Source: a bacterium (GTDB lineage: Bacteria; Electryoneota; Electryoneia; Electryoneales; Electryoneaceae). From it: 64,000 nucleotides of DNA. The position numbers and the translations under genes are program-made. The notes beneath the pieces were generated by a model, which was not told the DNA's origin, ran no database searches, and was given only the letters and a program-made list of their open reading frames with translations. The first letter of the stretch is position 1, and each line of letters starts with the position of its first letter. Where the stretch lies: assembly GCA_963669175.1 (NCBI GenBank), contig OY769902.1, positions 4,480,001-4,544,000 of the forward strand. The letters are read 5' to 3'. This document shows, piece after piece, positions 1 to 64,000 of this stretch.

Positions 1-292
1 TGTTGACAACTGCAACAACGATGAGCCCAATACTGAAACGATGTTTTAGCTTCATGACAATCTATCACAATATCTATAATGGCGATTGAATATACTGCAA
101 GAGTTAACCTGTGCCTAGCAATTATTAACAATTCCCAGATTGTTAGAGATACCTTTATATTGTTGCTTTTTGGGGCACTGAATGTACAGTTTCGCGGTAT
201 TAGCTGATACCGAGCTGCGTTTCATCGTTCAGAATATTACGCATTGCTGAAGGCATATCGGGACAAAGCAACGGATTCAGGAAGAAAAATGT

Positions 293-544
293 CTATTTCT
301 TCAAAGATTCCAGATCCATTTCCAGGTTTTCAAAACGTGCCTTCAATAATCGCGTAGAATCTGTTACTCCTGAATTATAGATTTCCAGGGCAACTGATTC
401 CAGGAAGTGATCCAGGATGCTTCCCGCAGCGATGATTCCAATCTCCTCATCACGTTCGGTTTCGAAAAAATCGATCGTCTCCTGTATACATCTCCTTCTG
501 GTCTCGTCGGACAGGATATCCCATTTCTTTCTGTTGTCAGCCAT
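293..544 (-). CDS. DUF2164-family small protein
   Basis: 83 aa; F..ERDEEIG.IAA..LLD.F....G..IYN.GV pattern resembles DUF2164. Confidence 0.7.
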   Translation of the reverse strand: MADNRKKWDILSDETRRRCIQETIDFFETERDEEIGIIAAGSILDHFLESVALEIYNSGVTDSTRLLKARFENLEMDLESLKK

Positions 545-777
545 GTTCGGTTCCTGGGAAAATGTAGGGATTTTCCGAATACTTACAGCGTATAGTATAA
601 GGCTTCACCATCCGAAGTCAAAGAAATGACACGCATCAAATGCATTTCCCCCTCACCCCCGATAGCTCCAGAAAAACAGCGCCGTCCCAATAGCTCAAAA
701 TCACCTCTTCCTTATTAAACCCATCCCCGTACTCCCGCGTCCAATTTTTGGATTGTGTAAAACTTGATGGAGTAAAG

Positions 778-2544
778 ATGAATCCGCGAAACATTCTCCT
801 GATATTTGCAGGAATTCTGGTCCTATCACTGCTGACAGCATGTGAAGAGTGGAATCCGGCCGATTCCAACGACGAATCAAGCTCCGGAACCGGTGATGTG
901 ACGGGGAGTGATATCACCGTTGACGATGTCCTGGCACAGAATTGTGCTGATCACGATGATGCGGGCGACTATACCTGGAACAGCAGTAATGCTGTCGAAA
1001 TTGAATTCACCGGTGAAGCGGTAAATGTCATCGGCAGCGGGGTTGCGGTAAACAGCAGTGTCGTTACCATCACATCAGCGGGGACATATGTTCTGACCGG
1101 TTCGTTCACGAATGGCCAGGTCATTGTGGACACTGAAGATGAAGCGAATGTTTACCTTGTTCTTTCAGGCGTTTCCATTACCTGCACGTCAAGCGCGCCC
1201 TTGTATATCAAGAACACCGAAAAAACGATCATCGTCCTTGATGAGAATACTGAGAACACGTTGATCGATGGCAGCTCCTACGATTTTGAGGATCCGGAAG
1301 ACCCGGAACCGAATGCCACGATTTACAGCAAAGACGATCTGACGATTTACGGCGCTGGCTCATTGGCTGTTACGGGTAATTACCAGGATGGTATAACCAG
1401 TAAGGATGGCTTGATCATAGCCGGTGGTTCCATCAGTATCACTGCGGTCGATGATGGCATACGTGGTAAGGATTATCTGGTAGTTAAGGATGGAACGGTT
1501 TCGGTTACCTCATCAGGTGACGGGATGAAATCGGATAACGAAGATGATGAGACAAAAGGTTATGTCTATATCTGCGGCGGCGATCTGGATATCGTATCCG
1601 GTGGCGACGGGATCAACGCTACAACCGACCTGCTCGTGGACGGTGGAACGATCACAGTTAAATCCGGCGGGGGCAGCAATGTCCAACCGGGGTCCGTCTC
1701 TACAAAAGGCTTGAAAGCAGGGATACAACTGGTCATTGATGCCGGCGCCCTGTCTGTGAATGCTTCTGATGACGCCCTCCATTCCAACGGCACCTTTTCC
1801 CTCAATGGTGGCTCACATAACCTCGCGTCCAATGATGATGGTATCCATTCGGACGCCGCATTGGGGATCAATGGCGGTACGCTTACGATTACCAAATCCT
1901 ATGAGGGGATTGAAAGCAATTCTGTCGTCGTGATCAATGGGGGAACGATCCATCTCGTTTCCAGTGATGATGGCATCAACGTCGCCTCAGGCAACGGTGG
2001 AGATGATTTTGGCGGCCCGGGTGGCGGTGGTGAAAGTGGAAACTTCTTCCTCTACATCAATGGCGGCTATATCGTTGTAAATGCGGCTGGTGACGGTATC
2101 GATTGCAACGGTTCTATCGTTATGACGGATGGCACGGTTATTGTTAATGGGCCCGTGTCGAACAACAATGCCGCCCTGGATCATTCCACCTTCAAGATTA
2201 CCGGTGGCAGCATCGTTGCAGTCGGCAGTTCCGGCATGGCCCAGGCCCCCAGCACCTCCTCAACCCAGTATTCTGTCATGCTGAATTCCAGGGGCACACT
2301 TCGCGCGGGAGTTATGTTCCACATTCAGACTTCCGACGGGGATGGCGTGCTGAGCTTTGAACCCGCAAAGAACTATCAATCTGTCGTCTTCTCCTCCGCA
2401 GCCTTGCAAAAAGGGACAACCTATGACGTTTACTATAGCGGAACCTCAACAGGCGCCGGCAACGATGGCTTGTACACAGGCGGCAGCTATACACCCGGAA
2501 CCCAAATCGGATCGTTTACCATCTCCTCGATTGTGACGAGGTAG
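778..2544 (+). CDS. Lipoprotein with Cthe_2159/DUF4353-type carbohydrate-binding beta-helix
   Basis: ATG 778, lipobox LLTAC; ITSAGTYVLTGS and repeated DDGI/DGI.S turns typical of the family. Confidence 0.85.
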   Translation: MNPRNILLIFAGILVLSLLTACEEWNPADSNDESSSGTGDVTGSDITVDDVLAQNCADHDDAGDYTWNSSNAVEIEFTGEAVNVIGSGVAVNSSVVTITSAGTYVLTGSFTNGQVIVDTEDEANVYLVLSGVSITCTSSAPLYIKNTEKTIIVLDENTENTLIDGSSYDFEDPEDPEPNATIYSKDDLTIYGAGSLAVTGNYQDGITSKDGLIIAGGSISITAVDDGIRGKDYLVVKDGTVSVTSSGDGMKSDNEDDETKGYVYICGGDLDIVSGGDGINATTDLLVDGGTITVKSGGGSNVQPGSVSTKGLKAGIQLVIDAGALSVNASDDALHSNGTFSLNGGSHNLASNDDGIHSDAALGINGGTLTITKSYEGIESNSVVVINGGTIHLVSSDDGINVASGNGGDDFGGPGGGGESGNFFLYINGGYIVVNAAGDGIDCNGSIVMTDGTVIVNGPVSNNNAALDHSTFKITGGSIVAVGSSGMAQAPSTSSTQYSVMLNSRGTLRAGVMFHIQTSDGDGVLSFEPAKNYQSVVFSSAALQKGTTYDVYYSGTSTGAGNDGLYTGGSYTPGTQIGSFTISSIVTR

Positions 2545-2716
2545 AATCTGCCAATACGATGCGATTTGATGGTGTACTCCTGACTATAGTCGTCCCTGAA
2601 AGTCTTTACCATTTCAGGTTGGCGGTAGCTTCTTTCTGGCACTGAATATCTATCTTGTATTGGGTCTGCTTCTCCCTGATTGCACTCTTTCAAAAAAATA
2701 CATATTTACTAGCGTC

Positions 2717-3324
2717 AGCAGGCTTTAGCCTGCTCCTCTTAGACCCCGGCTTTAGCCCTGTCTCTTTCCCACATCTTCTGAAAGCTGTATCAGTAAAAGA
2801 GTTGTGGACATAGCATTTTTAGAATCCCGGCGGGATTCCCTATTTTAGCATAGTGTACAGGCCGTCTGTTTGGCCTGTACACTATGTCAGGTATTCTAAC
2901 GAATAATCAACCCTGGAAGGGTTGCATAATATGCGATTCATATTAGTACGTTCAATAAATACAGGGAATAACGCATTTTATATTCTATACAAACCAATTG
3001 GGTGTAAATTATACGTTATACAACCCTTCCAGGGTTGAGATAAGGTTTGATCTTTTTCGTAGGGTAGACGCTAAACAGACAGCGTCAACCCTACGCTAAA
3101 ATATACCACCCCCTCTGGGGTGGCAGAAACACGAAGATGTGAGCAAGAGACAGGGCTTTAGCCGGGGGAACAAGGAAAACAACCGTTCGAGCGCCCTTCA
3201 GGGTGCTTTCCTGATACGTATTGATTCGATGACGTTCAAGCACGCTAAAGCGCGCTCATAGCTTTTGTTATATCCATCCACCCGGCTAAAGCCGGGTGCT
3301 AAGGGGAGCCTGCTGAAGCAGGCT
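2717..3324. repeat. REPIN-like palindromic repeat, copy 1 (~200 bp once the MITE is removed)
   Basis: Hairpins AGCAGGCTTTAGCCTGCT, CCCGGCTTTAGCCGGG, GAGCGCCCTTCAGGGTGCTT, AAGCACGCTAAAGCGCGCTC, CCCGGCTAAAGCCGGG, AGCCTGCTGAAGCAGGCT; same architecture at 14572-16501 and 29665-30675. Confidence 0.85.
2758..3153. mobile_element. 396-bp MITE with IS50/Tn5-like ends, copy 1
   Basis: Ends CTGTCTCTTTCCCACATCT ... AGATGTGAGCAAGAGACAG; direct repeat GGCTTTAGCC at 2748-2757 and 3154-3163. Confidence 0.9.
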
Positions 3325-3445
3325 AAATACTTACGAATCAGCAAAAATACTCGGGAACCCCTATACTTTTGAAATCCTATTTACATTGGATTTCATTACA
3401 ACACGAACAGAAACGATCCTTATTCCTACGCTGATCAAGCAAGAA

Positions 3446-4012
3446 CTAAAGATTTTCATATCTTTTAGGAAATATCCACAGTAGAACGTAGTTACGGAAG
3501 AAATTAAATATTGCCCAATACATCACTAATGCTGCTTTGATAAAGTAGAAGATTATTGTAACGGCGGCCAACACCGGCGCTGCAGCGAGACCGGAAGCGA
3601 TCCCTGGAACATAGTGTTCTTCTGACCTCAAAAAACTATGGCTGGAATCATAAACATCGTACTTGACAGTTCCACCCTTAAAAGAATCCCTGATAAGCAT
3701 GGCGAAAAAGTTTGGTTCATCTTCATTGGCCTGCTTCTTCGCACGTGCGACAAGTACTTTGATGGGTACACGGCTGGCAAAGTAGTAGAGGATTGCCCCA
3801 CCAGCAGTCAAAATGATTATTTCCCAGATCTTCCACGTTGATAAAAACAGTGTCAGTGTGCTTTCATTATTTCCTGCAAGATGCAGTTTAGCGATATAAT
3901 ACCAAATTTCTATCGCACCGACAAAAAATGGCGCTATAACCAGGAACCAACTTCCACTAAATACACGTTTGTTTCCATTATCTTTAGATTGCTTCTGTTC
4001 TTCCTTTGCCAT
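3446..4012 (-). CDS. Hypothetical membrane protein
   Basis: 188 aa ORF with 3-4 hydrophobic segments and an upstream GGAGAG RBS. Confidence 0.65.
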   Translation of the reverse strand: MAKEEQKQSKDNGNKRVFSGSWFLVIAPFFVGAIEIWYYIAKLHLAGNNESTLTLFLSTWKIWEIIILTAGGAILYYFASRVPIKVLVARAKKQANEDEPNFFAMLIRDSFKGGTVKYDVYDSSHSFLRSEEHYVPGIASGLAAAPVLAAVTIIFYFIKAALVMYWAIFNFFRNYVLLWIFPKRYENL

Positions 4013-4387
4013 CTTTCACTCTCCTCCCCATGAAAAGAATGGAACTGCTCCCCCAGGTTACATGTAGCTGAGAAGCACGTCCCAAAGCTTTGTGACAATT
4101 GAGTTCTCCCATTGGACACATTGAAAGTTAGGCCACTTCCCAACATGTGTCAACCGATTCAATCACGAAAATATCTTGTCTTTTTATCTTTTGAAGTCTG
4201 TTTGATCCTACATGAGGATTTCTGCTTGTCAAAGGCGAATTGGTTGCAAGACGATTTCATCCAGTTATTGAGGGTCACAGAAAATGGAATCAACCAACAA
4301 ACAGTCGCCACGTGATCAGTTCGAAGGGAATGCGGCGAATAGTCCCCATATTCACCTCACTTTATGCGGTGATCAACCTTACGATTC

Positions 4388-4540
4388 ATGAGCACCTCTA
4401 CATATGCCAAGCTGTCTACGTGGTCAGATGATACGGCACTCCGTGACTTCCAGGAGCTGAAGACGCAAGGAATCCTCCTGCAAAATCCAGGCGGTGGACG
4501 CAGTACAAGTTATAGACTCCCGCACAGGGAGAGTATGTAG
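4388..4540 (+). pseudogene. C-terminal wHTH remnant of a Fic (DUF4172-type) protein
   Basis: Manual translation MSTSTYAKLSTWSDDTALRDFQELKTQGILLQNPGGGRSTSYRL matches the DTALRD...GGGRSTSY tail of Fic proteins; no Fic core upstream. Confidence 0.7.
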
Positions 4541-4731
4541 GCATCTCACTTGTTGGTGAGTGGAAGATTGGGGACAGACGGAAGCTACTTTTGTGTATGT
4601 TATTGTTATATTGTTGATTAAAGATAGTGTACTACGGTTTATCCCTGGTTACTCTCACTAATTCTTGAGTCATGGCCTTATATCGCATTATTAAATGAGC
4701 CCTGAATTCTTCAATTCGTGTCGACATACTA

Positions 4732-4761
4732 TTGACAGGCATGTGTCATATGCCATACTAT
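4732..4761 (+). promoter_or_regulatory. Sigma70-type promoter for the candidate small RNA
   Basis: TTGACA 4732-4737, TACTAT 4756-4761 (18-bp spacer); spacer is near-palindromic GGCATGTG-T-CATATGCC. Confidence 0.65.
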
Positions 4762-4767
4762 TAAGTA

Positions 4768-4838
4768 CTCATCAGCCAGCTTCACAGTCGTAAGAGCTGA
4801 AGGAGATGGATCCGCCGTCTGAGCGGATCTTCTTTTTT
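4768..4838 (+). ncRNA. Candidate ~70-nt structured RNA convergent with the DUF3800 operon
   Basis: Lies between a promoter and an intrinsic terminator with no ORF; CAGCT..AGCTG stem; DUF3800 genes are known neighbours of structured RNA motifs. Confidence 0.6.
4808..4838 (+). terminator. Intrinsic terminator
   Basis: GGATCCGC-cgtctga-GCGGATCT hairpin followed by TCTTTTTT, abutting the stop codon of the minus-strand gene. Confidence 0.75.
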
Positions 4839-5358
4839 ATATACGGTTGTTGTACTTCCGCTCAAAGTCCTGACGTTTGTACTCGCTGGTCACATAAAAT
4901 GATGTAACCAACCGGTATGAACCATTATCATACTTTTTCAGGATGACCACGAAATCTTCATCTCTGAACCATATATATGTTTTGATATCTCCGTCACCTT
5001 CTTCATAATCCCAAAACAGCAGCTCCGGTTCACACGAGTTCTCTATAAAAGCATGCACCCACGGCAGACGTTCACATCGTGATGGATCCGGCAGTCGCTC
5101 CTTGTCATCGTCTTGTTGCTGGTCGCGGTAGAACTTCTGTTTTCTTCTTGGTACGAATTGCTTACTTTGTTTTCTGGTTGTCAGGTGCCAGAATACCTTT
5201 TCTTTTCCATCTTCCATTTCCGGGAACGTCCACACCCCATCACCCTGAAAACGGAGATTCCGATCTCGGATAGTAGCGCAGAAAATCAAATAGAGCATAT
5301 CATAAGTGTCCTCAGTCCAGGGATTCACGTCAGCAGTGTCTGGGAGCCATTCACACAT
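4837..5358 (-). CDS. Small DUF3800-partner protein (possible BECR/RelE-like RNase fold)
   Basis: Probable start MCEWLP at 5358 overlapping the DUF3800 stop; motifs FWHL, RCERLPW, YRLVTSFY. Confidence 0.7.
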   Translation of the reverse strand: MCEWLPDTADVNPWTEDTYDMLYLIFCATIRDRNLRFQGDGVWTFPEMEDGKEKVFWHLTTRKQSKQFVPRRKQKFYRDQQQDDDKERLPDPSRCERLPWVHAFIENSCEPELLFWDYEEGDGDIKTYIWFRDEDFVVILKKYDNGSYRLVTSFYVTSEYKRQDFERKYNNRI

Positions 5359-6070
5359 GTTCAATCCCCCCGTTCCTTGGACGCCAGATGCAAACATTGA
5401 ACTTGCGTTCCGTAGGAAGAGTGTTCCTGTCGAGGGACAAGCCTGTACGATTTTTAATATGGTTAACAACAGCGAGTTTGGCCTGACTGGATGAAAGACC
5501 TCTGGCGTGGTATGAAACAGCGCCGATTAAAACATCGGCAAGCTGAAGCAGCCCTACGTCATGTGATTGAACATGCTGCATTTTCTGGATGATTGACCGT
5601 TCAAAATCATAGTTGGCGTTGCTTAGTACGTCACCTAGCTTCTGTAGTTTTTTCCTGCTCCTAGTATCCTTGATATCCAAGTAGATGTGGTACCTTCTGT
5701 CTGTGGCAATCAAATTCCTGATCAGGTAGAAGTACATCTTGTAATACCATTCATCATGAGTCTGATGCATCGCCTCGTGGTCCAGTACTGTTTTATCTGG
5801 AATGACCCAGGCACGAAATCCCATGCTACGGCTATCGAAGAAATAGTCCAGTAATTCCAGGTAGAAGTCCAACTTTCCTGTGGATACCTTTGTCCACTTA
5901 ATCTCGAAATATCGTGATAAACCATGTTTCTGTTTCAACGCTGCGATGGCCTGATTGTGCTGGTAAGTTCTGCTCTTCAGTGTCCACAATGCCCCAAGCA
6001 CCATAGCTTTCTCTTTGTCATTCGGCAGGTGACAACTTTCATCGCAATAGATGTTGATGATTCCATCCAT
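5351..6070 (-). CDS. DUF3800 domain protein (RNase H-like fold)
   Basis: N-terminal IYCDESCH, central EIKW, C-terminal LQLADVLIGA motifs. Confidence 0.9.
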   Translation of the reverse strand: MDGIINIYCDESCHLPNDKEKAMVLGALWTLKSRTYQHNQAIAALKQKHGLSRYFEIKWTKVSTGKLDFYLELLDYFFDSRSMGFRAWVIPDKTVLDHEAMHQTHDEWYYKMYFYLIRNLIATDRRYHIYLDIKDTRSRKKLQKLGDVLSNANYDFERSIIQKMQHVQSHDVGLLQLADVLIGAVSYHARGLSSSQAKLAVVNHIKNRTGLSLDRNTLPTERKFNVCIWRPRNGGIEHV

Positions 6071-6079
6071 GCTGACCTC

Positions 6080-7333
6080 TTACTTTGGTTGTACGTACAA
6101 GTTTATCAGAAATACTTGGACTGTAACTTCACGGTCTGGATCGTCACTGCTCTTCATCTGGAAGCACCACTCGTGTGGTTGACCGGGATCAACAGTTCGA
6201 ATATAATTCGGGTGGCCTGTGAAGACTTCCGACATCTTCTCCTGGATCTTGGCGAAGTGTTTATTCTCTTTGTTAAAAAAGACCAGTGCGCCCTTACAGT
6301 CCCGCCAGGTTGAGTAGCTCAGTAGCTGGTCAATAGCGTCTTTGGCAGCTTGTTCACCATGCCAGATCTTACATTCACCTACGAAAGCAGAACGGTCATC
6401 GGTTTGAACATGAATATCGGTTTTTCCGGATTTCCTGAATACTTCTCCTCTGGCTTCACCCTTGTAGATACCATTGAGGTAAGCCACAACAACATCACGA
6501 AGCTCCTCTTCATCAAGCTTACAAAACGTCGATGGTGTCGTTTCAAATGAACGTCCTGAATGGCGAATGATAGAAAGAATTGTCTTGTAGTCCTCATCAC
6601 TGATCCCTGGCTCGGGCTTTATGTTCGGAGGCTGTGGTAATGGCTTGACGATAACCTGCCTGATTGGGATCGCAGTGTAGTCAGGTGACTCTGGTTTCTT
6701 CTTCAGGGGAATTGTCAGTTTCGCAAAGGTGTCTTCGATCTTCTTCTTCCTTGCCATACGTGCATCCACGAACATTGCCACTAATTGTTGCAGCTCTTTG
6801 TTGTGGGCTTCCACCTGTTCATTCGCTGTATTCGTGACATATTGAATGAAGTCAATATCCTGCCGATAAAGGTCATCTGTAAGCTGTTCACTACGATCGA
6901 GTGGAACGCTATACTTCATGCGAATTATTCCGAGCTCACTTGCAGTTGGGGCAGTAACTTCGGCCTTGGGTGGTGACCCCTGGTAAACACGGACAGCCGG
7001 AAAATAATCAAGCAACTCAGGATTCCCCGTGAAAGGAATAATTATAACCAGTTCAAGGCTGCTGATATTGAAAGCACGTGATCTATTAGGAATATGTCTC
7101 TGAGGATTACGACTGACGTCTATAACTCCTTCGGAACTTTCCCTGTATGGTTCATGTAGTTGAATAGGCTGAATGGTGAATCTGGAAACCACATGATCAA
7201 CTAGTTCTTGACGTAATGACTCGACAAACCGGTTGTCCTCCAGCCGTTCAACATAGGCTCTAATGCTCTCCTGCTGACCGGCAATGACCTGCTCGAGCCG
7301 ACCCTGGTTGAAAAGTTGTCTGACCATCATCAT
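6080..7333 (-). CDS. Protein with C-terminal PD-(D/E)xK restriction-endonuclease-like domain
   Basis: EEELRD...GE.FRKSGKTDI...FVGECKIW...QLLSY motif; 9 bp upstream of the DUF3800 gene. Confidence 0.75.
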   Translation of the reverse strand: MMMVRQLFNQGRLEQVIAGQQESIRAYVERLEDNRFVESLRQELVDHVVSRFTIQPIQLHEPYRESSEGVIDVSRNPQRHIPNRSRAFNISSLELVIIIPFTGNPELLDYFPAVRVYQGSPPKAEVTAPTASELGIIRMKYSVPLDRSEQLTDDLYRQDIDFIQYVTNTANEQVEAHNKELQQLVAMFVDARMARKKKIEDTFAKLTIPLKKKPESPDYTAIPIRQVIVKPLPQPPNIKPEPGISDEDYKTILSIIRHSGRSFETTPSTFCKLDEEELRDVVVAYLNGIYKGEARGEVFRKSGKTDIHVQTDDRSAFVGECKIWHGEQAAKDAIDQLLSYSTWRDCKGALVFFNKENKHFAKIQEKMSEVFTGHPNYIRTVDPGQPHEWCFQMKSSDDPDREVTVQVFLINLYVQPK

Positions 7334-7759
7334 GGTTGATCCTCTGTATATCTGTTTATAACAACAATTCTATCAATTGTATGATTCGACAGTGCTTCGT
7401 AAAAAGCAGGATATGAGCGTATCTCTTTTAAGTAATTCATGCAGTTGTATCCTCACCTGCAGAATCCTCAGCAGTGTGTTCTGCGGCTTCGAATTGAATG
7501 ACAGGCAATAGTTCCTTCAGAGCATCAACGAGGGGTTGACCACTTTCACTTTTCAAGAACCTTTTTACTTTGCTGTGGTATGAGCCGGAAGCATACTCCA
7601 GTTCTTTCTCTGCCGTTGGACGCAAAACTAGAAAACTAAGAAAACTAGGGACAGACGGTAGTTTCTTTCAGGTTAAGCACCTGACATGTCGCTGTTTGCA
7701 AATAATACACTACCATCTATCTTCATTTTACCAGCTTCCTTTTTCCCACAACACGTTTA

Positions 7760-8050
7760 GCCTCATCATTCACCAGCAGATGTACTCAGCTGCTCTTCAA
7801 CAAAACGGCCATCTTTCCAAACAGCAACACCAATCCCCAATCTGCTCGCTTTTTGCCGAGCTTTTTCGCTGCTCGCTTCATGGCGATTTCCGCCGATACC
7901 ATAGCCTGATCACGCTTTCGCTGCACTTTATCGGGTTCGAGGTTCTTTTCGCTCATCGATTGCCTCCTTCTTCGATCAGTTCCGGTTCATTGCTGGAGTT
8001 ATCATAGAGCACCCAATCATCCACCAGCGGTTTGTACAGGTTAATAAAGT
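7760..8050 (-). pseudogene. Remnant of zeta-toxin-like ATPase C-terminus plus frameshifted small partner gene
   Basis: Manual translation FINLYKPLVDDWVLYDNSSNEPELIEEG*, then overlapping MSEKNLE...AMKRAAK/ARQKASRLGIGVAVWKDGRFV. Confidence 0.55.
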
Positions 8051-8325
8051 CACGAAATCGTGCATTACTGAAGTTACGCAACGCATGGAAAATGCCGGTA
8101 CAGCCACCTTTTCGCAACATGTTTTCCAGCAATCAATAACCATGCTCATAATAATAACATAGCTAATAATTCACGCTATTCACAAGCGAAAAGTGTGGCA
8201 GTCCCCATTTTCCATCAGATATTTCCTTTTTCTATAGTAATGACACCCTAGAGAATAAGATGGAAACACATAGTCGCGCCTGTGCCGCTAATCCAATAGA
8301 AACAAGGGTGCGACACTCCGATGAA

Positions 8326-8748
8326 TCATTCCTCCGCAATCTCAACCCCATTTTCCTTGGCCCATTCACGGAGTGCATTTTCCAAGCTCTGTTGTTCGAA
8401 CTTAAACCAGTTGTCGAGCTGGCCGATTGAATCAAGGAAGCCTTTGAAACGGGAGTAGGCGCCACGTCTGGAGAAGATCTCGCGGACGTGATCGTAGTGC
8501 TCATGATCGAGGTGGGTGTAGGTAAAATCCATGACGAGTCGCTTGCCGAGGTCGAGGTCGTATTTGCCTGGAATGGCGACCGTGTTTTCGTCTTCCCACA
8601 TTTCTTCAGTAATTTCTTGTTCGTCGAAATCTTCCGAATGCCAATAGATCTTGCCAGTCGATTTGTCCAGCAGTGCGCAATTGTCAATGGAACCATCAGA
8701 ACTGACGAAATAATAGGCCATCTCAAGGTCGTTGTACTTTACTTTCAT
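8326..8748 (-). CDS. UPF0158 family protein
   Basis: LDKSTGKIY...GAYSRFK..L...G.LDNW..F...ALREWA pattern. Confidence 0.85.
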   Translation of the reverse strand: MKVKYNDLEMAYYFVSSDGSIDNCALLDKSTGKIYWHSEDFDEQEITEEMWEDENTVAIPGKYDLDLGKRLVMDFTYTHLDHEHYDHVREIFSRRGAYSRFKGFLDSIGQLDNWFKFEQQSLENALREWAKENGVEIAEE

Positions 8749-8859
8749 GCCTTGTCCCTTGTGAGTGTTCTGTTTCCATGCGACTGCAACAACTTGTGGA
8801 CTGTTTTACCTGATCTGGCTGAAACTGAGCTGCACTTCGATCCGCGTGAATCGGACCAC

Positions 8860-11433
8860 TTATTTTACCAACATAACTTTGTTTACCTGTTCCAGATGTC
8901 CGTGTATAGAGGTTCTGATCAAATACATCCCGCTGGCGAGTTCTGAACCGTCGAAGATGACATTGTTTGAACCGGAATTCATCACTCCATCTCGTAAAAC
9001 CGCCACTTGCTGCCCCAGAATATTATGTACTGTAATCCTGACTTTGCTTGTAACCGGCAGGTCAACCTTGAGCGATGTTTCCGGGTTGAAGGGATTGGGA
9101 TAGGGAGTGGAAATGCTGTATTCGCTGGGAAGTTCTGATTCTTCGACAGCCTGACTGTTCCAGGTAACCTGTACCGGGTCGCAGGCATAACCGGCATGTG
9201 GATAATAGGTATAAACAAGAAAGTAATAGTAACCGTATCCAGGTAAAGTCACCTCGTAAGTTCTTGTATTATCCGTAATTTCGGCAAGATGTGACCAGTT
9301 CATGGTTAGAGTAAAACTTTGCAGCGAAGTTGGGCCGTCAATGACTTCAGGTTCGGCCGTCCGGATACGGATCATCGGGTTTCCGCCAGCGCTCATATTC
9401 GTCCAACTGCCGTTTTCAAAGAAGACTGCCCAGCCGGGTTCCAGCGTACCATTATGGTCACGTCCGAGGTTTGCACCTTCCTCGTTCGCCCAGTCAACCG
9501 CCACCCAGGCAACACTGCCCGCATCCAGCTCTTTGACAATATCCGGCAGCTCAAACCAAAACCAGCCTGCCGATTCAGGGCTGAGAGTTGCTGATGTATA
9601 TACCGGCTCGCCGGGAAGATCGTCGCTGTCAAGGTAGAGCTGGAACCTGATTTCGGCAGATTCAATATTCTCGTCGTCAATGAAGTAAGCGCCAACAGCG
9701 GTAACGATCCTGTCCTCAGGAATTACGATTCTGCGTGCGACAGTGAAAGTGTCCGTATTCTGTGGAGGCGCCAGTGAGGATTCCGCGCTGCCGTCGTCCA
9801 GCGCAATTTCCTGATCATTAAAGAGTTGCCACCATTCCAATTGAACAGTACCTGCGCTTCGGTCGGTTAATTCTGCGTGAAAGAAACGTACCGCTTCACC
9901 TTCATACCAGTTGATACTGACTGCTTCTGAAGGGTAAGAATACGTATCCGTCCAATGCGATTTTACTGTGATCTCATATTCACCGAAATCTGCAAGAGTC
10001 ACAGAAAGTGTATTACTTTCGGTTGTGCCAAGCTGTTCATCGTTGGTAAAAACAGTATACCCGAGGAAATCGTCGGTTGTGTTTATACCGTCCCATTCAA
10101 CAACCAAAGTCCCGTTGGCAGGGTTAAGGGTTGCATGTACATTCTCCGGTGGTACAGCTTCGTAGCGGAATACCAGCTCTGCGTAACCCGGCATGACAAA
10201 ATCCGGGATTTCGACCGGTGTTGTTGTACAGACAGCGTAATGATCGTTCGTAAAATCAATTACCTGGAAATCGTCAATTGTGCCAGTGATTGCATTTGAG
10301 CGGAAATCCTCTGTTGCGAAGAAGAGCTCGTTCGGGCCTTCTTCTGCAATATGTTCATGTAAATCGGTAATGTCGAGCAACAGTACAGCGTCATCCGGAT
10401 AAGCACGACAGGTTGCCCGGTCATACCCCCAGTCGTAAAAATCGATAGAGTAGTCCGGGGCCCCGATATTGCCGATCCCGAAAGTATGGACAAGCTTGTA
10501 ACGATCCCCGTGGGTGATTTCCACACGTGCCGCCAGGGTTGGTTCGTAATCAATTTTATCTTCAGCGTAAATTGCAAAGCCACTGTTCATGGTTGCGCTT
10601 GCGATGGCTTCATAACTCATCCACCAGAAGCCCTCGTCACCCCAGCCTGTCCCCCAGGAATTGACCAGTTTGAAAGCGCCAACGCCGTCCGCGGTGACAT
10701 AGTCATCGTCAAACCCGACCACTGTGACGACATGACCACCGATCAGAGTACCGGAATGATCAGCGATACAGTACGTGTTATCGTAGTCTTCGATGTCCAT
10801 GAAGTTCTGAAAAACGTAAATATGGATCACCGCAATATTGCCATCCAGCAGGTGTTGTTTCAGGGCGTTTCGTCCGGTCTGAGTAAAGAGATTCAGGGAG
10901 TATGTTTCGTTGATACGGTATGTCATTGCGTCCCGGAATGTCGCCTCGCTGGGGAAGCTGAGGTAGTCACCTGCGCTATAGGGCATATCGGCCAGTGTCC
11001 CGCAGCCAAGCTTTTCGAAAACCTCAAAACCGTCGTAAGGTGTCGCACCGGCATCCTCACCACCGTTGATGGTGTTATACACAAAAGCCGGGCTCATGAT
11101 ATGTTCCGGCACGGTCAAATCCCAGCCGAATTCCTGCCCTTGCAGGTATGTCAGGTAATAGTAACCGGTCCCCCAGCCCGAACAACTGTTCTGCGAGGAT
11201 TGATTCCCTACCGGCGGCAGTCCTGCGGAATTGTCGCAGGATTCGTCCAGCTCGTCCAGTTCCAACGGTTGATCCATCAAGGGAGAAGGGTGTATCCACT
11301 CCGGCAGCGGTGTGTCCACAATGCCGCCGAGCCCAAATTGTGAATAATCACGCGCCAGGCAGGTTTGCGATGGTAGTGACAGAAAAACAAACAGAATAAG
11401 TCCAAGGACTGAATACAGAGTAACCTGCTTCAT
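8860..11433 (-). CDS. Secreted papain-family (C1) cysteine peptidase with C-terminal sorting domain
   Basis: Signal peptide from MKQVT; QNSCSGW, GGHVV, NSWG catalytic motifs; YPNPFNP...LASGMY tail. Confidence 0.88.
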   Translation of the reverse strand: MKQVTLYSVLGLILFVFLSLPSQTCLARDYSQFGLGGIVDTPLPEWIHPSPLMDQPLELDELDESCDNSAGLPPVGNQSSQNSCSGWGTGYYYLTYLQGQEFGWDLTVPEHIMSPAFVYNTINGGEDAGATPYDGFEVFEKLGCGTLADMPYSAGDYLSFPSEATFRDAMTYRINETYSLNLFTQTGRNALKQHLLDGNIAVIHIYVFQNFMDIEDYDNTYCIADHSGTLIGGHVVTVVGFDDDYVTADGVGAFKLVNSWGTGWGDEGFWWMSYEAIASATMNSGFAIYAEDKIDYEPTLAARVEITHGDRYKLVHTFGIGNIGAPDYSIDFYDWGYDRATCRAYPDDAVLLLDITDLHEHIAEEGPNELFFATEDFRSNAITGTIDDFQVIDFTNDHYAVCTTTPVEIPDFVMPGYAELVFRYEAVPPENVHATLNPANGTLVVEWDGINTTDDFLGYTVFTNDEQLGTTESNTLSVTLADFGEYEITVKSHWTDTYSYPSEAVSINWYEGEAVRFFHAELTDRSAGTVQLEWWQLFNDQEIALDDGSAESSLAPPQNTDTFTVARRIVIPEDRIVTAVGAYFIDDENIESAEIRFQLYLDSDDLPGEPVYTSATLSPESAGWFWFELPDIVKELDAGSVAWVAVDWANEEGANLGRDHNGTLEPGWAVFFENGSWTNMSAGGNPMIRIRTAEPEVIDGPTSLQSFTLTMNWSHLAEITDNTRTYEVTLPGYGYYYFLVYTYYPHAGYACDPVQVTWNSQAVEESELPSEYSISTPYPNPFNPETSLKVDLPVTSKVRITVHNILGQQVAVLRDGVMNSGSNNVIFDGSELASGMYLIRTSIHGHLEQVNKVMLVK

Positions 11434-11937
11434 AGTCCTTCCCTCCACTATGTAGCTACAGCCGGCTCGGTGAGCTATAACTTCAGGCAGCATTATCAAC
11501 GTAAAGAGCTGATGGATGATTCTCAAGATGGCACAGAGCAGGAATGGAAAGAATGTGGAATGAATTTTGGTTCAAATGTGGGGCAACAGAATTGAGGTGA
11601 AGTATTTTATGGCTGTTCACAAGAATTTGTACATACTATCGACGGGCGCGTTCCGTCAGGTCTTTGCGTGATGCCGTTTTCTTGTTTCTCTTCTGAATTT
11701 CAGACACCTGTCCAACTTCGCGCATGCAAAAACTATCATCAGGCATCACGTTGTGACCTGACGGCGAGAATGCTGATACAGGTAGCAGGTCACAACGCGA
11801 CAAAAACAGGGCGAAAGGTGGTTTTCGGTATCATCGTGCATTCTTGCAAGCATAACGAGCGCCGAAAGCGGGATGTCGCGTCAAGACCTGCCACAATATT
11901 GCCCGGATGCACAAATACATGTAGAGAATCATTTTTT

Positions 11938-13200
11938 TTATTCTGAGCTGGCTATTCCCGCCATACGTCCGGTTGAGAAAGCTGCCTGGAGATTATAGCC
12001 GCCTTTATCGCCATCCAGATCAAGAACTTCGCCGGCAAAATAGAGCCCGTGGACAAGTTTGGATTCCATCGTTTTCGGATGTATTTCCTTCAGATGAACG
12101 CCTCCGGATGTCACAAGCGCTTTGTTATAAGAACGGTGCCCTGTTATGCTGAACCTGGCTTCTTTTAACCAGCGCCGGAGACGTTTGCGCTCTTCTGCGG
12201 TCACCTGGTGTCCCAGTTTATCTGGGTCTATTCCATTCATTTTGAGGCAATATCCGATTATTCTTTCCGGTAGCAGCTCACGTAATATGTTGAATATTCT
12301 TTTTTTGCCAAACTTCTCGAGATAGTGCAGCAGTTTCATATCAAGTTGTTTTGCATCCATAGCCGGCGCCAGATCCAGGGTGATCTCCACCCTGGATTTT
12401 ACTTCCAGGGCCAGCACACACTGTTTGCTCATTTTGAGAATCGCTCTGCCACTCAAGCCCGTCCTGGTGAATTCAATCTGCCCACGTTCATCATTCACTT
12501 TTTTGTTATCAACCCAAAGGCAGACCTGCACATTTGGCATTTCGAGATCTTCTACTTCAGCGGGGATCTGTTCTTTCGTAACTAGCGGTACAAGTGCCGG
12601 GATAACAGGTGTTATTGTATGCCCAGCCTCCCTGGCCCAACGGTATCCGTCACCAGTTGAACCAGTTCCAGGATAACTCTTCCCCCCTGTAGCAACAATA
12701 ACTTTCGCTGCAAGAATATCTTCCGACCTGGAATTCCCTCTTTCAACAATGTTACATCTTATGCCTTCTATGGCGCCATTCTTGATCATAAGGCCTGCTA
12801 CTTCCACATCATTGCGGAAAATCACCTGGTTTTTAAGGTTATATCTCACCAGTGCATCCAGAACATCCTTCGCGTTTTGGCTTTTCGGAAAGATTTGTCC
12901 ATTATTCTCTTCCATTGTCGCTACACCCAGATCATGAAAAAGCTGAATTGTCTGATTCGGTGAAAACCCTTGTAACGCCTGACGAAGCCAGCGTCCATTT
13001 TTGCCGTAATGTCCATAATACTGTTCGATGGGCTCACTGTTGGTGATATTGCACCGTCCCATTCCGGTAAGGATGAGCTTCCGTCCCGGACGGTTCATCT
13101 TTTCCAGCAACAATACCCGGGCGCCACGTTCCGCGGCTGTTCCTGCGGCAACCAGTCCGGCCGCGCCCGCGCCGATGACAATGAGATCAAAATTTTGCAT
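11938..13200 (-). CDS. HI0933/YhiN-family flavoprotein oxidoreductase
   Basis: GAGAAG, GRCNITN, ATGGKSYPGTGSTGDGY, GGYNLQAAFSTG motifs. Confidence 0.92.
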   Translation of the reverse strand: MQNFDLIVIGAGAAGLVAAGTAAERGARVLLLEKMNRPGRKLILTGMGRCNITNSEPIEQYYGHYGKNGRWLRQALQGFSPNQTIQLFHDLGVATMEENNGQIFPKSQNAKDVLDALVRYNLKNQVIFRNDVEVAGLMIKNGAIEGIRCNIVERGNSRSEDILAAKVIVATGGKSYPGTGSTGDGYRWAREAGHTITPVIPALVPLVTKEQIPAEVEDLEMPNVQVCLWVDNKKVNDERGQIEFTRTGLSGRAILKMSKQCVLALEVKSRVEITLDLAPAMDAKQLDMKLLHYLEKFGKKRIFNILRELLPERIIGYCLKMNGIDPDKLGHQVTAEERKRLRRWLKEARFSITGHRSYNKALVTSGGVHLKEIHPKTMESKLVHGLYFAGEVLDLDGDKGGYNLQAAFSTGRMAGIASSE

Positions 13201-13486
13201 GGTTGAAGGTTCTCAACTGCTGATGAGTCGGTCTATCTCGCAATGCCAAAATAGCCATAACAACTTTGTATGTATAGGGTTTCTCGAGAATACTTGCTGT
13301 TTATACTGGTCGTAAACGTTCCTTGGTTCGAGTACTTATCATTATGAAATTCTTCCCTAATGGAGACTTTGCTGGACTGTTATTGTTCAAATCTGCTATC
13401 TACTAGTGCCAGTTTAGATCAAGTCTGAGTGTTGAGTCGTTTTTGAAAGTAGTGCGTATAAGGGGTAGGTTAACAAGGAGGTTCTG

Positions 13487-14032
13487 ATGTCTACCCCAGT
13501 GAAGCTTCGTTCTTTGACAGTCGATGAAGGTCATTCCCTTCAACGGATTCGTGATCGTAGTCCTGATCCCGTAGCCCGTCGCCGTGCGATGATTTTGTTG
13601 GCGACAGATACCGGCCTGTCCCCTGTGCAGCTTCAGCAGCAACGGATGGGGCATGCCAGTTACATCCGCAAGATCGTTCATGCTTTCAATGAACAGGGTC
13701 TTTCCTGTGTTGGCAGTCAGTACAAAGGCCAGAAGCCGCTCAAGTTCGATGCTGCTGTCCAGAAGCAGATCGTTGACGTTGTTGTTACGCCGCCAGACCA
13801 TCTCGGCTTACCCTTCGGCCAATGGTCCCTGGAGAAGCTTCGCGATTATCTGGTCGCAGAAGGCATCATCGAATCGATCAGCCTGCCGCACCTGCGCTGG
13901 TTGCTGCACAAGAATAAGATCAGCTATCAGCAGAGTAAGACATGGAAACAGTCTCCGGACCCCGAGTTTGACAGAAAAAAAAACGCATCCGACGTCTCTA
14001 TGACGCGCCGCCGAAGGCAAACCGGCGCGTGA
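13487..14032 (+). CDS. IS630 transposase OrfA (HTH part)
   Basis: RRAMILL, WSLEKL, KTWKQSPDPEF motifs; A9 run at 13975-13983. Confidence 0.88.
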   Translation: MSTPVKLRSLTVDEGHSLQRIRDRSPDPVARRRAMILLATDTGLSPVQLQQQRMGHASYIRKIVHAFNEQGLSCVGSQYKGQKPLKFDAAVQKQIVDVVVTPPDHLGLPFGQWSLEKLRDYLVAEGIIESISLPHLRWLLHKNKISYQQSKTWKQSPDPEFDRKKNASDVSMTRRRRQTGA

Positions 14033-14556
14033 TCTGCTTTGACGAGTTCGGGCCGCTGGAGATCCGGCCCCACGCGGGTGCGAGCTGGCATCCTCACAAG
14101 CAACCCGTCCGTCTGCCGGCTACCTATACGCGTACCCATGGCACGCGCTATCTGCTGGCAGCGTATGACATCCACAGTGATCAATTGTGGGGCTGGCAAC
14201 GTCCAAACCAGCGGTGGCCAGAGGTGTTGGCGTTCTTCAAAAACATTCGGAAACGTTATCCGTCCACTGTCCGGCTCTACATCATCCTCGACAACCGTGG
14301 CTCGCATAAAAAAGCAGAAATCAGACAATGGGCCAAACGAAACCGGGTCACGCTGGTCTTCACGCCGACCTATGCATCATGGCTGAACCGCATCGAAGCT
14401 CACTTCGCCGCATTGAAAAAATTCGCGCTACGAGGACGAACCTTCATGGACCATCAAGAACAGGGCCAAGCTATCCAGGCTTATCTGCGATACCGAAACA
14501 AACACAAGCTGAAAGGTCAGTCAGACCATCGCGATAAACGAGTTAACTTGATCTAA
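14029..14556 (+). CDS. IS630 transposase OrfB (DDE part, -1 frame)
   Basis: FDEFGPL, ILDN, TPTYASWLNRIE DDE motifs. Confidence 0.9.
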   Translation: MICFDEFGPLEIRPHAGASWHPHKQPVRLPATYTRTHGTRYLLAAYDIHSDQLWGWQRPNQRWPEVLAFFKNIRKRYPSTVRLYIILDNRGSHKKAEIRQWAKRNRVTLVFTPTYASWLNRIEAHFAALKKFALRGRTFMDHQEQGQAIQAYLRYRNKHKLKGQSDHRDKRVNLI

Positions 14557-14775
14557 AATGGCACTAGTATTAGCGGGCTTTAGCCCGCTCTTTTTAGCAC
14601 CCGGCTTCAGCCCTGTCTCTTACCCACATCTTCTGAAAGCTGTATCAGTAAAAGAGTTGTGGACATAGCATTTTTAGAATCCCGGCGGGATTCCCTATTT
14701 TAGCATAGTGTACAGGCCGTCTGTTTGGCCTGTACACTATGTCAGGTATTCTAACGAATAATCAACCCTGGAAGG

Positions 14776-16087
14776 CAGAACTGTCCGGTTTAACAGATCA
14801 TTTTTCTTGCTGACGTAGTGTCAGCCATATTCCGTTTTCGTTTTGTTCTTTGAGATTCTTGCCACGCATGGTTTATCGGCGTTTGCATCAACGCATGGAC
14901 AGCCAGGAACACCATCAGCCGATGAGCAGTGATTGCTTGATTGGGTGCTTGTTGCTCGATGATTCGCACCATCAGGTAGGCGATCATGGCGATCCAGACC
15001 TGGATCAACACTGCATTCATGTCGGTTCCCAGGTAGGTCTTGATCTTCAGGTTCTGCTTGATCCATTTGAAGAACAGTTCGATCTGCCAACGTTCCCGGT
15101 ACAGGTCGGCAATCACCAGCGCATCCACATCAAGCAGGTTGGTCAGGAACTCAAGATCGTTGCCGGTTTCGGGATCGACGAAGCGGATCAGGCGCAACGG
15201 TTCGGGGCAGTTAACGCCGCAATCGCCGTCGAGATAACCAATCCAGTCACGTCGAACACCTGCTTTTCGGTCGCAGTGACGTCGTTCTTCATACCCGAAG
15301 CCGATGTTACGCTTGATCCGCGTGACAAAGAAAACACCTTGGTTGCATAACTGGTAGAACCAAGCGCTATCGAAGTACCCTTTGTCGAACAAGACAGTAT
15401 CGCCTGGATGGAAGCGGAACTTTCGTCCCTGGGGCATATCGTGGCCTCGCGCGGCGGTCACCCTGATGACACTTGGGATGTAGCCATCATGATCGAGCTG
15501 GGTGTGCAACTTCATCCCGCCCTTGCGTGTTCTGTATTCAGCCCAGCCGAACAGGGTCTGACACAAGGGGATCACAGTGCTGTCCAAGCTGAACAGTTTT
15601 CCGGGCACATCGAACGTATGACGCGGAAATTGATCCTTGACTGTTGCGAACAGGCTGTAGAACAGATCGCGGTAGAACATCCAGGGAACACGAAGATTTG
15701 CCTCTGCAAGAGTAGAACGGGGCGTCTGGCGTATTCCACAGCGACGTTGTACAGGTGTCAAAGCTACCGTCGCCTGCTCAATCTGGCGGAGCGATGGCAG
15801 TCCGGCCAGTTGCGCGAAAAGCATAACCGCGAAGTGCGCGCGGGCCGTCATCTTCCGAACACCTTTGTTGACCTGATACTGCGTAGCAAGATTATCAAAG
15901 AGCACAGGTTCAATCAGGGCAAGCATTTGCCCCAGAACAATGTTACCTTTCGCCATGGCTTGGTCCTCCGGTCGTGGTGAGAAAACTTGTGCAAAAGCAA
16001 TCTCAACACACGAACCTCTGGATTCAAGCCATTATTATTTCAAGAGCTCCATGGCTCCATATGCAAATCACGAACCGGACAGTTCTG
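14776..16087 (-). mobile_element. IS4-family insertion sequence (1312 bp)
   Basis: Perfect 15-bp TIR CAGAACTGTCCGGTT; 9-bp duplication CCTGGAAGG at 14767-14775 and 16088-16096. Confidence 0.95.
14790..15956 (-). CDS. IS4-family transposase (DUF4372 + DDE)
   Basis: LDSTVI, FDKGY, YRERWQIELFFKWIKQ (YREK signature). Confidence 0.95.
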   Translation of the reverse strand: MAKGNIVLGQMLALIEPVLFDNLATQYQVNKGVRKMTARAHFAVMLFAQLAGLPSLRQIEQATVALTPVQRRCGIRQTPRSTLAEANLRVPWMFYRDLFYSLFATVKDQFPRHTFDVPGKLFSLDSTVIPLCQTLFGWAEYRTRKGGMKLHTQLDHDGYIPSVIRVTAARGHDMPQGRKFRFHPGDTVLFDKGYFDSAWFYQLCNQGVFFVTRIKRNIGFGYEERRHCDRKAGVRRDWIGYLDGDCGVNCPEPLRLIRFVDPETGNDLEFLTNLLDVDALVIADLYRERWQIELFFKWIKQNLKIKTYLGTDMNAVLIQVWIAMIAYLMVRIIEQQAPNQAITAHRLMVFLAVHALMQTPINHAWQESQRTKRKRNMADTTSARKMIC

Positions 16088-16721
16088 CCTGGAAGGGTTG
16101 CATAATACGCGATTCATATTAGTACGTTCAATAAATACAGGAAATAACGCATTTTATATTCTATACAAACCAATTGGGTGTAAATTATACGTTATGCAAC
16201 CCTTCCAGGGTTGAGATAAGGTTTGATCTTTTTCGTAGGGTAGACGCTAAACAGACAGCGTCAACCCTACGCTAAAATATACCACCCCCTCTGGGGTGGC
16301 AGAAACACGAAGATGTGAGCAAGAGACAGGGCTTCAGCCGGGGTGAAAAGATACTGAAAATCATTCTGAGCGCGCTTTAGCGTGCTTGCCTGTTACAAAT
16401 CCTGGTTCTGGAAAGCACCCTGAAGGGCGCTCGCCACTTCTAAATTGCCATGAACACCCCGGCTGAAGCCGGGTGCTAAGAAGAGCCTGCTGAAGCAGGC
16501 TGAAAACTGTTAAATCTACACAAACTTCAGGTAATCATAATAATATGGATAAATCTTCATTTCGAAGTAAAGGTCCGTTGCCGGGTTGCTGAGAACACAA
16601 AACGCGCCGTACCACTAAAAAAGTCATAGAAGCAAAAGCCCCTCTCACCACTTGACAGTATGCTGTCAATTTGGTAATATGCTGTCAAGTTTACTTCACA
16701 TCCAACAAGGGAGATTGCAGC

Positions 16722-17363
16722 ATGAATTCCGAAAACAAAACTGGTTTGAAAGATGTCCACTTGTTTGTGCTGGATACCATGGCAGACTGGGAGCCGGCAT
16801 TTGCTATCGCTCATATAAACCGACCCGCGCCAGGTGTAGCATCTGAATTCCGTGTGAAAACGGTTGGGATCGATCGAAAAATGATTCGATCTATGGGTGG
16901 GATAAACATTCAACCTGATATGTCTTTAGATGAGCTGACACCTGAGAAAAGCTCGATGTTGATCTTGCCCGGTTCAGAACTATGGACTGAAACATGTACA
17001 GATCCCGCACTTGCAAAAGCACAAGAGTTTGTAGATTCTGGAGTTCCGATTGCTGCCATCTGTGGCGCCACTTTTGGTCTTGCGCGAGTTGGGCTTCTGG
17101 ACAATCATCGTCACACGAGCAACGATCCCAATTGGCTTGCCTCGAGCGGATATCGTGGGATGGAAAATTACGTACTCGAACCGGCGGTTGATGATGATGG
17201 CATTATTACTGCCTCTGGGACTGCTTCACTCGAATTCGCCAAACTTATCCTCGGCAGGCTTGGAGTCGTTTCATTACCTGCACTAGCGCCTTGGTATAAC
17301 TTGTACAAAACAGGAGACCCTAAGTACTATTTTGAATTTATGGAGGCTTTGAGTCATGAATGA
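16722..17363 (+). CDS. DJ-1/PfpI family protein
   Basis: ADWE, ILPG, AAICGA, HTSN motifs; ATG 16722 after GGGAG. Confidence 0.9.
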   Translation: MNSENKTGLKDVHLFVLDTMADWEPAFAIAHINRPAPGVASEFRVKTVGIDRKMIRSMGGINIQPDMSLDELTPEKSSMLILPGSELWTETCTDPALAKAQEFVDSGVPIAAICGATFGLARVGLLDNHRHTSNDPNWLASSGYRGMENYVLEPAVDDDGIITASGTASLEFAKLILGRLGVVSLPALAPWYNLYKTGDPKYYFEFMEALSHE

Positions 17364-17826
17364 GCGGAACAGGTCATCCGTTGAAGTCGTAAACGGCATT
17401 GTATTAGACGTATTTAAGTTGAATGGCTATTTTGTCAAGGCGGCAGACTGTCTTACAAAAGGGAGTGAATTGACATCTGCGCGCTGGCAAGTCCTTGGCA
17501 CCGTCCTGCATGAGCAACATACAGTGCCAGAAATAGCGAGAAGTATGGGATTAACGCGTCAAAGTGTGCAACGTATTGCGGATAAACTTGTGTCGGATGA
17601 GTTGGCTGAGTTTCTACCGAATCCTGCACATAAACGCGCACAGCTCTTATCAAGTACCGAAAAAGGACTGAACTCGATAAAAACAATACGCCCCAAAGTT
17701 GTTTCATGGGCAGAAAAGGTGAATGAGCTAATCGGAGAAGGTGAGCTACATGATGCCGAAAAGGCAATCAAAACTCTCCTTGCAAAACTGATGGTAGCAG
17801 AGGAACAGCTTATTAAAAGGTGCTGA
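17356..17826 (+). CDS. MarR family regulator
   Basis: LTSARWQVLG...TVPEIAR.MGLTRQSVQR...NPAHKRA. Confidence 0.9.
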   Translation: MNERNRSSVEVVNGIVLDVFKLNGYFVKAADCLTKGSELTSARWQVLGTVLHEQHTVPEIARSMGLTRQSVQRIADKLVSDELAEFLPNPAHKRAQLLSSTEKGLNSIKTIRPKVVSWAEKVNELIGEGELHDAEKAIKTLLAKLMVAEEQLIKRC

Positions 17827-17896
17827 TTTTTGGGGAAGTAAATATAATTGGGGGTTAAGTAGAAACGGCGACAGTTCCATGTCGCCGATTATTGCT

Positions 17897-17920
17897 CCCC
17901 AGAAAGTTGCTTATAAAACT
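17897..17920 (+). repeat. CCCCAGAAAGTTGCTTATAAAAC end-like motif
   Basis: Related copies at 19941-19961, ~54210-54229, 54382-54404, and inverted at 54354-54373. Confidence 0.65.
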
Positions 17921-18055
17921 CTCTCTAAAATTTTTCGCGGCTTGTAACTTGTTGTTATTATGATACTCCAAAATCAACTTGGGAAAATATTGGTAATTTT
18001 CAATGTAGATTGACGCAAGCAAATTTATAACTAATTCAATTCTACAACTGTATAT

Positions 18056-18988
18056 CTACTTCTTCTCATTAAACAAATCAATTTGGGGTTTTCGTTGTTC
18101 ATTATCGGTTTGACCATAAATATCTTTAACGGATATTTCGAAGCGCTCAATTGCATCTCTGTGATTTTTCAAGAACCACTTCTTGTGATCAGTAAGATAT
18201 TTCTCTCTATGTTCTGCATTCCTTAAATCTAGCGGTACTCTTTCCATTCGAGGATCAATACTGTCAAATCCATTGAATTCTTTTTTCAAACGATCCTTTA
18301 TCGTCTTACCATAATCTGGATTAATTTCAATCCCAATTGCATCTCGGTCTGTCTGCTGGCAAACCCGCAAAGTGGTACCGCTTCCAGCAAAAGGATCTAA
18401 TATTCTATCACCAACATCCGAAGAAGCTAAAACCATTCTCTCGATTAAACCCTCAGGTTTTTGTGTAGGGTGATTTTGACGATTTCCATTGCAATAATGA
18501 ACATGCGAGAATTCCCAAACATCTCCAGGATTTGCACCTCTCATGTTATTTCTCTGGCGATAGTATTTTTGAGGGATGCGAATATCATCTAAATTAAATT
18601 TGTAACTCTTTGATTTCGAGAACATTAAAATATCATCATGTCGAGGCGAAAATCCTTTCTTCTTACCTATACCCTGAGTATAGTGCCAGACAATCCAGTT
18701 TACAAAGAACATTTTATTATCGCGATCAAGAATATCATAAAGGTATGATATAAAACGAAATCCCATGAAAACATACAAGGTACCTGTTTCTTTCAGAATT
18801 CTATTAGCCTCTGAAAGCCAGATTCTTGAAAACTCAAGGTATTCCTCGAATCCTCTAATATCGTGATTATTACCATAATCCTTCCCAAGGTTATAAGGAG
18901 GATCTGCAATAATAAGATCAATACTGCCAGACTCTATTGCTTTCATCTGTTCAGCAGCATCCCCAATGATGATATCAGTTTTACTCAT
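18056..18988 (-). CDS. Amino-DNA methyltransferase (beta class), M.HpaI-like
   Basis: DPPY precedes HPTQKP and DPFAGSGTT; overlaps the endonuclease stop. Confidence 0.92.
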   Translation of the reverse strand: MSKTDIIIGDAAEQMKAIESGSIDLIIADPPYNLGKDYGNNHDIRGFEEYLEFSRIWLSEANRILKETGTLYVFMGFRFISYLYDILDRDNKMFFVNWIVWHYTQGIGKKKGFSPRHDDILMFSKSKSYKFNLDDIRIPQKYYRQRNNMRGANPGDVWEFSHVHYCNGNRQNHPTQKPEGLIERMVLASSDVGDRILDPFAGSGTTLRVCQQTDRDAIGIEINPDYGKTIKDRLKKEFNGFDSIDPRMERVPLDLRNAEHREKYLTDHKKWFLKNHRDAIERFEISVKDIYGQTDNEQRKPQIDLFNEKK

Positions 18989-19757
18989 CTGTCTTGATCC
19001 AACCATTATTCACTGCTAACTCGTACCACTGATCAAATCCTTTTTTCGAACTAATGAATTTTCTATCTAATAATTGACAAAATTCCCACGTAGTTCTAGT
19101 GGTAAGTGAAACATAGTGAATATCTCTAACTTGTATTTGTCCTGTTCCAAGTGCCGGATTATAACTAATATCAGAATTTGATAGTAATTTTAGATCATAT
19201 GCATTGTGACCAACAACTTCCATTATTCCATCCATCAAACCGGTTTCACCGTTTTTATTTGAATATACTCTGTGTTTTAATGATAAAATGATGAACAAAT
19301 AGTCAGGGTCTTCAATATAGGCTGTTCTAATTCTTTTAAATGAAGTAATATTTGGCGATTTACCGCTAGATTCAAAATCTTCTGAAGTAGCTTTAACATC
19401 CACTTCAGCTGTAACACCTGATTCTAATTTTCTCGTCATTCTAAACTGTAAGATAATATCTGCCATATTGAGGCGTTGTTGAGCCTCAACATTAATGAGC
19501 TGATATTTGTTTTGTTTGTCTTCCATAACATTATGAAACGTCTCACAAGCCCAAGCCTCGACCATTGGGCCTGCAATCTTGTTGATGTTCTCCATAGGAA
19601 GACCCAGCTTCAAATTCGTATTGATGATTATTTGGTTTTTACCTTCATCAATAGCCGTTTGCATAATTTCTTCTATTGATTTGGTGACAAAATTCGAACA
19701 TTGTTCGTAATCATAACACTGCTTTGGAATCTTGAAAATCAAATCGTCGTAGCTCAT
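18981..19757 (-). CDS. Type II restriction endonuclease, HpaI-like (GTTAAC predicted)
   Basis: IIINTNLK.GLP.ENINKIAGPM.EAW, VDVKATS, SGKSPNITSF.RIRTAY, ISYNPALGTGQIQ segments recalled from R.HpaI; AT-rich. Confidence 0.82.
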   Translation of the reverse strand: MSYDDLIFKIPKQCYDYEQCSNFVTKSIEEIMQTAIDEGKNQIIINTNLKLGLPMENINKIAGPMVEAWACETFHNVMEDKQNKYQLINVEAQQRLNMADIILQFRMTRKLESGVTAEVDVKATSEDFESSGKSPNITSFKRIRTAYIEDPDYLFIILSLKHRVYSNKNGETGLMDGIMEVVGHNAYDLKLLSNSDISYNPALGTGQIQVRDIHYVSLTTRTTWEFCQLLDRKFISSKKGFDQWYELAVNNGWIKTDE

Positions 19758-19861
19758 ATGATCACACTTTCTTGAAAAAATGGGGTTTTTCTGCGTCCTA
19801 GGTTCTGACTAAATGTATTGGTTTTCACCCTCCTTTACAACCGTGAAATTTGCCAGAGCTA

Positions 19862-20083
19862 TTAACCAACGGGTTGAAAAATTCTTAGAGTTTTTTGAGT
19901 CTGGCGTTTTTGACTGGTTTTAAACTCTATTTTCTGTTAACCAGAAAGTGGCTTATAAAACTCGTGAAAATCGCGAAAATCGCGAGCCTATGAGAATTGA
20001 AAAGAACTTAAGAGTTTGATAACTAAAAGGTTGGAAACAGTAAAACCCCTCTCAAAAGGGGCTGTTAACTAAAAACCCAGAGA
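19862..20083 (+). repeat. ~220-bp dispersed non-coding repeat, copy A
   Basis: Colinear, diverged match to 54131-54352. Confidence 0.85.
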
Positions 20084-20330
20084 GTTTTATTTATTATATG
20101 TGATGCTTGATGGAATGGCCAGTACAAGAACCACGGCATTGGTTCCCTGAATTAACCCATCGCCCAGCGCCGTCTGTTTGGCGCTCACGGTGGGAATGGG
20201 GTGTACGCTACTTGCCATCCCCTGCAGCGGGTTGCCCCTGCCAAAGCGGTTTCAGAAACTCAGCCTCAGTTTGCCAGCGAAATAGGGAATACACTCAAAG
20301 GGATACCGGAGCAAACTATACCCTGAAGAA

Positions 20331-20600
20331 CTAGTGGACCGGATCACATGAATCGAGGTATTCTGCTTGTCACGGGCGAGTTGGGTGCAAGGCGATTTCA
20401 TGCAGGTGTAGCGGGTTACTGTAAATAAAATCAACGCAGCAGACAGCAGCCTCGTGACAAGCCCGAAGGGAGCGCGCCTCATCGTTCATGACGTCGTTCC
20501 ATTCCTTTGAAATAACCCGCTATGCCTTCAGGAATGCGCCTTGTCCTGAACGATGATGAGCAGCTCAGGATCCATCGATTCATGTGATCCGGTCCACTAG
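20331..20600. mobile_element. 270-bp MITE with CTAG termini
   Basis: Perfect 26-bp inverted repeat CTAGTGGACCGGATCACATGAATCGA at 20331-20356 and 20575-20600; no transposase. Confidence 0.8.
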
Positions 20601-20651
20601 ATGACCATTCGCTTGTTGTCACTTCCATACAATCATTTTACCTTCCACAGT

Positions 20652-23357
20652 ATGGATATTGAACTGAACCTCACTCCCACAGGCCATCTTCTTTTGCAAG
20701 GGCCAGACGTTGACGCATCGATTTCTGATCGTTGGATGAAGCGGGTTGTGTCAGGATTTTCGGTATCGGAAGCGGAAGGATTGTTTGCTTTGGCTGCTAC
20801 ACAGCCATCCATTCCTCCTCCCGCAGCCTTCAGCTATTGGCGTGAGTTCGCTGGCCGATATTTAGCCGAACTCTGTCGCACCCCCAATCCGGAGGGACAG
20901 TCATTCGACCTGATCGCGCCTCCCGATGAAAGTGAACTTGCTACGTTGCTTCTTTCCGCCCCACCCATGCCAGGAGGTGAATACCTCACGATCAATGTAT
21001 TCCGTGATCTCTGGGCGGAGTTGGACCTTTGGATTCGTGGAAAAATTGCTGAGTCCGGACAGGAATTGAGCGCTTGGCTGGAATCAAACGCTCCTACCTG
21101 GCGAAAAGTCGGCAGAGTCTGTTTTCACCTTGCCGAGAACAAGCGTGATCCGGACTACCCATTTGCCTTTCTGGCGACTTACGCACCACGTCTCTCCCGT
21201 GGCGGAGTTGTGCAGTACCGGCCTCTTGGAAAAGCACTTCAGGAATATGCTGGTGAAGGGAACAAGAAAGCGCTGCTGAAACTTCTTGAGCCAGTTTCTA
21301 ACGCTGCTGAACACGTCGAATTTGTGCGTGATATGGTGGAATCCGGCGAGATCTATCATCCAATAGCCTGGACCCCTGAGGAAGCCTACCGGTTGCTGAA
21401 GCATGTCCCTGATCTGGAAAAGAGCGGCTTACTCGTACGTCTTCCCGACTGGTGGCGGAAGCGTCCTCGTCCACAGGTTTCAGTAACCGTGGGAGAAAGA
21501 CAGAAGAGCCAGTTTGGGGTTGACGCCTTGCTCGATTTCCGTGTAGCGCTTTCCCTCGGTAACGAGGAACTGACGGAAGAGGAATACCACGCGTTGCTGG
21601 CTGCAGAAGACGGTCTGGTCTACGTCAAGGGCACATGGGTTGAAGTGGACCAAGAGAAATTGTCCGAGGCGCTAAAGCATTGGAAGCGGATCGAGGCAGC
21701 ATCGGACGAGGGCGTCTCATTCATCGAAGGGATGCGTCTGCTGGCAGGCGCGCCGGCAGATCTGGGCGCTAAAGCAGAATCCGGCACTCGGCTCAGCGAT
21801 TGGACGGACATCCGTTCCGGCGACTGGTTGCGAGATGTACTCGCCGGGTTACGCAATCCAGACCTGCTCACCCAGGACGGCCCGAGCCCGAACCTGCGCG
21901 CTACCCTCCGCCCTTATCAGCATGTGGGGCATAATTGGCTCTGGTTCCTCAGTAGCCTCGGTCTCGGCGCCTGTCTTGCTGATGATATGGGGTTGGGCAA
22001 GACAATCCAGTTACTCTCGCTGTTGGTCGCATTGAAAGAACGGCGCCCTTCTCCAAAACCATCGCTGCTCGTGTTGCCGACATCGCTGCTCGCCAATTGG
22101 AAAGCCGAGATCGAACGGTTTGCACCGACACTGAAGGTGGTATTCGTCCATCCATCGGAAACTGATCCCGCTTTACTTGATACACTTGCGGAAGATCCCA
22201 AAGGCACTCTGGCGAGCGTAGACCTCGTGCTCACCAGCTACGGTATGCTATCGCGGCGCATGTGGCTGCATGATGTGGAGTGGCGGCTCCTGATTCTCGA
22301 CGAAGCACAGGCGATAAAGAACCCTGCCACTCGGCAGACACGGACTGTGAAGAAGCTAAGAGCCGACACTCGCCTGGCGCTTACCGGCACACCGATTGAA
22401 AACCGACTCGGCGATCTTTGGTCGCTGTTCGATTTTCTTTCCCCAGGCCTGCTCGGATCGCATACAAAATTCAAAGGATTCGTTAAAAGCCTGGATTCTC
22501 GAGAACAGGACAGGTACGCTCCATTACGCAACCTGGTCGGACCGTACATCCTGCGCCGTATGAAAACAGATAAACGGATCATTGCAGATCTGCCGGACAA
22601 GACAGATGTGAAGGCGTATTGCGGTCTCGCCAAACGCCAGGCTGTGGTTTACCGTAAATCAGTTGAAGAACTCGCAGCAGCGCTGAATGGTCGGACGGGC
22701 ATTCAACGGCGTGGGCTTGTGCTTGCCTACCTGATGCGTTTCAAGCAGATCTGCAATCATCCGAGCCAGTACCTCAATGACGGCATCTTCAAACCATCCG
22801 AGAGTGGGAAATTTCAGAGGTTGCGTGAAATCGCTGAAGAACTGGTAATTCGCCAGGAGAAAGCGCTTATCTTTACACAGTTTCGCGAAATGACAGAACC
22901 GATAGCGGCCTTCCTTGAAACGGAGTTTGGGCGAGATGCCATCATATTACACGGCGGCACACCAGTAAAACGCAGGGGAGCACTGGTTGACAGTTTCCAG
23001 CAAGAGGATGGACCGCCTTTCTTCATCCTGTCGCTGAAAGCGGGCGGAACCGGGCTGAACCTCACTGCCGCCTCGCATGTCATACATTTTGATCGCTGGT
23101 GGAATCCAGCGGTTGAGAACCAGGCGACGGATCGAGCGTTTCGCATTGGACAGCAAAGAAATGTGCTTGTCCACAAGTTTATCTGCCGCGGCACCATCGA
23201 AGAAAAGATTGACGCCATGATCGAGGAAAAGTCGAACCTCGCAGGTGACATCATCGACACGGGAGCGGAATCCTTGCTTACCGAGATGAACGATGAGGAA
23301 CTGATCGACGTGGTTACGCTTGATATAGATCGAGCACTAACAGGAGCTGACGAGTGA
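20652..23357 (+). CDS. SNF2-family helicase/ATPase
   Basis: LADDMGLGKT, LDEAQ, TGTPIEN, QATDRAFRIGQ; likely start MDIEL at 20652. Confidence 0.93.
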   Translation: MDIELNLTPTGHLLLQGPDVDASISDRWMKRVVSGFSVSEAEGLFALAATQPSIPPPAAFSYWREFAGRYLAELCRTPNPEGQSFDLIAPPDESELATLLLSAPPMPGGEYLTINVFRDLWAELDLWIRGKIAESGQELSAWLESNAPTWRKVGRVCFHLAENKRDPDYPFAFLATYAPRLSRGGVVQYRPLGKALQEYAGEGNKKALLKLLEPVSNAAEHVEFVRDMVESGEIYHPIAWTPEEAYRLLKHVPDLEKSGLLVRLPDWWRKRPRPQVSVTVGERQKSQFGVDALLDFRVALSLGNEELTEEEYHALLAAEDGLVYVKGTWVEVDQEKLSEALKHWKRIEAASDEGVSFIEGMRLLAGAPADLGAKAESGTRLSDWTDIRSGDWLRDVLAGLRNPDLLTQDGPSPNLRATLRPYQHVGHNWLWFLSSLGLGACLADDMGLGKTIQLLSLLVALKERRPSPKPSLLVLPTSLLANWKAEIERFAPTLKVVFVHPSETDPALLDTLAEDPKGTLASVDLVLTSYGMLSRRMWLHDVEWRLLILDEAQAIKNPATRQTRTVKKLRADTRLALTGTPIENRLGDLWSLFDFLSPGLLGSHTKFKGFVKSLDSREQDRYAPLRNLVGPYILRRMKTDKRIIADLPDKTDVKAYCGLAKRQAVVYRKSVEELAAALNGRTGIQRRGLVLAYLMRFKQICNHPSQYLNDGIFKPSESGKFQRLREIAEELVIRQEKALIFTQFREMTEPIAAFLETEFGRDAIILHGGTPVKRRGALVDSFQQEDGPPFFILSLKAGGTGLNLTAASHVIHFDRWWNPAVENQATDRAFRIGQQRNVLVHKFICRGTIEEKIDAMIEEKSNLAGDIIDTGAESLLTEMNDEELIDVVTLDIDRALTGADE

Positions 23358-24589
23358 GTTTCTACGGCTGGTATCCAAAGGAAACCGTCGCCATGAAACG
23401 TGCGCGGGCGATAAAACAGATTAACAAACTTCGTAAACAGGGCCGCGAGATTCAACCTGTCGCTATCGAGGGCAAGACAATCGCACGTAGCTTCTGGGGC
23501 AAGGCGTGGTGCGAACATTTGGAATCGTTCAGCGACTACGAAAACCGGTTGCCGCGAGGACGAACCTACGTACGAGCGGGCACCGTCTGCCATCTCGAGA
23601 TAAATGAAGGTGTGGTTGACGCACTCGTAAGCGGAACGAGTCTATACAAAGTACATGTAGAGATTGCTCCGCTCTCACCTGAGAACTGGCAACGAGTAAA
23701 ACGCAATTGCTCGGGGCAGATCGGATCACTTCTAGAACTATTACAGGGAAAATTGTCTGATCATGTAATGGCATCAGTCACAGACCGTGAAAATGGGCTT
23801 TTTCCACTACCCGGTGAGATGAAATTCAACTGCAGTTGTCCGGATTGGGCGACAATGTGCAAACACGTGGCCGCAGTTCTATATGGTGTGGGCGCTAGAC
23901 TGGATAAACAACCATCGCTGCTTTTCACATTGCGCGGCGTCGATCACCAGGAACTGATCGCCAGTGAACTGAACATCGTCTCAACTGTGTCGCCATTGGA
24001 TAAGCGCCGTAGAATTGACGATGACGCTCTCGGTGACGTATTCGGGATTGATATTTCCGATGAGGCCGATGATCCGGAGGCGCCAGTTATTCGAACGTCC
24101 ACCAAAGGTAAGCCTAAAGCAAAGAAGAAGACAAAACCGGCGCCTTTAAAGGAACAGACTGCGAGAAAAGGAACAGCGAGTAAAAAGACATCCCGCTCCA
24201 AACCTCCTGAAAAGCAATCGGAGAAACGGAAAACATCGCGGAAAGCCAAGTCCATCCAGAAGAAGAATCCCACGTCGACAACGAGAAAGACGTTGGGAAA
24301 GGAAAAACAAGGGTATCGTGGTCCTGCGCGTATGGCGCCGCCCAAGCAGAAATCCCCGGGCGCTTCACCGGTGACCGGCAAGAAAGTCGCTGACTTGCGC
24401 TCGAAATTCCATATGACGAAAATCCAATTCGCAAAGCTGATCGGCGTATCCACACAATCGATAACAAATTGGGAAAAGAATACTGGATTATTGAACCTTC
24501 AAGACCGCACCTTTGACTCATGGTGCAAGGTCAAGAAACTTTCTCGGCAATCAGCATGGAAGACACTGGACAAACAAGATCGCAGGTAA
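23354..24589 (+). CDS. SWIM zinc-finger protein with Lys-rich linker and C-terminal XRE-type HTH
   Basis: CSCPDWATMCKH; RLPRGRTY; FAKLIGVSTQSITNWE. Confidence 0.88.
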   Translation: MSFYGWYPKETVAMKRARAIKQINKLRKQGREIQPVAIEGKTIARSFWGKAWCEHLESFSDYENRLPRGRTYVRAGTVCHLEINEGVVDALVSGTSLYKVHVEIAPLSPENWQRVKRNCSGQIGSLLELLQGKLSDHVMASVTDRENGLFPLPGEMKFNCSCPDWATMCKHVAAVLYGVGARLDKQPSLLFTLRGVDHQELIASELNIVSTVSPLDKRRRIDDDALGDVFGIDISDEADDPEAPVIRTSTKGKPKAKKKTKPAPLKEQTARKGTASKKTSRSKPPEKQSEKRKTSRKAKSIQKKNPTSTTRKTLGKEKQGYRGPARMAPPKQKSPGASPVTGKKVADLRSKFHMTKIQFAKLIGVSTQSITNWEKNTGLLNLQDRTFDSWCKVKKLSRQSAWKTLDKQDRR

Positions 24590-24637
24590 TAGAATGGATC
24601 TCGATACACAGAAAACAGTTAACAGTAGGAAAAGGTC

Positions 24638-25321
24638 ATGAATTTACAGGACAAATTGACTAAGAACGAGCTGGACAAACTGGAAGATTTCCTGCTCTCC
24701 GATAGCACCCCGGAGAACTGTATGGATATCTCCATGCTTGATGGGTTCCTGACTTGCCTTGCCATTGGTCCGGAATTGATACCACCGAGCCTATGGATAC
24801 CTGCTGTCTGGGAACCATTTGGAGGAGGTGAAGTAGTTTGGGAATTTGAGGAAGAAGCAACATATATATTTAGCCTTTTGGTGCGATATTATAACTCGAT
24901 TATAGATACTTTTAGAAAGAATCCCGGTTCTTTCAGTCCAATTGTACATGAAAACACGAATGGTGAAGTCTTCATTGAAAGCTGGTGTATTGGTTTTTTA
25001 CGAGGTATCGCTTTCAATACCAATAAATGGGATATAATGATGGATATCCCGGAAGAGCAAATAAACCTCCTTCCGATTCTCATACACGGAACGACAGAAG
25101 GTTGGAATGCACTCGAGTTGAAAGAAACCAAGGACATTAGCCGGGAAGAATGGCTTGATCTGATGATTGTGTCAGTCGGCCGCATTCATGAATTCTGGCT
25201 GCCCTATAGGAACGAAATTCAGGGCAAACAGCCTCATCGCCAAGCCAAGCAAAAAACTCGACGCAACGATCCCTGCCCTTGCGGATCAGGAAAGAAATTC
25301 AAACACTGTTGCATGAAGTGA
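24638..25321 (+). CDS. YecA/UPF0149 protein with SEC-C motif
   Basis: MLDGFLT...P.LI.PS.W, WCIGF, RNDPCPCGSGKKFKHCC. Confidence 0.88.
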   Translation: MNLQDKLTKNELDKLEDFLLSDSTPENCMDISMLDGFLTCLAIGPELIPPSLWIPAVWEPFGGGEVVWEFEEEATYIFSLLVRYYNSIIDTFRKNPGSFSPIVHENTNGEVFIESWCIGFLRGIAFNTNKWDIMMDIPEEQINLLPILIHGTTEGWNALELKETKDISREEWLDLMIVSVGRIHEFWLPYRNEIQGKQPHRQAKQKTRRNDPCPCGSGKKFKHCCMK

Positions 25322-25331
25322 AGAGGATAAC

Positions 25332-26282
25332 ATGACCACACTTGCCCCCACAAATCCCCGGTCTCCTCTTGGCAGGTTGATTCAGGAGCGATTACTGGCT
25401 CACGGCCCCATGAATAAACAGACAATGCACAGGATTATCCAGGAAACCATTGAGGAATACAATCGATCTTCGCGGGATGAACTCGCAGGACTTTCGCCTG
25501 AACAGGTGCCAAAACTATTATCGTCTGATTATATCAGCGAAGATTCAGTCGTTAAACTGAATCCGGACATCCCATTTGAGCGTCTGAAAGATCACGAACT
25601 TCTGAACAATGCAAGGAACTTCTTGAGTTTGTTGCAACTGGAGAACGGCACAAAAGCGACAAGTTATGGCTACCTGAATAGGGCGTTTGTGGCAAAAGCT
25701 ATAAAAGTGATGGTCTTTCCCGAGGAGTACCTAGAAAAGATATACCGAGTGAAAAAGGTCATCAACGAAACGGACGTATGGAGCCTGCATCTCGTCAGGG
25801 CTCTCCTTGATACGAGCGGAATTGTCAGGAAGTACAAGGGAAAATTCATCGTTTCGAAGAAAGGGAAGCCCTTTACAGATGAAAAGAATGCCGGAAAGCT
25901 GTTGTATGAGTTATTCCTCGGATTCCATGGAAAGTTCAATCACGCTTATCTTGACCGCTGGCCTGAAACAATGACAACCCGATATGCATTCCCCTTTTCG
26001 CTCCGCTTCGTGCATTATCGAAGAAACACCTGGATTGATAGAAATGACTTTATAAAGCTGCTTCCTCCCGGTGTGCTGGAACATGAGTTCAGTATTGAAC
26101 TTGGAGAATTCAATGAGCACCTGCCTACCAGTATCATTACTACCAGAATAATCAATCCACTAGAGATGTTCGGCCTTATCGAGAAACGGTACATTCCTGA
26201 TCCCAAGTTCCCTGGAAGCACCATACTTTCGGCTATCAAATCCACCAAACTGTTTGAAGAGTTTGTCCGTTTTGAGCTCTAA
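25332..26282 (+). CDS. Hypothetical protein
   Basis: 316 aa ORF with RBS, 10 bp after the SEC-C gene. Confidence 0.7.
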   Translation: MTTLAPTNPRSPLGRLIQERLLAHGPMNKQTMHRIIQETIEEYNRSSRDELAGLSPEQVPKLLSSDYISEDSVVKLNPDIPFERLKDHELLNNARNFLSLLQLENGTKATSYGYLNRAFVAKAIKVMVFPEEYLEKIYRVKKVINETDVWSLHLVRALLDTSGIVRKYKGKFIVSKKGKPFTDEKNAGKLLYELFLGFHGKFNHAYLDRWPETMTTRYAFPFSLRFVHYRRNTWIDRNDFIKLLPPGVLEHEFSIELGEFNEHLPTSIITTRIINPLEMFGLIEKRYIPDPKFPGSTILSAIKSTKLFEEFVRFEL

Positions 26283-26653
26283 TATCATGTAACAGAAGCA
26301 TCCGACGACTTCTTTTCGGTCTTCCATGTAGCAATAATTCTTACCAGTTGACGTCCTTGTATGGAAGATCGCTTTCTGCTTTTCTATCAAACTGGAAACA
26401 TATCACTGAAAAAAAACTATCAGTAGGAATTCAAGTGGGACAACAATGAAGAAAGTCAGGAGTTTTAACAGTATAGATTTTATCGATGGATTCACCGTAG
26501 ATCGCATAAACGGTAAACATAAATCTTCCTATAAATACGAAAAACCCCAGTTTTCACTGAGGTTTTCTGGCTCCTCAATAGGGGCTTACTCGGCCCCCCC
26601 CCTTATAATCCCCAAATTTCGCCAGGTTTTTCAATGTTTGGATCATCAAAGCG

Positions 26654-27976
26654 CTACAAGGATGCAATCCAATCCGGCATCATCTCTTTTATCTCGATTT
26701 TCAACTCATCCAAGTCATCTTCTTCAATCAATTGTTTTTCCTCCAGCATGAAGGTGTAGAACTTCTTCAGACTGGCAGCATTCTCCCGGATACTTGTAGC
26801 TGACGCCCATAGCGCTTTACGGATAAACCAGTATCCCAGAAAACCATTTACGTGGTTTACTCCCTCAGCAGCCGTGGTGGTATCGTCGTAGAGCAAGTAC
26901 TGGTTCACATAGAAGTAAATATTTTCATAGTGTTTCCGGACAGTTTTCTCTGACAATCCTTTTCCACGCAACCAGAAGAGAAAGTCCGTCAACAGATTCT
27001 CATTTTCGTTACGAATCTTCTCGCATTCCTTCTCGAAGGTCTCATAATCGAAAGAAGCATGCGCTTCATTCCCCTGGACTCCTCCTATAAACCCTGAATC
27101 ATTGATTGATATGATTCGCGCATTCATACCTTCATCATTTGGCTCCAGGTTCGTGTCATAATCCATGATTTCACGAATTGTGCGTAAAGATGATGACGGC
27201 GCACGCTTGGTCGATTTTTGCTGCCATGCCATAAACATGTTTCTTAGTGTCCCTTCAGCGCTTGCATTCTTTCCGTCCATAAGTTGTTTCAGAACAGGTC
27301 GAACGTCTCCCATCGAAAGCACATCCAACCATTTTTCCACATCCTGTTGTAGAGAGTCGTCAGCCTGGTCTGTAGCGTTATCTTGCAGCGCATCTTCCAC
27401 AAGATCGAGATCCACTTCCAGAAATTCAGCCAGCGCTCGCTGGGCATTTGTTATTTTCCCCAATCCTGTAACACAGAATGGCTCCTTATCATCGTCGTCG
27501 AAAAAGTCATACAGCACAGCCATGAACCAGCCAATATATACGCTTCGATAATCTCCTCGAAGCAATTCCTCACGGATCGCCGCAAGACGTATCATCCACC
27601 CCTCGCCATCCTCCATGGCAAAACGATCATCATCATCTCCTTCCTCAAGATGCCAGGTCAGAATGATATGTGATTTCGTAAACGTATAATAGAAGAACTC
27701 ATTCGCTGCTGCCTCGACAATCTCGCGTGGGATTGCTGAGAGTGGCACTCGAACCATCAATATTGCCGTCCGCCAATTGGCAACATAGATATGAACATCG
27801 AAATAGCGTTTCATCAGCGCTTCAGGATTGCCTTTAAAATCTCCCCAATTGTATACAGTGGTAAAACTTGTTGGTGTAATACGGGCTCGTGAATAAACAG
27901 ATTGCAGAGCGTCAATATCATCCTCAGAAAGAGGTTTCTCTATCGCCAGAAACTCGTAGTACTGAAATTCACTCAT
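26654..27976 (-). CDS. Two-domain hypothetical protein (MSEFQYYEF-type N-terminus + integrase-SAM-like C-terminus)
   Basis: Start MSEFQYYEFLA overlaps the upstream stop; C-terminal KGLSEKTVRKH...FLGYWFIRK...SLKKFY. Confidence 0.7.
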   Translation of the reverse strand: MSEFQYYEFLAIEKPLSEDDIDALQSVYSRARITPTSFTTVYNWGDFKGNPEALMKRYFDVHIYVANWRTAILMVRVPLSAIPREIVEAAANEFFYYTFTKSHIILTWHLEEGDDDDRFAMEDGEGWMIRLAAIREELLRGDYRSVYIGWFMAVLYDFFDDDDKEPFCVTGLGKITNAQRALAEFLEVDLDLVEDALQDNATDQADDSLQQDVEKWLDVLSMGDVRPVLKQLMDGKNASAEGTLRNMFMAWQQKSTKRAPSSSLRTIREIMDYDTNLEPNDEGMNARIISINDSGFIGGVQGNEAHASFDYETFEKECEKIRNENENLLTDFLFWLRGKGLSEKTVRKHYENIYFYVNQYLLYDDTTTAAEGVNHVNGFLGYWFIRKALWASATSIRENAASLKKFYTFMLEEKQLIEEDDLDELKIEIKEMMPDWIASL

Positions 27977-28304
27977 CACCGGATTCCTTCTTTTTTTTGA
28001 CTGCACGAAAGGAAGAATTATCGCCGAAATGAAAGTAGATTCTCCCGTTCAATTCACCGTTTTCTATGCAAGCCCACCCACGCCCACAGGCTGGATCCAT
28101 CTCGTCACTTCCATCCCAGGTGAATTCAATTCGTTCCTGTCCATTTGAACCTTCAACCTGGCAATCCATGAAGCCAACGACCAATCCGAACTGAAAATCA
28201 CCAGTTCTATCAGTGTTAAATTTCAGATATCCTGGTACTTCCATATCAATGAAGCTTTTATCCCACAGCTCCATTTCTTCGATCATCCATGTCCCGGTAA
28301 ACAT
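27969..28304 (-). CDS. Small conserved hypothetical protein
   Basis: G.W.I.EME.WD...G.FQFG...FTW.G.DEMD...GRGW pattern; strong RBS. Confidence 0.7.
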   Translation of the reverse strand: MFTGTWMIEEMELWDKSFIDMEVPGYLKFNTDRTGDFQFGLVVGFMDCQVEGSNGQERIEFTWDGSDEMDPACGRGWACIENGELNGRIYFHFGDNSSFRAVKKKKESGDE

Positions 28305-28479
28305 GCCCTCCCCCGCTATGACTGTTTATACCTTCTCAAGTAATAATACTTGATAGTAGAAGCATCCACAATCTCAGAAAGGGTTATAGTAGTAGATTCC
28401 TTCTCGAAGATATCTACGCATTGTGTGATTTCTGCTTCATCGCCTCTTCAATTCCTCCTCGTTTATCTCTTTCCTGAAC

Positions 28480-28568
28480 AATTCTTTCATCCGACCTGAT
28501 TCAAATTCATCAGAATTTTAAGCTTTGCATCCCAATCTTTCGCACGGATTGCATTTTGACGAGGCACA
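28480..28568 (+). mobile_element. Degenerate right end of the TGT..ACA MITE family
   Basis: CGCACGGATTGCATTTTGACGAGGCACA matches the right ends at 40877 and 54085; left boundary approximate. Confidence 0.6.
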
Positions 28569-28582
28569 ACCAGAATCCTGAA

Positions 28583-29326
28583 TCAGGAGGATGTGTTCCC
28601 TGGTCTCATCTGGATGATCCTGGTTTTTGCGAGCCACTGAATCACCGGGTAAGCCGGATCAAACTCATGCGGTTTTGCGGCAAGGTTGGGATTACCTGGA
28701 TCATGGTGGTGGTTATTCTGAAAGAGTTCACCCAGGGTGAGAAAGTCAACTGGCAAGGCGTTTGTGGAGCGATCCGGGTTGTCGAAGTTACGGTAGCCGT
28801 ACTTGTGGCCACACCAGTTGACAATTGCACCATGTACCGGCCCCATCACAACCTGTACTGGCAACAGCAACCAGTGCCACCAGCGATTGGCAAAACGAAT
28901 ATAGAACAGCAGGTACAAAAGAATAAAAACTAGTGGATAAACGACATTACCTGTAATGATACGGTCAAATGTTTTCCATTCGGGGACATTTAGATCAAAC
29001 TGCTTTCCCACTTCGGACCGTTTGTAAAGGATATCGCTGTAAATCCTGTAGGTACGCAACATCATATCCATGACATTTTTTGAATGGACCGGTGAGTGGG
29101 GATCCTCTGGTTTGTCGGCGTGGGCGTGGTGCAGACGGTGCAGGATGGCATAGGCACGTGGGTTGAGATAAGACGACCCCTGGGTTACAAAGGTGAAGAT
29201 GTAGAAAAAACACTCCCATCTTTTACTCATAATGAACATCTTGTGGGATCCGTAACGGTGGAGAAAAAAGGTCTGAGCAAAACCCGCCAGCATCCAGTGC
29301 GCAAGAAAAAATGCCAGGATTGCCAT
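28583..29326 (-). CDS. Membrane fatty-acid (acyl-CoA) desaturase
   Basis: His boxes HRYGSH, HRLHH, NNHH; DPHSP. Confidence 0.92.
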   Translation of the reverse strand: MAILAFFLAHWMLAGFAQTFFLHRYGSHKMFIMSKRWECFFYIFTFVTQGSSYLNPRAYAILHRLHHAHADKPEDPHSPVHSKNVMDMMLRTYRIYSDILYKRSEVGKQFDLNVPEWKTFDRIITGNVVYPLVFILLYLLFYIRFANRWWHWLLLPVQVVMGPVHGAIVNWCGHKYGYRNFDNPDRSTNALPVDFLTLGELFQNNHHHDPGNPNLAAKPHEFDPAYPVIQWLAKTRIIQMRPGNTSS

Positions 29327-29425
29327 GGTATCCTCCCCAGGTTTAGCCTTCCTGTTGTTCGAAAAGACCCCTCAGACTGCCGATCTTCTTCCAGCAGTAC
29401 ACGTTGGTTATTATAAACCTGCTTA

Positions 29426-29454
29426 TAGCAATTAGCAATTAGCAATTAGCAATT
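29426..29454 (+). repeat. Heptamer tandem repeat (TAGCAAT)x4
   Basis: Read directly. Confidence 0.85.
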
Positions 29455-29705
29455 TACTATCAGCTATCCAGAACAAACCTTGCTTTTCCACTACCATGTG
29501 GATAAAACAGGGATATAATTTACAGGACAAGGCCAAAAACTTCAGCAAAGTCAAAAGAATCTAACTATCCTCAGAGTCTGTTCTTTACAACAACCAGGTC
29601 AATAGTATTTTCGTTCTTGAAAGTATAGCGGTTGCCGAAAGTTTCTGCTGATTGAATAGCCGTTAGCCTGCTTCAGCAGGCTCCTCTTAGCACCCGGCTT
29701 TAGCC

Positions 29706-30101
29706 CTGTCTCTTACCCACATCTTCTGAAAGCTGTATCAGTAAAAGAGTTGTGGACATAGCATTTTTAGAATCCCGGCGGGATTCCCTATTTTAGCATA
29801 GTGTACAGGCCGTCTGTTTGGCCTGTACACTATGTCAGGTATTCTAACGAATAATCAACCCTGGAAGGGTTGCATAATACGCGATTCATATTAGTACGTT
29901 CAATAAATACAGGAAATAACGCATTTTATATTCTATACAAACCAATTGGGTGTAAATTATACGTTATGCAACCCTTCCAGGGTTGAGATAAGGTTTGATC
30001 TTTTTCGTAGGGTAGACGCTAAACAGACAGCGTCAACCCTACGCTAAAATATACCACCCCCTCTGGGGTGGCAGAAACACGAAGATGTGAGCAAGAGACA
30101 G
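29706..30101. mobile_element. IS50-end MITE copy 3 (396 bp)
   Basis: Duplication GGCTTTAGCC at 29696-29705 and 30102-30111. Confidence 0.9.
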
Positions 30102-30266
30102 GGCTTTAGCCGGGTGAAAGGAGATAAGCGAAAATATGAGCGCGCTTTAGCGTGCTTGCATGTGACAAAGAATATGCATCTGAAAAGCACCCTGAAGGGC
30201 GCTCGATTAACTGGACATATGTTACCCATAGCTAAAGCTGTGGGCTAAGAGGAGCAGGCTAAAGCC

Positions 30267-30661
30267 CTGTCTCTTACCCACATCCTCTGAAAGCTTTTTC
30301 AGCAAAAGGATTGTGGACATCGCATTTTTAGAATCCCGGCGGGATTCCCTATTTTAGCATAGTGTACAGGCCGTCTGTTTGGCCTGTACACTATGTCAGG
30401 ATTTCTAACGAACAATCAACCCTGGAAGGGTTGCATAATGAGCAGTCAATATTAGTTTATTCAATTATTACAGGTAATAACGTAATTTATATCCTTTATA
30501 AATCAATTGGGTATCAATTATACTTTATGCAACCCTTTCAGGGTTGATATGAGGTTTGATCTTTTTCGTAGGGTAGGCGCTAAACAGACAGCGCCTACCC
30601 TACGCTAAAATATCCCACCCCCACGGGGTGGCAGAAACACGAAGATGTGAGTAAGAGACAG
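30267..30661. mobile_element. IS50-end MITE copy 4 (395 bp, diverged)
   Basis: CTGTCTCTTACCCACATCC ... AGATGTGAGTAAGAGACAG; duplication GGCTAAAGCC at 30257-30266 and 30662-30671. Confidence 0.9.
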
Positions 30662-30983
30662 GGCTAAAGCCTGCTAAACTAGCAAGTTATTTGTTCCCAT
30701 AGGATTGTAATTCATGATATGCTATTGCCGTGGAACCACTGCTTTGTTATAGATACTCAGCCAAAGGCAGCCCTGTTATCAACCTGAAACAGCAAGGACT
30801 TCCAAGAAATACTACAAGTTGTGATGAATGCGCTTAAACGTCATTCCCGCGAACCGTAGCGAAGCGACGTTTGCGGTGTGCGAAGCACAGCCGCACATAT
30901 ACTCCCTTCGAAAAACAGGAGGAGAACCCTGATCAAGTCAAGGATGACCTAACCGGAACTTACTTTCAAGATTGACTATAGCG

Positions 30984-32015
30984 TTAGTTCAATTTACTGA
31001 AAAGATAATGACTCACATACCACTCCTCACCATCGCGGAAGCGAAAAAGTTCTTCGCAGGCCATAAAGAAAAGTCTCCAGCGTTGCAGCCATTTCTTTGC
31101 CTGGTCTTTACCGTAAGTCTTCTCAAACAGGGCTATTATCTCTGTACGGTTGTTGTCCAGTTTGTCCAGCCAGGCACGGCTGGTCCTGGCGTAGTTCATA
31201 CCGTTAACCTTCCAACTGTTTTCATGTTCCAGCTCCTGGCGGAACTCGGGAAGAAGGTCATGAGATGGCATCTGTCCGCCGGTGAAAAAGTGACGAGCCA
31301 TCCAGTCGTCAGGACCGCTGTCTTCATAGGGGTAGGCATACCGGTCGTGGGTGAAAATATGGACAAAAAGCTTACCACCCGGTTTCAGCCAGCTCCCGAC
31401 TCGGGACATCAGCTCCTGGTAGTTCCGCATGTGCTCAAACATCTCCACGGATACAATCCGGTCAAAGGTTTGCCCGGGGTTGAAGTCATTCATGTCTGTT
31501 GTGCGAACCTCGATGTTTTCCAGTCCAATCATTTTAGCCCGTTTCAGGATGAACTGCTTCTGATCGCGACTGTTTGAAACTGCGAGAATGCGGCTGTTCG
31601 GGTAATGCTCAGCCATCCAGAGGGTAAGGGAACCCCATCCACAACCAAGTTCAAGAATCTCCTGGCCATCCTCCAGTTCGGCACGTTCAGACGTGAGGCG
31701 CAACATGGCCTCTTCGGAATCATCCAGTGTACGGACTTCATCCGGCCAGTACCCGCTGCTGTACTTAAGGCGTTCACCAAGCACCTTCTCGAAAAACAGG
31801 GGCGGCAATTCATAATGCTGTTCGTTTGCTTTTTCAGGTACCAGGGCTACCGGACTGGTTTTCAACTCTTCAATCCAGCGGTCACGCTGCTCGAGTGCAA
31901 TCACCTCGGTTGGAGCACCCACTTTATCCAGTGTTTTTCTGAGACGGTGACGAATCCCGATCCGAATCAGAAAGTCGGGTATTATACCCTGTTCAACCAG
32001 TGTTAAAATGCTCAT
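30984..32015 (-). CDS. CFA-synthase-like SAM-dependent methyltransferase
   Basis: ANEQHYE, LELGCGWGS, SVEMFEHM. Confidence 0.9.
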   Translation of the reverse strand: MSILTLVEQGIIPDFLIRIGIRHRLRKTLDKVGAPTEVIALEQRDRWIEELKTSPVALVPEKANEQHYELPPLFFEKVLGERLKYSSGYWPDEVRTLDDSEEAMLRLTSERAELEDGQEILELGCGWGSLTLWMAEHYPNSRILAVSNSRDQKQFILKRAKMIGLENIEVRTTDMNDFNPGQTFDRIVSVEMFEHMRNYQELMSRVGSWLKPGGKLFVHIFTHDRYAYPYEDSGPDDWMARHFFTGGQMPSHDLLPEFRQELEHENSWKVNGMNYARTSRAWLDKLDNNRTEIIALFEKTYGKDQAKKWLQRWRLFFMACEELFRFRDGEEWYVSHYLFSKLN

Positions 32016-32029
32016 TGTATCCTCTTACG

Positions 32030-33277
32030 TTAAGGTTTTTCGAATGTCAGTTGCACAGTTCCAATGTGCTTCTCCATGAAACCGGCTTCGCAGTAAGTAA
32101 GATAAAATCTCCACATCCTGATAAACCGCTCGTCAAATCCCATCCCTCGTATTTCAGGCAGGACAGTTTCAAAGGTTTGCCTCCATCGACGAAGGGTTTC
32201 CGCGTAATGCAACCCGATTTCCTCCAGGCCAGTGGGACGCAGATCGCTGTGTTTGGAAATGGTATCGAACAGATAGTTGATCGAAACCAGGTTGCCGCCG
32301 GGAAAAATGTATTTCTTGATAAAATCGACCGACTTCCGGTATCCTTCATAATGCCGGTCATTCATGGTAATCCCCTGGATTGCAATTGTACCGCCCGGTT
32401 TCAACAATCGGTTCAAGGTGCGAACAAATTCGGGAATAAAGCGGTGTCCAACCGCTTCGATCATCTCGATCGATACAATCTTGTCATAGGTTCCTTCCAG
32501 ATTACGATAGTCCTCGTTGAGAACTGTTATCCTGTCTTCCAGTTCCGCTTCCCGGATACGTTCGACTGCCAGGGCGTACTGTTCATCCGAGATTGTTGTA
32601 GTTGTCACGCGACAACCGTAATTTTTTGCGGCATGAATGGAAAAACTACCCCACCCAGTGCCTATTTCAAGCAGGTTGTCCCCCGGATGGAGATCAAGCT
32701 TACGACAGATCCGGTCCAGTTTCTCGATGGAAGCCTCTTCCATGGTGGCATCTTCCGAAAGAAAAATTCCTGAGGAATACGTCATGGTTGGATCCAACCA
32801 GAGCTGGAAAAACTCATTGCTAAGGTCGTAATGGGCACGGATATTCCGCTTGCTGCCACTGAGAGTATTTCTATTGTAAAGGTCAACCAGCTTATCCCTG
32901 AATTTCTGCAGCCCTGAAAGGGTTTTTTCAATCCCGGATGCAGCCCGGCGGTTCTGAATGAACAGGCGAAACAACCTTGTCAGATCATCACATTGCCAGT
33001 GCCCTTCAAGATACGATTCGGCTGCCCCAAGACTTCCACCAAGGGCGATGGCTCGGTAAAATGACGGATCATTCACATGGATTGTAACCTGGATCCCTTC
33101 ACTTGCATTACCAAAAACATGCCTCTCCCCATTTTCGATCAGGAGAATGCTACCCTGCTTTATTCCTGCCAGCTTGGCTGAGACCAGCGACCTGAAAAGG
33201 CCACCATTATAACGGACTGTGCCGGGTGCTGTTTTCTGTTCTCTATCCAGGACCAGGGTTCTTGTTAAATCACTCAT
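32030..33277 (-). CDS. cfa: Cyclopropane-fatty-acyl-phospholipid synthase family methyltransferase
   Basis: NIRAHYDLSN, LEIGTGWG, SIEMIEAVG, YIFPGG, YCEAGF. Confidence 0.9.
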   Translation of the reverse strand: MSDLTRTLVLDREQKTAPGTVRYNGGLFRSLVSAKLAGIKQGSILLIENGERHVFGNASEGIQVTIHVNDPSFYRAIALGGSLGAAESYLEGHWQCDDLTRLFRLFIQNRRAASGIEKTLSGLQKFRDKLVDLYNRNTLSGSKRNIRAHYDLSNEFFQLWLDPTMTYSSGIFLSEDATMEEASIEKLDRICRKLDLHPGDNLLEIGTGWGSFSIHAAKNYGCRVTTTTISDEQYALAVERIREAELEDRITVLNEDYRNLEGTYDKIVSIEMIEAVGHRFIPEFVRTLNRLLKPGGTIAIQGITMNDRHYEGYRKSVDFIKKYIFPGGNLVSINYLFDTISKHSDLRPTGLEEIGLHYAETLRRWRQTFETVLPEIRGMGFDERFIRMWRFYLTYCEAGFMEKHIGTVQLTFEKP

Positions 33278-34068
33278 ACTGCCTCCTTCTGAACCGCCAC
33301 TCTTGCACTTCCCGGATTAGGGTAATACGTGGCGCCTTTGATTTTCAACTTGAATGCCTGCCAGTAGATACCGGCGATGACCTTAATAGTCATCAATGGA
33401 TACTGCACCATGATTTTCAGCAGGTTCCCGATTGTAAAGGGTTGTGACTGCATGAAAAGCGATGCGATAAATTTTCGTTTTCCTTCTTTTCTGTTCTCGA
33501 TCTGCACATGCACATTTCGGCCTGGAAGGGAGAACTTCATGTCATACTGGTAATCCATGTCGAGAAATGGCGAAACATGAAACTCTTTATCTATCCTGAA
33601 ATGGTACATTCCCTTGTTCCGGGACAGGTTCATCCCCGGTGTAAGGATATAGGAATGCCGTTCTTTCCAGGGAGTATTCGTTATCTCAGCAACGATAGTA
33701 TCCACTGTACTATCCGTTTCATCAAAACAGTAGTAAAAAGTGACCGGGTTAAAGACATAACCGAAGGTGCGCAGATGAGTCAGCATCCTGATGGGCCCTT
33801 CAGGCAGCTTGCCCGTCGTTTCCCGGACCCGCTGACGTACTGCTGAATCGAGTGAAATCCCGGGGGCGCCGATATAATCGCTACGACGAAATTCCACCAG
33901 TGCCTTGTGGCGAGTGCTGAAGAGAAACGAATCCTTGACCAGGTGATCCAGCTCAGACAGGTCGATATAGGCCATGGAAATCCGGTAGCGGAAACTGTGA
34001 TCAATCTTTTCTGAGCGCCTGTGGGCGACAGTCCCGGTATACAGGCGGCTGTGTATCGTGTTTTCCAT
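33274..34068 (-). CDS. DUF1365 family protein
   Basis: FNPVTFYYC, EITNTPW.ERH, FHVSPF, IYWQA. Confidence 0.92.
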   Translation of the reverse strand: MENTIHSRLYTGTVAHRRSEKIDHSFRYRISMAYIDLSELDHLVKDSFLFSTRHKALVEFRRSDYIGAPGISLDSAVRQRVRETTGKLPEGPIRMLTHLRTFGYVFNPVTFYYCFDETDSTVDTIVAEITNTPWKERHSYILTPGMNLSRNKGMYHFRIDKEFHVSPFLDMDYQYDMKFSLPGRNVHVQIENRKEGKRKFIASLFMQSQPFTIGNLLKIMVQYPLMTIKVIAGIYWQAFKLKIKGATYYPNPGSARVAVQKEAV

Positions 34069-35321
34069 TACAACGATTCCTTCAGTGACTCAACAACGTC
34101 CAGCGCACTGACGACTCCATCCTCATGAAACCCGTTCCCCCAGTATGCACCGCAGAACCAGGTCCGGTTCACTCCATTGACAAGGTGCTTTTGCTGCTGG
34201 GCGGCAATGCCTTCCGAGGTGAACAGGGGATGTTCGTACCGGATAACCCTGATGATGTTGTCTGGATTGATCTCGTCGTAACGGTTGAGGGTGACATTAT
34301 AGACTTTGTTCGTATTCAACCGTTGCAGGATGTTCATATTGTAAGTCAGCGCAACGCGGCCTGACTGCTCACGGGCGATATGGTAGTTCCAGCTAGCCCA
34401 GGCAAGCTTGCGAGTCGGGAGCAGGGTCGTGTCAGTATGCAGCACCGCGATGTTTTCCTGGTAAGGAATCGCTCCCAGCAGCTTTGTCTCTATCGGGCTG
34501 GGATCAACGAGCATTTTCAAAGCCTGGTTGCTGTGCGCAGCAATGATGACTTCATCAAAATGCTGGGGTCGCTTTCCTTCAACCGTAATTTCCACGTGGG
34601 AGGGCAAACGGCGCACCGACACTACCGGGCTGTTCAGGTAAATCCTGTCAAGGAAACCGGCTGTCATCTTGTCGACATACTGCTTTGATCCGCCTACAAT
34701 CGTCTTCCACTGGGGACGATCCTTCAGATCAAGCAGGCCGTGATTCATGAAAAAACGGATATAATTCAGAGCCGGAAATAACAGCATATCTTCAGGTACA
34801 GTCGACCATATGGCAGCACCCATCGGGATGAGATATTGTTCGATGAATTCCCGGGAATAGCCCCCATCCTTCAAATAATCGCCAAGTGTTATGGAATCCT
34901 TGCCGGATTCCAACAAGTCACGAGCTTCCCTGTTGAAACGCATGATATCTTTGATCATGCGATAAAAGGAGGGCCTAATAAGGTTGCGGCGCTGTGCAAA
35001 CATTTTATTCAGCGAACCGCCATTGTATTCCAGGCCATGCACCTCGTCCTTCACACTGAAGCTCATTTCTGTCGGTTGCACTTTCACACCCAGTTCATTC
35101 ATCAGCCTGATAAAGTTCGGATACGTTTTTTCATTATGGACTATGAAGCCTGTATCAACAGGAATGATACTGCCATTTTCCTCGACCTCGATAGTGTTTG
35201 TATGACCGCCGATATATCCATTCGCTTCGAATACTGTGATTTCATGCGTACGGTGCAGCATGTAGGCTGCTGTCAACCCGGATATGCCCGTACCGATGAT
35301 TGCAATGTTTTTCTTTTCCAT
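34068..35321 (-). CDS. FAD-dependent oxidoreductase (amine-oxidase-like, cfa-cluster type)
   Basis: IAIIGTGISGL, GGHTNT, VDTGFIV, GFHEDG. Confidence 0.9.
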   Translation of the reverse strand: MEKKNIAIIGTGISGLTAAYMLHRTHEITVFEANGYIGGHTNTIEVEENGSIIPVDTGFIVHNEKTYPNFIRLMNELGVKVQPTEMSFSVKDEVHGLEYNGGSLNKMFAQRRNLIRPSFYRMIKDIMRFNREARDLLESGKDSITLGDYLKDGGYSREFIEQYLIPMGAAIWSTVPEDMLLFPALNYIRFFMNHGLLDLKDRPQWKTIVGGSKQYVDKMTAGFLDRIYLNSPVVSVRRLPSHVEITVEGKRPQHFDEVIIAAHSNQALKMLVDPSPIETKLLGAIPYQENIAVLHTDTTLLPTRKLAWASWNYHIAREQSGRVALTYNMNILQRLNTNKVYNVTLNRYDEINPDNIIRVIRYEHPLFTSEGIAAQQQKHLVNGVNRTWFCGAYWGNGFHEDGVVSALDVVESLKESL

Positions 35322-35322
35322 G

Positions 35323-35889
35323 TTATTGTCCATCCTCTTTGCTGACCTTTTCTTCACCCCAGGTTTGCAGGACGCGCTTTACCTGGCTGATATCGTAATG
35401 CTGCTGTTCCAGGCGATCCAGGATCCCACTGTAGGTATTCTCATCGATTCCCGGTTCCCTGGCCATAATCCAAAGGTACCTACGGTTGGGTACACCAATG
35501 ACTGTGTGACTGTAATCTTCTGCCAGGTCTATCACCAGGAAGTGAAAACGCAGGGGCCAGAAGAATTGGACCCGCCACTCAGCACCGGTGCCATCTTCCG
35601 GGATAAATCCACGGGCACGGAATTCCTTCCGTCTGCCATCCGGACTTTTATTGAAGAAAGTATAGGTGATATCAACATCACCATCTTCACGAAGATCATA
35701 ATGTTCTATAGCGTTAGTTGCATGTTTTTCCGCGAAAATCGGGATAAAAGCTATCACGTACCAGTCGCCCATAAAGCGATCAAGGTTTACTTCATCAACT
35801 GTTTCCAACTGGGGAAGCGATGAAGAACATCCGGAAAGCAGAATGGCAGATATCAAGAGTACCATGACTGTGAGCAGTGACCTGTTCAT
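35323..35889 (-). CDS. Bacterial lipocalin lipoprotein (Blc-like)
   Basis: Lipobox LSGC; RFMGDWYVIA; YLWIMAREP. Confidence 0.9.
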   Translation of the reverse strand: MNRSLLTVMVLLISAILLSGCSSSLPQLETVDEVNLDRFMGDWYVIAFIPIFAEKHATNAIEHYDLREDGDVDITYTFFNKSPDGRRKEFRARGFIPEDGTGAEWRVQFFWPLRFHFLVIDLAEDYSHTVIGVPNRRYLWIMAREPGIDENTYSGILDRLEQQHYDISQVKRVLQTWGEEKVSKEDGQ

Positions 35890-36659
35890 GCCTTTTTCCT
35901 CCCCATGGGCAGAAAAGAAGGGGTTTCATTCATGTACCGGCTGTATTCCGGGTTGGTTTTTTCAAGAAGCGCATCGAGCATCTTCACCCCGGATACACGG
36001 ACTAACAGGAAGTTCATGATAAGGGGACTGATCAGCGCCCACCAGGCACCGGTAGAAAGACCAATCAGACCGAATCCCCACCAGATCAAGGCTTCTCCGA
36101 AATAGTTCGGGTGACGACTGGTTGCCCATAACCCTTTGTCCAGTACCTTACCCTTGTTGGAAGAATTTTTCTTGAATTGCATCAATTGCCAGTCCGCAAC
36201 TGCCTCAAAGAAGAATCCGACAGTAAAAAGTCCGGCCCCGATCCAGGGAAAGAACTCCAACCCGGAATGAATACCACCCTCAAAGACTGCGTACAATGGC
36301 AGCGCGACAACCCACATTACTGTGCCCTGTAAGAGAAACACCTTGAAATAGCTCCTCCACCACCAAGCCTTGCCATTCTCTTCCCGCCACTTCCGGTAAC
36401 GAGCGTCTTCCGGTTTGCCGGCATTGCGAATCCCTATGTGCAGCGCCAGGCGAAGTCCCCAAACCAGGACCAGCAGTAAAACCAGAAGACGTAAAGGTGT
36501 ATGCATTCCTCCGGTCAGGTACTGAAAAATGGCAACCACTAAGAAGCCCAACCCCCAGAAAATGTCCATAATTCCGGCATCACGTTTGATCAGGCTGATC
36601 ACCCAGACCAGTGTTACGAACCCGAGAATTAATACCCCTGTATAAGCAAGTGTGTTCAT
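35886..36659 (-). CDS. DUF1295 membrane protein (steroid-reductase-like)
   Basis: D.FWG, EDARY, SRHPNYFGE. Confidence 0.92.
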   Translation of the reverse strand: MNTLAYTGVLILGFVTLVWVISLIKRDAGIMDIFWGLGFLVVAIFQYLTGGMHTPLRLLVLLLVLVWGLRLALHIGIRNAGKPEDARYRKWREENGKAWWWRSYFKVFLLQGTVMWVVALPLYAVFEGGIHSGLEFFPWIGAGLFTVGFFFEAVADWQLMQFKKNSSNKGKVLDKGLWATSRHPNYFGEALIWWGFGLIGLSTGAWWALISPLIMNFLLVRVSGVKMLDALLEKTNPEYSRYMNETPSFLPMGRKKA

Positions 36660-37360
36660 GGTCGTACCTCTGATATAACAGAATTTTCAATGTTGCCCTT
36701 GGCGGCTTCCCGCAGGACATCCTCAAAAAGACCGGCAATCCCTTTCCGGTTCACATTCTCCAGTATAAAATCCGGTATCCATCCGCCAGGATTCATGTAC
36801 AGACGATAACTGACCTGAAACTGACCATCAGCAACTGGTCTAAAAATCCAGGTCCCAGCCCCTTCATCTATCAACACTGGGGACCGATCCTTATGCACTG
36901 GGGGCAGTTCCAATCTTGCCAACTGCTCTTCGTTCAACAACACCCAGTCGGAACGAATATGTCCATCCACGCTTGAATAAGCGGGTCGCATTTCGAATAC
37001 GACATACCTGTTTTTCATCAGGGGTACTTTGTAATACTGGTATCCGTAAATATTCCCGTTTTTCATTCCAATCAGGCTGCATTCCATGGCCTTGTTACTG
37101 GTGATGATTTCATTGTAAGAAGCCACATTCTCAACCACTTGAACGATGGATTCAGGGGTTAAATCGGTCTCACTGCTTATTTCCAGGGCCTGCAGTTCAT
37201 ATCCGGGAAGAGATTTTGAACGCAGAGTAAGACCATCATCAGTAGTTGAAACCATTTCCCATCCGTTATCCGAGTGAAGTTGTGCAAGAAGATGGTTGCT
37301 TCCCAGCGCCGTTGACGATGCAAGAAGAAGAAGTACCAGTACCAGTCTACTATTCAGCAT
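36656..37360 (-). CDS. Exported START/SRPBCC-like lipid-binding protein
   Basis: Signal peptide; G.W.F...VSY...NPGGWIP..I.N tail. Confidence 0.6.
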   Translation of the reverse strand: MLNSRLVLVLLLLASSTALGSNHLLAQLHSDNGWEMVSTTDDGLTLRSKSLPGYELQALEISSETDLTPESIVQVVENVASYNEIITSNKAMECSLIGMKNGNIYGYQYYKVPLMKNRYVVFEMRPAYSSVDGHIRSDWVLLNEEQLARLELPPVHKDRSPVLIDEGAGTWIFRPVADGQFQVSYRLYMNPGGWIPDFILENVNRKGIAGLFEDVLREAAKGNIENSVISEVRP

Positions 37361-37904
37361 GATTTGCTCCTATCATCATTTTCTGAGACAGCCAGACGAT
37401 AGCAAGTACAGCAGTGCCCCAAACCGCCGCAAGGACAAGCACCGTTGTCATAGTGGGGAGATTAAAATGAAGCACACCGAATCGGACACCAGCCATATAG
37501 GAAGGTGGACCAAAAACCGCTCCAAGGATAAACGCCAACAGGTACCTTCCTTTTAACCAATTAAGCGAATGGTTGATCAATGCGGCAAAACCGGCCCACA
37601 TGGCTGTGATCCAAAGGGGAGCCAGCCAGATTGCCCCAGGCCAGCCACTGTCATATGAAATAAATCCCAAGCTGCTCTTAATACTGTCAACCCCTGTGCC
37701 CGCCAAGGCAACAAACACGATAAACAGACCTTCTTTACTGCCATATCCGAGAAATCGAAAATGGAAAAAAAGAAATCCCGCCATCATCAAGGGGCCCAGC
37801 CAGGGAATGGCATACTTGACACCCAGGACACATGCCCACCAGGCAGCGTTAAAACCAAGCGCGTTGGCTATTACCAGGGATTTGTTTGCTGTTCTATATC
37901 TCAT
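37350..37904 (-). CDS. DUF2878 membrane protein
   Basis: F...WW.CV, P.W...MW..F...NHSL.WL, G.P.SY.AG. Confidence 0.85.
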   Translation of the reverse strand: MRYRTANKSLVIANALGFNAAWWACVLGVKYAIPWLGPLMMAGFLFFHFRFLGYGSKEGLFIVFVALAGTGVDSIKSSLGFISYDSGWPGAIWLAPLWITAMWAGFAALINHSLNWLKGRYLLAFILGAVFGPPSYMAGVRFGVLHFNLPTMTTVLVLAAVWGTAVLAIVWLSQKMMIGANHAE

Positions 37905-37981
37905 GTTCCTTTTCCGGCTTTGGTTTAAAGACAGGCAAATACCCCGGGCTCTTACACCCGGGGCAGAATCCGGCATATCAA

Positions 37982-38164
37982 TCAATCTTCGGGTTTAAGG
38001 GGCATTTCGTCAAAATTGACACAGCCCTGGGCACGCAAATCGCCATTCACATCCACACCACGATCACAAACCCAGTAATTGCCATGTGCATCGACTACGG
38101 TTTCAATCGGACGAGCGCTGGGACGAACAATGCCACTACCCATGTTTGCCATGTGATTACCCAT
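37982..38164 (-). CDS. Small hypothetical protein (~60 aa), first gene of the lipid operon
   Basis: AAAGGAGA RBS before ATG 38164; just downstream of the sigma54 promoter. Confidence 0.6.
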   Translation of the reverse strand: MGNHMANMGSGIVRPSARPIETVVDAHGNYWVCDRGVDVNGDLRAQGCVNFDEMPLKPED

Positions 38165-38222
38165 TGTGTTTCTCCTTTCCAAGTTGACTTTGACTTTTTA
38201 ACCTGTCGTTGCTTCTATTATG

Positions 38223-38237
38223 GCAAGCGGTATGCCA
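38223..38237 (-). promoter_or_regulatory. Sigma54 (-24/-12) promoter
   Basis: Minus strand TGGCAT-ACCGC-TTGC; adjacent bEBP gene; TGT-N10-ACA box at 38373-38388. Confidence 0.8.
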
Positions 38238-38389
38238 ATTTTAGACATACCTAACAATTTAGTGTATACAACACACTCTATTCTTTTATTATCAAAAGTA
38301 TACAACGAAGGAAGCGATAGACTTCGAGGTTACAACCAGGAGGAGGTGACAACTAATTTTACAGTAATATGATGTCTAATATTTGACAG

Positions 38390-40204
38390 TTATACATCCC
38401 CTTGACCATACTGTTCCGGCCTTGAGAGGTTAAATTTTTTCAGCAGGTAGTAAATATATTGGCGGGTTACACCAAGTGCGCGAGCGGCATGGACGATGTT
38501 CCAGCTCCACTGTTGCAGGGTGGCCTCCAGGATTTCGCGGTCGATTTTTCTACGGACAGGGAAAGGTACCGGTAGTGGCGGAGAAATCGCTGGAGACGTG
38601 GTGTACGATCGTCCGGACGGTGTGTGTTTCTGAACTTCTTCCCTGGGCAGATGTTCCGGCAGCAGCACAGGTCCCCTGCTCATTATAAACGCACGTTCGA
38701 TTGCATTGCGCAGTTCACGGACATTTCCCGGCCAGTTATGCTCCTGAAGGATATGAATGGTTTCCGCTGATATTTTCTCCACCCGTGTGCCCAATTCACG
38801 GTTGAATTGTATACGGAAGTGGTCTGCGAGCAGGGGGATATCCTCTTTGCGGTCTCGCAGGGGTGGGATATGAATTGTGACAACATTCAGCCGGTAAAAC
38901 AGGTCTTCCCTGAAATGACCTTCTTGCACCTGGGCGTAAAGATTCCGGTTGGTAGCGGCTATTACTCGCGCATCTGCGGTCAGGGTTCGGGCGTCACCCA
39001 GTTTTTCAAACTGTTTTTCCTCCAGCACACGAAGCAGGGTGACCTGTACAGCAGGTGAGATATCGCCGATTTCATCGAGGAAAATAGTCCCCCCATGTGC
39101 CCTCTGGAACCGACCTATCCGGTCATTTACTGCCCCGGTAAAAGCCCCACGGACATGGCCAAACAGTTCACTTTGCAGCAAGGTGTCTGATAGCGCTGCG
39201 CAGTTCACCGCGACAAAAGGACCATCCTTACGTTCCGAGTATTTGTGAACCAGGGAAGCGATAATTCCTTTGCCGGTGCCGCTCTCGCCCAGCAGTAGTA
39301 CCGTGGTCTTTGAAGGTGCGACCTTTATGATCAGATTATTGACTTCCCGTAAGCGCACGCTTTTTCCGATCAAATCACCAAAACTTCGCTGGTCTTCCAC
39401 TTCCCTCTGCAAAGCATATAGGCGGCTTATATCACGGATCACCACCAATGCTTCATAGTAGTCCAATCCTTCGACTTCCAGGGGGCGTACATTGCAAAGA
39501 AACACCCGGAAACCGACAGGAAGGTCAACTTCCAGGCTCAAATCTCGTGTCGATTTTCCCTTATGCAGACTGCTGCGCACATGAGTATCCAGGTCTGCAA
39601 GTTCTCCACCGATCAAGCTGGCGAATGTCTTGCCAATAGCCTGTTCACGCTTCAATCCAAGCATTTTCAGCGCAGGATCGTTGATGCGTGCGATATGACC
39701 ACTACTGGCTATTGCAAAGATGCCTTCATCGGCCCCCTGGAAAATGGCATTCAAGTGAGCCCGTTGCTGGAGGATGAGGAGTTCCGCCCGTTTTCGTTCA
39801 TCAATACTCTGGTGGGCGATCACCGCCCCACCCTGCGGCATGCGCAGCGGAGTCACAAACATCTCAAACCAGAATTTACCCTCTGGAATATCGAAGCAGT
39901 ATTCCTGGGAAAACACCTCCCGTGTTCCCTTCAGAACCTCACGGATGCCATCCAGAGCCTTTTGTACATCTGGATCACCTGAAGCCCCGGCCGTAGCGAA
40001 ATAATCAATTCCGACACCATGAACAGTGTCCGGTCCGGCACCGTTCTCCGTGGCAAAACGCCGCCATGGCTCATTCACGGCAATGATCTTCCCGTTGCAA
40101 TCGATCACAGCAATCCTTGCAATCTGCGAATCCAGCACGGAACGCGCGAACGATTCATGATCAAGTGAAGATGAAAGTCCCTGGTCTTTCTTTACCTTTT
40201 TCAC
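38390..40204 (-). CDS. PAS-domain sigma54-dependent activator (Fis HTH)
   Basis: Two PAS-like domains, [21 protein letters not shown]. Confidence 0.93.
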
Positions 40205-40662
40205 TCTTTTACTTTCCTGAGTCTTTCTGAGGATACTACCATATTTGGGATTATCGGTTCCGGGTTAAGGACCATCTATTGTATTATCATTGGTTCTATA
40301 GTCGTGCTCGGAAAAATTGTCGCATCATGTCATCCCCTCCCCGAATGTTGTAGTCGGGGATCAAACGGGGATCTCGTAGTTTTGCTATTCAATGCGACAT
40401 TCTTTTTACAACCCGCTATAATAGGTTTCACTGACATCTTCCTTCGATACTCCAACATAAAAAAAAACAAATCCAGAAAACTCAGATAGAGCGATATTTC
40501 TTCTTTACGCCCGACTTTGCCTTGGTGCAAACAAGCTGTCAGTGAAATGGAATCTGAAATGATAGCCTGTTTATCTCGTAATGGGTTTGGAATGCCCAAG
40601 CGTCAGAAAAGTCGCCGGGGCAAAACAGCGAACAAGGTATCAATCCTGGTGTAAAAACTGGT

Positions 40663-40877
40663 TGTACCTTGTCCAAATTTCATCCGCTTTATTGGCACTG
40701 AGTTTCAGCGATTCCGAAAGGTACACGCAATCCCCAGAGAACTCAACCTTTCACGCGTCTAGCCTATATTTTTCCTAATTCCCACAGTGATTTTTTCATC
40801 CGACTCGACTAGAATTTGCTGGCCTTTTGAGGTTTTCACCTGGGGTTCCCGCACGGATTGTATTTTGACGAGGGACA
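40663..40877. mobile_element. 215-bp MITE with TGT..ACA termini, copy A
   Basis: TGTACCTTGTCCAAATTTCATCCG ... CGGATTGTATTTTGACGAGGGACA; colinear with 53872-54085. Confidence 0.75.
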
Positions 40878-41000
40878 GGCAAAGCGAACTGCCTCACGCT
40901 TGAACTCTGGATCGTACTTGTTGCGATTGGACATGTGAACACCTCCTCGAAAAGAAAACTACCATCTCTTCTCTGTGTCCACAAAATCGGGGGAGGCTCA
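40878..41000 (-). pseudogene. IS3-family left end and OrfA N-terminal remnant
   Basis: Minus strand TGAGCCTCCCCCGATTTTGTGGACA, RBS GAGGAGG, MSNRNKYDPEFKREAVRFA cut at the MITE end. Confidence 0.8.
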
Positions 41001-41002
41001 AG

Positions 41003-43114
41003 TCAGCTCTGCAAACGGAAATCAATACTGCATTTTAACAGATAAATGTTTTCACCGTCGAAAGCATAGTCGATATCAAGCGGGGTTTGTAGCAAGTCAT
41101 ACAATTTACATATAATGCTTTTAAGCTGAAAAATCAGTTTTCCTGTAGGCTTTGTGATACTGCTTCCTTTAGATTGTTCCCAAACCTTTGTATAATCAAG
41201 GTTATTATCCAGGATTTTTTTCATGATATGGTAATAAGGTCTAATTGTATCCGATTCATCAAGTAAAGCGTCAATAGATCGTTGCTCTATTTTTCCTGTT
41301 GACAGATTGAGATAGCGGAAATTGTCCCAGATAGATTCTTCAGCACTCCAGTTCATTTCGCTACCCCCCCCTGCCATCTGATCTGTGTCAAGAGATAGTT
41401 CGATGCCACGGTTGTTGGTGTTTAGTTTTTCAGGACGCAAACCCGGGAATATTGAAATTGTGACCCTCTCAGAATTTCTGTCCGTACTCCTTCGTCTTTT
41501 ACCTTGTATCGAGATCCTTCCAGAAAAAAATGGAAAATAGAATTTTTCAGCGCGAACTCCCACAACCTTCTGAATAATTATCCCCATCTCTTCACTGAAA
41601 TCCGTCAGTCCATGTTCAGCACGATATTGGAGCGGCGCTGGTCCAAACGTGGATATATATACTTCGATCACAGCTCTAAGCAGATTCTTCAACTGCTCTG
41701 TTTTTGTACCACTATTGGGAAGCAGGCAGTAATCATATAACCCTGAGAATTTCAATCCGATTCTGTCTTCCAGCAGGCTGGAACTTCGCACAATCAAGGG
41801 TGAATCATTCATGTTTTCAAGTGTGTATGAAAGTGCTGATACCAGCCATTGAGGAGGGTGTGCTTTGAACACTAAATCGCGAACATAAGGGTATTCGATT
41901 TGTATCCGATTAATATCCTTATATTTATGCTCTGACAATTCTTCAAGAAGATCGTTGAATTGAAGAAAATGGTATAATCCGTCTGAGGTAATGTACCACG
42001 TGGTTGGAACCTTTACAGGCACCTTGCATACTTGCTTGTTCTGCGACTTCTGCAGCATGCAAGAAGCCAGTAATGTTTTAGCAGCTTTGTTACCTATTTT
42101 GCCATGGCTACCTGGAGGAGAGATCATATGGTCAACGAGGCTGTTAAAATGCTCGAAACGAATGTACGGTTTTGAAGCCTTGATGAACTCAAGTTGGTCA
42201 GACAAGAGCAAACGAGTAACTTGCACCAGAATACCTTCAACCAGCAAATCTGGCAGGTCGTTATTATTATCTTTATGATCATGGAAATACTTAATAACAT
42301 CAATAATATCACGTACGGAACACTCTGGAAGAATTACTTTCCGGATATAAGTGCCATATTTTTCCTGCCTCATGCATTGCTGAAATCGTACAAGAATATC
42401 ATCTCTGGACAAATGACTTGAAATAAGATCAAATGCTTCATGAAGCACAATATCGTGTCGTTTTATATGGTCTGCATTATAATGATCAGTTCTTTTTGTC
42501 GATTTGGTATCATCTAAGCGACCAATCAAGTTCGCCAGTTGCTTTTCAGAAATCAGGTTCTTCTCGCAAAGGTCAACTAATGTTTTCCGAATAAACCGCT
42601 GATGCAAATCTTGATCAAAGTCCTGCAGACTGCGAACGGTAACCTTCCAATAATCATTGCTGTGATAGGATATGGTATGCTTCAGCAGGATATCTTCAAC
42701 TAAATCGTTCTTAATCAGGAAGTCCCTGATAAGATGTGTAACAGACTGAAGAAGTGTTATCTCCTCAGAAATGAAAGGGTCGGGGTGTAACTTACCTACT
42801 TCAGGCATATAAGCTACACGAACAATCCCGACCCTTTCATTTAATACTATAATCGGCTCGGACAGAATTTCAGTGGACCCGGCGTAACCATCTGAATGGT
42901 AAATAAATGCTCCCAGCTCGATCTTCACTTTACATACTTCTGGATACATCCATCCTTTTGGAACAGTTTTTATCACATGTTCCAAAAATTTTTCCAAATT
43001 GGAGTTTTCTCGCTGCAACCATGAACTGATTGCATAATAACACTCGAGCTCTCGGGATCGCTTATTTAATTGCTCGAATAGCTCCGTGTCTGTATGAGAT
43101 CTTGCAGTAGCCAA
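41003..43114 (-). CDS. PEP/pyruvate-binding (PPDK N-terminal ATP-grasp) domain protein with N-terminal sensor-like region
   Basis: GKIGNKA, PLIVRSSSLLED, EEMGIIIQKVVG, PLDIDYA; no phospho-His swivel domain evident. Confidence 0.8.
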   Translation of the reverse strand: MATARSHTDTELFEQLNKRSRELECYYAISSWLQRENSNLEKFLEHVIKTVPKGWMYPEVCKVKIELGAFIYHSDGYAGSTEILSEPIIVLNERVGIVRVAYMPEVGKLHPDPFISEEITLLQSVTHLIRDFLIKNDLVEDILLKHTISYHSNDYWKVTVRSLQDFDQDLHQRFIRKTLVDLCEKNLISEKQLANLIGRLDDTKSTKRTDHYNADHIKRHDIVLHEAFDLISSHLSRDDILVRFQQCMRQEKYGTYIRKVILPECSVRDIIDVIKYFHDHKDNNNDLPDLLVEGILVQVTRLLLSDQLEFIKASKPYIRFEHFNSLVDHMISPPGSHGKIGNKAAKTLLASCMLQKSQNKQVCKVPVKVPTTWYITSDGLYHFLQFNDLLEELSEHKYKDINRIQIEYPYVRDLVFKAHPPQWLVSALSYTLENMNDSPLIVRSSSLLEDRIGLKFSGLYDYCLLPNSGTKTEQLKNLLRAVIEVYISTFGPAPLQYRAEHGLTDFSEEMGIIIQKVVGVRAEKFYFPFFSGRISIQGKRRRSTDRNSERVTISIFPGLRPEKLNTNNRGIELSLDTDQMAGGGSEMNWSAEESIWDNFRYLNLSTGKIEQRSIDALLDESDTIRPYYHIMKKILDNNLDYTKVWEQSKGSSITKPTGKLIFQLKSIICKLYDLLQTPLDIDYAFDGENIYLLKCSIDFRLQS

Positions 43115-43139
43115 TAGTGTATATCCAGTGTAAGAATCT

Positions 43140-44729
43140 TTAACTATTCAAGATCTCTTCTACTTCTTTCTGGTCCGCATCCATAACATATTGAATCCCA
43201 CTGATATCACTTGCTATCTTGGTAAGCGAAGCGATATCATTTCTTTCAATATGTTCCAGAGCAAACTTTCGACTTCCGCACATAAGCTGCCTCAATCCCT
43301 GTGCAAGCCGCTCGTAATAGGTATACAATCCAATGGCGCCTGTGGGTAGCTTTTTAAACTCTTCATCACCAAGTTCGTTACGAAGGTCTGAGGCCGTGAC
43401 GAAAATTTCATCGATGGAATGACCAAACCGCTCAATATATACTGGAATATCGTTGTCGCGAATGGCCTTGCCGATTGTTTTTCCAACCATGGTAGCTGCA
43501 ATAGCGCTTCTTGCCATTCCGATCAGTTTCACATAAGGCGCCCCCAACGCAAGTCCTTTGAAAATCTGATCTTCAAAGGTGAAACCGCCAGCAAGCGCTA
43601 ATGCTGGAATCTTCTTTCCCTTTGCTTCAAGTTGGGATGCATATTTATGCAGGAGTGAATGAAGCTCAACAACAGGCACGCCCCATTCATTCATCATTCT
43701 CCAGGGACTCATGCCGGTTCCACCGCCAGCGCCATCCACGGTGAGCAGGTCGATGTTGTATTTACTTGCATAACTGATCGCGCGTGCCAAGTCAGCAGGA
43801 CGATAGGCGCCGGTTTTCAGGAACACGTATTTGGCTCCAGCTTTGCGAAGCTCTTCGACACGCTTTGCGAAATCTTCCTCGTTGACCATGCCGATACGTG
43901 AGTGGCGTTCAAATTCCTTGAAGGCGCCTTTCTTGAAAGCTTCGATAACCTTGGGATCTGTGGGGTTCGGCAAGACAACGTAACCGCGTTCATATAGCAG
44001 TTGTGCTTTTTTTAGATCCTTGATCTTTACTTCACCGCCAATGTCTTTTGCCCCCTGCCCCCATTTTAACTCGACAATCTCAACCCCTAACTCCTGGATG
44101 GCATATTCTTGAACCCCCAGACGAGTGTCCTCAACATTCGCTTGTACAATTGTCGCACCATAGCCATCAATTTGATGATCCTGGAAAAGTTTAACGCGAC
44201 GTTTCAAGTCGACAGTATCCACAACTTTGCCATTCTTGATTACAGTTTGCGGATCCATTCCAGCAACGTTCTCACCAATCGTCAGTCCAGTACCGGCTAA
44301 CGCTGTTCCAATAGCAAGTCCTTCCCAATTATTCTTCGCAACATCTGTCGAACCAATACCAGGGATGATCCAGGGATAGCGGAATTTGATTCCATTATCC
44401 CCGCCAAAGTGGACTTCAAGGTTTACATTTGGGAAAATGGCCTTATCGCTATCAGCTTCAATTCCCACTGCCCCAACAGCTGTCCCCATGATATTGAAAT
44501 GTGAATAGTCAACGGGGTAATCCTTTTCGCTCGCAGTCGTAATCACTCCAAAAGGTTGCGGATAGATCACTTCGTGTCCACGATACGCTGACTTTCCAAT
44601 TTCGCACATGCCTATGCAACCATCGACGCAAGTAACGCACATTCCTGAAATGGGCGTGATAGAACCTTCAGTCCTGTTTTTCGTCAGGGTTGCAGCGGAC
44701 CTGTTTACTTTGGTTAAGCTTTCGGACAT
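43140..44729 (-). CDS. Stand-alone FMN-binding glutamate synthase (GltB2-type) protein
   Basis: ELKWGQGAK, TIGEN, TVDGAGGGTG, LALGA; N-terminal CVTCVDGC...C. Confidence 0.88.
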   Translation of the reverse strand: MSESLTKVNRSAATLTKNRTEGSITPISGMCVTCVDGCIGMCEIGKSAYRGHEVIYPQPFGVITTASEKDYPVDYSHFNIMGTAVGAVGIEADSDKAIFPNVNLEVHFGGDNGIKFRYPWIIPGIGSTDVAKNNWEGLAIGTALAGTGLTIGENVAGMDPQTVIKNGKVVDTVDLKRRVKLFQDHQIDGYGATIVQANVEDTRLGVQEYAIQELGVEIVELKWGQGAKDIGGEVKIKDLKKAQLLYERGYVVLPNPTDPKVIEAFKKGAFKEFERHSRIGMVNEEDFAKRVEELRKAGAKYVFLKTGAYRPADLARAISYASKYNIDLLTVDGAGGGTGMSPWRMMNEWGVPVVELHSLLHKYASQLEAKGKKIPALALAGGFTFEDQIFKGLALGAPYVKLIGMARSAIAATMVGKTIGKAIRDNDIPVYIERFGHSIDEIFVTASDLRNELGDEEFKKLPTGAIGLYTYYERLAQGLRQLMCGSRKFALEHIERNDIASLTKIASDISGIQYVMDADQKEVEEILNS

Positions 44730-44742
44730 CGTGCACCTCTCC

Positions 44743-45447
44743 TTATCTCTGGGTAGTATTCTTTTCTTTCTCTAACTCGGCGATTTCGCAGGCTACACAA
44801 GGACTCATGTAGCACATCATATCGTGGAAACGCTCTTCTTCGATGCATGGGACCTGGATGTTGGCACAACCGCCGCAAATCGCCTTATCCGGTTCATTGT
44901 AAGTGCAACGGAGTTGACATGCGGGACAGACATAGATACAGCCGCCGCATAATCGGCACTTCTCCGATTTCATGTCGAAAGGCGTATTGATTCTGCGATT
45001 CTGTCCACGTCCCTGAAAGCCGATAGCTCCAGCTACCATCTGTTCTTTACACATCCGAACACACAAACCGCACAGAATGCAATCCTCATGTTCCTGGCGA
45101 AAACGCTGCTGCATTACATGGTGTTCTGCGGCAAGATCCTGGATAACTTTTGACTGAGGACAGGAAGCAAGCAGAAGCTCGATGATCATTCTCCTTGCTT
45201 TGACAACACGTTCTGAAGCAGTATGAACAATCAGTCCCTCTTCAGCGCGGTAAGTGCAAGAGGTAACCAGACGTGATTTGGGTGGTTTCCCGATTTCTAC
45301 AACACACAATCTACAGGCGCCATAAGGTTCCAACCCATCCATGTGACACAGGGTTGGAATGGGAAACCCCAGGAATCTAGCGGCTTCAAGCAGTGTTGCG
45401 CCTTCTTCCACTTGTACTGGAAGACCGTTGATCTTCAAGTTGATCAT
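44743..45447 (-). CDS. NuoG/HydA N-terminal-like Fe-S subunit with no catalytic domain
   Basis: IPTLC...GACRLC...C [2Fe-2S]; CILCGLCVRMC and CRLCGGCIYVCP; Cys-rich tail. Confidence 0.88.
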   Translation of the reverse strand: MINLKINGLPVQVEEGATLLEAARFLGFPIPTLCHMDGLEPYGACRLCVVEIGKPPKSRLVTSCTYRAEEGLIVHTASERVVKARRMIIELLLASCPQSKVIQDLAAEHHVMQQRFRQEHEDCILCGLCVRMCKEQMVAGAIGFQGRGQNRRINTPFDMKSEKCRLCGGCIYVCPACQLRCTYNEPDKAICGGCANIQVPCIEEERFHDMMCYMSPCVACEIAELEKEKNTTQR

Positions 45448-48400
45448 ACTACTGACTCCACTGTAATTTCGGTTTCAGGAGCTGTTTCGCTATCTGCCGT
45501 ATGAGAAGTTTGAGTGAACTCCAGGTCACAACGGAGACACCGTAACGCTTCGCAACGAGCTGCGTCAGGCGTGAGAGTCTTCTCTACCTCTTCAAAACTG
45601 GTCCTGCGTTTTTCTGCTTCCGTTCTCTCAGGTTCGGAACGTTCAGCGAGGCGCTCGTCAATCTCCTCTTGCGGCAAGGGTTCCACATAAATTCCAGGTA
45701 TCTTTCGAATCCCCTGCTGCCAGAGTTCTTCCTGATTCAGGTAACGTTCAATCATCAATGCCGCTTTTTTTCCGGCGGCAATGGCATCGACCACCGTGTT
45801 TGGTCCAGTGACTACATCTCCACCGGCGAAAACCCCTGGTCTGCTGCATGCCAGTGTGTTCTGATCCACATCCAGAGTGCCCCATTCGGTCAGCCGTAAT
45901 TCCGGTTCACCTGAAGGTGATATCGAGTCTGTGTCAGGTTGTTCACTTATTGCGACGATAAGTGTATCCACCGGAAGAATAAACTCGCTGTGGGGAATAG
46001 GTACCGGACTGCGACGACCACTCTGGTCGATTTCACCCAACTTGTTTCGAATGCACTCAAGACCAACTACACCGCTACCGTCAGTTATAATCCGCGATGG
46101 TGTGACAAGTGTTTCTATTGCGATTTTTTCTTCGAAGGCAGCTTTGATCTCTTCATCGAAGGCAGGCATTTCTTCACGTGTCCGGCGATATAGAAGTGTC
46201 ACTGAATCGACATCTTTCTGCCGCAGAGCGGTTCGGGCAGCGTCAAAAGCCGAGTTCCCGCCACCAATTACTGCCACTTTACCTCGAGCCAGATTTTCAC
46301 CCTTTACATTGAATGTCTTCAGGAATTCAATTGAAGGGTAAACACCTTCGCTGTCTTCGCCTTCTAATCGAAGTCTGCGGTCTTTCTGCGCACCGAGAGC
46401 GACAAAAATAGCTTTGTAATCATCGTCGAACAGCTTGTTGATTGTGATATCCTTGCCGAGTGTAGTATTGCAATTGATTGTAAGATTGGGATTCATTAAA
46501 CTTGTGATTTCTTTTTCCAGAGTTTCCCGGGGAAGTCTGTAGGATGGAATACAACTGAACATCATACCGCCAGGTTTCTCATCCGATTCGAATACTGTTA
46601 CGGGATAGCCCTTCAATGACAGTAAATGGGCAGCGGTTAACCCAGCTGGTCCAGCCCCGATCACGGCCACTTTTTCCTCTTTTTTCTCAGGCGAGATCTC
46701 AGGTTTGTAAAGGGATGGATCCGTATTGTCTGTTATGAAACGTTTCAAAGCGCGAATGGCCACAGGAGATGTTCCGGTTTTCCCAAGTTTGCAGGAATCT
46801 TCGCATTTATGATCGCAGACTCTTGCACAAACCGACGGGAAAGGATTTGTCTCACGTATGGTTAGATACGCTTCATCATATTCGCCCCGCGCAATGTGTG
46901 CAATGTAGCGCCAGGCTTCTGTATTGATCGGGCATGCCGCCTCGCAAGGCGCACCGACCAGCTCTGCGCATACACCCGCCCTGCAACGCTTATCAACAAT
47001 ATGTTCGATATATTCATTCCGGAAATACTTGAGTGTGGATAGCACTGGATTGGATGCTGTTTGTCCCAGACCGCACATTGTCGTATCTGCGACAACATGG
47101 GCAAGCTCCTCCAGCAAATCCAGCATGTCAAGTGTGCCTCTGCCTTCAGTGATATCTTCCAGGATTTCATACATTCTTTGTGTGCCCTTGCGGCAGGTAT
47201 AACATTTACCGCACGATTCTTCTTTAAGAAAACCCATATAGTACTTGGCGATGTCAACCATACACGATTTGTCGTCCATAACAATCATGCCGCCTGATCC
47301 CATGATCGATCCGACTTTTGCAAGCGAATCATAATCAATAGGAAGGTCGAACATGCTTGCGGGTATGCACCCTCCAGACGGACCACCCGTCTGAACAGCT
47401 TTGATTTGTGATTTTCCTACCGGACCACCACCAATATCATAGACTATTTCTTTGATTGTAGTTCCCATAGGTACTTCAACAAGACCGGTATTCTTTATTT
47501 TTCCGACAAGGCTGAATATCTTAGTGCCGGAATTACCCGGCACACCGACTTTTGCAAACTCATCGGCTCCTTTACTAATTATAACGGGTATGTTGGAAAG
47601 TGTTTCGACATTGTTAATGCACGTCGGTTTTCCCCATAACCCCTTTTGTACTGGATAAGGAGGCCGTTGTTTCGGTTCACCAATTCTACCTTCAATTGAT
47701 GCAATCAAAGCGGTCTCTTCACCACAGACAAAAGCGCCAGCGCCTTTGATAATCTCAATATTGAAATCGACATTCTTATTCAGAATGTTTTTTCCAAGAA
47801 GCCCCCGATCTGTCGCCTGTCGTATTGCAATCATCGCATGTTTGACTGCAAGTGGGTATTCGCTTCTTACGTAAATGATACCTTTGGTAGCCCCTATTGC
47901 TATGCCACCAATTATCATTCCCTCAAGTACTGCATGGGGATTTCCTTCCAGAAGACTACGATCCATGTAAGCACCTGGATCGCCTTCATCAGCATTGCAA
48001 ATCAGGTATTTTTGACAACCTGTTTTCCCTGATTTTGACGCGAGTTCCCATTTCTTTCCGGTTGGGAATCCTCCCCCCCCACGTCCTCGCAGTCCTGAAC
48101 TCAACACTTCTTCAATAATCCATTGTGGATTATCCTTCATTAAAACTTTCGCAAGCGCCTGGTACCCTCCCAGCTTGATATAATCATATATCCTGATAGG
48201 ATCTATCTTCTCATTTTTTCCGAGTATTGTGCGTTTCTGCTTCTTGAAGAATGGTATATCTGCCTGATTCTTATGAAAATCATGGTATTCTGATTCTCGA
48301 TAGAGAAGTTCTTCAATCACTCTCCCATCAAGAGCCGCCTCAATAACGCGGGATATATCTTTGTTTTTCAGCCTGGGATACAGGTTTCTACCAGGTTCTA

Positions 48401-48653
48401 CAAGAATGAAAGGATCCATTTCACAGAATCCCTGGCAGCCTGTAATCCGAAGTGATATTTTCTCTTGAATGTTGTGTTCAAGGATGTACTTCTTGATTAT
48501 CCTGATCGTATCCCCTGCTCCACTTGCTTTCCCCCCGGTGCCAGCACATACAACCAGAACAGGTTTTGTACCATTGAGGTTGTTTGAAAATTGTTTAGCA
48601 AAGCTCAGGAATTCTTCTACTGATGACAGCTTAGGCATTTCGCTACTCCGCAC
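45444..48653 (-). CDS. NuoF/HydB-like subunit fused to a GltD-like FAD/NADPH domain
   Basis: GLRGRGGGGFPTG, CNADEGDPG, ESCGKC..CR, then CARVC, GAGPAGL, GGGNSAFD, AGGD. Confidence 0.9.
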   Translation of the reverse strand: MRSSEMPKLSSVEEFLSFAKQFSNNLNGTKPVLVVCAGTGGKASGAGDTIRIIKKYILEHNIQEKISLRITGCQGFCEMDPFILVEPGRNLYPRLKNKDISRVIEAALDGRVIEELLYRESEYHDFHKNQADIPFFKKQKRTILGKNEKIDPIRIYDYIKLGGYQALAKVLMKDNPQWIIEEVLSSGLRGRGGGGFPTGKKWELASKSGKTGCQKYLICNADEGDPGAYMDRSLLEGNPHAVLEGMIIGGIAIGATKGIIYVRSEYPLAVKHAMIAIRQATDRGLLGKNILNKNVDFNIEIIKGAGAFVCGEETALIASIEGRIGEPKQRPPYPVQKGLWGKPTCINNVETLSNIPVIISKGADEFAKVGVPGNSGTKIFSLVGKIKNTGLVEVPMGTTIKEIVYDIGGGPVGKSQIKAVQTGGPSGGCIPASMFDLPIDYDSLAKVGSIMGSGGMIVMDDKSCMVDIAKYYMGFLKEESCGKCYTCRKGTQRMYEILEDITEGRGTLDMLDLLEELAHVVADTTMCGLGQTASNPVLSTLKYFRNEYIEHIVDKRCRAGVCAELVGAPCEAACPINTEAWRYIAHIARGEYDEAYLTIRETNPFPSVCARVCDHKCEDSCKLGKTGTSPVAIRALKRFITDNTDPSLYKPEISPEKKEEKVAVIGAGPAGLTAAHLLSLKGYPVTVFESDEKPGGMMFSCIPSYRLPRETLEKEITSLMNPNLTINCNTTLGKDITINKLFDDDYKAIFVALGAQKDRRLRLEGEDSEGVYPSIEFLKTFNVKGENLARGKVAVIGGGNSAFDAARTALRQKDVDSVTLLYRRTREEMPAFDEEIKAAFEEKIAIETLVTPSRIITDGSGVVGLECIRNKLGEIDQSGRRSPVPIPHSEFILPVDTLIVAISEQPDTDSISPSGEPELRLTEWGTLDVDQNTLACSRPGVFAGGDVVTGPNTVVDAIAAGKKAALMIERYLNQEELWQQGIRKIPGIYVEPLPQEEIDERLAERSEPERTEAEKRRTSFEEVEKTLTPDAARCEALRCLRCDLEFTQTSHTADSETAPETEITVESVV

Positions 48654-48679
48654 AGGTTGGTGTAAAAAAAATGAATGAT

Positions 48680-49528
48680 CTATAGATCAAGTACATGTCC
48701 CTTGCAGCCTTTCCTGGGGCAAATTTGAACAATGCCACCGCTGGAAACACTCATAAGAACCATGGGAACACCGCACTCCGGGCAGTTGACAGATCCTAAT
48801 AATTCAGAATGACAATGTGGGCAAAAGAAATTGACGACCTTATCATCGGGAATTTCATACTCTGCTTCAGTTTTGTAGCTGCCATATAGACTCGATAATC
48901 GAAGCCATCCATGTTTATTTGCAAACGACACACTTACCCAAATCGCGGGATAACCATCCATGAAATGTTCAGGTGTCATTAAACTGTGGTTGCAGCGAGA
49001 GCAATTGACATTAATCGGAAATATCTTTTCGTCTGTTCCGGTATCCATTGCATCATACCCATTTTTTGTCACATCAATAATTTCTTTAACCTTTTTGACA
49101 TTTACCTGTGAAAAATAATGACCATCCACCACGACTACCGGGCCAAGGGCGCATGCACCAAGACAGTTTACTGTTTCCAGTGAAAATTCATTGTCTGCAG
49201 TTGTTTCGCCAGCTTTAATTCCCAGCTTCTTGGAAAACTCTTCAGCGATTGCGGAACCACCGCGTACATGACAAGCCGTTCCAAGACAAACTGAGCACTG
49301 ATGTCTTCCACGCGGAGTCAGGCTGAAAGATTTGTAGAATGTGGCAACTCCGAAAATATCTACCAGTGAGTGCCCAGTCTCTTCTGAGACACTCTCCAGT
49401 ACTTCGCGTGGCAAATACCCATACCTCGCTTGAACTTCCTCGAGAATCCCTATCAGCCCGCCTTGATCGCTTCTATACTTATCTGTCAGCTCCTTCACAT
49501 AGTCCAACGAAATGGTAGTTTTATCCAT
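48680..49528 (-). CDS. NuoE/HydC-like [2Fe-2S] subunit with extra Cys-rich C-terminal domain
   Basis: CLGTACH, NCLGAC; additional CSRC, CPHC, CPEC, CPRKGC. Confidence 0.88.
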   Translation of the reverse strand: MDKTTISLDYVKELTDKYRSDQGGLIGILEEVQARYGYLPREVLESVSEETGHSLVDIFGVATFYKSFSLTPRGRHQCSVCLGTACHVRGGSAIAEEFSKKLGIKAGETTADNEFSLETVNCLGACALGPVVVVDGHYFSQVNVKKVKEIIDVTKNGYDAMDTGTDEKIFPINVNCSRCNHSLMTPEHFMDGYPAIWVSVSFANKHGWLRLSSLYGSYKTEAEYEIPDDKVVNFFCPHCHSELLGSVNCPECGVPMVLMSVSSGGIVQICPRKGCKGHVLDL

Positions 49529-49580
49529 CTGCGTCCCCTAGTTGTAAGGATTCCGGGTTTCAGCTCATCCGACTTTGTAG

Positions 49581-49892
49581 TTACTCGTACAGTTCACAGT
49601 ACCAGACTCCTCCGGTCTTTTGCGCGTGTACACAAGTCGCAGCATGCAAACAGTTAATGCATAGTCCCATGAGATGATCATGGTATTCGACTTTGGGACG
49701 TTTTTCGGGGGGGCGTGGGAAAGGTTTGGAAGGTGGATTTTGGTAATCATCAAATTCTTCGCAGAACCAAATCGCTGTTCCGCTCATGATCCTGAAGGCA
49801 CAGCCCTCGAAATGAATGCATGTTGCGCAGATACCATAGCTTCTCTCGGTTTCTACTTGCTCGATTGCTTCCATGATGCCCTCCAATGTCAC
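49581..49892 (-). CDS. Small Cys-rich protein with duplicated G.C..C.H...C...W.CE motif
   Basis: GICATCIHFEGC...WFCEEF and GLCINCLHAATC...WYCELYE; start uncertain. Confidence 0.7.
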   Translation of the reverse strand: MTLEGIMEAIEQVETERSYGICATCIHFEGCAFRIMSGTAIWFCEEFDDYQNPPSKPFPRPPEKRPKVEYHDHLMGLCINCLHAATCVHAQKTGGVWYCELYE

Positions 49893-50039
49893 TTATAGAA
49901 CTGTAGAACGTTTCTACAGTCCCTGTACCATCTCAGCACCCTCGAACAAGAAGACATTTGAAGAGTGATCCATGGGCAAAGATCTTTCAAATCTCAAGTC
50001 CTGCTCGGGGTGCTTGAGCGGTACCTAAGTGCTAATTGG

Positions 50040-50054
50040 GCAAAGGATGTGCCA
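50040..50054 (-). promoter_or_regulatory. Sigma54 (-24/-12) promoter
   Basis: Minus strand TGGCAC-ATCCT-TTGC; twin GGGG-N7-CCCC boxes at ~50181-50213 are candidate enhancer sites. Confidence 0.85.
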
Positions 50055-50280
50055 TTTAAAGGCGAATAGTTGTCATTCGTATTTCAAGACTGCCATAAGC
50101 TTTACGTGCAGTAACTCAGGAAGATACGAGTCCTTCTTCTGCACAGTATTGCAGGATAAAAGAAATCTGACCTGAAAAATGGGGCGTTTTACCCCGCCGG
50201 GGAATATCACCCCGTCATTCGAAATGAAATCTGGTACATCTGAGGTCAGAGAAAAGAAGGTTAACTGGCTGGAATCGAAA

Positions 50281-51642
50281 TCAATCGTTATTCTGGTTTC
50301 TTTTTATTTTCTCCCGCAGGGTCTTTCTGTCTATTCCAAGAATTTGTGCCGCTTTGGACTTATTGCCCTGGACTCCTTCAAGGACGCGCCTTATGTGTTC
50401 GGTTTCCAGTTCTGCAAGAGAACACCATTCACTCGCATTCACACAAGGGGAAAATCTCATCAATGAGGGAAGATCCGAACTCTCTATGCGATCAGAATCC
50501 GTCATTACAATTAGTCTTGTTATAATATTCTCGAGTTCTCGGACATTCCCTGGCCAGGAATAACTCTTTAATGCCTGTAAGGCATTATCTGAAAACACAG
50601 GTGCAGGTTTTTCCATCTCCCGAGAAGATTTCTGAGCGAAATGCTTAATTAGCAATAGAATATCATCTCCCCTGTCACGAAGTGCCGGGACTGAAATCGT
50701 TAGTACATTTAACCTGAAAAACAGGTCTTCCCTGAATTTTCCCGATTTTACAAGCGCCTGAAGGTCTCTATTGGTAGCTGCAATAATTTTGATGTCGACT
50801 TTAATACTCCGATTGGATCCAATCATTCTTACTTCTTTGTCTTGCAGGACTCTCAAGAGTTTAACCTGCAAGTGCATACTGAGTTCACTGATTTCGTCAA
50901 GAAAAATCGTCCCGCCATCTGCAGTTTGAAAAAAACCTGCACGCGACCCGGTAGCCCCTGTGAAAGACCCCTTTACATGCCCAAAAAGTTCACTCTCGAG
51001 TAGACCATCAGGAATACCGCCACAATTCACCGGGACAAATGCTTTGGATGCACGTGCGCTGTGATAGTGTATTGCACGCGCAACGAGTTCTTTGCCAGTG
51101 CCACTTTCGCCGGTTACCAGTACAGTCGCAATACTTCCCGCCGATTTTCTTATTGGTTTATAAACATCCTGCATCGCTCTAGATTCACCAATAATTCCGA
51201 ACTGTTCGTTTCTTGAACCGGTATCGGTATCATGATTAACAATTTTACTATGTCTAAGCTTTTGAAGCGCCTTCTCTACAGAAAGAATAAGCTCTTCATC
51301 AGTAAATGGTTTAGCAAGGTATCCTTCAGCGCCGTTCTTTATTGCTTCAACTGCTCCATTTATTGTCGCATATCCTGTTACCATTATAATCCCTGTATTC
51401 CTGCAATTATCACGCACATGTCTAACGAGCTCAAAACCGCTGGTCCCGGGCATTCTATAATCGGTAATAACAAGATCGATTACCTTTGTGTCCAGAATTT
51501 CCAGGGCATCAGAAACGCAAAAAGCAGAGCTGACAGGATACCCTTCTGCGGACAAATTTCGCTGAATTATTTCAATCGTATCCTGTGAATCATCAACAAC
51601 AAGTATGTTTTCCTTTTTACTTGCTTTATCCATCTTGATCAT
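50281..51642 (-). CDS. NtrC/AtoC-type sigma54 response regulator
   Basis: Receiver VVDD..ITDYRMP, GESGTGKE, GSFTGA, Fis HTH. Confidence 0.93.
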   Translation of the reverse strand: MIKMDKASKKENILVVDDSQDTIEIIQRNLSAEGYPVSSAFCVSDALEILDTKVIDLVITDYRMPGTSGFELVRHVRDNCRNTGIIMVTGYATINGAVEAIKNGAEGYLAKPFTDEELILSVEKALQKLRHSKIVNHDTDTGSRNEQFGIIGESRAMQDVYKPIRKSAGSIATVLVTGESGTGKELVARAIHYHSARASKAFVPVNCGGIPDGLLESELFGHVKGSFTGATGSRAGFFQTADGGTIFLDEISELSMHLQVKLLRVLQDKEVRMIGSNRSIKVDIKIIAATNRDLQALVKSGKFREDLFFRLNVLTISVPALRDRGDDILLLIKHFAQKSSREMEKPAPVFSDNALQALKSYSWPGNVRELENIITRLIVMTDSDRIESSDLPSLMRFSPCVNASEWCSLAELETEHIRRVLEGVQGNKSKAAQILGIDRKTLREKIKRNQNND

Positions 51643-53335
51643 CCTCAGTTAACACTGGCATTTCAGTAAGCGGAAAATGAACTTCGAAACTGGTACCCTG
51701 GCCGATTCCACTGGTCACATGGATTTTTCCGTTATGTGCAATCACAATTCCATGAACAACTGATAATCCCAACCCTGTTCCTTTGCCAACATCTTTCGTT
51801 GTATAAAATGGATTGAAAATCCTGTCCCTGCTACTCTTGGTCATTCCTATACCGGAATCAATAACTTTCAGGACCAGATCGCCTTCAGACTCGTATGTTC
51901 GAATCGCCAGTTGTCCCCCATCCGGCATCGCCTGAATCCCATTAACGACAAGGTTGACAAGCAATTGCTTTATTTGAACAGCATCTGCATACAACCCAGG
52001 CATGCCGTCATCAAGATTCATTACAAGCTCTACATCAGAGTCATGACAACGGTTTTCCAACAATAGAATACCGTCAAGAATGACCTCATTGAGGTTGATT
52101 ATACGTTTCTCGACAGGTAATTGGCGTGCAAAAATGAGGAGCTTGCGCACAATTTCTTTAGCATGAATTGCGGAACTGATGATCCTATCTAAATCATGTT
52201 TTGTTTCCAGGCCCAGATCTGGCGCTTTTATTGCCAGTTGTGCAAAACCCAGAATGCCGCCAAGAGGTTCGTTGATTTCGTGCGCCACGCCAGCCGCTAG
52301 ATTTCCTACTGTTGAGAGCCGGTCTGCGTGTAAAAGCTGCTCTTGCAGGACGAGTCTTTCATTTTCTGTCTCATCACGATTAACAATCAACGCGATTTGT
52401 CTGGCTACTTCATGGATCAACTCAACTTCTTCATTCAGGAAAGCGTTTTCAGAAAACTCCGGCATGCCCTTTAAATAGGCGACTTCCACTGAACCGCGTT
52501 TTTGTCCATTGATTATAATTCGCACAGTTTGTTGGAATTTTCCCTTTCTATACCGCGAAGACATAAACGTTTTTTCATCAAGATCTATACGTGCAACGGC
52601 TATCTCGGGAAATTGCCAGGATTCAGGCAAGATATTTACAATACGTTGAAGTCTCTCTACGATGGGCTTCTCAACTTCTTCAGCAATCTTGGCAATGCCG
52701 TATAAACACGTCAGTTCTTTTACGCGCTCCCTGAGTGCCGATTGGACACGTCTGTCTGCTATGGCCAGCCCAATCGTCTGCGCAAGATCTTCAGCGAAAT
52801 CCACTTCCTGTTCCGAATTATCGATATTATTCTTCAGTACAAGTATGCCTTCATTCTGAGGATCAATGTCAAAGAAAATGACTACATACGAGCTAAATTT
52901 GAGTTCTCCTGATGAGAGGCTTTTCAAGGAATCAAGACTCTGCAGGTGATGTAAAAGAAATCCTTTCGTGTTATTTATCCAGTAACTACCTCGACTGGTT
53001 TTTAAGGCCAATGCCGCATTTTTATCTTTATGAATGATTTCAAGTATAGCTCCCGAAATTGCATCTCCTGAAAAAGTATTGATACTATTAGGCTTTCTTG
53101 TGCATCCCTTTAAAGAACTGCTGCTGATACCATCTCGATTGACCTCCCATATGTAAGCTTTCTCGTTATCTTCAAAACGCAGTTCGATAGCATCGCAGCT
53201 TATAGAGTTAAATAGTATTGCGGAAAGTTCTTGTAGAAACGCGATTCTGGAAACGCCTGAATTTCCAAATCGAAGAATTTGCACTGATAGTTCATGCAGT
53301 TTTTTATCTGTCTTTTGGCTATCAGTCTCAATCAC
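51626..53335 (-). CDS. Sensor histidine kinase
   Basis: AHEINEP, NLVVNGIQA, DSGIG, FYTTK..GTGLGL. Confidence 0.93.
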   Translation of the reverse strand: MIETDSQKTDKKLHELSVQILRFGNSGVSRIAFLQELSAILFNSISCDAIELRFEDNEKAYIWEVNRDGISSSSLKGCTRKPNSINTFSGDAISGAILEIIHKDKNAALALKTSRGSYWINNTKGFLLHHLQSLDSLKSLSSGELKFSSYVVIFFDIDPQNEGILVLKNNIDNSEQEVDFAEDLAQTIGLAIADRRVQSALRERVKELTCLYGIAKIAEEVEKPIVERLQRIVNILPESWQFPEIAVARIDLDEKTFMSSRYRKGKFQQTVRIIINGQKRGSVEVAYLKGMPEFSENAFLNEEVELIHEVARQIALIVNRDETENERLVLQEQLLHADRLSTVGNLAAGVAHEINEPLGGILGFAQLAIKAPDLGLETKHDLDRIISSAIHAKEIVRKLLIFARQLPVEKRIINLNEVILDGILLLENRCHDSDVELVMNLDDGMPGLYADAVQIKQLLVNLVVNGIQAMPDGGQLAIRTYESEGDLVLKVIDSGIGMTKSSRDRIFNPFYTTKDVGKGTGLGLSVVHGIVIAHNGKIHVTSGIGQGTSFEVHFPLTEMPVLTEDDQDG

Positions 53336-53794
53336 GTTCCAATTCCTTTTCCTTCAGAATAGCAATCAGTCCCCTCTTTCCGAATATGTACAAAGAGAAC
53401 CTGAAAATTGGACAGTAATTCGGTTGAATATTTACCTTTCTCGGTTTTTAGTCCGCCATCTTTCATGGCCGCGCGAAATAGCTATCCTGGGTGTCAACGT
53501 CATCTCCTCGAAAAAGAGATCTGTATTATTAGTCCTCGGCAGAATAGGAAAACAGTTCATGAAAGAATGACGGTTTTATGATGGTAATAATAATTGCGTA
53601 CTGATTCTTCTCCGTTGTCTGATCGTTTTCCCGGAATAGAGCTTATCCGATACCTGGCCGTTGAGCGTTTATTATTGGCAAGTTGAGTTGCAACAGTTAA
53701 AGTACTTTCACAATTCATGTTCCGCAACTCAGTAATAATTCTTATGTTTTCAAGTTCACCTCCTTGCACTTTATTTTCTGTCACATTAATTGAC

Positions 53795-53871
53795 TGGAGT
53801 TCCCCCGAAAAAGTGGACATGTAGTTAAGGATTGTTGAACTGCTTTTCGAACTCGTATGGGGTCAGGTACT
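53795..53871 (-). pseudogene. IS3-family OrfB C-terminal remnant and right end
   Basis: Minus strand YLTPYEFEKQFNNP* then TGTCCACTTTTTCGGGGGAACTCCA; cut at the MITE end. Confidence 0.78.
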
Positions 53872-54085
53872 CGTGCCTCGTTAAAATTCCATCCGCTTTA
53901 CCGGCACTGAGTTTTGCGATTCCGGAAGGTATACGTAACGCCCAGATAATTCAACCTTTTACGCAACTGGCCCATATTTTTCCTAATTCCCACAGTGATT
54001 TCTTCATCCGACTCGACTAGAATTTGCTTGCCTTTTGAAGTTTCCACCTGGGGTTCCCGCACGGATTGCATTTTGACGAGGGACA
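53872..54085. mobile_element. 214-bp TGT..ACA MITE, copy B
   Basis: CGTGCCTCGTTAAAATTCCATCCG ... CGGATTGCATTTTGACGAGGGACA. Confidence 0.78.
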
Positions 54086-54130
54086 AGTGATTTTACATCA
54101 GAGTATCAAACGGGTTTGATCGTTTTGCTG

Positions 54131-54404
54131 TTAACCAACGGGTATAGAAATTCTTAGAGTTTTTAGAGTCTGGCGTTTTAACTGGTTTTAGACTCTATTT
54201 TCTGTTAATCAGAAAGTGGCTTATAAAACCCGTAAAAATTGTTAAAATCGCGAACTTATGAGAATTGGAAGGGAAGTAAGGATTTGATAATTGAACGGTT
54301 GGAAACTGTGCAGCACCTCGCAAAAGGGGCAGTAAACTAAAAACCCAGAAAGATTATAAGCAACATTCTGGGGTAGGTGCTCCCCAGAAAATCGCTTATA
54401 AAAC
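54131..54404 (+). repeat. ~220-bp dispersed repeat copy B plus an inverted pair of CCCCAGAA..GCTTATAA motifs
   Basis: Match to 19862-20083; TTATAAGCAACATTCTGGGG-N8-CCCCAGAAAATCGCTTATAA. Confidence 0.8.
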
Positions 54405-54620
54405 TGACTCTATATTCAATAAAGTATTGTTATATATTACCATAGAACCGAGTTGTTTTAAACTTCAAATAAGTTAAATTACTACTATTTGCAAATCTTC
54501 CCACGAATTTCCAACCGACCATTTCGCGCCAGTTCACCGCCTGTTCTAATAAACGAGGGTTTTTGCCTGGTGTTTTCAACCGATTTTTTTTGACGAGGGA
54601 CACCTGTACGAAAAGCTCAT

Positions 54621-55772
54621 TTATGCACCGCCGATCGCTGCGTGCGGGAAGGTCGGTTTACGTTTCTGAAACGACAGAATGCCGGGCTTTTGGATTACGC
54701 CCTCGTCGATATTAATCGCTTGTCGAATAGTTTCGTTTTCCTGCCAGCGTTCACCTCCTGAGATCACATCAGGCAGATGGACCACGAGAGCCGCAGAGAC
54801 AGAACGAGAAGCGCTTTCCCACAGATAGCTTGGTGTATGATCCACTGCGTAGTAGTCTGCTTTTCCAATCTTGAACATTGGTTTTTCAAACGAGGTTGGT
54901 TTGGCATTGTAGAATCCCATATTTTCATCGCAACTGACATCAATGATGAGGCAACCTGGTATTAGATCGAATATCTCATCTTCAGAGATGAACAGCATAG
55001 GATGGTCAGGATCCTGGAATGTTCCGTTTACAATGATTTCTGATTGACTGATCAGATCATGCAAGGGTTCCTCGCTCCCGTCGTGCTCTGTCAGCACCAT
55101 TCGTGCTTCCCCGTCTCTGCCTTCACGAATACGTACATATTCACAATCAAGCACTTCTTCCCGTACTTCCTGGTCGGGACGGAAAATACAAATGGTGATA
55201 TCTCTGAACCCGCGCGCTTTGAGAGCGTATATGGCTCCACGACTTACCGCACCGAAACTGAAGATAACAGATTTACGCTGGTTTCCGTAGTGTCCATCGA
55301 TCCCTTTCAGTTGCAGGGCATGCAGTACTGCACAATAGCCGGCCATTTCATTGTTTTTATAAAATGTGTGGCGGCCCATCTCTCCATTGGAACTCCAGAC
55401 ATACATGTCCTCGAAGGCAATAAGTGTCTGCTTACGATCGATGGCGGCCTGGGTTATATCCCATTGTTGCACGCAGTGCGGCCATCCCCAGAGGATTCCA
55501 CCTTCGCGCAGCTCCTGCAAATCTGCTAATACCGGCTTGGGCAGGATCACCCGCCCGATGTCGGCCAACAGTTCATGACGTGTGGCAATACCGCCTGTCT
55601 GAGCAGCAATCTCCGCGTCTTCTATACCCAGTGGCCTCCCGTAGCCCTCCTCAAAAATCAGTTGCCGACGCACCTTTTCAGGAAGACGCCCCAAGTGATC
55701 TGGATGGATTGGAATTCGCCGCTCATCTTCTTTTCGTGACGTACCGATAACTCCAAATGTATCGTTGTTCAT
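54621..55772 (-). CDS. N5-(carboxyethyl)ornithine synthase-like enzyme (AlaDH/PNT family)
   Basis: E.RIPIHP, GWPHCVQ, NNEMAGYC, IDVSCD, YAVDHTPS. Confidence 0.82.
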   Translation of the reverse strand: MNNDTFGVIGTSRKEDERRIPIHPDHLGRLPEKVRRQLIFEEGYGRPLGIEDAEIAAQTGGIATRHELLADIGRVILPKPVLADLQELREGGILWGWPHCVQQWDITQAAIDRKQTLIAFEDMYVWSSNGEMGRHTFYKNNEMAGYCAVLHALQLKGIDGHYGNQRKSVIFSFGAVSRGAIYALKARGFRDITICIFRPDQEVREEVLDCEYVRIREGRDGEARMVLTEHDGSEEPLHDLISQSEIIVNGTFQDPDHPMLFISEDEIFDLIPGCLIIDVSCDENMGFYNAKPTSFEKPMFKIGKADYYAVDHTPSYLWESASRSVSAALVVHLPDVISGGERWQENETIRQAINIDEGVIQKPGILSFQKRKPTFPHAAIGGA

Positions 55773-55819
55773 GTCTTTTCCTTATCGTTGTGTTCACAGG
55801 TACTGCAGGCAGTAAAACA

Positions 55820-57250
55820 TTAATGATATTGAACAGAATCAACTATGTGCTGGTGCGATTGCACTCGTGATACAGGTTGCGGTCCGTTTGCCCTCGGGTT
55901 CTTGAAATTTTCATAGGCAATCGTATCTAACCGTAGGTTCCTTCTGAAAGACAGGTTTCCGATAAGTGAGATAAGCGGTTGACGCCGATGCCAAAAGCTA
56001 TCCCATACTCGCCCGAATACCCTCGGAATGGAATTGAAATAGTGGTTGCACTGGGTCATCTCGCTCATGACTTCTTCTTCAGAAAAGTGCTTGTACTTTG
56101 CCACTGGTAGGCTAAGAGTGTAATATTGCCAATCTTCAGGGTAGTTGTTTCTGGCGATTCGCCCATCATTGACCATCTGGTCCCAGAGACGAGTGCCAGG
56201 CAAAGGGGTTAAGAATAGTGCGTTAAGCATGTCCACCGAGTACTGTTGGGCAGTTTTCGCAATGAGTACACCAATTCCGGGTTTATCTACATCCAGGCCA
56301 ATGATAAAGGACCCGACAACCAGGATTTTATGTTTCTGGATTCGCTTCACGGAAGCTCTGAAATCCCTGTTCTTCTGCAGATTAAACCGTTTACCAATTT
56401 CTTTGAGTCCTTCAGGTGATGGCGTTTCAAATCCAATGAATACCCCCTTGCATCCAGCCTTCTCTGCCAGGGTCAGCAGTTCCTCGTCATCCGCAAAATT
56501 GATCGTAGCCTGCGATACCCACTCTTTCCCAAGGTTTGCGTCCGCGAGGGCTCGGAATAATTTTTTGGCCCGATTAATATGTTCCTTCCGTGTGCCAATC
56601 AGGTTGTCATCAACCACCAGGATTCGCTTTTCACGGATCTGGCTGAACTCCTGTACGACATCCTCGATCGGTCTGTGCCGATAGTGAGCGCCGTTGAAGG
56701 CAGTTACACTGCAGAAACTGCAGTTCAGAGGACAGCCGCGAGTTGTTTGAATCGCCCCGAATGCGTATGCAGGTGGCAGCAAGTCATGCCGTGCCGGAGG
56801 TTGGCTCATCAGATCATTGCTTTTGCCGTCGTACATCCTCATCAATCTGCCTTGATTCGCATCAGCTAATACTTCGCCCCAGACAGATTCGGCCTCACCG
56901 GTGACAACCGAATCAACATGCTCGAGAGCCTCATCTAAGCACATGGTCGCATGAATACCGCCCATGACCACGGGAATACCCTGTTGCATGAAAAGATCTG
57001 CGATCTCATAAGCCCTATTGGCTTGAGAGGTAAAGGCAGTAATACCGACCAGGTCCGGTGGAGGCAGAGTGGAATAGTCTGGAATGTTCAGGTTTTCGTC
57101 CACAATAGTGATTTCCCATTCGGCAGGGGTCAAACCAGCAAGAACCATAAGACTGAGGGGCTTCCACACCCGGTATTGGTTCCACCGGCTCTTCTTCGTA
57201 TTGACAATGCTGACAATGGGATTAGAGGGATTTATGAGGTACAATCGCAT
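55820..57250 (-). CDS. B12-binding-domain radical SAM protein
   Basis: GGIHAT; RGCPLNCSFC; TPLPGT. Confidence 0.9.
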   Translation of the reverse strand: MRLYLINPSNPIVSIVNTKKSRWNQYRVWKPLSLMVLAGLTPAEWEITIVDENLNIPDYSTLPPPDLVGITAFTSQANRAYEIADLFMQQGIPVVMGGIHATMCLDEALEHVDSVVTGEAESVWGEVLADANQGRLMRMYDGKSNDLMSQPPARHDLLPPAYAFGAIQTTRGCPLNCSFCSVTAFNGAHYRHRPIEDVVQEFSQIREKRILVVDDNLIGTRKEHINRAKKLFRALADANLGKEWVSQATINFADDEELLTLAEKAGCKGVFIGFETPSPEGLKEIGKRFNLQKNRDFRASVKRIQKHKILVVGSFIIGLDVDKPGIGVLIAKTAQQYSVDMLNALFLTPLPGTRLWDQMVNDGRIARNNYPEDWQYYTLSLPVAKYKHFSEEEVMSEMTQCNHYFNSIPRVFGRVWDSFWHRRQPLISLIGNLSFRRNLRLDTIAYENFKNPRANGPQPVSRVQSHQHIVDSVQYH

Positions 57251-57355
57251 CTTGAACGCCCTTTGTTAGGTTCACACTCTTGACTTTTTTTAAGCACATC
57301 CTTAAAGCACTAAACTGAAATATGAGGGAATCTGATATCCAGTTTTCGTATTCCA

Positions 57356-58243
57356 TTATCCAACAACCACCTGATTCTTGCCGTTTCGTTTTGCCTTGTA
57401 AAGTGCACGATCAGCGTTTTCGATGAACTCTTCTGTGGTAATTCTTTCTTTATAAGAGGAAATCCCCAAACTAATCGTTATGCAAAATTCACCGCATTTT
57501 ATTTTCATTGTTTCTTCTCTGATTCTTTCTGCAATTGCTAAAATTTCATTCGTATCATCTGCAAATGGAAGAATGGCCAGAAACTCCTCACCTCCAAAGC
57601 GACAGCAGATATCCGAATCTCTTACCTGGTTGAGGATTGTATTTGCAAGTTCTATTAAAACCCGATCCCCCTCCTGATGGCCAAACCTGTCATTTACCAA
57701 TTTAAAATCATCTATATCTATCATAAGTACACTTAAACCTTTACCATAACGGCGATGATTTCTGATCTCAATCGTCAGAATTTCATAGCAGCTTGTATGG
57801 TTATAAAGGCCAGTCATTCCATCCTTCATGGAAAGATTAGCCAACTCAGAGACATGTGCTTCGGAGATTAATGTCGGTGAAATAAATTTGGTTTTTATGT
57901 TCGATAGATAGTCCAGGGTAGCGACAGTGATGGTGACAGGTCTGCAAAGCTGATCTATCATCATCTTTTTATGCGCGAGTACCTTATTCCAAAGCTCTTC
58001 AGCAATATTTGGCGCGAAATAGTGGTGTGAAAGCGTATAGAACAAGTCGGAATAGAAGCTATCACCTCGTAGCTTTTTCTGCTTTGCAATCAGAGCTTTT
58101 TCCTTAATGGACATTTCACGGTCACCAGCATATGCAGAGACGATCTCAATACCGATCACATCTGACGAGAGAGTGCGACGAAGGCGATCGGCCTCACTTT
58201 CGTGCTTGGAATGATCCCCACCAGTATTATCGTTCCCAACCAT
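57356..58243 (-). CDS. Diguanylate cyclase
   Basis: D.MTGLYN, DIDDFK, RDSD I-site, GGEEF. Confidence 0.92.
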   Translation of the reverse strand: MVGNDNTGGDHSKHESEADRLRRTLSSDVIGIEIVSAYAGDREMSIKEKALIAKQKKLRGDSFYSDLFYTLSHHYFAPNIAEELWNKVLAHKKMMIDQLCRPVTITVATLDYLSNIKTKFISPTLISEAHVSELANLSMKDGMTGLYNHTSCYEILTIEIRNHRRYGKGLSVLMIDIDDFKLVNDRFGHQEGDRVLIELANTILNQVRDSDICCRFGGEEFLAILPFADDTNEILAIAERIREETMKIKCGEFCITISLGISSYKERITTEEFIENADRALYKAKRNGKNQVVVG

Positions 58244-58388
58244 AGGAATTTCTCCTTGAACTCCAGATTAGTGTGAAGAATAAGTTCATGAACATTCCAA
58301 AAACGCTGTTATTTTTTGGATTATCTGAATATCACTCTTTACCGATAGCAACCATACGCGCTTACCTCGAAGCAGCCTTTTAGAACAC

Positions 58389-58976
58389 TTAATTACCATG
58401 ATCTTCTTTGGAATTATCATCACTTACCGGCAGTGAGGCGGATTTTTTTCTAAATATGAACCAGATCCCAGTAACAATCGGTAGAATCGGCCACCATATG
58501 AGTACATCGTTCAGTCCCCCCCACTTTATCCAGCCATATTCCACGACAAGCATGAAAAAACCAGCCGCGAAAAGAATGATTCCTGGATTCCAGTTTCTCT
58601 GTCGCTCTCGCTTCAAGATCGGTAAAATCAATAATGAGACACTCAACGCAAGGATTACCAGCGGCCAGTTGCGTGAGACCCCACCACGGATCCAGTCGTT
58701 ACCATCCGCCAGGAAAATCAATCCCAGTAACACGAGAAATAATCCAGGGAGCAAACCGGAAGTGTTTCGACTTAGCCATGATCCTGCCAGGCTTGAGCCG
58801 CCAAGAACCATCAGGATCAAAGGCCAGGTGATCTCAATCAACCCAAACTGTTTGACTAGAAACAGGATCCCGAGAAGAACGAGTGCTAGACCAAAGGCGA
58901 TACGGCTTCTGTTCGGCCGTACCCGCGAAGCTGGTTTCGCATCGGTGATATGGATGGCATGTTGTTCGATTGGCAT
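58389..58976 (-). CDS. LiaF/DUF5668-like membrane protein
   Basis: Repeated G..L..LG..FL.......WP..LI units. Confidence 0.75.
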   Translation of the reverse strand: MPIEQHAIHITDAKPASRVRPNRSRIAFGLALVLLGILFLVKQFGLIEITWPLILMVLGGSSLAGSWLSRNTSGLLPGLFLVLLGLIFLADGNDWIRGGVSRNWPLVILALSVSLLILPILKRERQRNWNPGIILFAAGFFMLVVEYGWIKWGGLNDVLIWWPILPIVTGIWFIFRKKSASLPVSDDNSKEDHGN

Positions 58977-59170
58977 GGTACACCTCTTGTTAAAAAGTTA
59001 CTCCCGAGCACTTTGCTGCGGGAAATTGGTTCATGTGCACCATCGAGGTCGATCGTTCTGTGACCATTCGCAGTGCCATGGGTTACACTCAGTTTAGTCC
59101 ATCCCCAGTGCAAGCCAGGGTGCCAAAAGTGTTTGGCCGCCCAGACCGATTACCAGGAAAGAACGTCAAG

Positions 59171-60250
59171 CTACTTCAACAAAGCCATTTTGCTCGTAGC
59201 GCTGATGTTATTCGCCTTCATGCGAACGTAATAGATACCGCTCGGTTGCTGTGCTGCATTCCACGTGGTGCGATAACTTCCGGCTTCCATTGCTTGATCT
59301 ACCAGGATTGCGATTTCATTGCCAAGTACATCATAAACAGCGATGGTCACATTGGATTGAATCGCCAGCTCGAAGGAAATCTCGGTATTGGGATTAAATG
59401 GATTCGGGTAGTTCTGACCGAGAGAGAATTGAGCGGGGATCGCGTCGCCTGGTCCATCAACGTCACCCGTCGTTCTCGGACGGGTGACGGTACTTGCATC
59501 GAGGGTGACCGCGGCAATACTTGCCAATAGCCTTCCTTCTATATTGGCGCCGGTATTGAGCGATATGGATTGGTCCGCCATGATGGTGCATTTGAAGATG
59601 CAATCCGTTCCAAGGGTGGCAGAGGTGCCGACCTGCCAGAAAATATTTTCCGCCAGCGCGCCGCCTGCGAGAATTACCTGGACGCCATTCGCCACGTCGA
59701 GGTCGGATTCAATCTGAAAAATCCAGACATCTGTTTCGTTGCCCGAGAGGGTGACATCGGATCCGGCGATTGACGCAGTGCTGGTGAACCTGTATAAGCC
59801 CGGAACCAGTGTCATCCCGCCAATATTGCCGACACCCGGATTGAGGAATTCACCCACCGGGACAGGCGTCCGAGAAGCCGCATCGTTGTAGGCGATGGTC
59901 AAGTCACCCTTGGCAGCTGTCAGCAGCTCAGTGGCAATCACAGAGCCTACGGGCCCACTCGCATCAACCGTGTAGATAAACCCGTCAACTTCCAAAGATG
60001 TCAATCCTGTGATCTCGCTTCCGGTTGCCGGGCTCAACCCTACGTTCCCGATGATTTCCGATGTCGGAATACTCGAGATCAACGAAGCGGCGAGGACGCT
60101 AAATCCATCTGCTTCGCCAAGAGGTACTGGTGCTTGTGGCGGCTGTGCGAATGCCATGACTGACATGATCAACGCTACTGCCAGAACCACAGCGCAGAGG
60201 CTGTTCCTCAAGCTGTAATCGTCCACGAAAGTTGTAGTTGGTTTTATCAT
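59171..60250 (-). CDS. DUF3494 ice-binding-family protein with C-terminal sorting domain
   Basis: TL.PGLY, WIFQI, NIFWQVG.SATLG; QNYPNPFNP tail. Confidence 0.9.
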   Translation of the reverse strand: MIKPTTTFVDDYSLRNSLCAVVLAVALIMSVMAFAQPPQAPVPLGEADGFSVLAASLISSIPTSEIIGNVGLSPATGSEITGLTSLEVDGFIYTVDASGPVGSVIATELLTAAKGDLTIAYNDAASRTPVPVGEFLNPGVGNIGGMTLVPGLYRFTSTASIAGSDVTLSGNETDVWIFQIESDLDVANGVQVILAGGALAENIFWQVGTSATLGTDCIFKCTIMADQSISLNTGANIEGRLLASIAAVTLDASTVTRPRTTGDVDGPGDAIPAQFSLGQNYPNPFNPNTEISFELAIQSNVTIAVYDVLGNEIAILVDQAMEAGSYRTTWNAAQQPSGIYYVRMKANNISATSKMALLK

Positions 60251-60584
60251 ACTTTCTCCGTCACTACTTCACCTGCATGTACAGCAAATTCTGGTTTATG
60301 TCCTCATGCGATATCGTCATTGCATCAATTGGCTTCCTAAGAGCCATGATACCGCAATGAACTGTTCTGCCTGTTAAGAATTTCCGATAGTATGGCCTAT
60401 CGGAAAGCAGATGTAGTCGTGTCATGTCTTTTCACTCAAACACCAATTGCAATCAGATCCTCGGATCGAGATAGAAGTAAAAGTCGATGACAACCTGGCT
60501 GATCATGTGATGTCACCAAGCATTTCAAGACAAAGAACAGGTCACAGGCATCAATAGACTTTCCATCGACTGGTTCTGACTGTT

Positions 60585-62234
60585 CTACCGTTTCGTCGCT
60601 GAAACACTACCCTTTGGCGACGAGTCGTTAACGATCAATAAATCAATCCTGCGGTTCTCGCCACGTCCTTCAGCAGTCTCGTTGCTTGCCACGGGCTCTT
60701 CCTCGCCACGTCCTTCTGCCGTAAGACGGTTTATATTGATCCCGCCAACGGTCGATAGAAAACCGACAACACTTTGTGCACGTGCCGCAGAAAGTTCCAG
60801 GTTACGCTTGTCGCTTCCTATCTCGTCTGTATGCCCGATGATCAAAACTGTGCTTTCAGGAAACGTATTGATTGCCGACACAACCTTGTTGAGCAAGGCA
60901 TAGTTGGCGGATTCCACTTCGAACTTGCCTGGTTTGAAGTTGAATCCCTTCAGTCGAATCAATACGTTTTCACCCTGCCGAAAGACCACAGCTTCCTCTT
61001 TACTGAAAAGGTGCTGAGTCTGCGTAAAACGCTCCTGGGCACGATGTTCCCGCCTCTGCATTTCTGCTTGGGCCAGGGCCTGTGCTGACAGTCGCTCCTG
61101 GAGTGAAGCAACTTGCTCGGCAGCGTCTATCTTGGCCTGATTCAATCGTGTTGCGTTTCCACTGTTCAAGGCTGCGAGCTGACTCTCGTGAATCCTGAGA
61201 ATTCTCTGCAACGCTTCCTCGTGAGCACGTTGTTGGGTTTCGATGTCGCTTTCCAGCTGCAAAGCCCTTTGCTGTGAAATCTGATTGGTGTTGCGTATGT
61301 CCTCCATGACAGACTTCAGGGCCAGTGCATCGCCACGAAGCGCTGAAATGACCTTGGCGTTAGACTGGTCAAAGGGAAGCGTATCATCCCGAAGCGCATT
61401 GCGAACGAGCTGGAGCTGATTCTGGTACCAAAGCAGACGGTCCTCGTTCGAAAAATCCTGGGATTCGAAATACTTGATCAGAACAGTAATCTCGCGCGCC
61501 TGGTTCGCTAACCACGTTGCCTGATGGGCATGGGTGTTACTCTCTTCAACGCGTGTACGGTCGGCGTCAAGGATTGACAGAGCGAGTTTAAGTTCCTCAC
61601 GAGCGTATTGAAGCGTCTTGGGAGCATAAGCATCCGCATCGGCCTCTTCAGCAGCCAAAACTGCCTTTTCGGCAACCGCCACTGTTCCAGTTTTTAGCGC
61701 AGAAAGCTCCAGTGATGCATACATTTCAATCAGCGCCGACCGTTTCTTGCGCGCACTTCCGGTTTCACCTTGCTCAAGCAATCGTGCAACAGCGCGAAAA
61801 CCATCATCTGCAACTTCAAATTTTTTCGCGAACAGAAAATTGGCGCCTTGCAGGTTTGCTCGGGTCCGGATGTCGAGCACTTCCTGCATTTCCAAGCGAT
61901 TACTTGCAATCGTCTCGTTCAATTTCCGGAGGTTGTCCAGTCCGCGCTGAGCAGCCTCGTTAGCTTGAGTTTTGTCCGCTTTACGCGCAAAGTTGAATGC
62001 CTGGTCCAAATCCCGCTGGGTCTCCGCGAATAAGAGCGGTGCGAGTAAAGCACCGTCTCTGCCACGTGTGTCCTCCAGCCCGTCGCTAAGCTGCGCAACA
62101 GCAGTATATTGACGGACCACGTCTTGTCGGGTCAGGCTCATCGTGGCGCACCCATTCAGAAGGGCGCCCCAAAGGGTTACACCAATGAGCATGATCAGCA
62201 TTTGGGAGATGCCAGCTCTCGATAACCTTTTCAT
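60585..62234 (-). CDS. OmpA-family lipoprotein with coiled-coil region
   Basis: Lipobox LNGC; GHTD..G....N..LS..RA; NRRID. Confidence 0.9.
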   Translation of the reverse strand: MKRLSRAGISQMLIMLIGVTLWGALLNGCATMSLTRQDVVRQYTAVAQLSDGLEDTRGRDGALLAPLLFAETQRDLDQAFNFARKADKTQANEAAQRGLDNLRKLNETIASNRLEMQEVLDIRTRANLQGANFLFAKKFEVADDGFRAVARLLEQGETGSARKKRSALIEMYASLELSALKTGTVAVAEKAVLAAEEADADAYAPKTLQYAREELKLALSILDADRTRVEESNTHAHQATWLANQAREITVLIKYFESQDFSNEDRLLWYQNQLQLVRNALRDDTLPFDQSNAKVISALRGDALALKSVMEDIRNTNQISQQRALQLESDIETQQRAHEEALQRILRIHESQLAALNSGNATRLNQAKIDAAEQVASLQERLSAQALAQAEMQRREHRAQERFTQTQHLFSKEEAVVFRQGENVLIRLKGFNFKPGKFEVESANYALLNKVVSAINTFPESTVLIIGHTDEIGSDKRNLELSAARAQSVVGFLSTVGGININRLTAEGRGEEEPVASNETAEGRGENRRIDLLIVNDSSPKGSVSATKR

Positions 62235-62416
62235 CTTTTCTTCTCCTTGTTTGCTACTTCTACGTATGATAAGGCTGGCAACAAGACGTTGCCGGTCTCA
62301 AATACCTGATGCTGGTTCGCGAAAACACCCCGCACCGTTTTTGTGTGTGTTGGCAGCGCCTTGCTGTCAACAGTTCAAACCTTTTCAAACAACTTCTATT
62401 AATGCATAAAGTGTTG

Positions 62417-62905
62417 TCAGAACATCCAATGCACGCCTATTCCAAAGTCAAAATTGAAACCCGGTATCACACTTGCGCCTAGCTCTATATTCCATCCGAT
62501 GGGAGGAAGAGATGCACTCAAACCGCGCCAATCGTACTCCACCCCAATGCCAACTCCCAAGCCCAATCCGTGATTGTTCTCATGCCACTTCTCATCGTCT
62601 TGCCATCCCCACGGGCTGGACTGTTCATCATTCCAGAGTCCCACAGTCCCTTGTCCGTAGGCATTCCAGAATTGTTTCTGGGTGAAACGACCCAGCACCC
62701 TGATTGCGACTGCATTGGCTCCAACATCAACGATACCCTGAAGCGCCAGGGGATTGGCAATTTCCATAACCCCACTGATCCCTGAAGCGAACTGCGCACC
62801 TTGCAGACCAAGACGGAACTTGCTGTCGTTGGCTTGAGAACTGCCCGTCAGGGCTATTGACAAGACAAGCGTGAAGAGACTGATTATCATGCGTCTTTTT
62901 ATCAT
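62417..62905 (-). CDS. Small outer-membrane beta-barrel protein
   Basis: Signal peptide, alternating Gly/hydrophobic strands, C-terminal Phe. Confidence 0.7.
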   Translation of the reverse strand: MIKRRMIISLFTLVLSIALTGSSQANDSKFRLGLQGAQFASGISGVMEIANPLALQGIVDVGANAVAIRVLGRFTQKQFWNAYGQGTVGLWNDEQSSPWGWQDDEKWHENNHGLGLGVGIGVEYDWRGLSASLPPIGWNIELGASVIPGFNFDFGIGVHWMF

Positions 62906-62975
62906 CTTAACTTCCTCCTATCAGAATTTCTTTGCTTTGTTCATAACCTTTTTTGTTTGTATATTTTCCTTATTG

Positions 62976-63128
62976 TCATCTGAACAGATTTCTACTTCTA
63001 AAATAGCGGATCATTATAATAATAATGGCTGCTAATAAAAGTATATGAATATAACTGTGCATACTAAATGATGTTACAAGCCCAAAAGCCCATAATACCA
63101 GCAAAGTGATCGCGATAGCCAATAACAT
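62976..63128 (-). CDS. lmo0937/DUF5670-family small membrane protein
   Basis: ML..IA..LLVLW..GLV......IHILL pattern. Confidence 0.75.
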   Translation of the reverse strand: MLLAIAITLLVLWAFGLVTSFSMHSYIHILLLAAIIIIMIRYFRSRNLFR

Positions 63129-63357
63129 GATCTTTTCCTTTACAAAATGTTTTCGATGCATGAATGTACATCAACAGCATTCATAAGCGTTATCAGTCTG
63201 CCATACGCAATTCTGCAAGACGCGCATGAATTATCTACAGTCGCTCAGCCTGCTTCTAACGGTATAATACTTTTCGAAGTAATTGCATATTATCCATAAC
63301 CAGTTCACGCAATCCTCGCGTTAAACGTTGATAAAAACAGATAAATAGAAATCATCG

Positions 63358-64000
63358 CTACACAGCTTTCGGTAACGGCTCGTTTAAATCATCCGATACT
63401 TTCCCGATTTGATCTGCTTCCATCATCGCATTTCTCATCTGTTCAGTCAGTGAGGCCAAGTGACCTGGTGAGTGAGGGATCAGAATCGCATTCGATCTTG
63501 ATGACGCCCCGATTTCCTTCAGCATGTCGAAATACTGCGTCATCAAGACAAGGTTCATCACATCCTTGGCGGTCGTACCAGGCACTGATTTACGGAATTC
63601 ATCCACAGAATCGCGAAGTCCGGCAACAATCGCCTGCCGTTGATCTGCAATACCCTGCCCCTGTAAAGCTTTGCTCTGTGCCTCACCTTCGGCAGCTTTT
63701 ACTTTCAGAATCCGATCAGCTTCGCCGCGTTCGGTTGCCGCCACTCGCATCCGCTGTGCAGCGTTGATCTCGTTCATGGATTCTTTCACTTTCGGGTCAG
63801 GATCAATGTCGGTAACAAGAGCTTTGAGGATACCGTACCCGAATCCTTCCATCACCTGCGCCAGTTCACTCATGACGATATCAGCAATATCATCTTTCTT
63901 CTCGAAAACATCATCCAACTTGATCTTTGGCACTTGTGCCCGGACGACATCAAACACATAGGACGTGATCTGTCGATTGGGATTATCAAGCTTGTAGAAG
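63358..64000 (-). CDS. SPFH/band 7 (HIR-like) protein, 5' truncated by the window edge
   Basis: FDVVRA.VPK..LDD.FE.K, MNEINAAQR, TQYFD. Confidence 0.9.
   Translation of the reverse strand, partial: FYKLDNPNRQITSYVFDVVRAQVPKIKLDDVFEKKDDIADIVMSELAQVMEGFGYGILKALVTDIDPDPKVKESMNEINAAQRMRVAATERGEADRILKVKAAEGEAQSKALQGQGIADQRQAIVAGLRDSVDEFRKSVPGTTAKDVMNLVLMTQYFDMLKEIGASSRSNAILIPHSPGHLASLTEQMRNAMMEADQIGKVSDDLNEPLPKAV

Follow-up and report, generated by a model that had tools for sequence, protein, structure and literature searches.

The window, by which we mean the whole stretch of DNA analysed, comprises 64,000 nt of contig OY769902.1 (GCA_963669175.1; positions 4,480,001 to 4,544,000, forward strand). 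It carries four copies of a MITE, each lying within a REPIN hairpin (Table 1). The 19-mer that forms the MITE ends occurs eight times in the window at up to three mismatches, as compared with 0.01 expected, and these occurrences make up the four inverted pairs that delimit the copies. A first-pass annotation of this DNA had described four copies of about 396 bp, each flanked by a 10-bp duplication, inserted at three different hairpin positions. The copies and their duplications were found as described, and the end sequences were as quoted, apart from one additional change in copy 1 (CTGTCTCTTTCC). The length held for copies 1, 3 and 4; copy 2 spans 1,717 bp because an IS4-family IS is nested inside it. 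Only two kinds of hairpin were hit: three copies lie in the CACCCGGCTNNAGCCGGGTG hairpin and one in the GCAGGCTNNAGCCTGC hairpin.

Table 1. MITE copies and associated features in the window (positions count from the first nucleotide of the window).
Feature	Position	Strand	Description
REPIN hosting copy 1	2718..3323		H1 2718-2733, split H2, H3-like 3191-3206
REPIN hosting copy 1, far side	3279-3298, 3308-3323		Intact inverted H2, then H1
MITE copy 1	2758..3153	+	396 bp, subfamily A; left end with private change CTGTCTCTTTCC
Copy 1 target duplication	2748..2757 (left), 3154-3163 (right)		10 bp, GGCTTTAGCC
MITE copy 2	14613..16329	+	1,717 bp, subfamily A; pieces 14613-14775 and 16088-16329
Copy 2 target duplication	14603-14612, 16330-16339		10 bp, GGCTTCAGCC
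IS nested in copy 2	14776..16087	-	1,312 bp, IS4-family, ends CAGAACTGTCCGGTT
Nested IS transposase gene	14790-15956		388 aa, DDE_Tnp_1 + DUF4372
MITE copy 3	29706..30101	+	396 bp; 12 other copies identical
Copy 3 target duplication	29696-29705, 30102-30111		10 bp, GGCTTTAGCC, in hairpin H2
MITE inner module	29760..29885	+	Three hairpins; second copy inverted at 29955-30075
MITE copy 4	30267..30661	+	395 bp, subfamily B; 89.6% identity to copy 3
Copy 4 target duplication	30257-30266, 30662-30671		10 bp, GGCTAAAGCC, in hairpin H1 (gcaGGCTAAAGCCtgc)

In copy 1 the duplications and their flanks reconstitute the hairpin gaccccGGCTTTAGCCggggg. Copies 3 and 4 occupy one and the same REPIN, and copy 4 represents a second subfamily, about 89–90% identical to the other copies in the window. 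The IS nested in copy 2 has ends unrelated to those of the MITE, and the midpoint of its own 9-bp duplication (CCTGGAAGG) coincides with that of one of the MITE's inner hairpins. No ORF of at least 80 aa was found within the intact window copies. The MITE interior is built as a doublet of REP-like modules. Homologues of these modules, differing by compensatory changes in the stems, lie upstream of a Y1 transposase gene (G000:2672107). The host repeats are served by another such gene: a RAYT-like Y1_Tnp match (G000:1503099-1503437) lies between inverted H1-H2-H3 arrays, and there are 72 occurrences of the H2 16-mer, many of them paired at a spacing of about 130 bp. A Y1 transposase gene amid inverted REP arrays, together with many dispersed doublets, is the make-up of a REPIN–RAYT system.

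A genome-wide family with 10-bp duplications

There are 44 insertions genome-wide, of which 42 are intact and two are interrupted. The element is 395–398 bp long, has the 19-bp terminal inverted repeats CTGTCTCTTACCCACATCT and CTGTCTCTTGCTCACATCT, carries no transposase gene and generates target duplications, as is characteristic of MITEs. Exact 10-bp direct duplications flank 35 of the 44 insertions. In most of the remaining nine the two duplications derive from different REP loops, a hybrid pairing that recombination between MITE copies would be expected to produce. An alternative description of the 10-bp repeats, as extensions of the terminal inverted repeats, was rejected: duplications at other sites in the genome that are not palindromic, such as GCCGTTAGTT and CTAATATACC, stand in direct rather than inverted orientation, and so are true target duplications.

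Mean identity is 99.4% within one subfamily and 98.9% within the other, which indicates that both are young; other ISs are nested inside some copies. Thirteen identical copies occupy different targets with different duplications. Three pairs of copies do have paralogous flanks, but here the MITEs are 98.7–99.5% alike while flanks of at least 78 bp are only 83–95% alike, the exception being one 18-bp flank that is identical. The proposal that the copies arose by separate insertions is borne out by both observations.

Insertion at the centres of symmetric targets

By the strict pattern, 23 of the 44 insertions lie at the dyad centre of GGCTNNAGCC hairpins, which belong to the REPIN family with its own Y1 gene. 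All 23 duplicate precisely the central 10 bp. As the genome offers 141 such centres (H1 and H2 together), insertion into them is about 20,000-fold more frequent than at random, in agreement with the concentration at REP hairpin centres that the first-pass annotation had proposed. If one mutated copy is counted, the number in GGCTNNAGCC rises to 24. The annotation had also asked whether most copies would fall outside GGCTNNAGCC, and here the division is near even (23–24 inside, 20–21 outside). With eight insertions in unique DNA, its description of the insertion as site-specific was overstated; there is a strong preference for hairpin centres, not site specificity. The family likewise falls short of the 'type 1 association' of REP-specific ISs (Tobes and Pareja), only 23–24 of 44 insertions having the shared central register in the REP.

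A second palindromic repeat has received six further insertions, again at its centre, and most of the other insertions match a looser symmetric consensus, CC-SSS|GGYTW·WARCC|SSS-GG. The 21 sites outside GGCTNNAGCC taken by themselves yield the same half-site. Occupancy differed between the hairpins of the REPIN: 20/96 for H2, 3/45 for H1 and 0/38 for H3 (Fisher test, H2 versus H3, p = 9e-4; H2 versus H1, p = 0.048). Since H3 was never hit and H1 was hit less often than H2, a CTNNAG-centred hairpin is insufficient and flanking bases matter. There was no orientation bias, either relative to the REPIN arm (8 versus 5) or by strand (26 versus 18), which fits a symmetric duplex target. None of the 60 GGCTNNAGCC sites outside REPs was occupied; this is uninformative, because 54 of them lie in long open frames and five of the other six are degenerate REPs.

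IS50-type ends, the transposase and relatives

The ends of the MITE are of the 5'-CT type, begin CTGTCTCTT and match those of IS50; the right end agrees with the IS50 inside end (Tn5 record OW969902.1) at 17 of 19 positions. The first-pass annotation had counted 17 of 19 matches to the Tn5 mosaic end, which is correct for the sequence it quoted, and its view of the MITE as a non-autonomous element with IS50-type ends stands. An identical 19-mer bounds a 1,557-bp IS that encodes a 482-aa protein with the full set of three Tn5 transposase domains (Tnp_DNA_bind, DDE_Tnp_1 and Dimer_Tnp_Tn5); this protein matches chains from solved structures of Tn5 transposase, with E of about 3e-41. A 1,539-bp frameshifted IS has the same 19-mer at its ends. 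These loci with ends identical to those of the MITE, L053 and L061, encode Tn5-like transposases. The 10-bp duplication is longer than the 9 bp of Tn5. Judged by PMC2266710, it exceeds the 8–9 bp tabulated for the IS50 subgroup but agrees with the 'about 10 bp' stated for the entire IS4 family.

The annotation had further postulated an IS50-like transposase elsewhere in the genome. None was found in this chromosome by profile searches or tblastn, and neither was an autonomous copy of the MITE or a cognate DDE transposase with a YREK motif. PF14706 gave no match, while its positive controls worked; PF02281 gave no match either, but its controls were silent too. The 12 matches to PF01609 were rejected as candidates, since they come from ISs of four other types, whose ends are unrelated. 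In tblastn, two Tn5-like proteins returned nothing below E = 1.

Insertion at hairpin centres extends beyond this genome, to the ISs of relatives and to MITEs from other phyla and from archaea that have the same ends. IS50-like ISs lie in hairpin centres in two genomes belonging to the same family, their ends differing from those of the MITE at 3–4 of 19 positions. In one (G009), two intact copies lie in hairpins with the 10-bp duplication GGTTCCATCC; in the other, a damaged IS50-like IS lies at the same H2 position of the REP (cacccGGCTTCAGCC|). Among related elements from other bacteria, archaea and metagenomes for which both flanks are known, 15 of 15 lay at the centre, to within 1 nt, of a perfect stem of at least 5 bp. 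The duplication was 10 bp in 14 of these and 9 bp in L053. Its outer positions vary across taxa (GA..TC, GG..CC, CC..GG, CG..CG), and are always complementary.

Target choice by an IS50-type MITE

We favour, with a probability of about 0.7, the interpretation that this is a non-autonomous MITE family of IS50 (Tn5) type, mobilised in trans, which inserts centred on a symmetric target by sequence preference. A Tn5-like DDE transposase would move the 396-bp elements by cut-and-paste, cutting the target with a 10-bp stagger placed symmetrically about its two-fold axis. Its dimer would read an extended palindrome of about 16–20 bp, with a half-site, towards the dyad, of CC-S-S-S|G-G-Y-T-W, i.e. G+C-rich arms and an A+T-rich centre. 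REPIN hairpins, CACCCGGCTNNAGCCGGGTG above all, would match it best and in the greatest number, and they are situated in intergenic DNA, where insertion does no harm; they would thus collect about half of all insertions, the rest going to other palindromic repeats and a few unique sites. As no transposase was found, we infer its action in trans; the cognate gene would have been lost, or would lie on DNA outside the one-contig assembly. The half-site derived here resembles the Tn5 target consensus.

The same sites might have been chosen for their structure. In that case the transposase would capture a hairpin that is either extruded as a cruciform or single-stranded, as might arise at replication forks or where intergenic DNA is supercoiled, and would cut symmetrically around the loop. 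Every hairpin with a G+C stem would then be a target, provided that its centre is small and A+T-rich. Such recognition would account for the relatives, in which every site examined was at a stem centre, and for the 29 of 44 sites here that have a perfect stem of at least 5 bp centred no more than 1 nt away, as compared with 5.5% of 20,000 random non-ORF positions. It would also fit the duplications whose outer positions vary and yet remain complementary across taxa: stems differ between sites (cggtGG/CCaccg versus cgggGG/CCcccg in G009), others elsewhere are GACT/AGTC, CCCT/AGGG and CGCT/AGCG, and in this genome centres are struck in two or more hairpin families, which differ in their loops. 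Palindromic repeats satisfy both half-sites automatically, however, so complementarity is expected from a symmetric sequence preference without any structure. Moreover, 15 of the 44 sites lack a stem of at least 5 bp but match the base consensus, H3 hairpins escape although they too are CTNNAG-centred, H1 is used less than H2 despite its perfect 7-bp stem, and the strand or orientation bias expected of a single-stranded target is absent. Excerpts of PMC2229646, in which Tn10 target work is also cited, portray Tn5 and Tn10 as capturing target DNA in the form of a bent duplex and contacting its flanks. We consider structural recognition unlikely and infer that it is probably the duplex sequence that is read.

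Three other explanations were considered. Copying of MITE-bearing REPINs by the RAYT-like Y1 transposase, with the MITE as a passenger that inherited its REP association, would suit the REP-like interior of the element with its kinship to modules beside another Y1 gene, the paralogous flanks of the three pairs (up to about 120–200 bp, on at least one side) and the private left-end change that window copy 1 has in common with the copy at G000:4233277. It is very improbable, given that paired MITEs are more alike than their flanks, that identical MITEs sit in unrelated targets, each with its own duplication, and that the loop dinucleotide is directly duplicated at every site. Near-random insertion followed by survival only of copies in harmless REP DNA is in keeping with the neutral, intergenic nature of REPs and with the 40 of 44 insertions outside open frames of at least 150 codons, which hold 87.6% of the genome. 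Selection cannot set the register in which all 23 GGCTNNAGCC insertions duplicate the exact central 10 bp, nor spare the H3 hairpins of the same REPINs, and the H1 and H2 centres that took these insertions are a tiny part of the approximately 12% of the genome outside frames; this explanation is extremely improbable. An artefact of mosaic-end adapters or of misassembly would be suggested by the likeness of the ends to the Tn5 mosaic end, which does occur as adapter dimers in two public Xanthomonas loci matching the same pattern (L022 and L047). Its chance is negligible for an element with 396 bp of structured sequence, 44 copies with target duplications, two subfamilies and other ISs nested within it. 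In addition, summed contig depth over the element was about 60-fold that of the flanks in short-read runs X1 and X2 (Logan contigs break at repeats), and variants of the MITE are present in a marine metagenome from another study (X4).

A wider reading is possible, and we put it forward only tentatively: a Tn5-like clade with members in Bacteria and Archaea, recognisable by a 10-bp stagger and the end CTGTCTCTT(A/G)C(C/T)CACATC, would be intrinsically selective for the dyad centres of G+C-stemmed, A+T-centred hairpins, and its transposase may recognise the extruded structure. The centre is CT-NN-AG in most targets of this clade, but not in those of the G009 copies or L053. If this is true, host REPIN hairpins would serve as safe landing pads on which MITEs of the clade could persist, bursting whenever a transposase passes through. 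The MITE described here would then be one that carries a REPIN-like doublet as cargo, and such elements would be natural target-selective relatives of Tn5.

Molecular biology uses Tn5 as its standard 'random' transposase. A natural branch of its family whose target rule is strong, simple and symmetric would offer a handle on target choice in the IS4 family, and tagmentation or insertion tools with a target bias could be developed from it. The genome also presents a case in which one selfish DNA, an IS50-type MITE, uses another, the REPINs kept by a Y1 transposase, for landing, and in which a MITE family is still young in a chromosome that yielded no transposase for it. Unlike IS50, the MITE has no transposase gene, has a doublet of REP-like modules as its interior and shows a far stronger target bias, with half of its copies in one 10-mer class; the symmetry of the target is common to both. 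Tn10/IS10 and IS231A, also of the IS4 family, have a symmetric consensus within the duplicated bases and are affected by flanking sequence. They differ from the MITE in duplication length (9 or 11 bp) and in consensus bases, and we know of no REP association of their hot spots.

Insertion into REP palindromes is shared with IS1397, ISKpn1, IS621, ISPpu9, ISPpu10 and ISPa11; those of IS110 type are described as using a different enzyme and RNA guides. Preferred sites of Tn5 and effects of flanks appear in the excerpts of PMC2229646 and PMC1525189, and the latter cites palindromic Tn5 target sites. Prokaryotic MITEs in general, as the excerpted review PMC10969869 presents them, are likewise small, non-coding, multi-copy, intergenic and hairpin-rich, with terminal inverted repeats and target duplications. 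Those excerpts describe no IS50-derived MITE and no MITE targeting REP centres, but do report the reverse case, an IS1111 element inserting into the palindrome of a MITE. The first-pass annotation had held the few ISs that target REPs to be unrelated to Tn5. Against this, ISRm22 of Sinorhizobium meliloti, an IS4-family element placed in subgroup IS4Sa (PMC2266710), inserts exactly at the palindromy axis of REPs according to excerpts of PMC1525189. It is an IS4-family precedent. ISRm22 is autonomous, has 6-bp repeats and is 100% REP-associated in that account, whereas the element here is an IS50-type MITE with 10-bp repeats and 23–24 of 44 copies in the main REP. Both insert at the axis and both have hybrid direct repeats, which for ISRm22 were attributed to recombination between copies (PMC1525189, excerpts); the hybrid duplications found here show that MITE copies also recombine among themselves.

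Copies of the MITE and their duplications

Matches to the 19-mer CTGTCTCTTACCCACATCT at up to three mismatches occurred eight times in the window, against 0.01 expected, and were arranged as four inverted pairs. Three of the four MITE copies, all taken in the first-pass annotation to be ~396 bp long, are 395–396 bp; copy 2 is longer, being split by another IS. Direct 10-bp repeats surround all four (GGCTTTAGCC, GGCTTCAGCC, GGCTTTAGCC and GGCTAAAGCC, in order), and a perfect small hairpin was restored once the element and one repeat copy were taken out, which bears out the claim that each copy has its own duplication tracking the local hairpin. The IS nested in copy 2 encodes a 388-aa transposase (DDE_Tnp_1 and DUF4372) and has a 9-bp duplication, CCTGGAAGG. 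It landed in the MITE's own caaccctggaagggttg hairpin, at the dyad centre; its second genome copy (G000:2420811), the only other one, has no obvious hairpin at its site.

Positions of MITE copies, the nested IS and MITE remnants (plain numbers, window; G000, the genome itself)
Feature	Position	Remark
MITE copy 1	2758-3153	bounded by inverted CTGTCTCTTACCCACATCT pair
MITE copy 2	14613 and 16329 (end pair, 1,717 bp apart)	other IS inside
Nested IS4-family IS, 1,312 bp	14776-16087	inside MITE copy 2
MITE copy 3	29706-30101	bounded by inverted CTGTCTCTTACCCACATCT pair
MITE copy 4	30267-30661	bounded by inverted CTGTCTCTTACCCACATCT pair
Solo IS50-like end, 2 mismatches	G000:140818-140836	unrelated sequence beyond
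Old MITE relic, 77% identical	G000:517740-518137	right end CTGACTCTTACACACATCT, unlike either subfamily
Truncated MITE copy	G000:1392845-1393018	
Solo end	G000:2154927	

The window (G000:C1:4480001-4544000) comes from a genome of 5.45 Mb assembled as one contig, in which blastn found 42 full-length copies of the MITE, plus two interrupted copies, one truncated copy and one old relic. Subfamily A contains 29 intact copies (mean identity 99.4%, 13 identical to one another), subfamily B 11 (98.9%), and two copies are singletons. Going by the older relic, the MITE lineage has been long resident in this genome.

Exact 10-bp duplications were present at 35 of 44 insertions. The non-palindromic ones (e.g. 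GCCGTTAGTT, CTAATATACC and ACTATAAACC) are direct repeats, and therefore true target duplications rather than longer inverted ends. Copies identical in sequence occupy targets that are unrelated, and every one has a duplication of its own. In three pairs of copies with paralogous flanks, the MITEs were 98.7–99.5% alike, whereas flanks of at least 78 bp were merely 83–95% identical; one 18-bp flank was identical. As the first-pass annotation had claimed for the window, the insertions are independent. Five copies (G000:C1:1750582, 3926219, 271929, 1183775 and 2144036) have unlike REP loops to their left and right, a mark of recombination between copies; the same argument was made for ISRm22 in the relevant passage of PMC1525189. 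Copies 1750582 and 3926219 form a reciprocal loop pair (AA/TC and TC/AA), suggesting that MITE copies have recombined with each other and may have rearranged the chromosome.

Inside the MITE, a module of three hairpins is present as an inverted doublet (window 29760-29885 and 29955-30075). Its homologues, which differ from it by compensatory changes in the stems, are modules at G000:C1:2671226-2672100 (locus L062), upstream of another Y1 (RAYT-like) transposase gene (G000:2672107). The MITE thus looks like a REPIN-like doublet with IS50-type ends around it. The only Rfam matches to its hairpins were sub-threshold, plant-miRNA-like ones, which were taken as chance.

Ends of the MITE and the search for a transposase

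The right end of the MITE differed from the IS50 inside end in a Tn5 record (L129, 1800-1818) at 2 of 19 positions. When one genome per species was scanned with the degenerate end, 51 loci came up. In a Chloroflexia MAG, a 1,557-bp IS bounded by the same ends as the MITE encodes a 482-aa protein with the three Tn5 transposase domains, which matched Tn5 transposase chains of solved structure (E about 3e-41); a second Chloroflexia MAG carries a frameshifted 1,539-bp IS copy with such ends. The 17/19 match and the presence of these ends around ISs with a Tn5-like transposase support the earlier assignment to the IS50/Tn5 type, and the MITE ends are IS50-subgroup ends.

An IS50-like transposase had also been proposed elsewhere in the genome, and none was found there by domain profiles, tblastn or inverted end pairs. 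The Tnp_DNA_bind profile had no match in this genome, with positive controls, and Dimer_Tnp_Tn5 had none, its controls being silent as well; the 12 genome matches to DDE_Tnp_1 came from four IS types with unrelated ends. Searching the genome by tblastn with two Tn5-like proteins gave nothing below E = 1. Within this genome, CTGTCTCTT ends no more than 6 kb apart formed inverted pairs at the MITEs only, and no pair encloses a gene. As for an autonomous parent, the MITE left-end 28-mer had 0 metagenome matches and the 19-mer end pattern was found in 0 viral contigs; the MITE had no match among plasmids. The whole MITE was absent from 40 relatives searched, the sole match being a weak 53-bp one to the inner module in the relative G001, and the longest stretch common to the MITE and any fetched locus was at most 21 bp. 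The enzyme behind the young copies would either have been lost or lie outside the one-contig assembly.

The host REPIN and target choice

There are 223 occurrences of GGCTNNAGCC in the genome, against 84 expected by base composition, and 45 of the 223 are duplication copies adjoining MITE ends. The sequence is the core of hairpins H1 (GCAGGCTNNAGCCTGC) and H2 (CACCCGGCTNNAGCCGGGTG), which form an inverted doublet with a third, H3 (GCGCGCTTTAGCGTGC). Arrays of H1, H2 and H3 also lie on both sides of a Y1 transposase gene (G000:1503099-1503437), and the host repeat is thus a system of the REPIN-RAYT type. In this genome the 16-mer of H2 was counted 72 times, against 0–6 times per genome in 16 relatives. 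Long tandem arrays adjoin both Y1 loci (G000:C1:2671400-2671980, 1502400-1502500 and 1503600-1503800), with units visibly of ~18–45 bp.

After in silico deletion of all 44 elements, 20 of 96 H2 sites were occupied, compared with 3 of 45 for H1 (p = 0.048) and 0 of 38 for H3 (p = 9e-4). None of the 60 GGCTNNAGCC sites outside H1 and H2 was occupied, a zero given no weight because 54 of them fall within long open frames and five of the remaining six are decayed REPs. The 141 H1 and H2 positions together take 23 of the 44 insertions, ~20,000-fold over random, and 21 lie outside GGCTNNAGCC; the proposal that the MITE inserts into these REP hairpins holds for slightly more than half of the copies. 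Another palindromic repeat, gaatagcgcgg-GGTGTAAACC-ccggg, has taken six further insertions at its centre, and others are in a second, 469-bp MITE family and in other repeats. DNA with three or more copies contains 29 of the 44 sites, and unique DNA eight. A perfect stem of at least 5 bp centred within 1 nt was present at 29/44 sites, against 5.5% of 20,000 random non-ORF positions.

Related elements have similar targets. IS50-like ISs were found in two other genomes of the same taxonomic family. An intact 1,476-bp IS (463-aa transposase, L070 823-2214) occurs twice in G009, each copy with a 10-bp duplication, GGTTCCATCC, centred on a hairpin (cggtGG..CCaccg and cgggGG..CCcccg). In G003, the left end of a damaged IS lies against cacccGGCTTCAGCC, the H2 position used in G000. 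Elsewhere, the same ends as in the G000 MITE bound MITEs of 137–366 bp in MAGs of Ktedonobacter, Calditrichaeota, Haloferacaceae and Haloarculaceae, in an uncultured bacterium and in metagenome contigs, with 10-bp duplications including GACTGAAGTC, CCCTGAAGGG, CGCTTTAGCG and GGCTTTAGCC. All 15 related elements with both flanks known had a perfect stem of at least 5 bp centred within half a nucleotide, these being fewer than 15 independent events (six are one 259-bp family and two pairs come from one genome each). Locus L093 was dropped because its partner end was spurious. Also dropped were L022 and L047 (Xanthomonas arboricola NL_P126 scaffolds), whose back-to-back mosaic-end-like 19-mers resemble Nextera adapter dimers that were never trimmed from public scaffolds, not a transposon.

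As the simplest reading, we propose that a Tn5-like dimer would capture a two-fold symmetric duplex target, reading base sequence both in G+C-rich arms and within the 10 bp that are duplicated, and join the element ends 10 bp apart. Palindromic repeats would satisfy both half-sites together and so become hot spots. Within the overall model, we give target choice by sequence read-out a probability of roughly 0.55–0.6. Against it, stems covary between sites and taxa, as recognition of the hairpin structure would also explain. In its favour, H3 is avoided and H1 under-used, both being good hairpins. The half-site derived from the 21 sites outside GGCTNNAGCC, CC-S-S-S|G-G-Y-T-T, is a looser form of the REP sequence; non-hairpin sites match the same consensus, and neither orientation nor strand bias was seen among the 44 insertions. 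Together with the avoidance of H3, these observations favour sequence read-out; we consider structure recognition unlikely. For Tn5, part of PMC2229646 describes favoured insertion sites, contacts with flanking DNA and bending of the target.

REP targeting by ISs is a known kind of behaviour; one such IS, ISRm22 of the IS4 family, inserts like the MITE at the palindrome axis (the relevant passage of PMC1525189). The 10-bp duplication differs from the 8–9 bp in the family table of PMC2266710 for the IS50 subgroup, whose targets, in Figure 3 and Additional file 6 there, could already hold such a consensus. Our literature search, with passages of a MITE review, returned no IS50-type MITE in print; within the text passages covered, it also returned no 10-bp stagger. 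Within the passages retrieved, hairpin-centre insertion in every related element examined across Bacteria and Archaea was not on record. The MITE end sequences were in no paper searched, and nothing on point emerged about MITEs of IS50-like or Tn5-like type, or about targeting of hairpins.

Public reads, other repeats and nearby genes

Runs X1 and X2 cover the region as Logan short-read contigs, which end at repeats; "joints" in them were rejected as orthologous empty sites, being paralogous REPs. Run X4, a marine metagenome from a different study, contained MITE and REPIN variants when compared with window 2669-3336, at summed contig depths well above the flanks. The sample seems to hold a related organism in which these repeat families are also present.

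The 469-bp MITE family has 43 near-full copies (e.g. G000:C1:847912-848380), ends CCGAATATTTCA... and a 5-bp duplication, GCTAA. It interrupts one copy of the first MITE. At G000:904351 and 3100592 the reverse is seen, the first MITE having landed in hairpins of the 469-bp family. The window has a partial 469-bp-family copy at ~20107-20330. At window 20601-24589, a 918-aa SNF2-type helicase, with sub-threshold matches to SCO1167-family, ZorD and DrmD models, shares 4 bp with the beginning of an ORF of 411 aa that has no NCBIfam family; the two could be a defence-type pair. Two further repeat families (170–180 bp, 83–90% identical) have two copies each in the window, at 19908-20087 and 54176-54355, and at 40708-40877 and 53916-54085.
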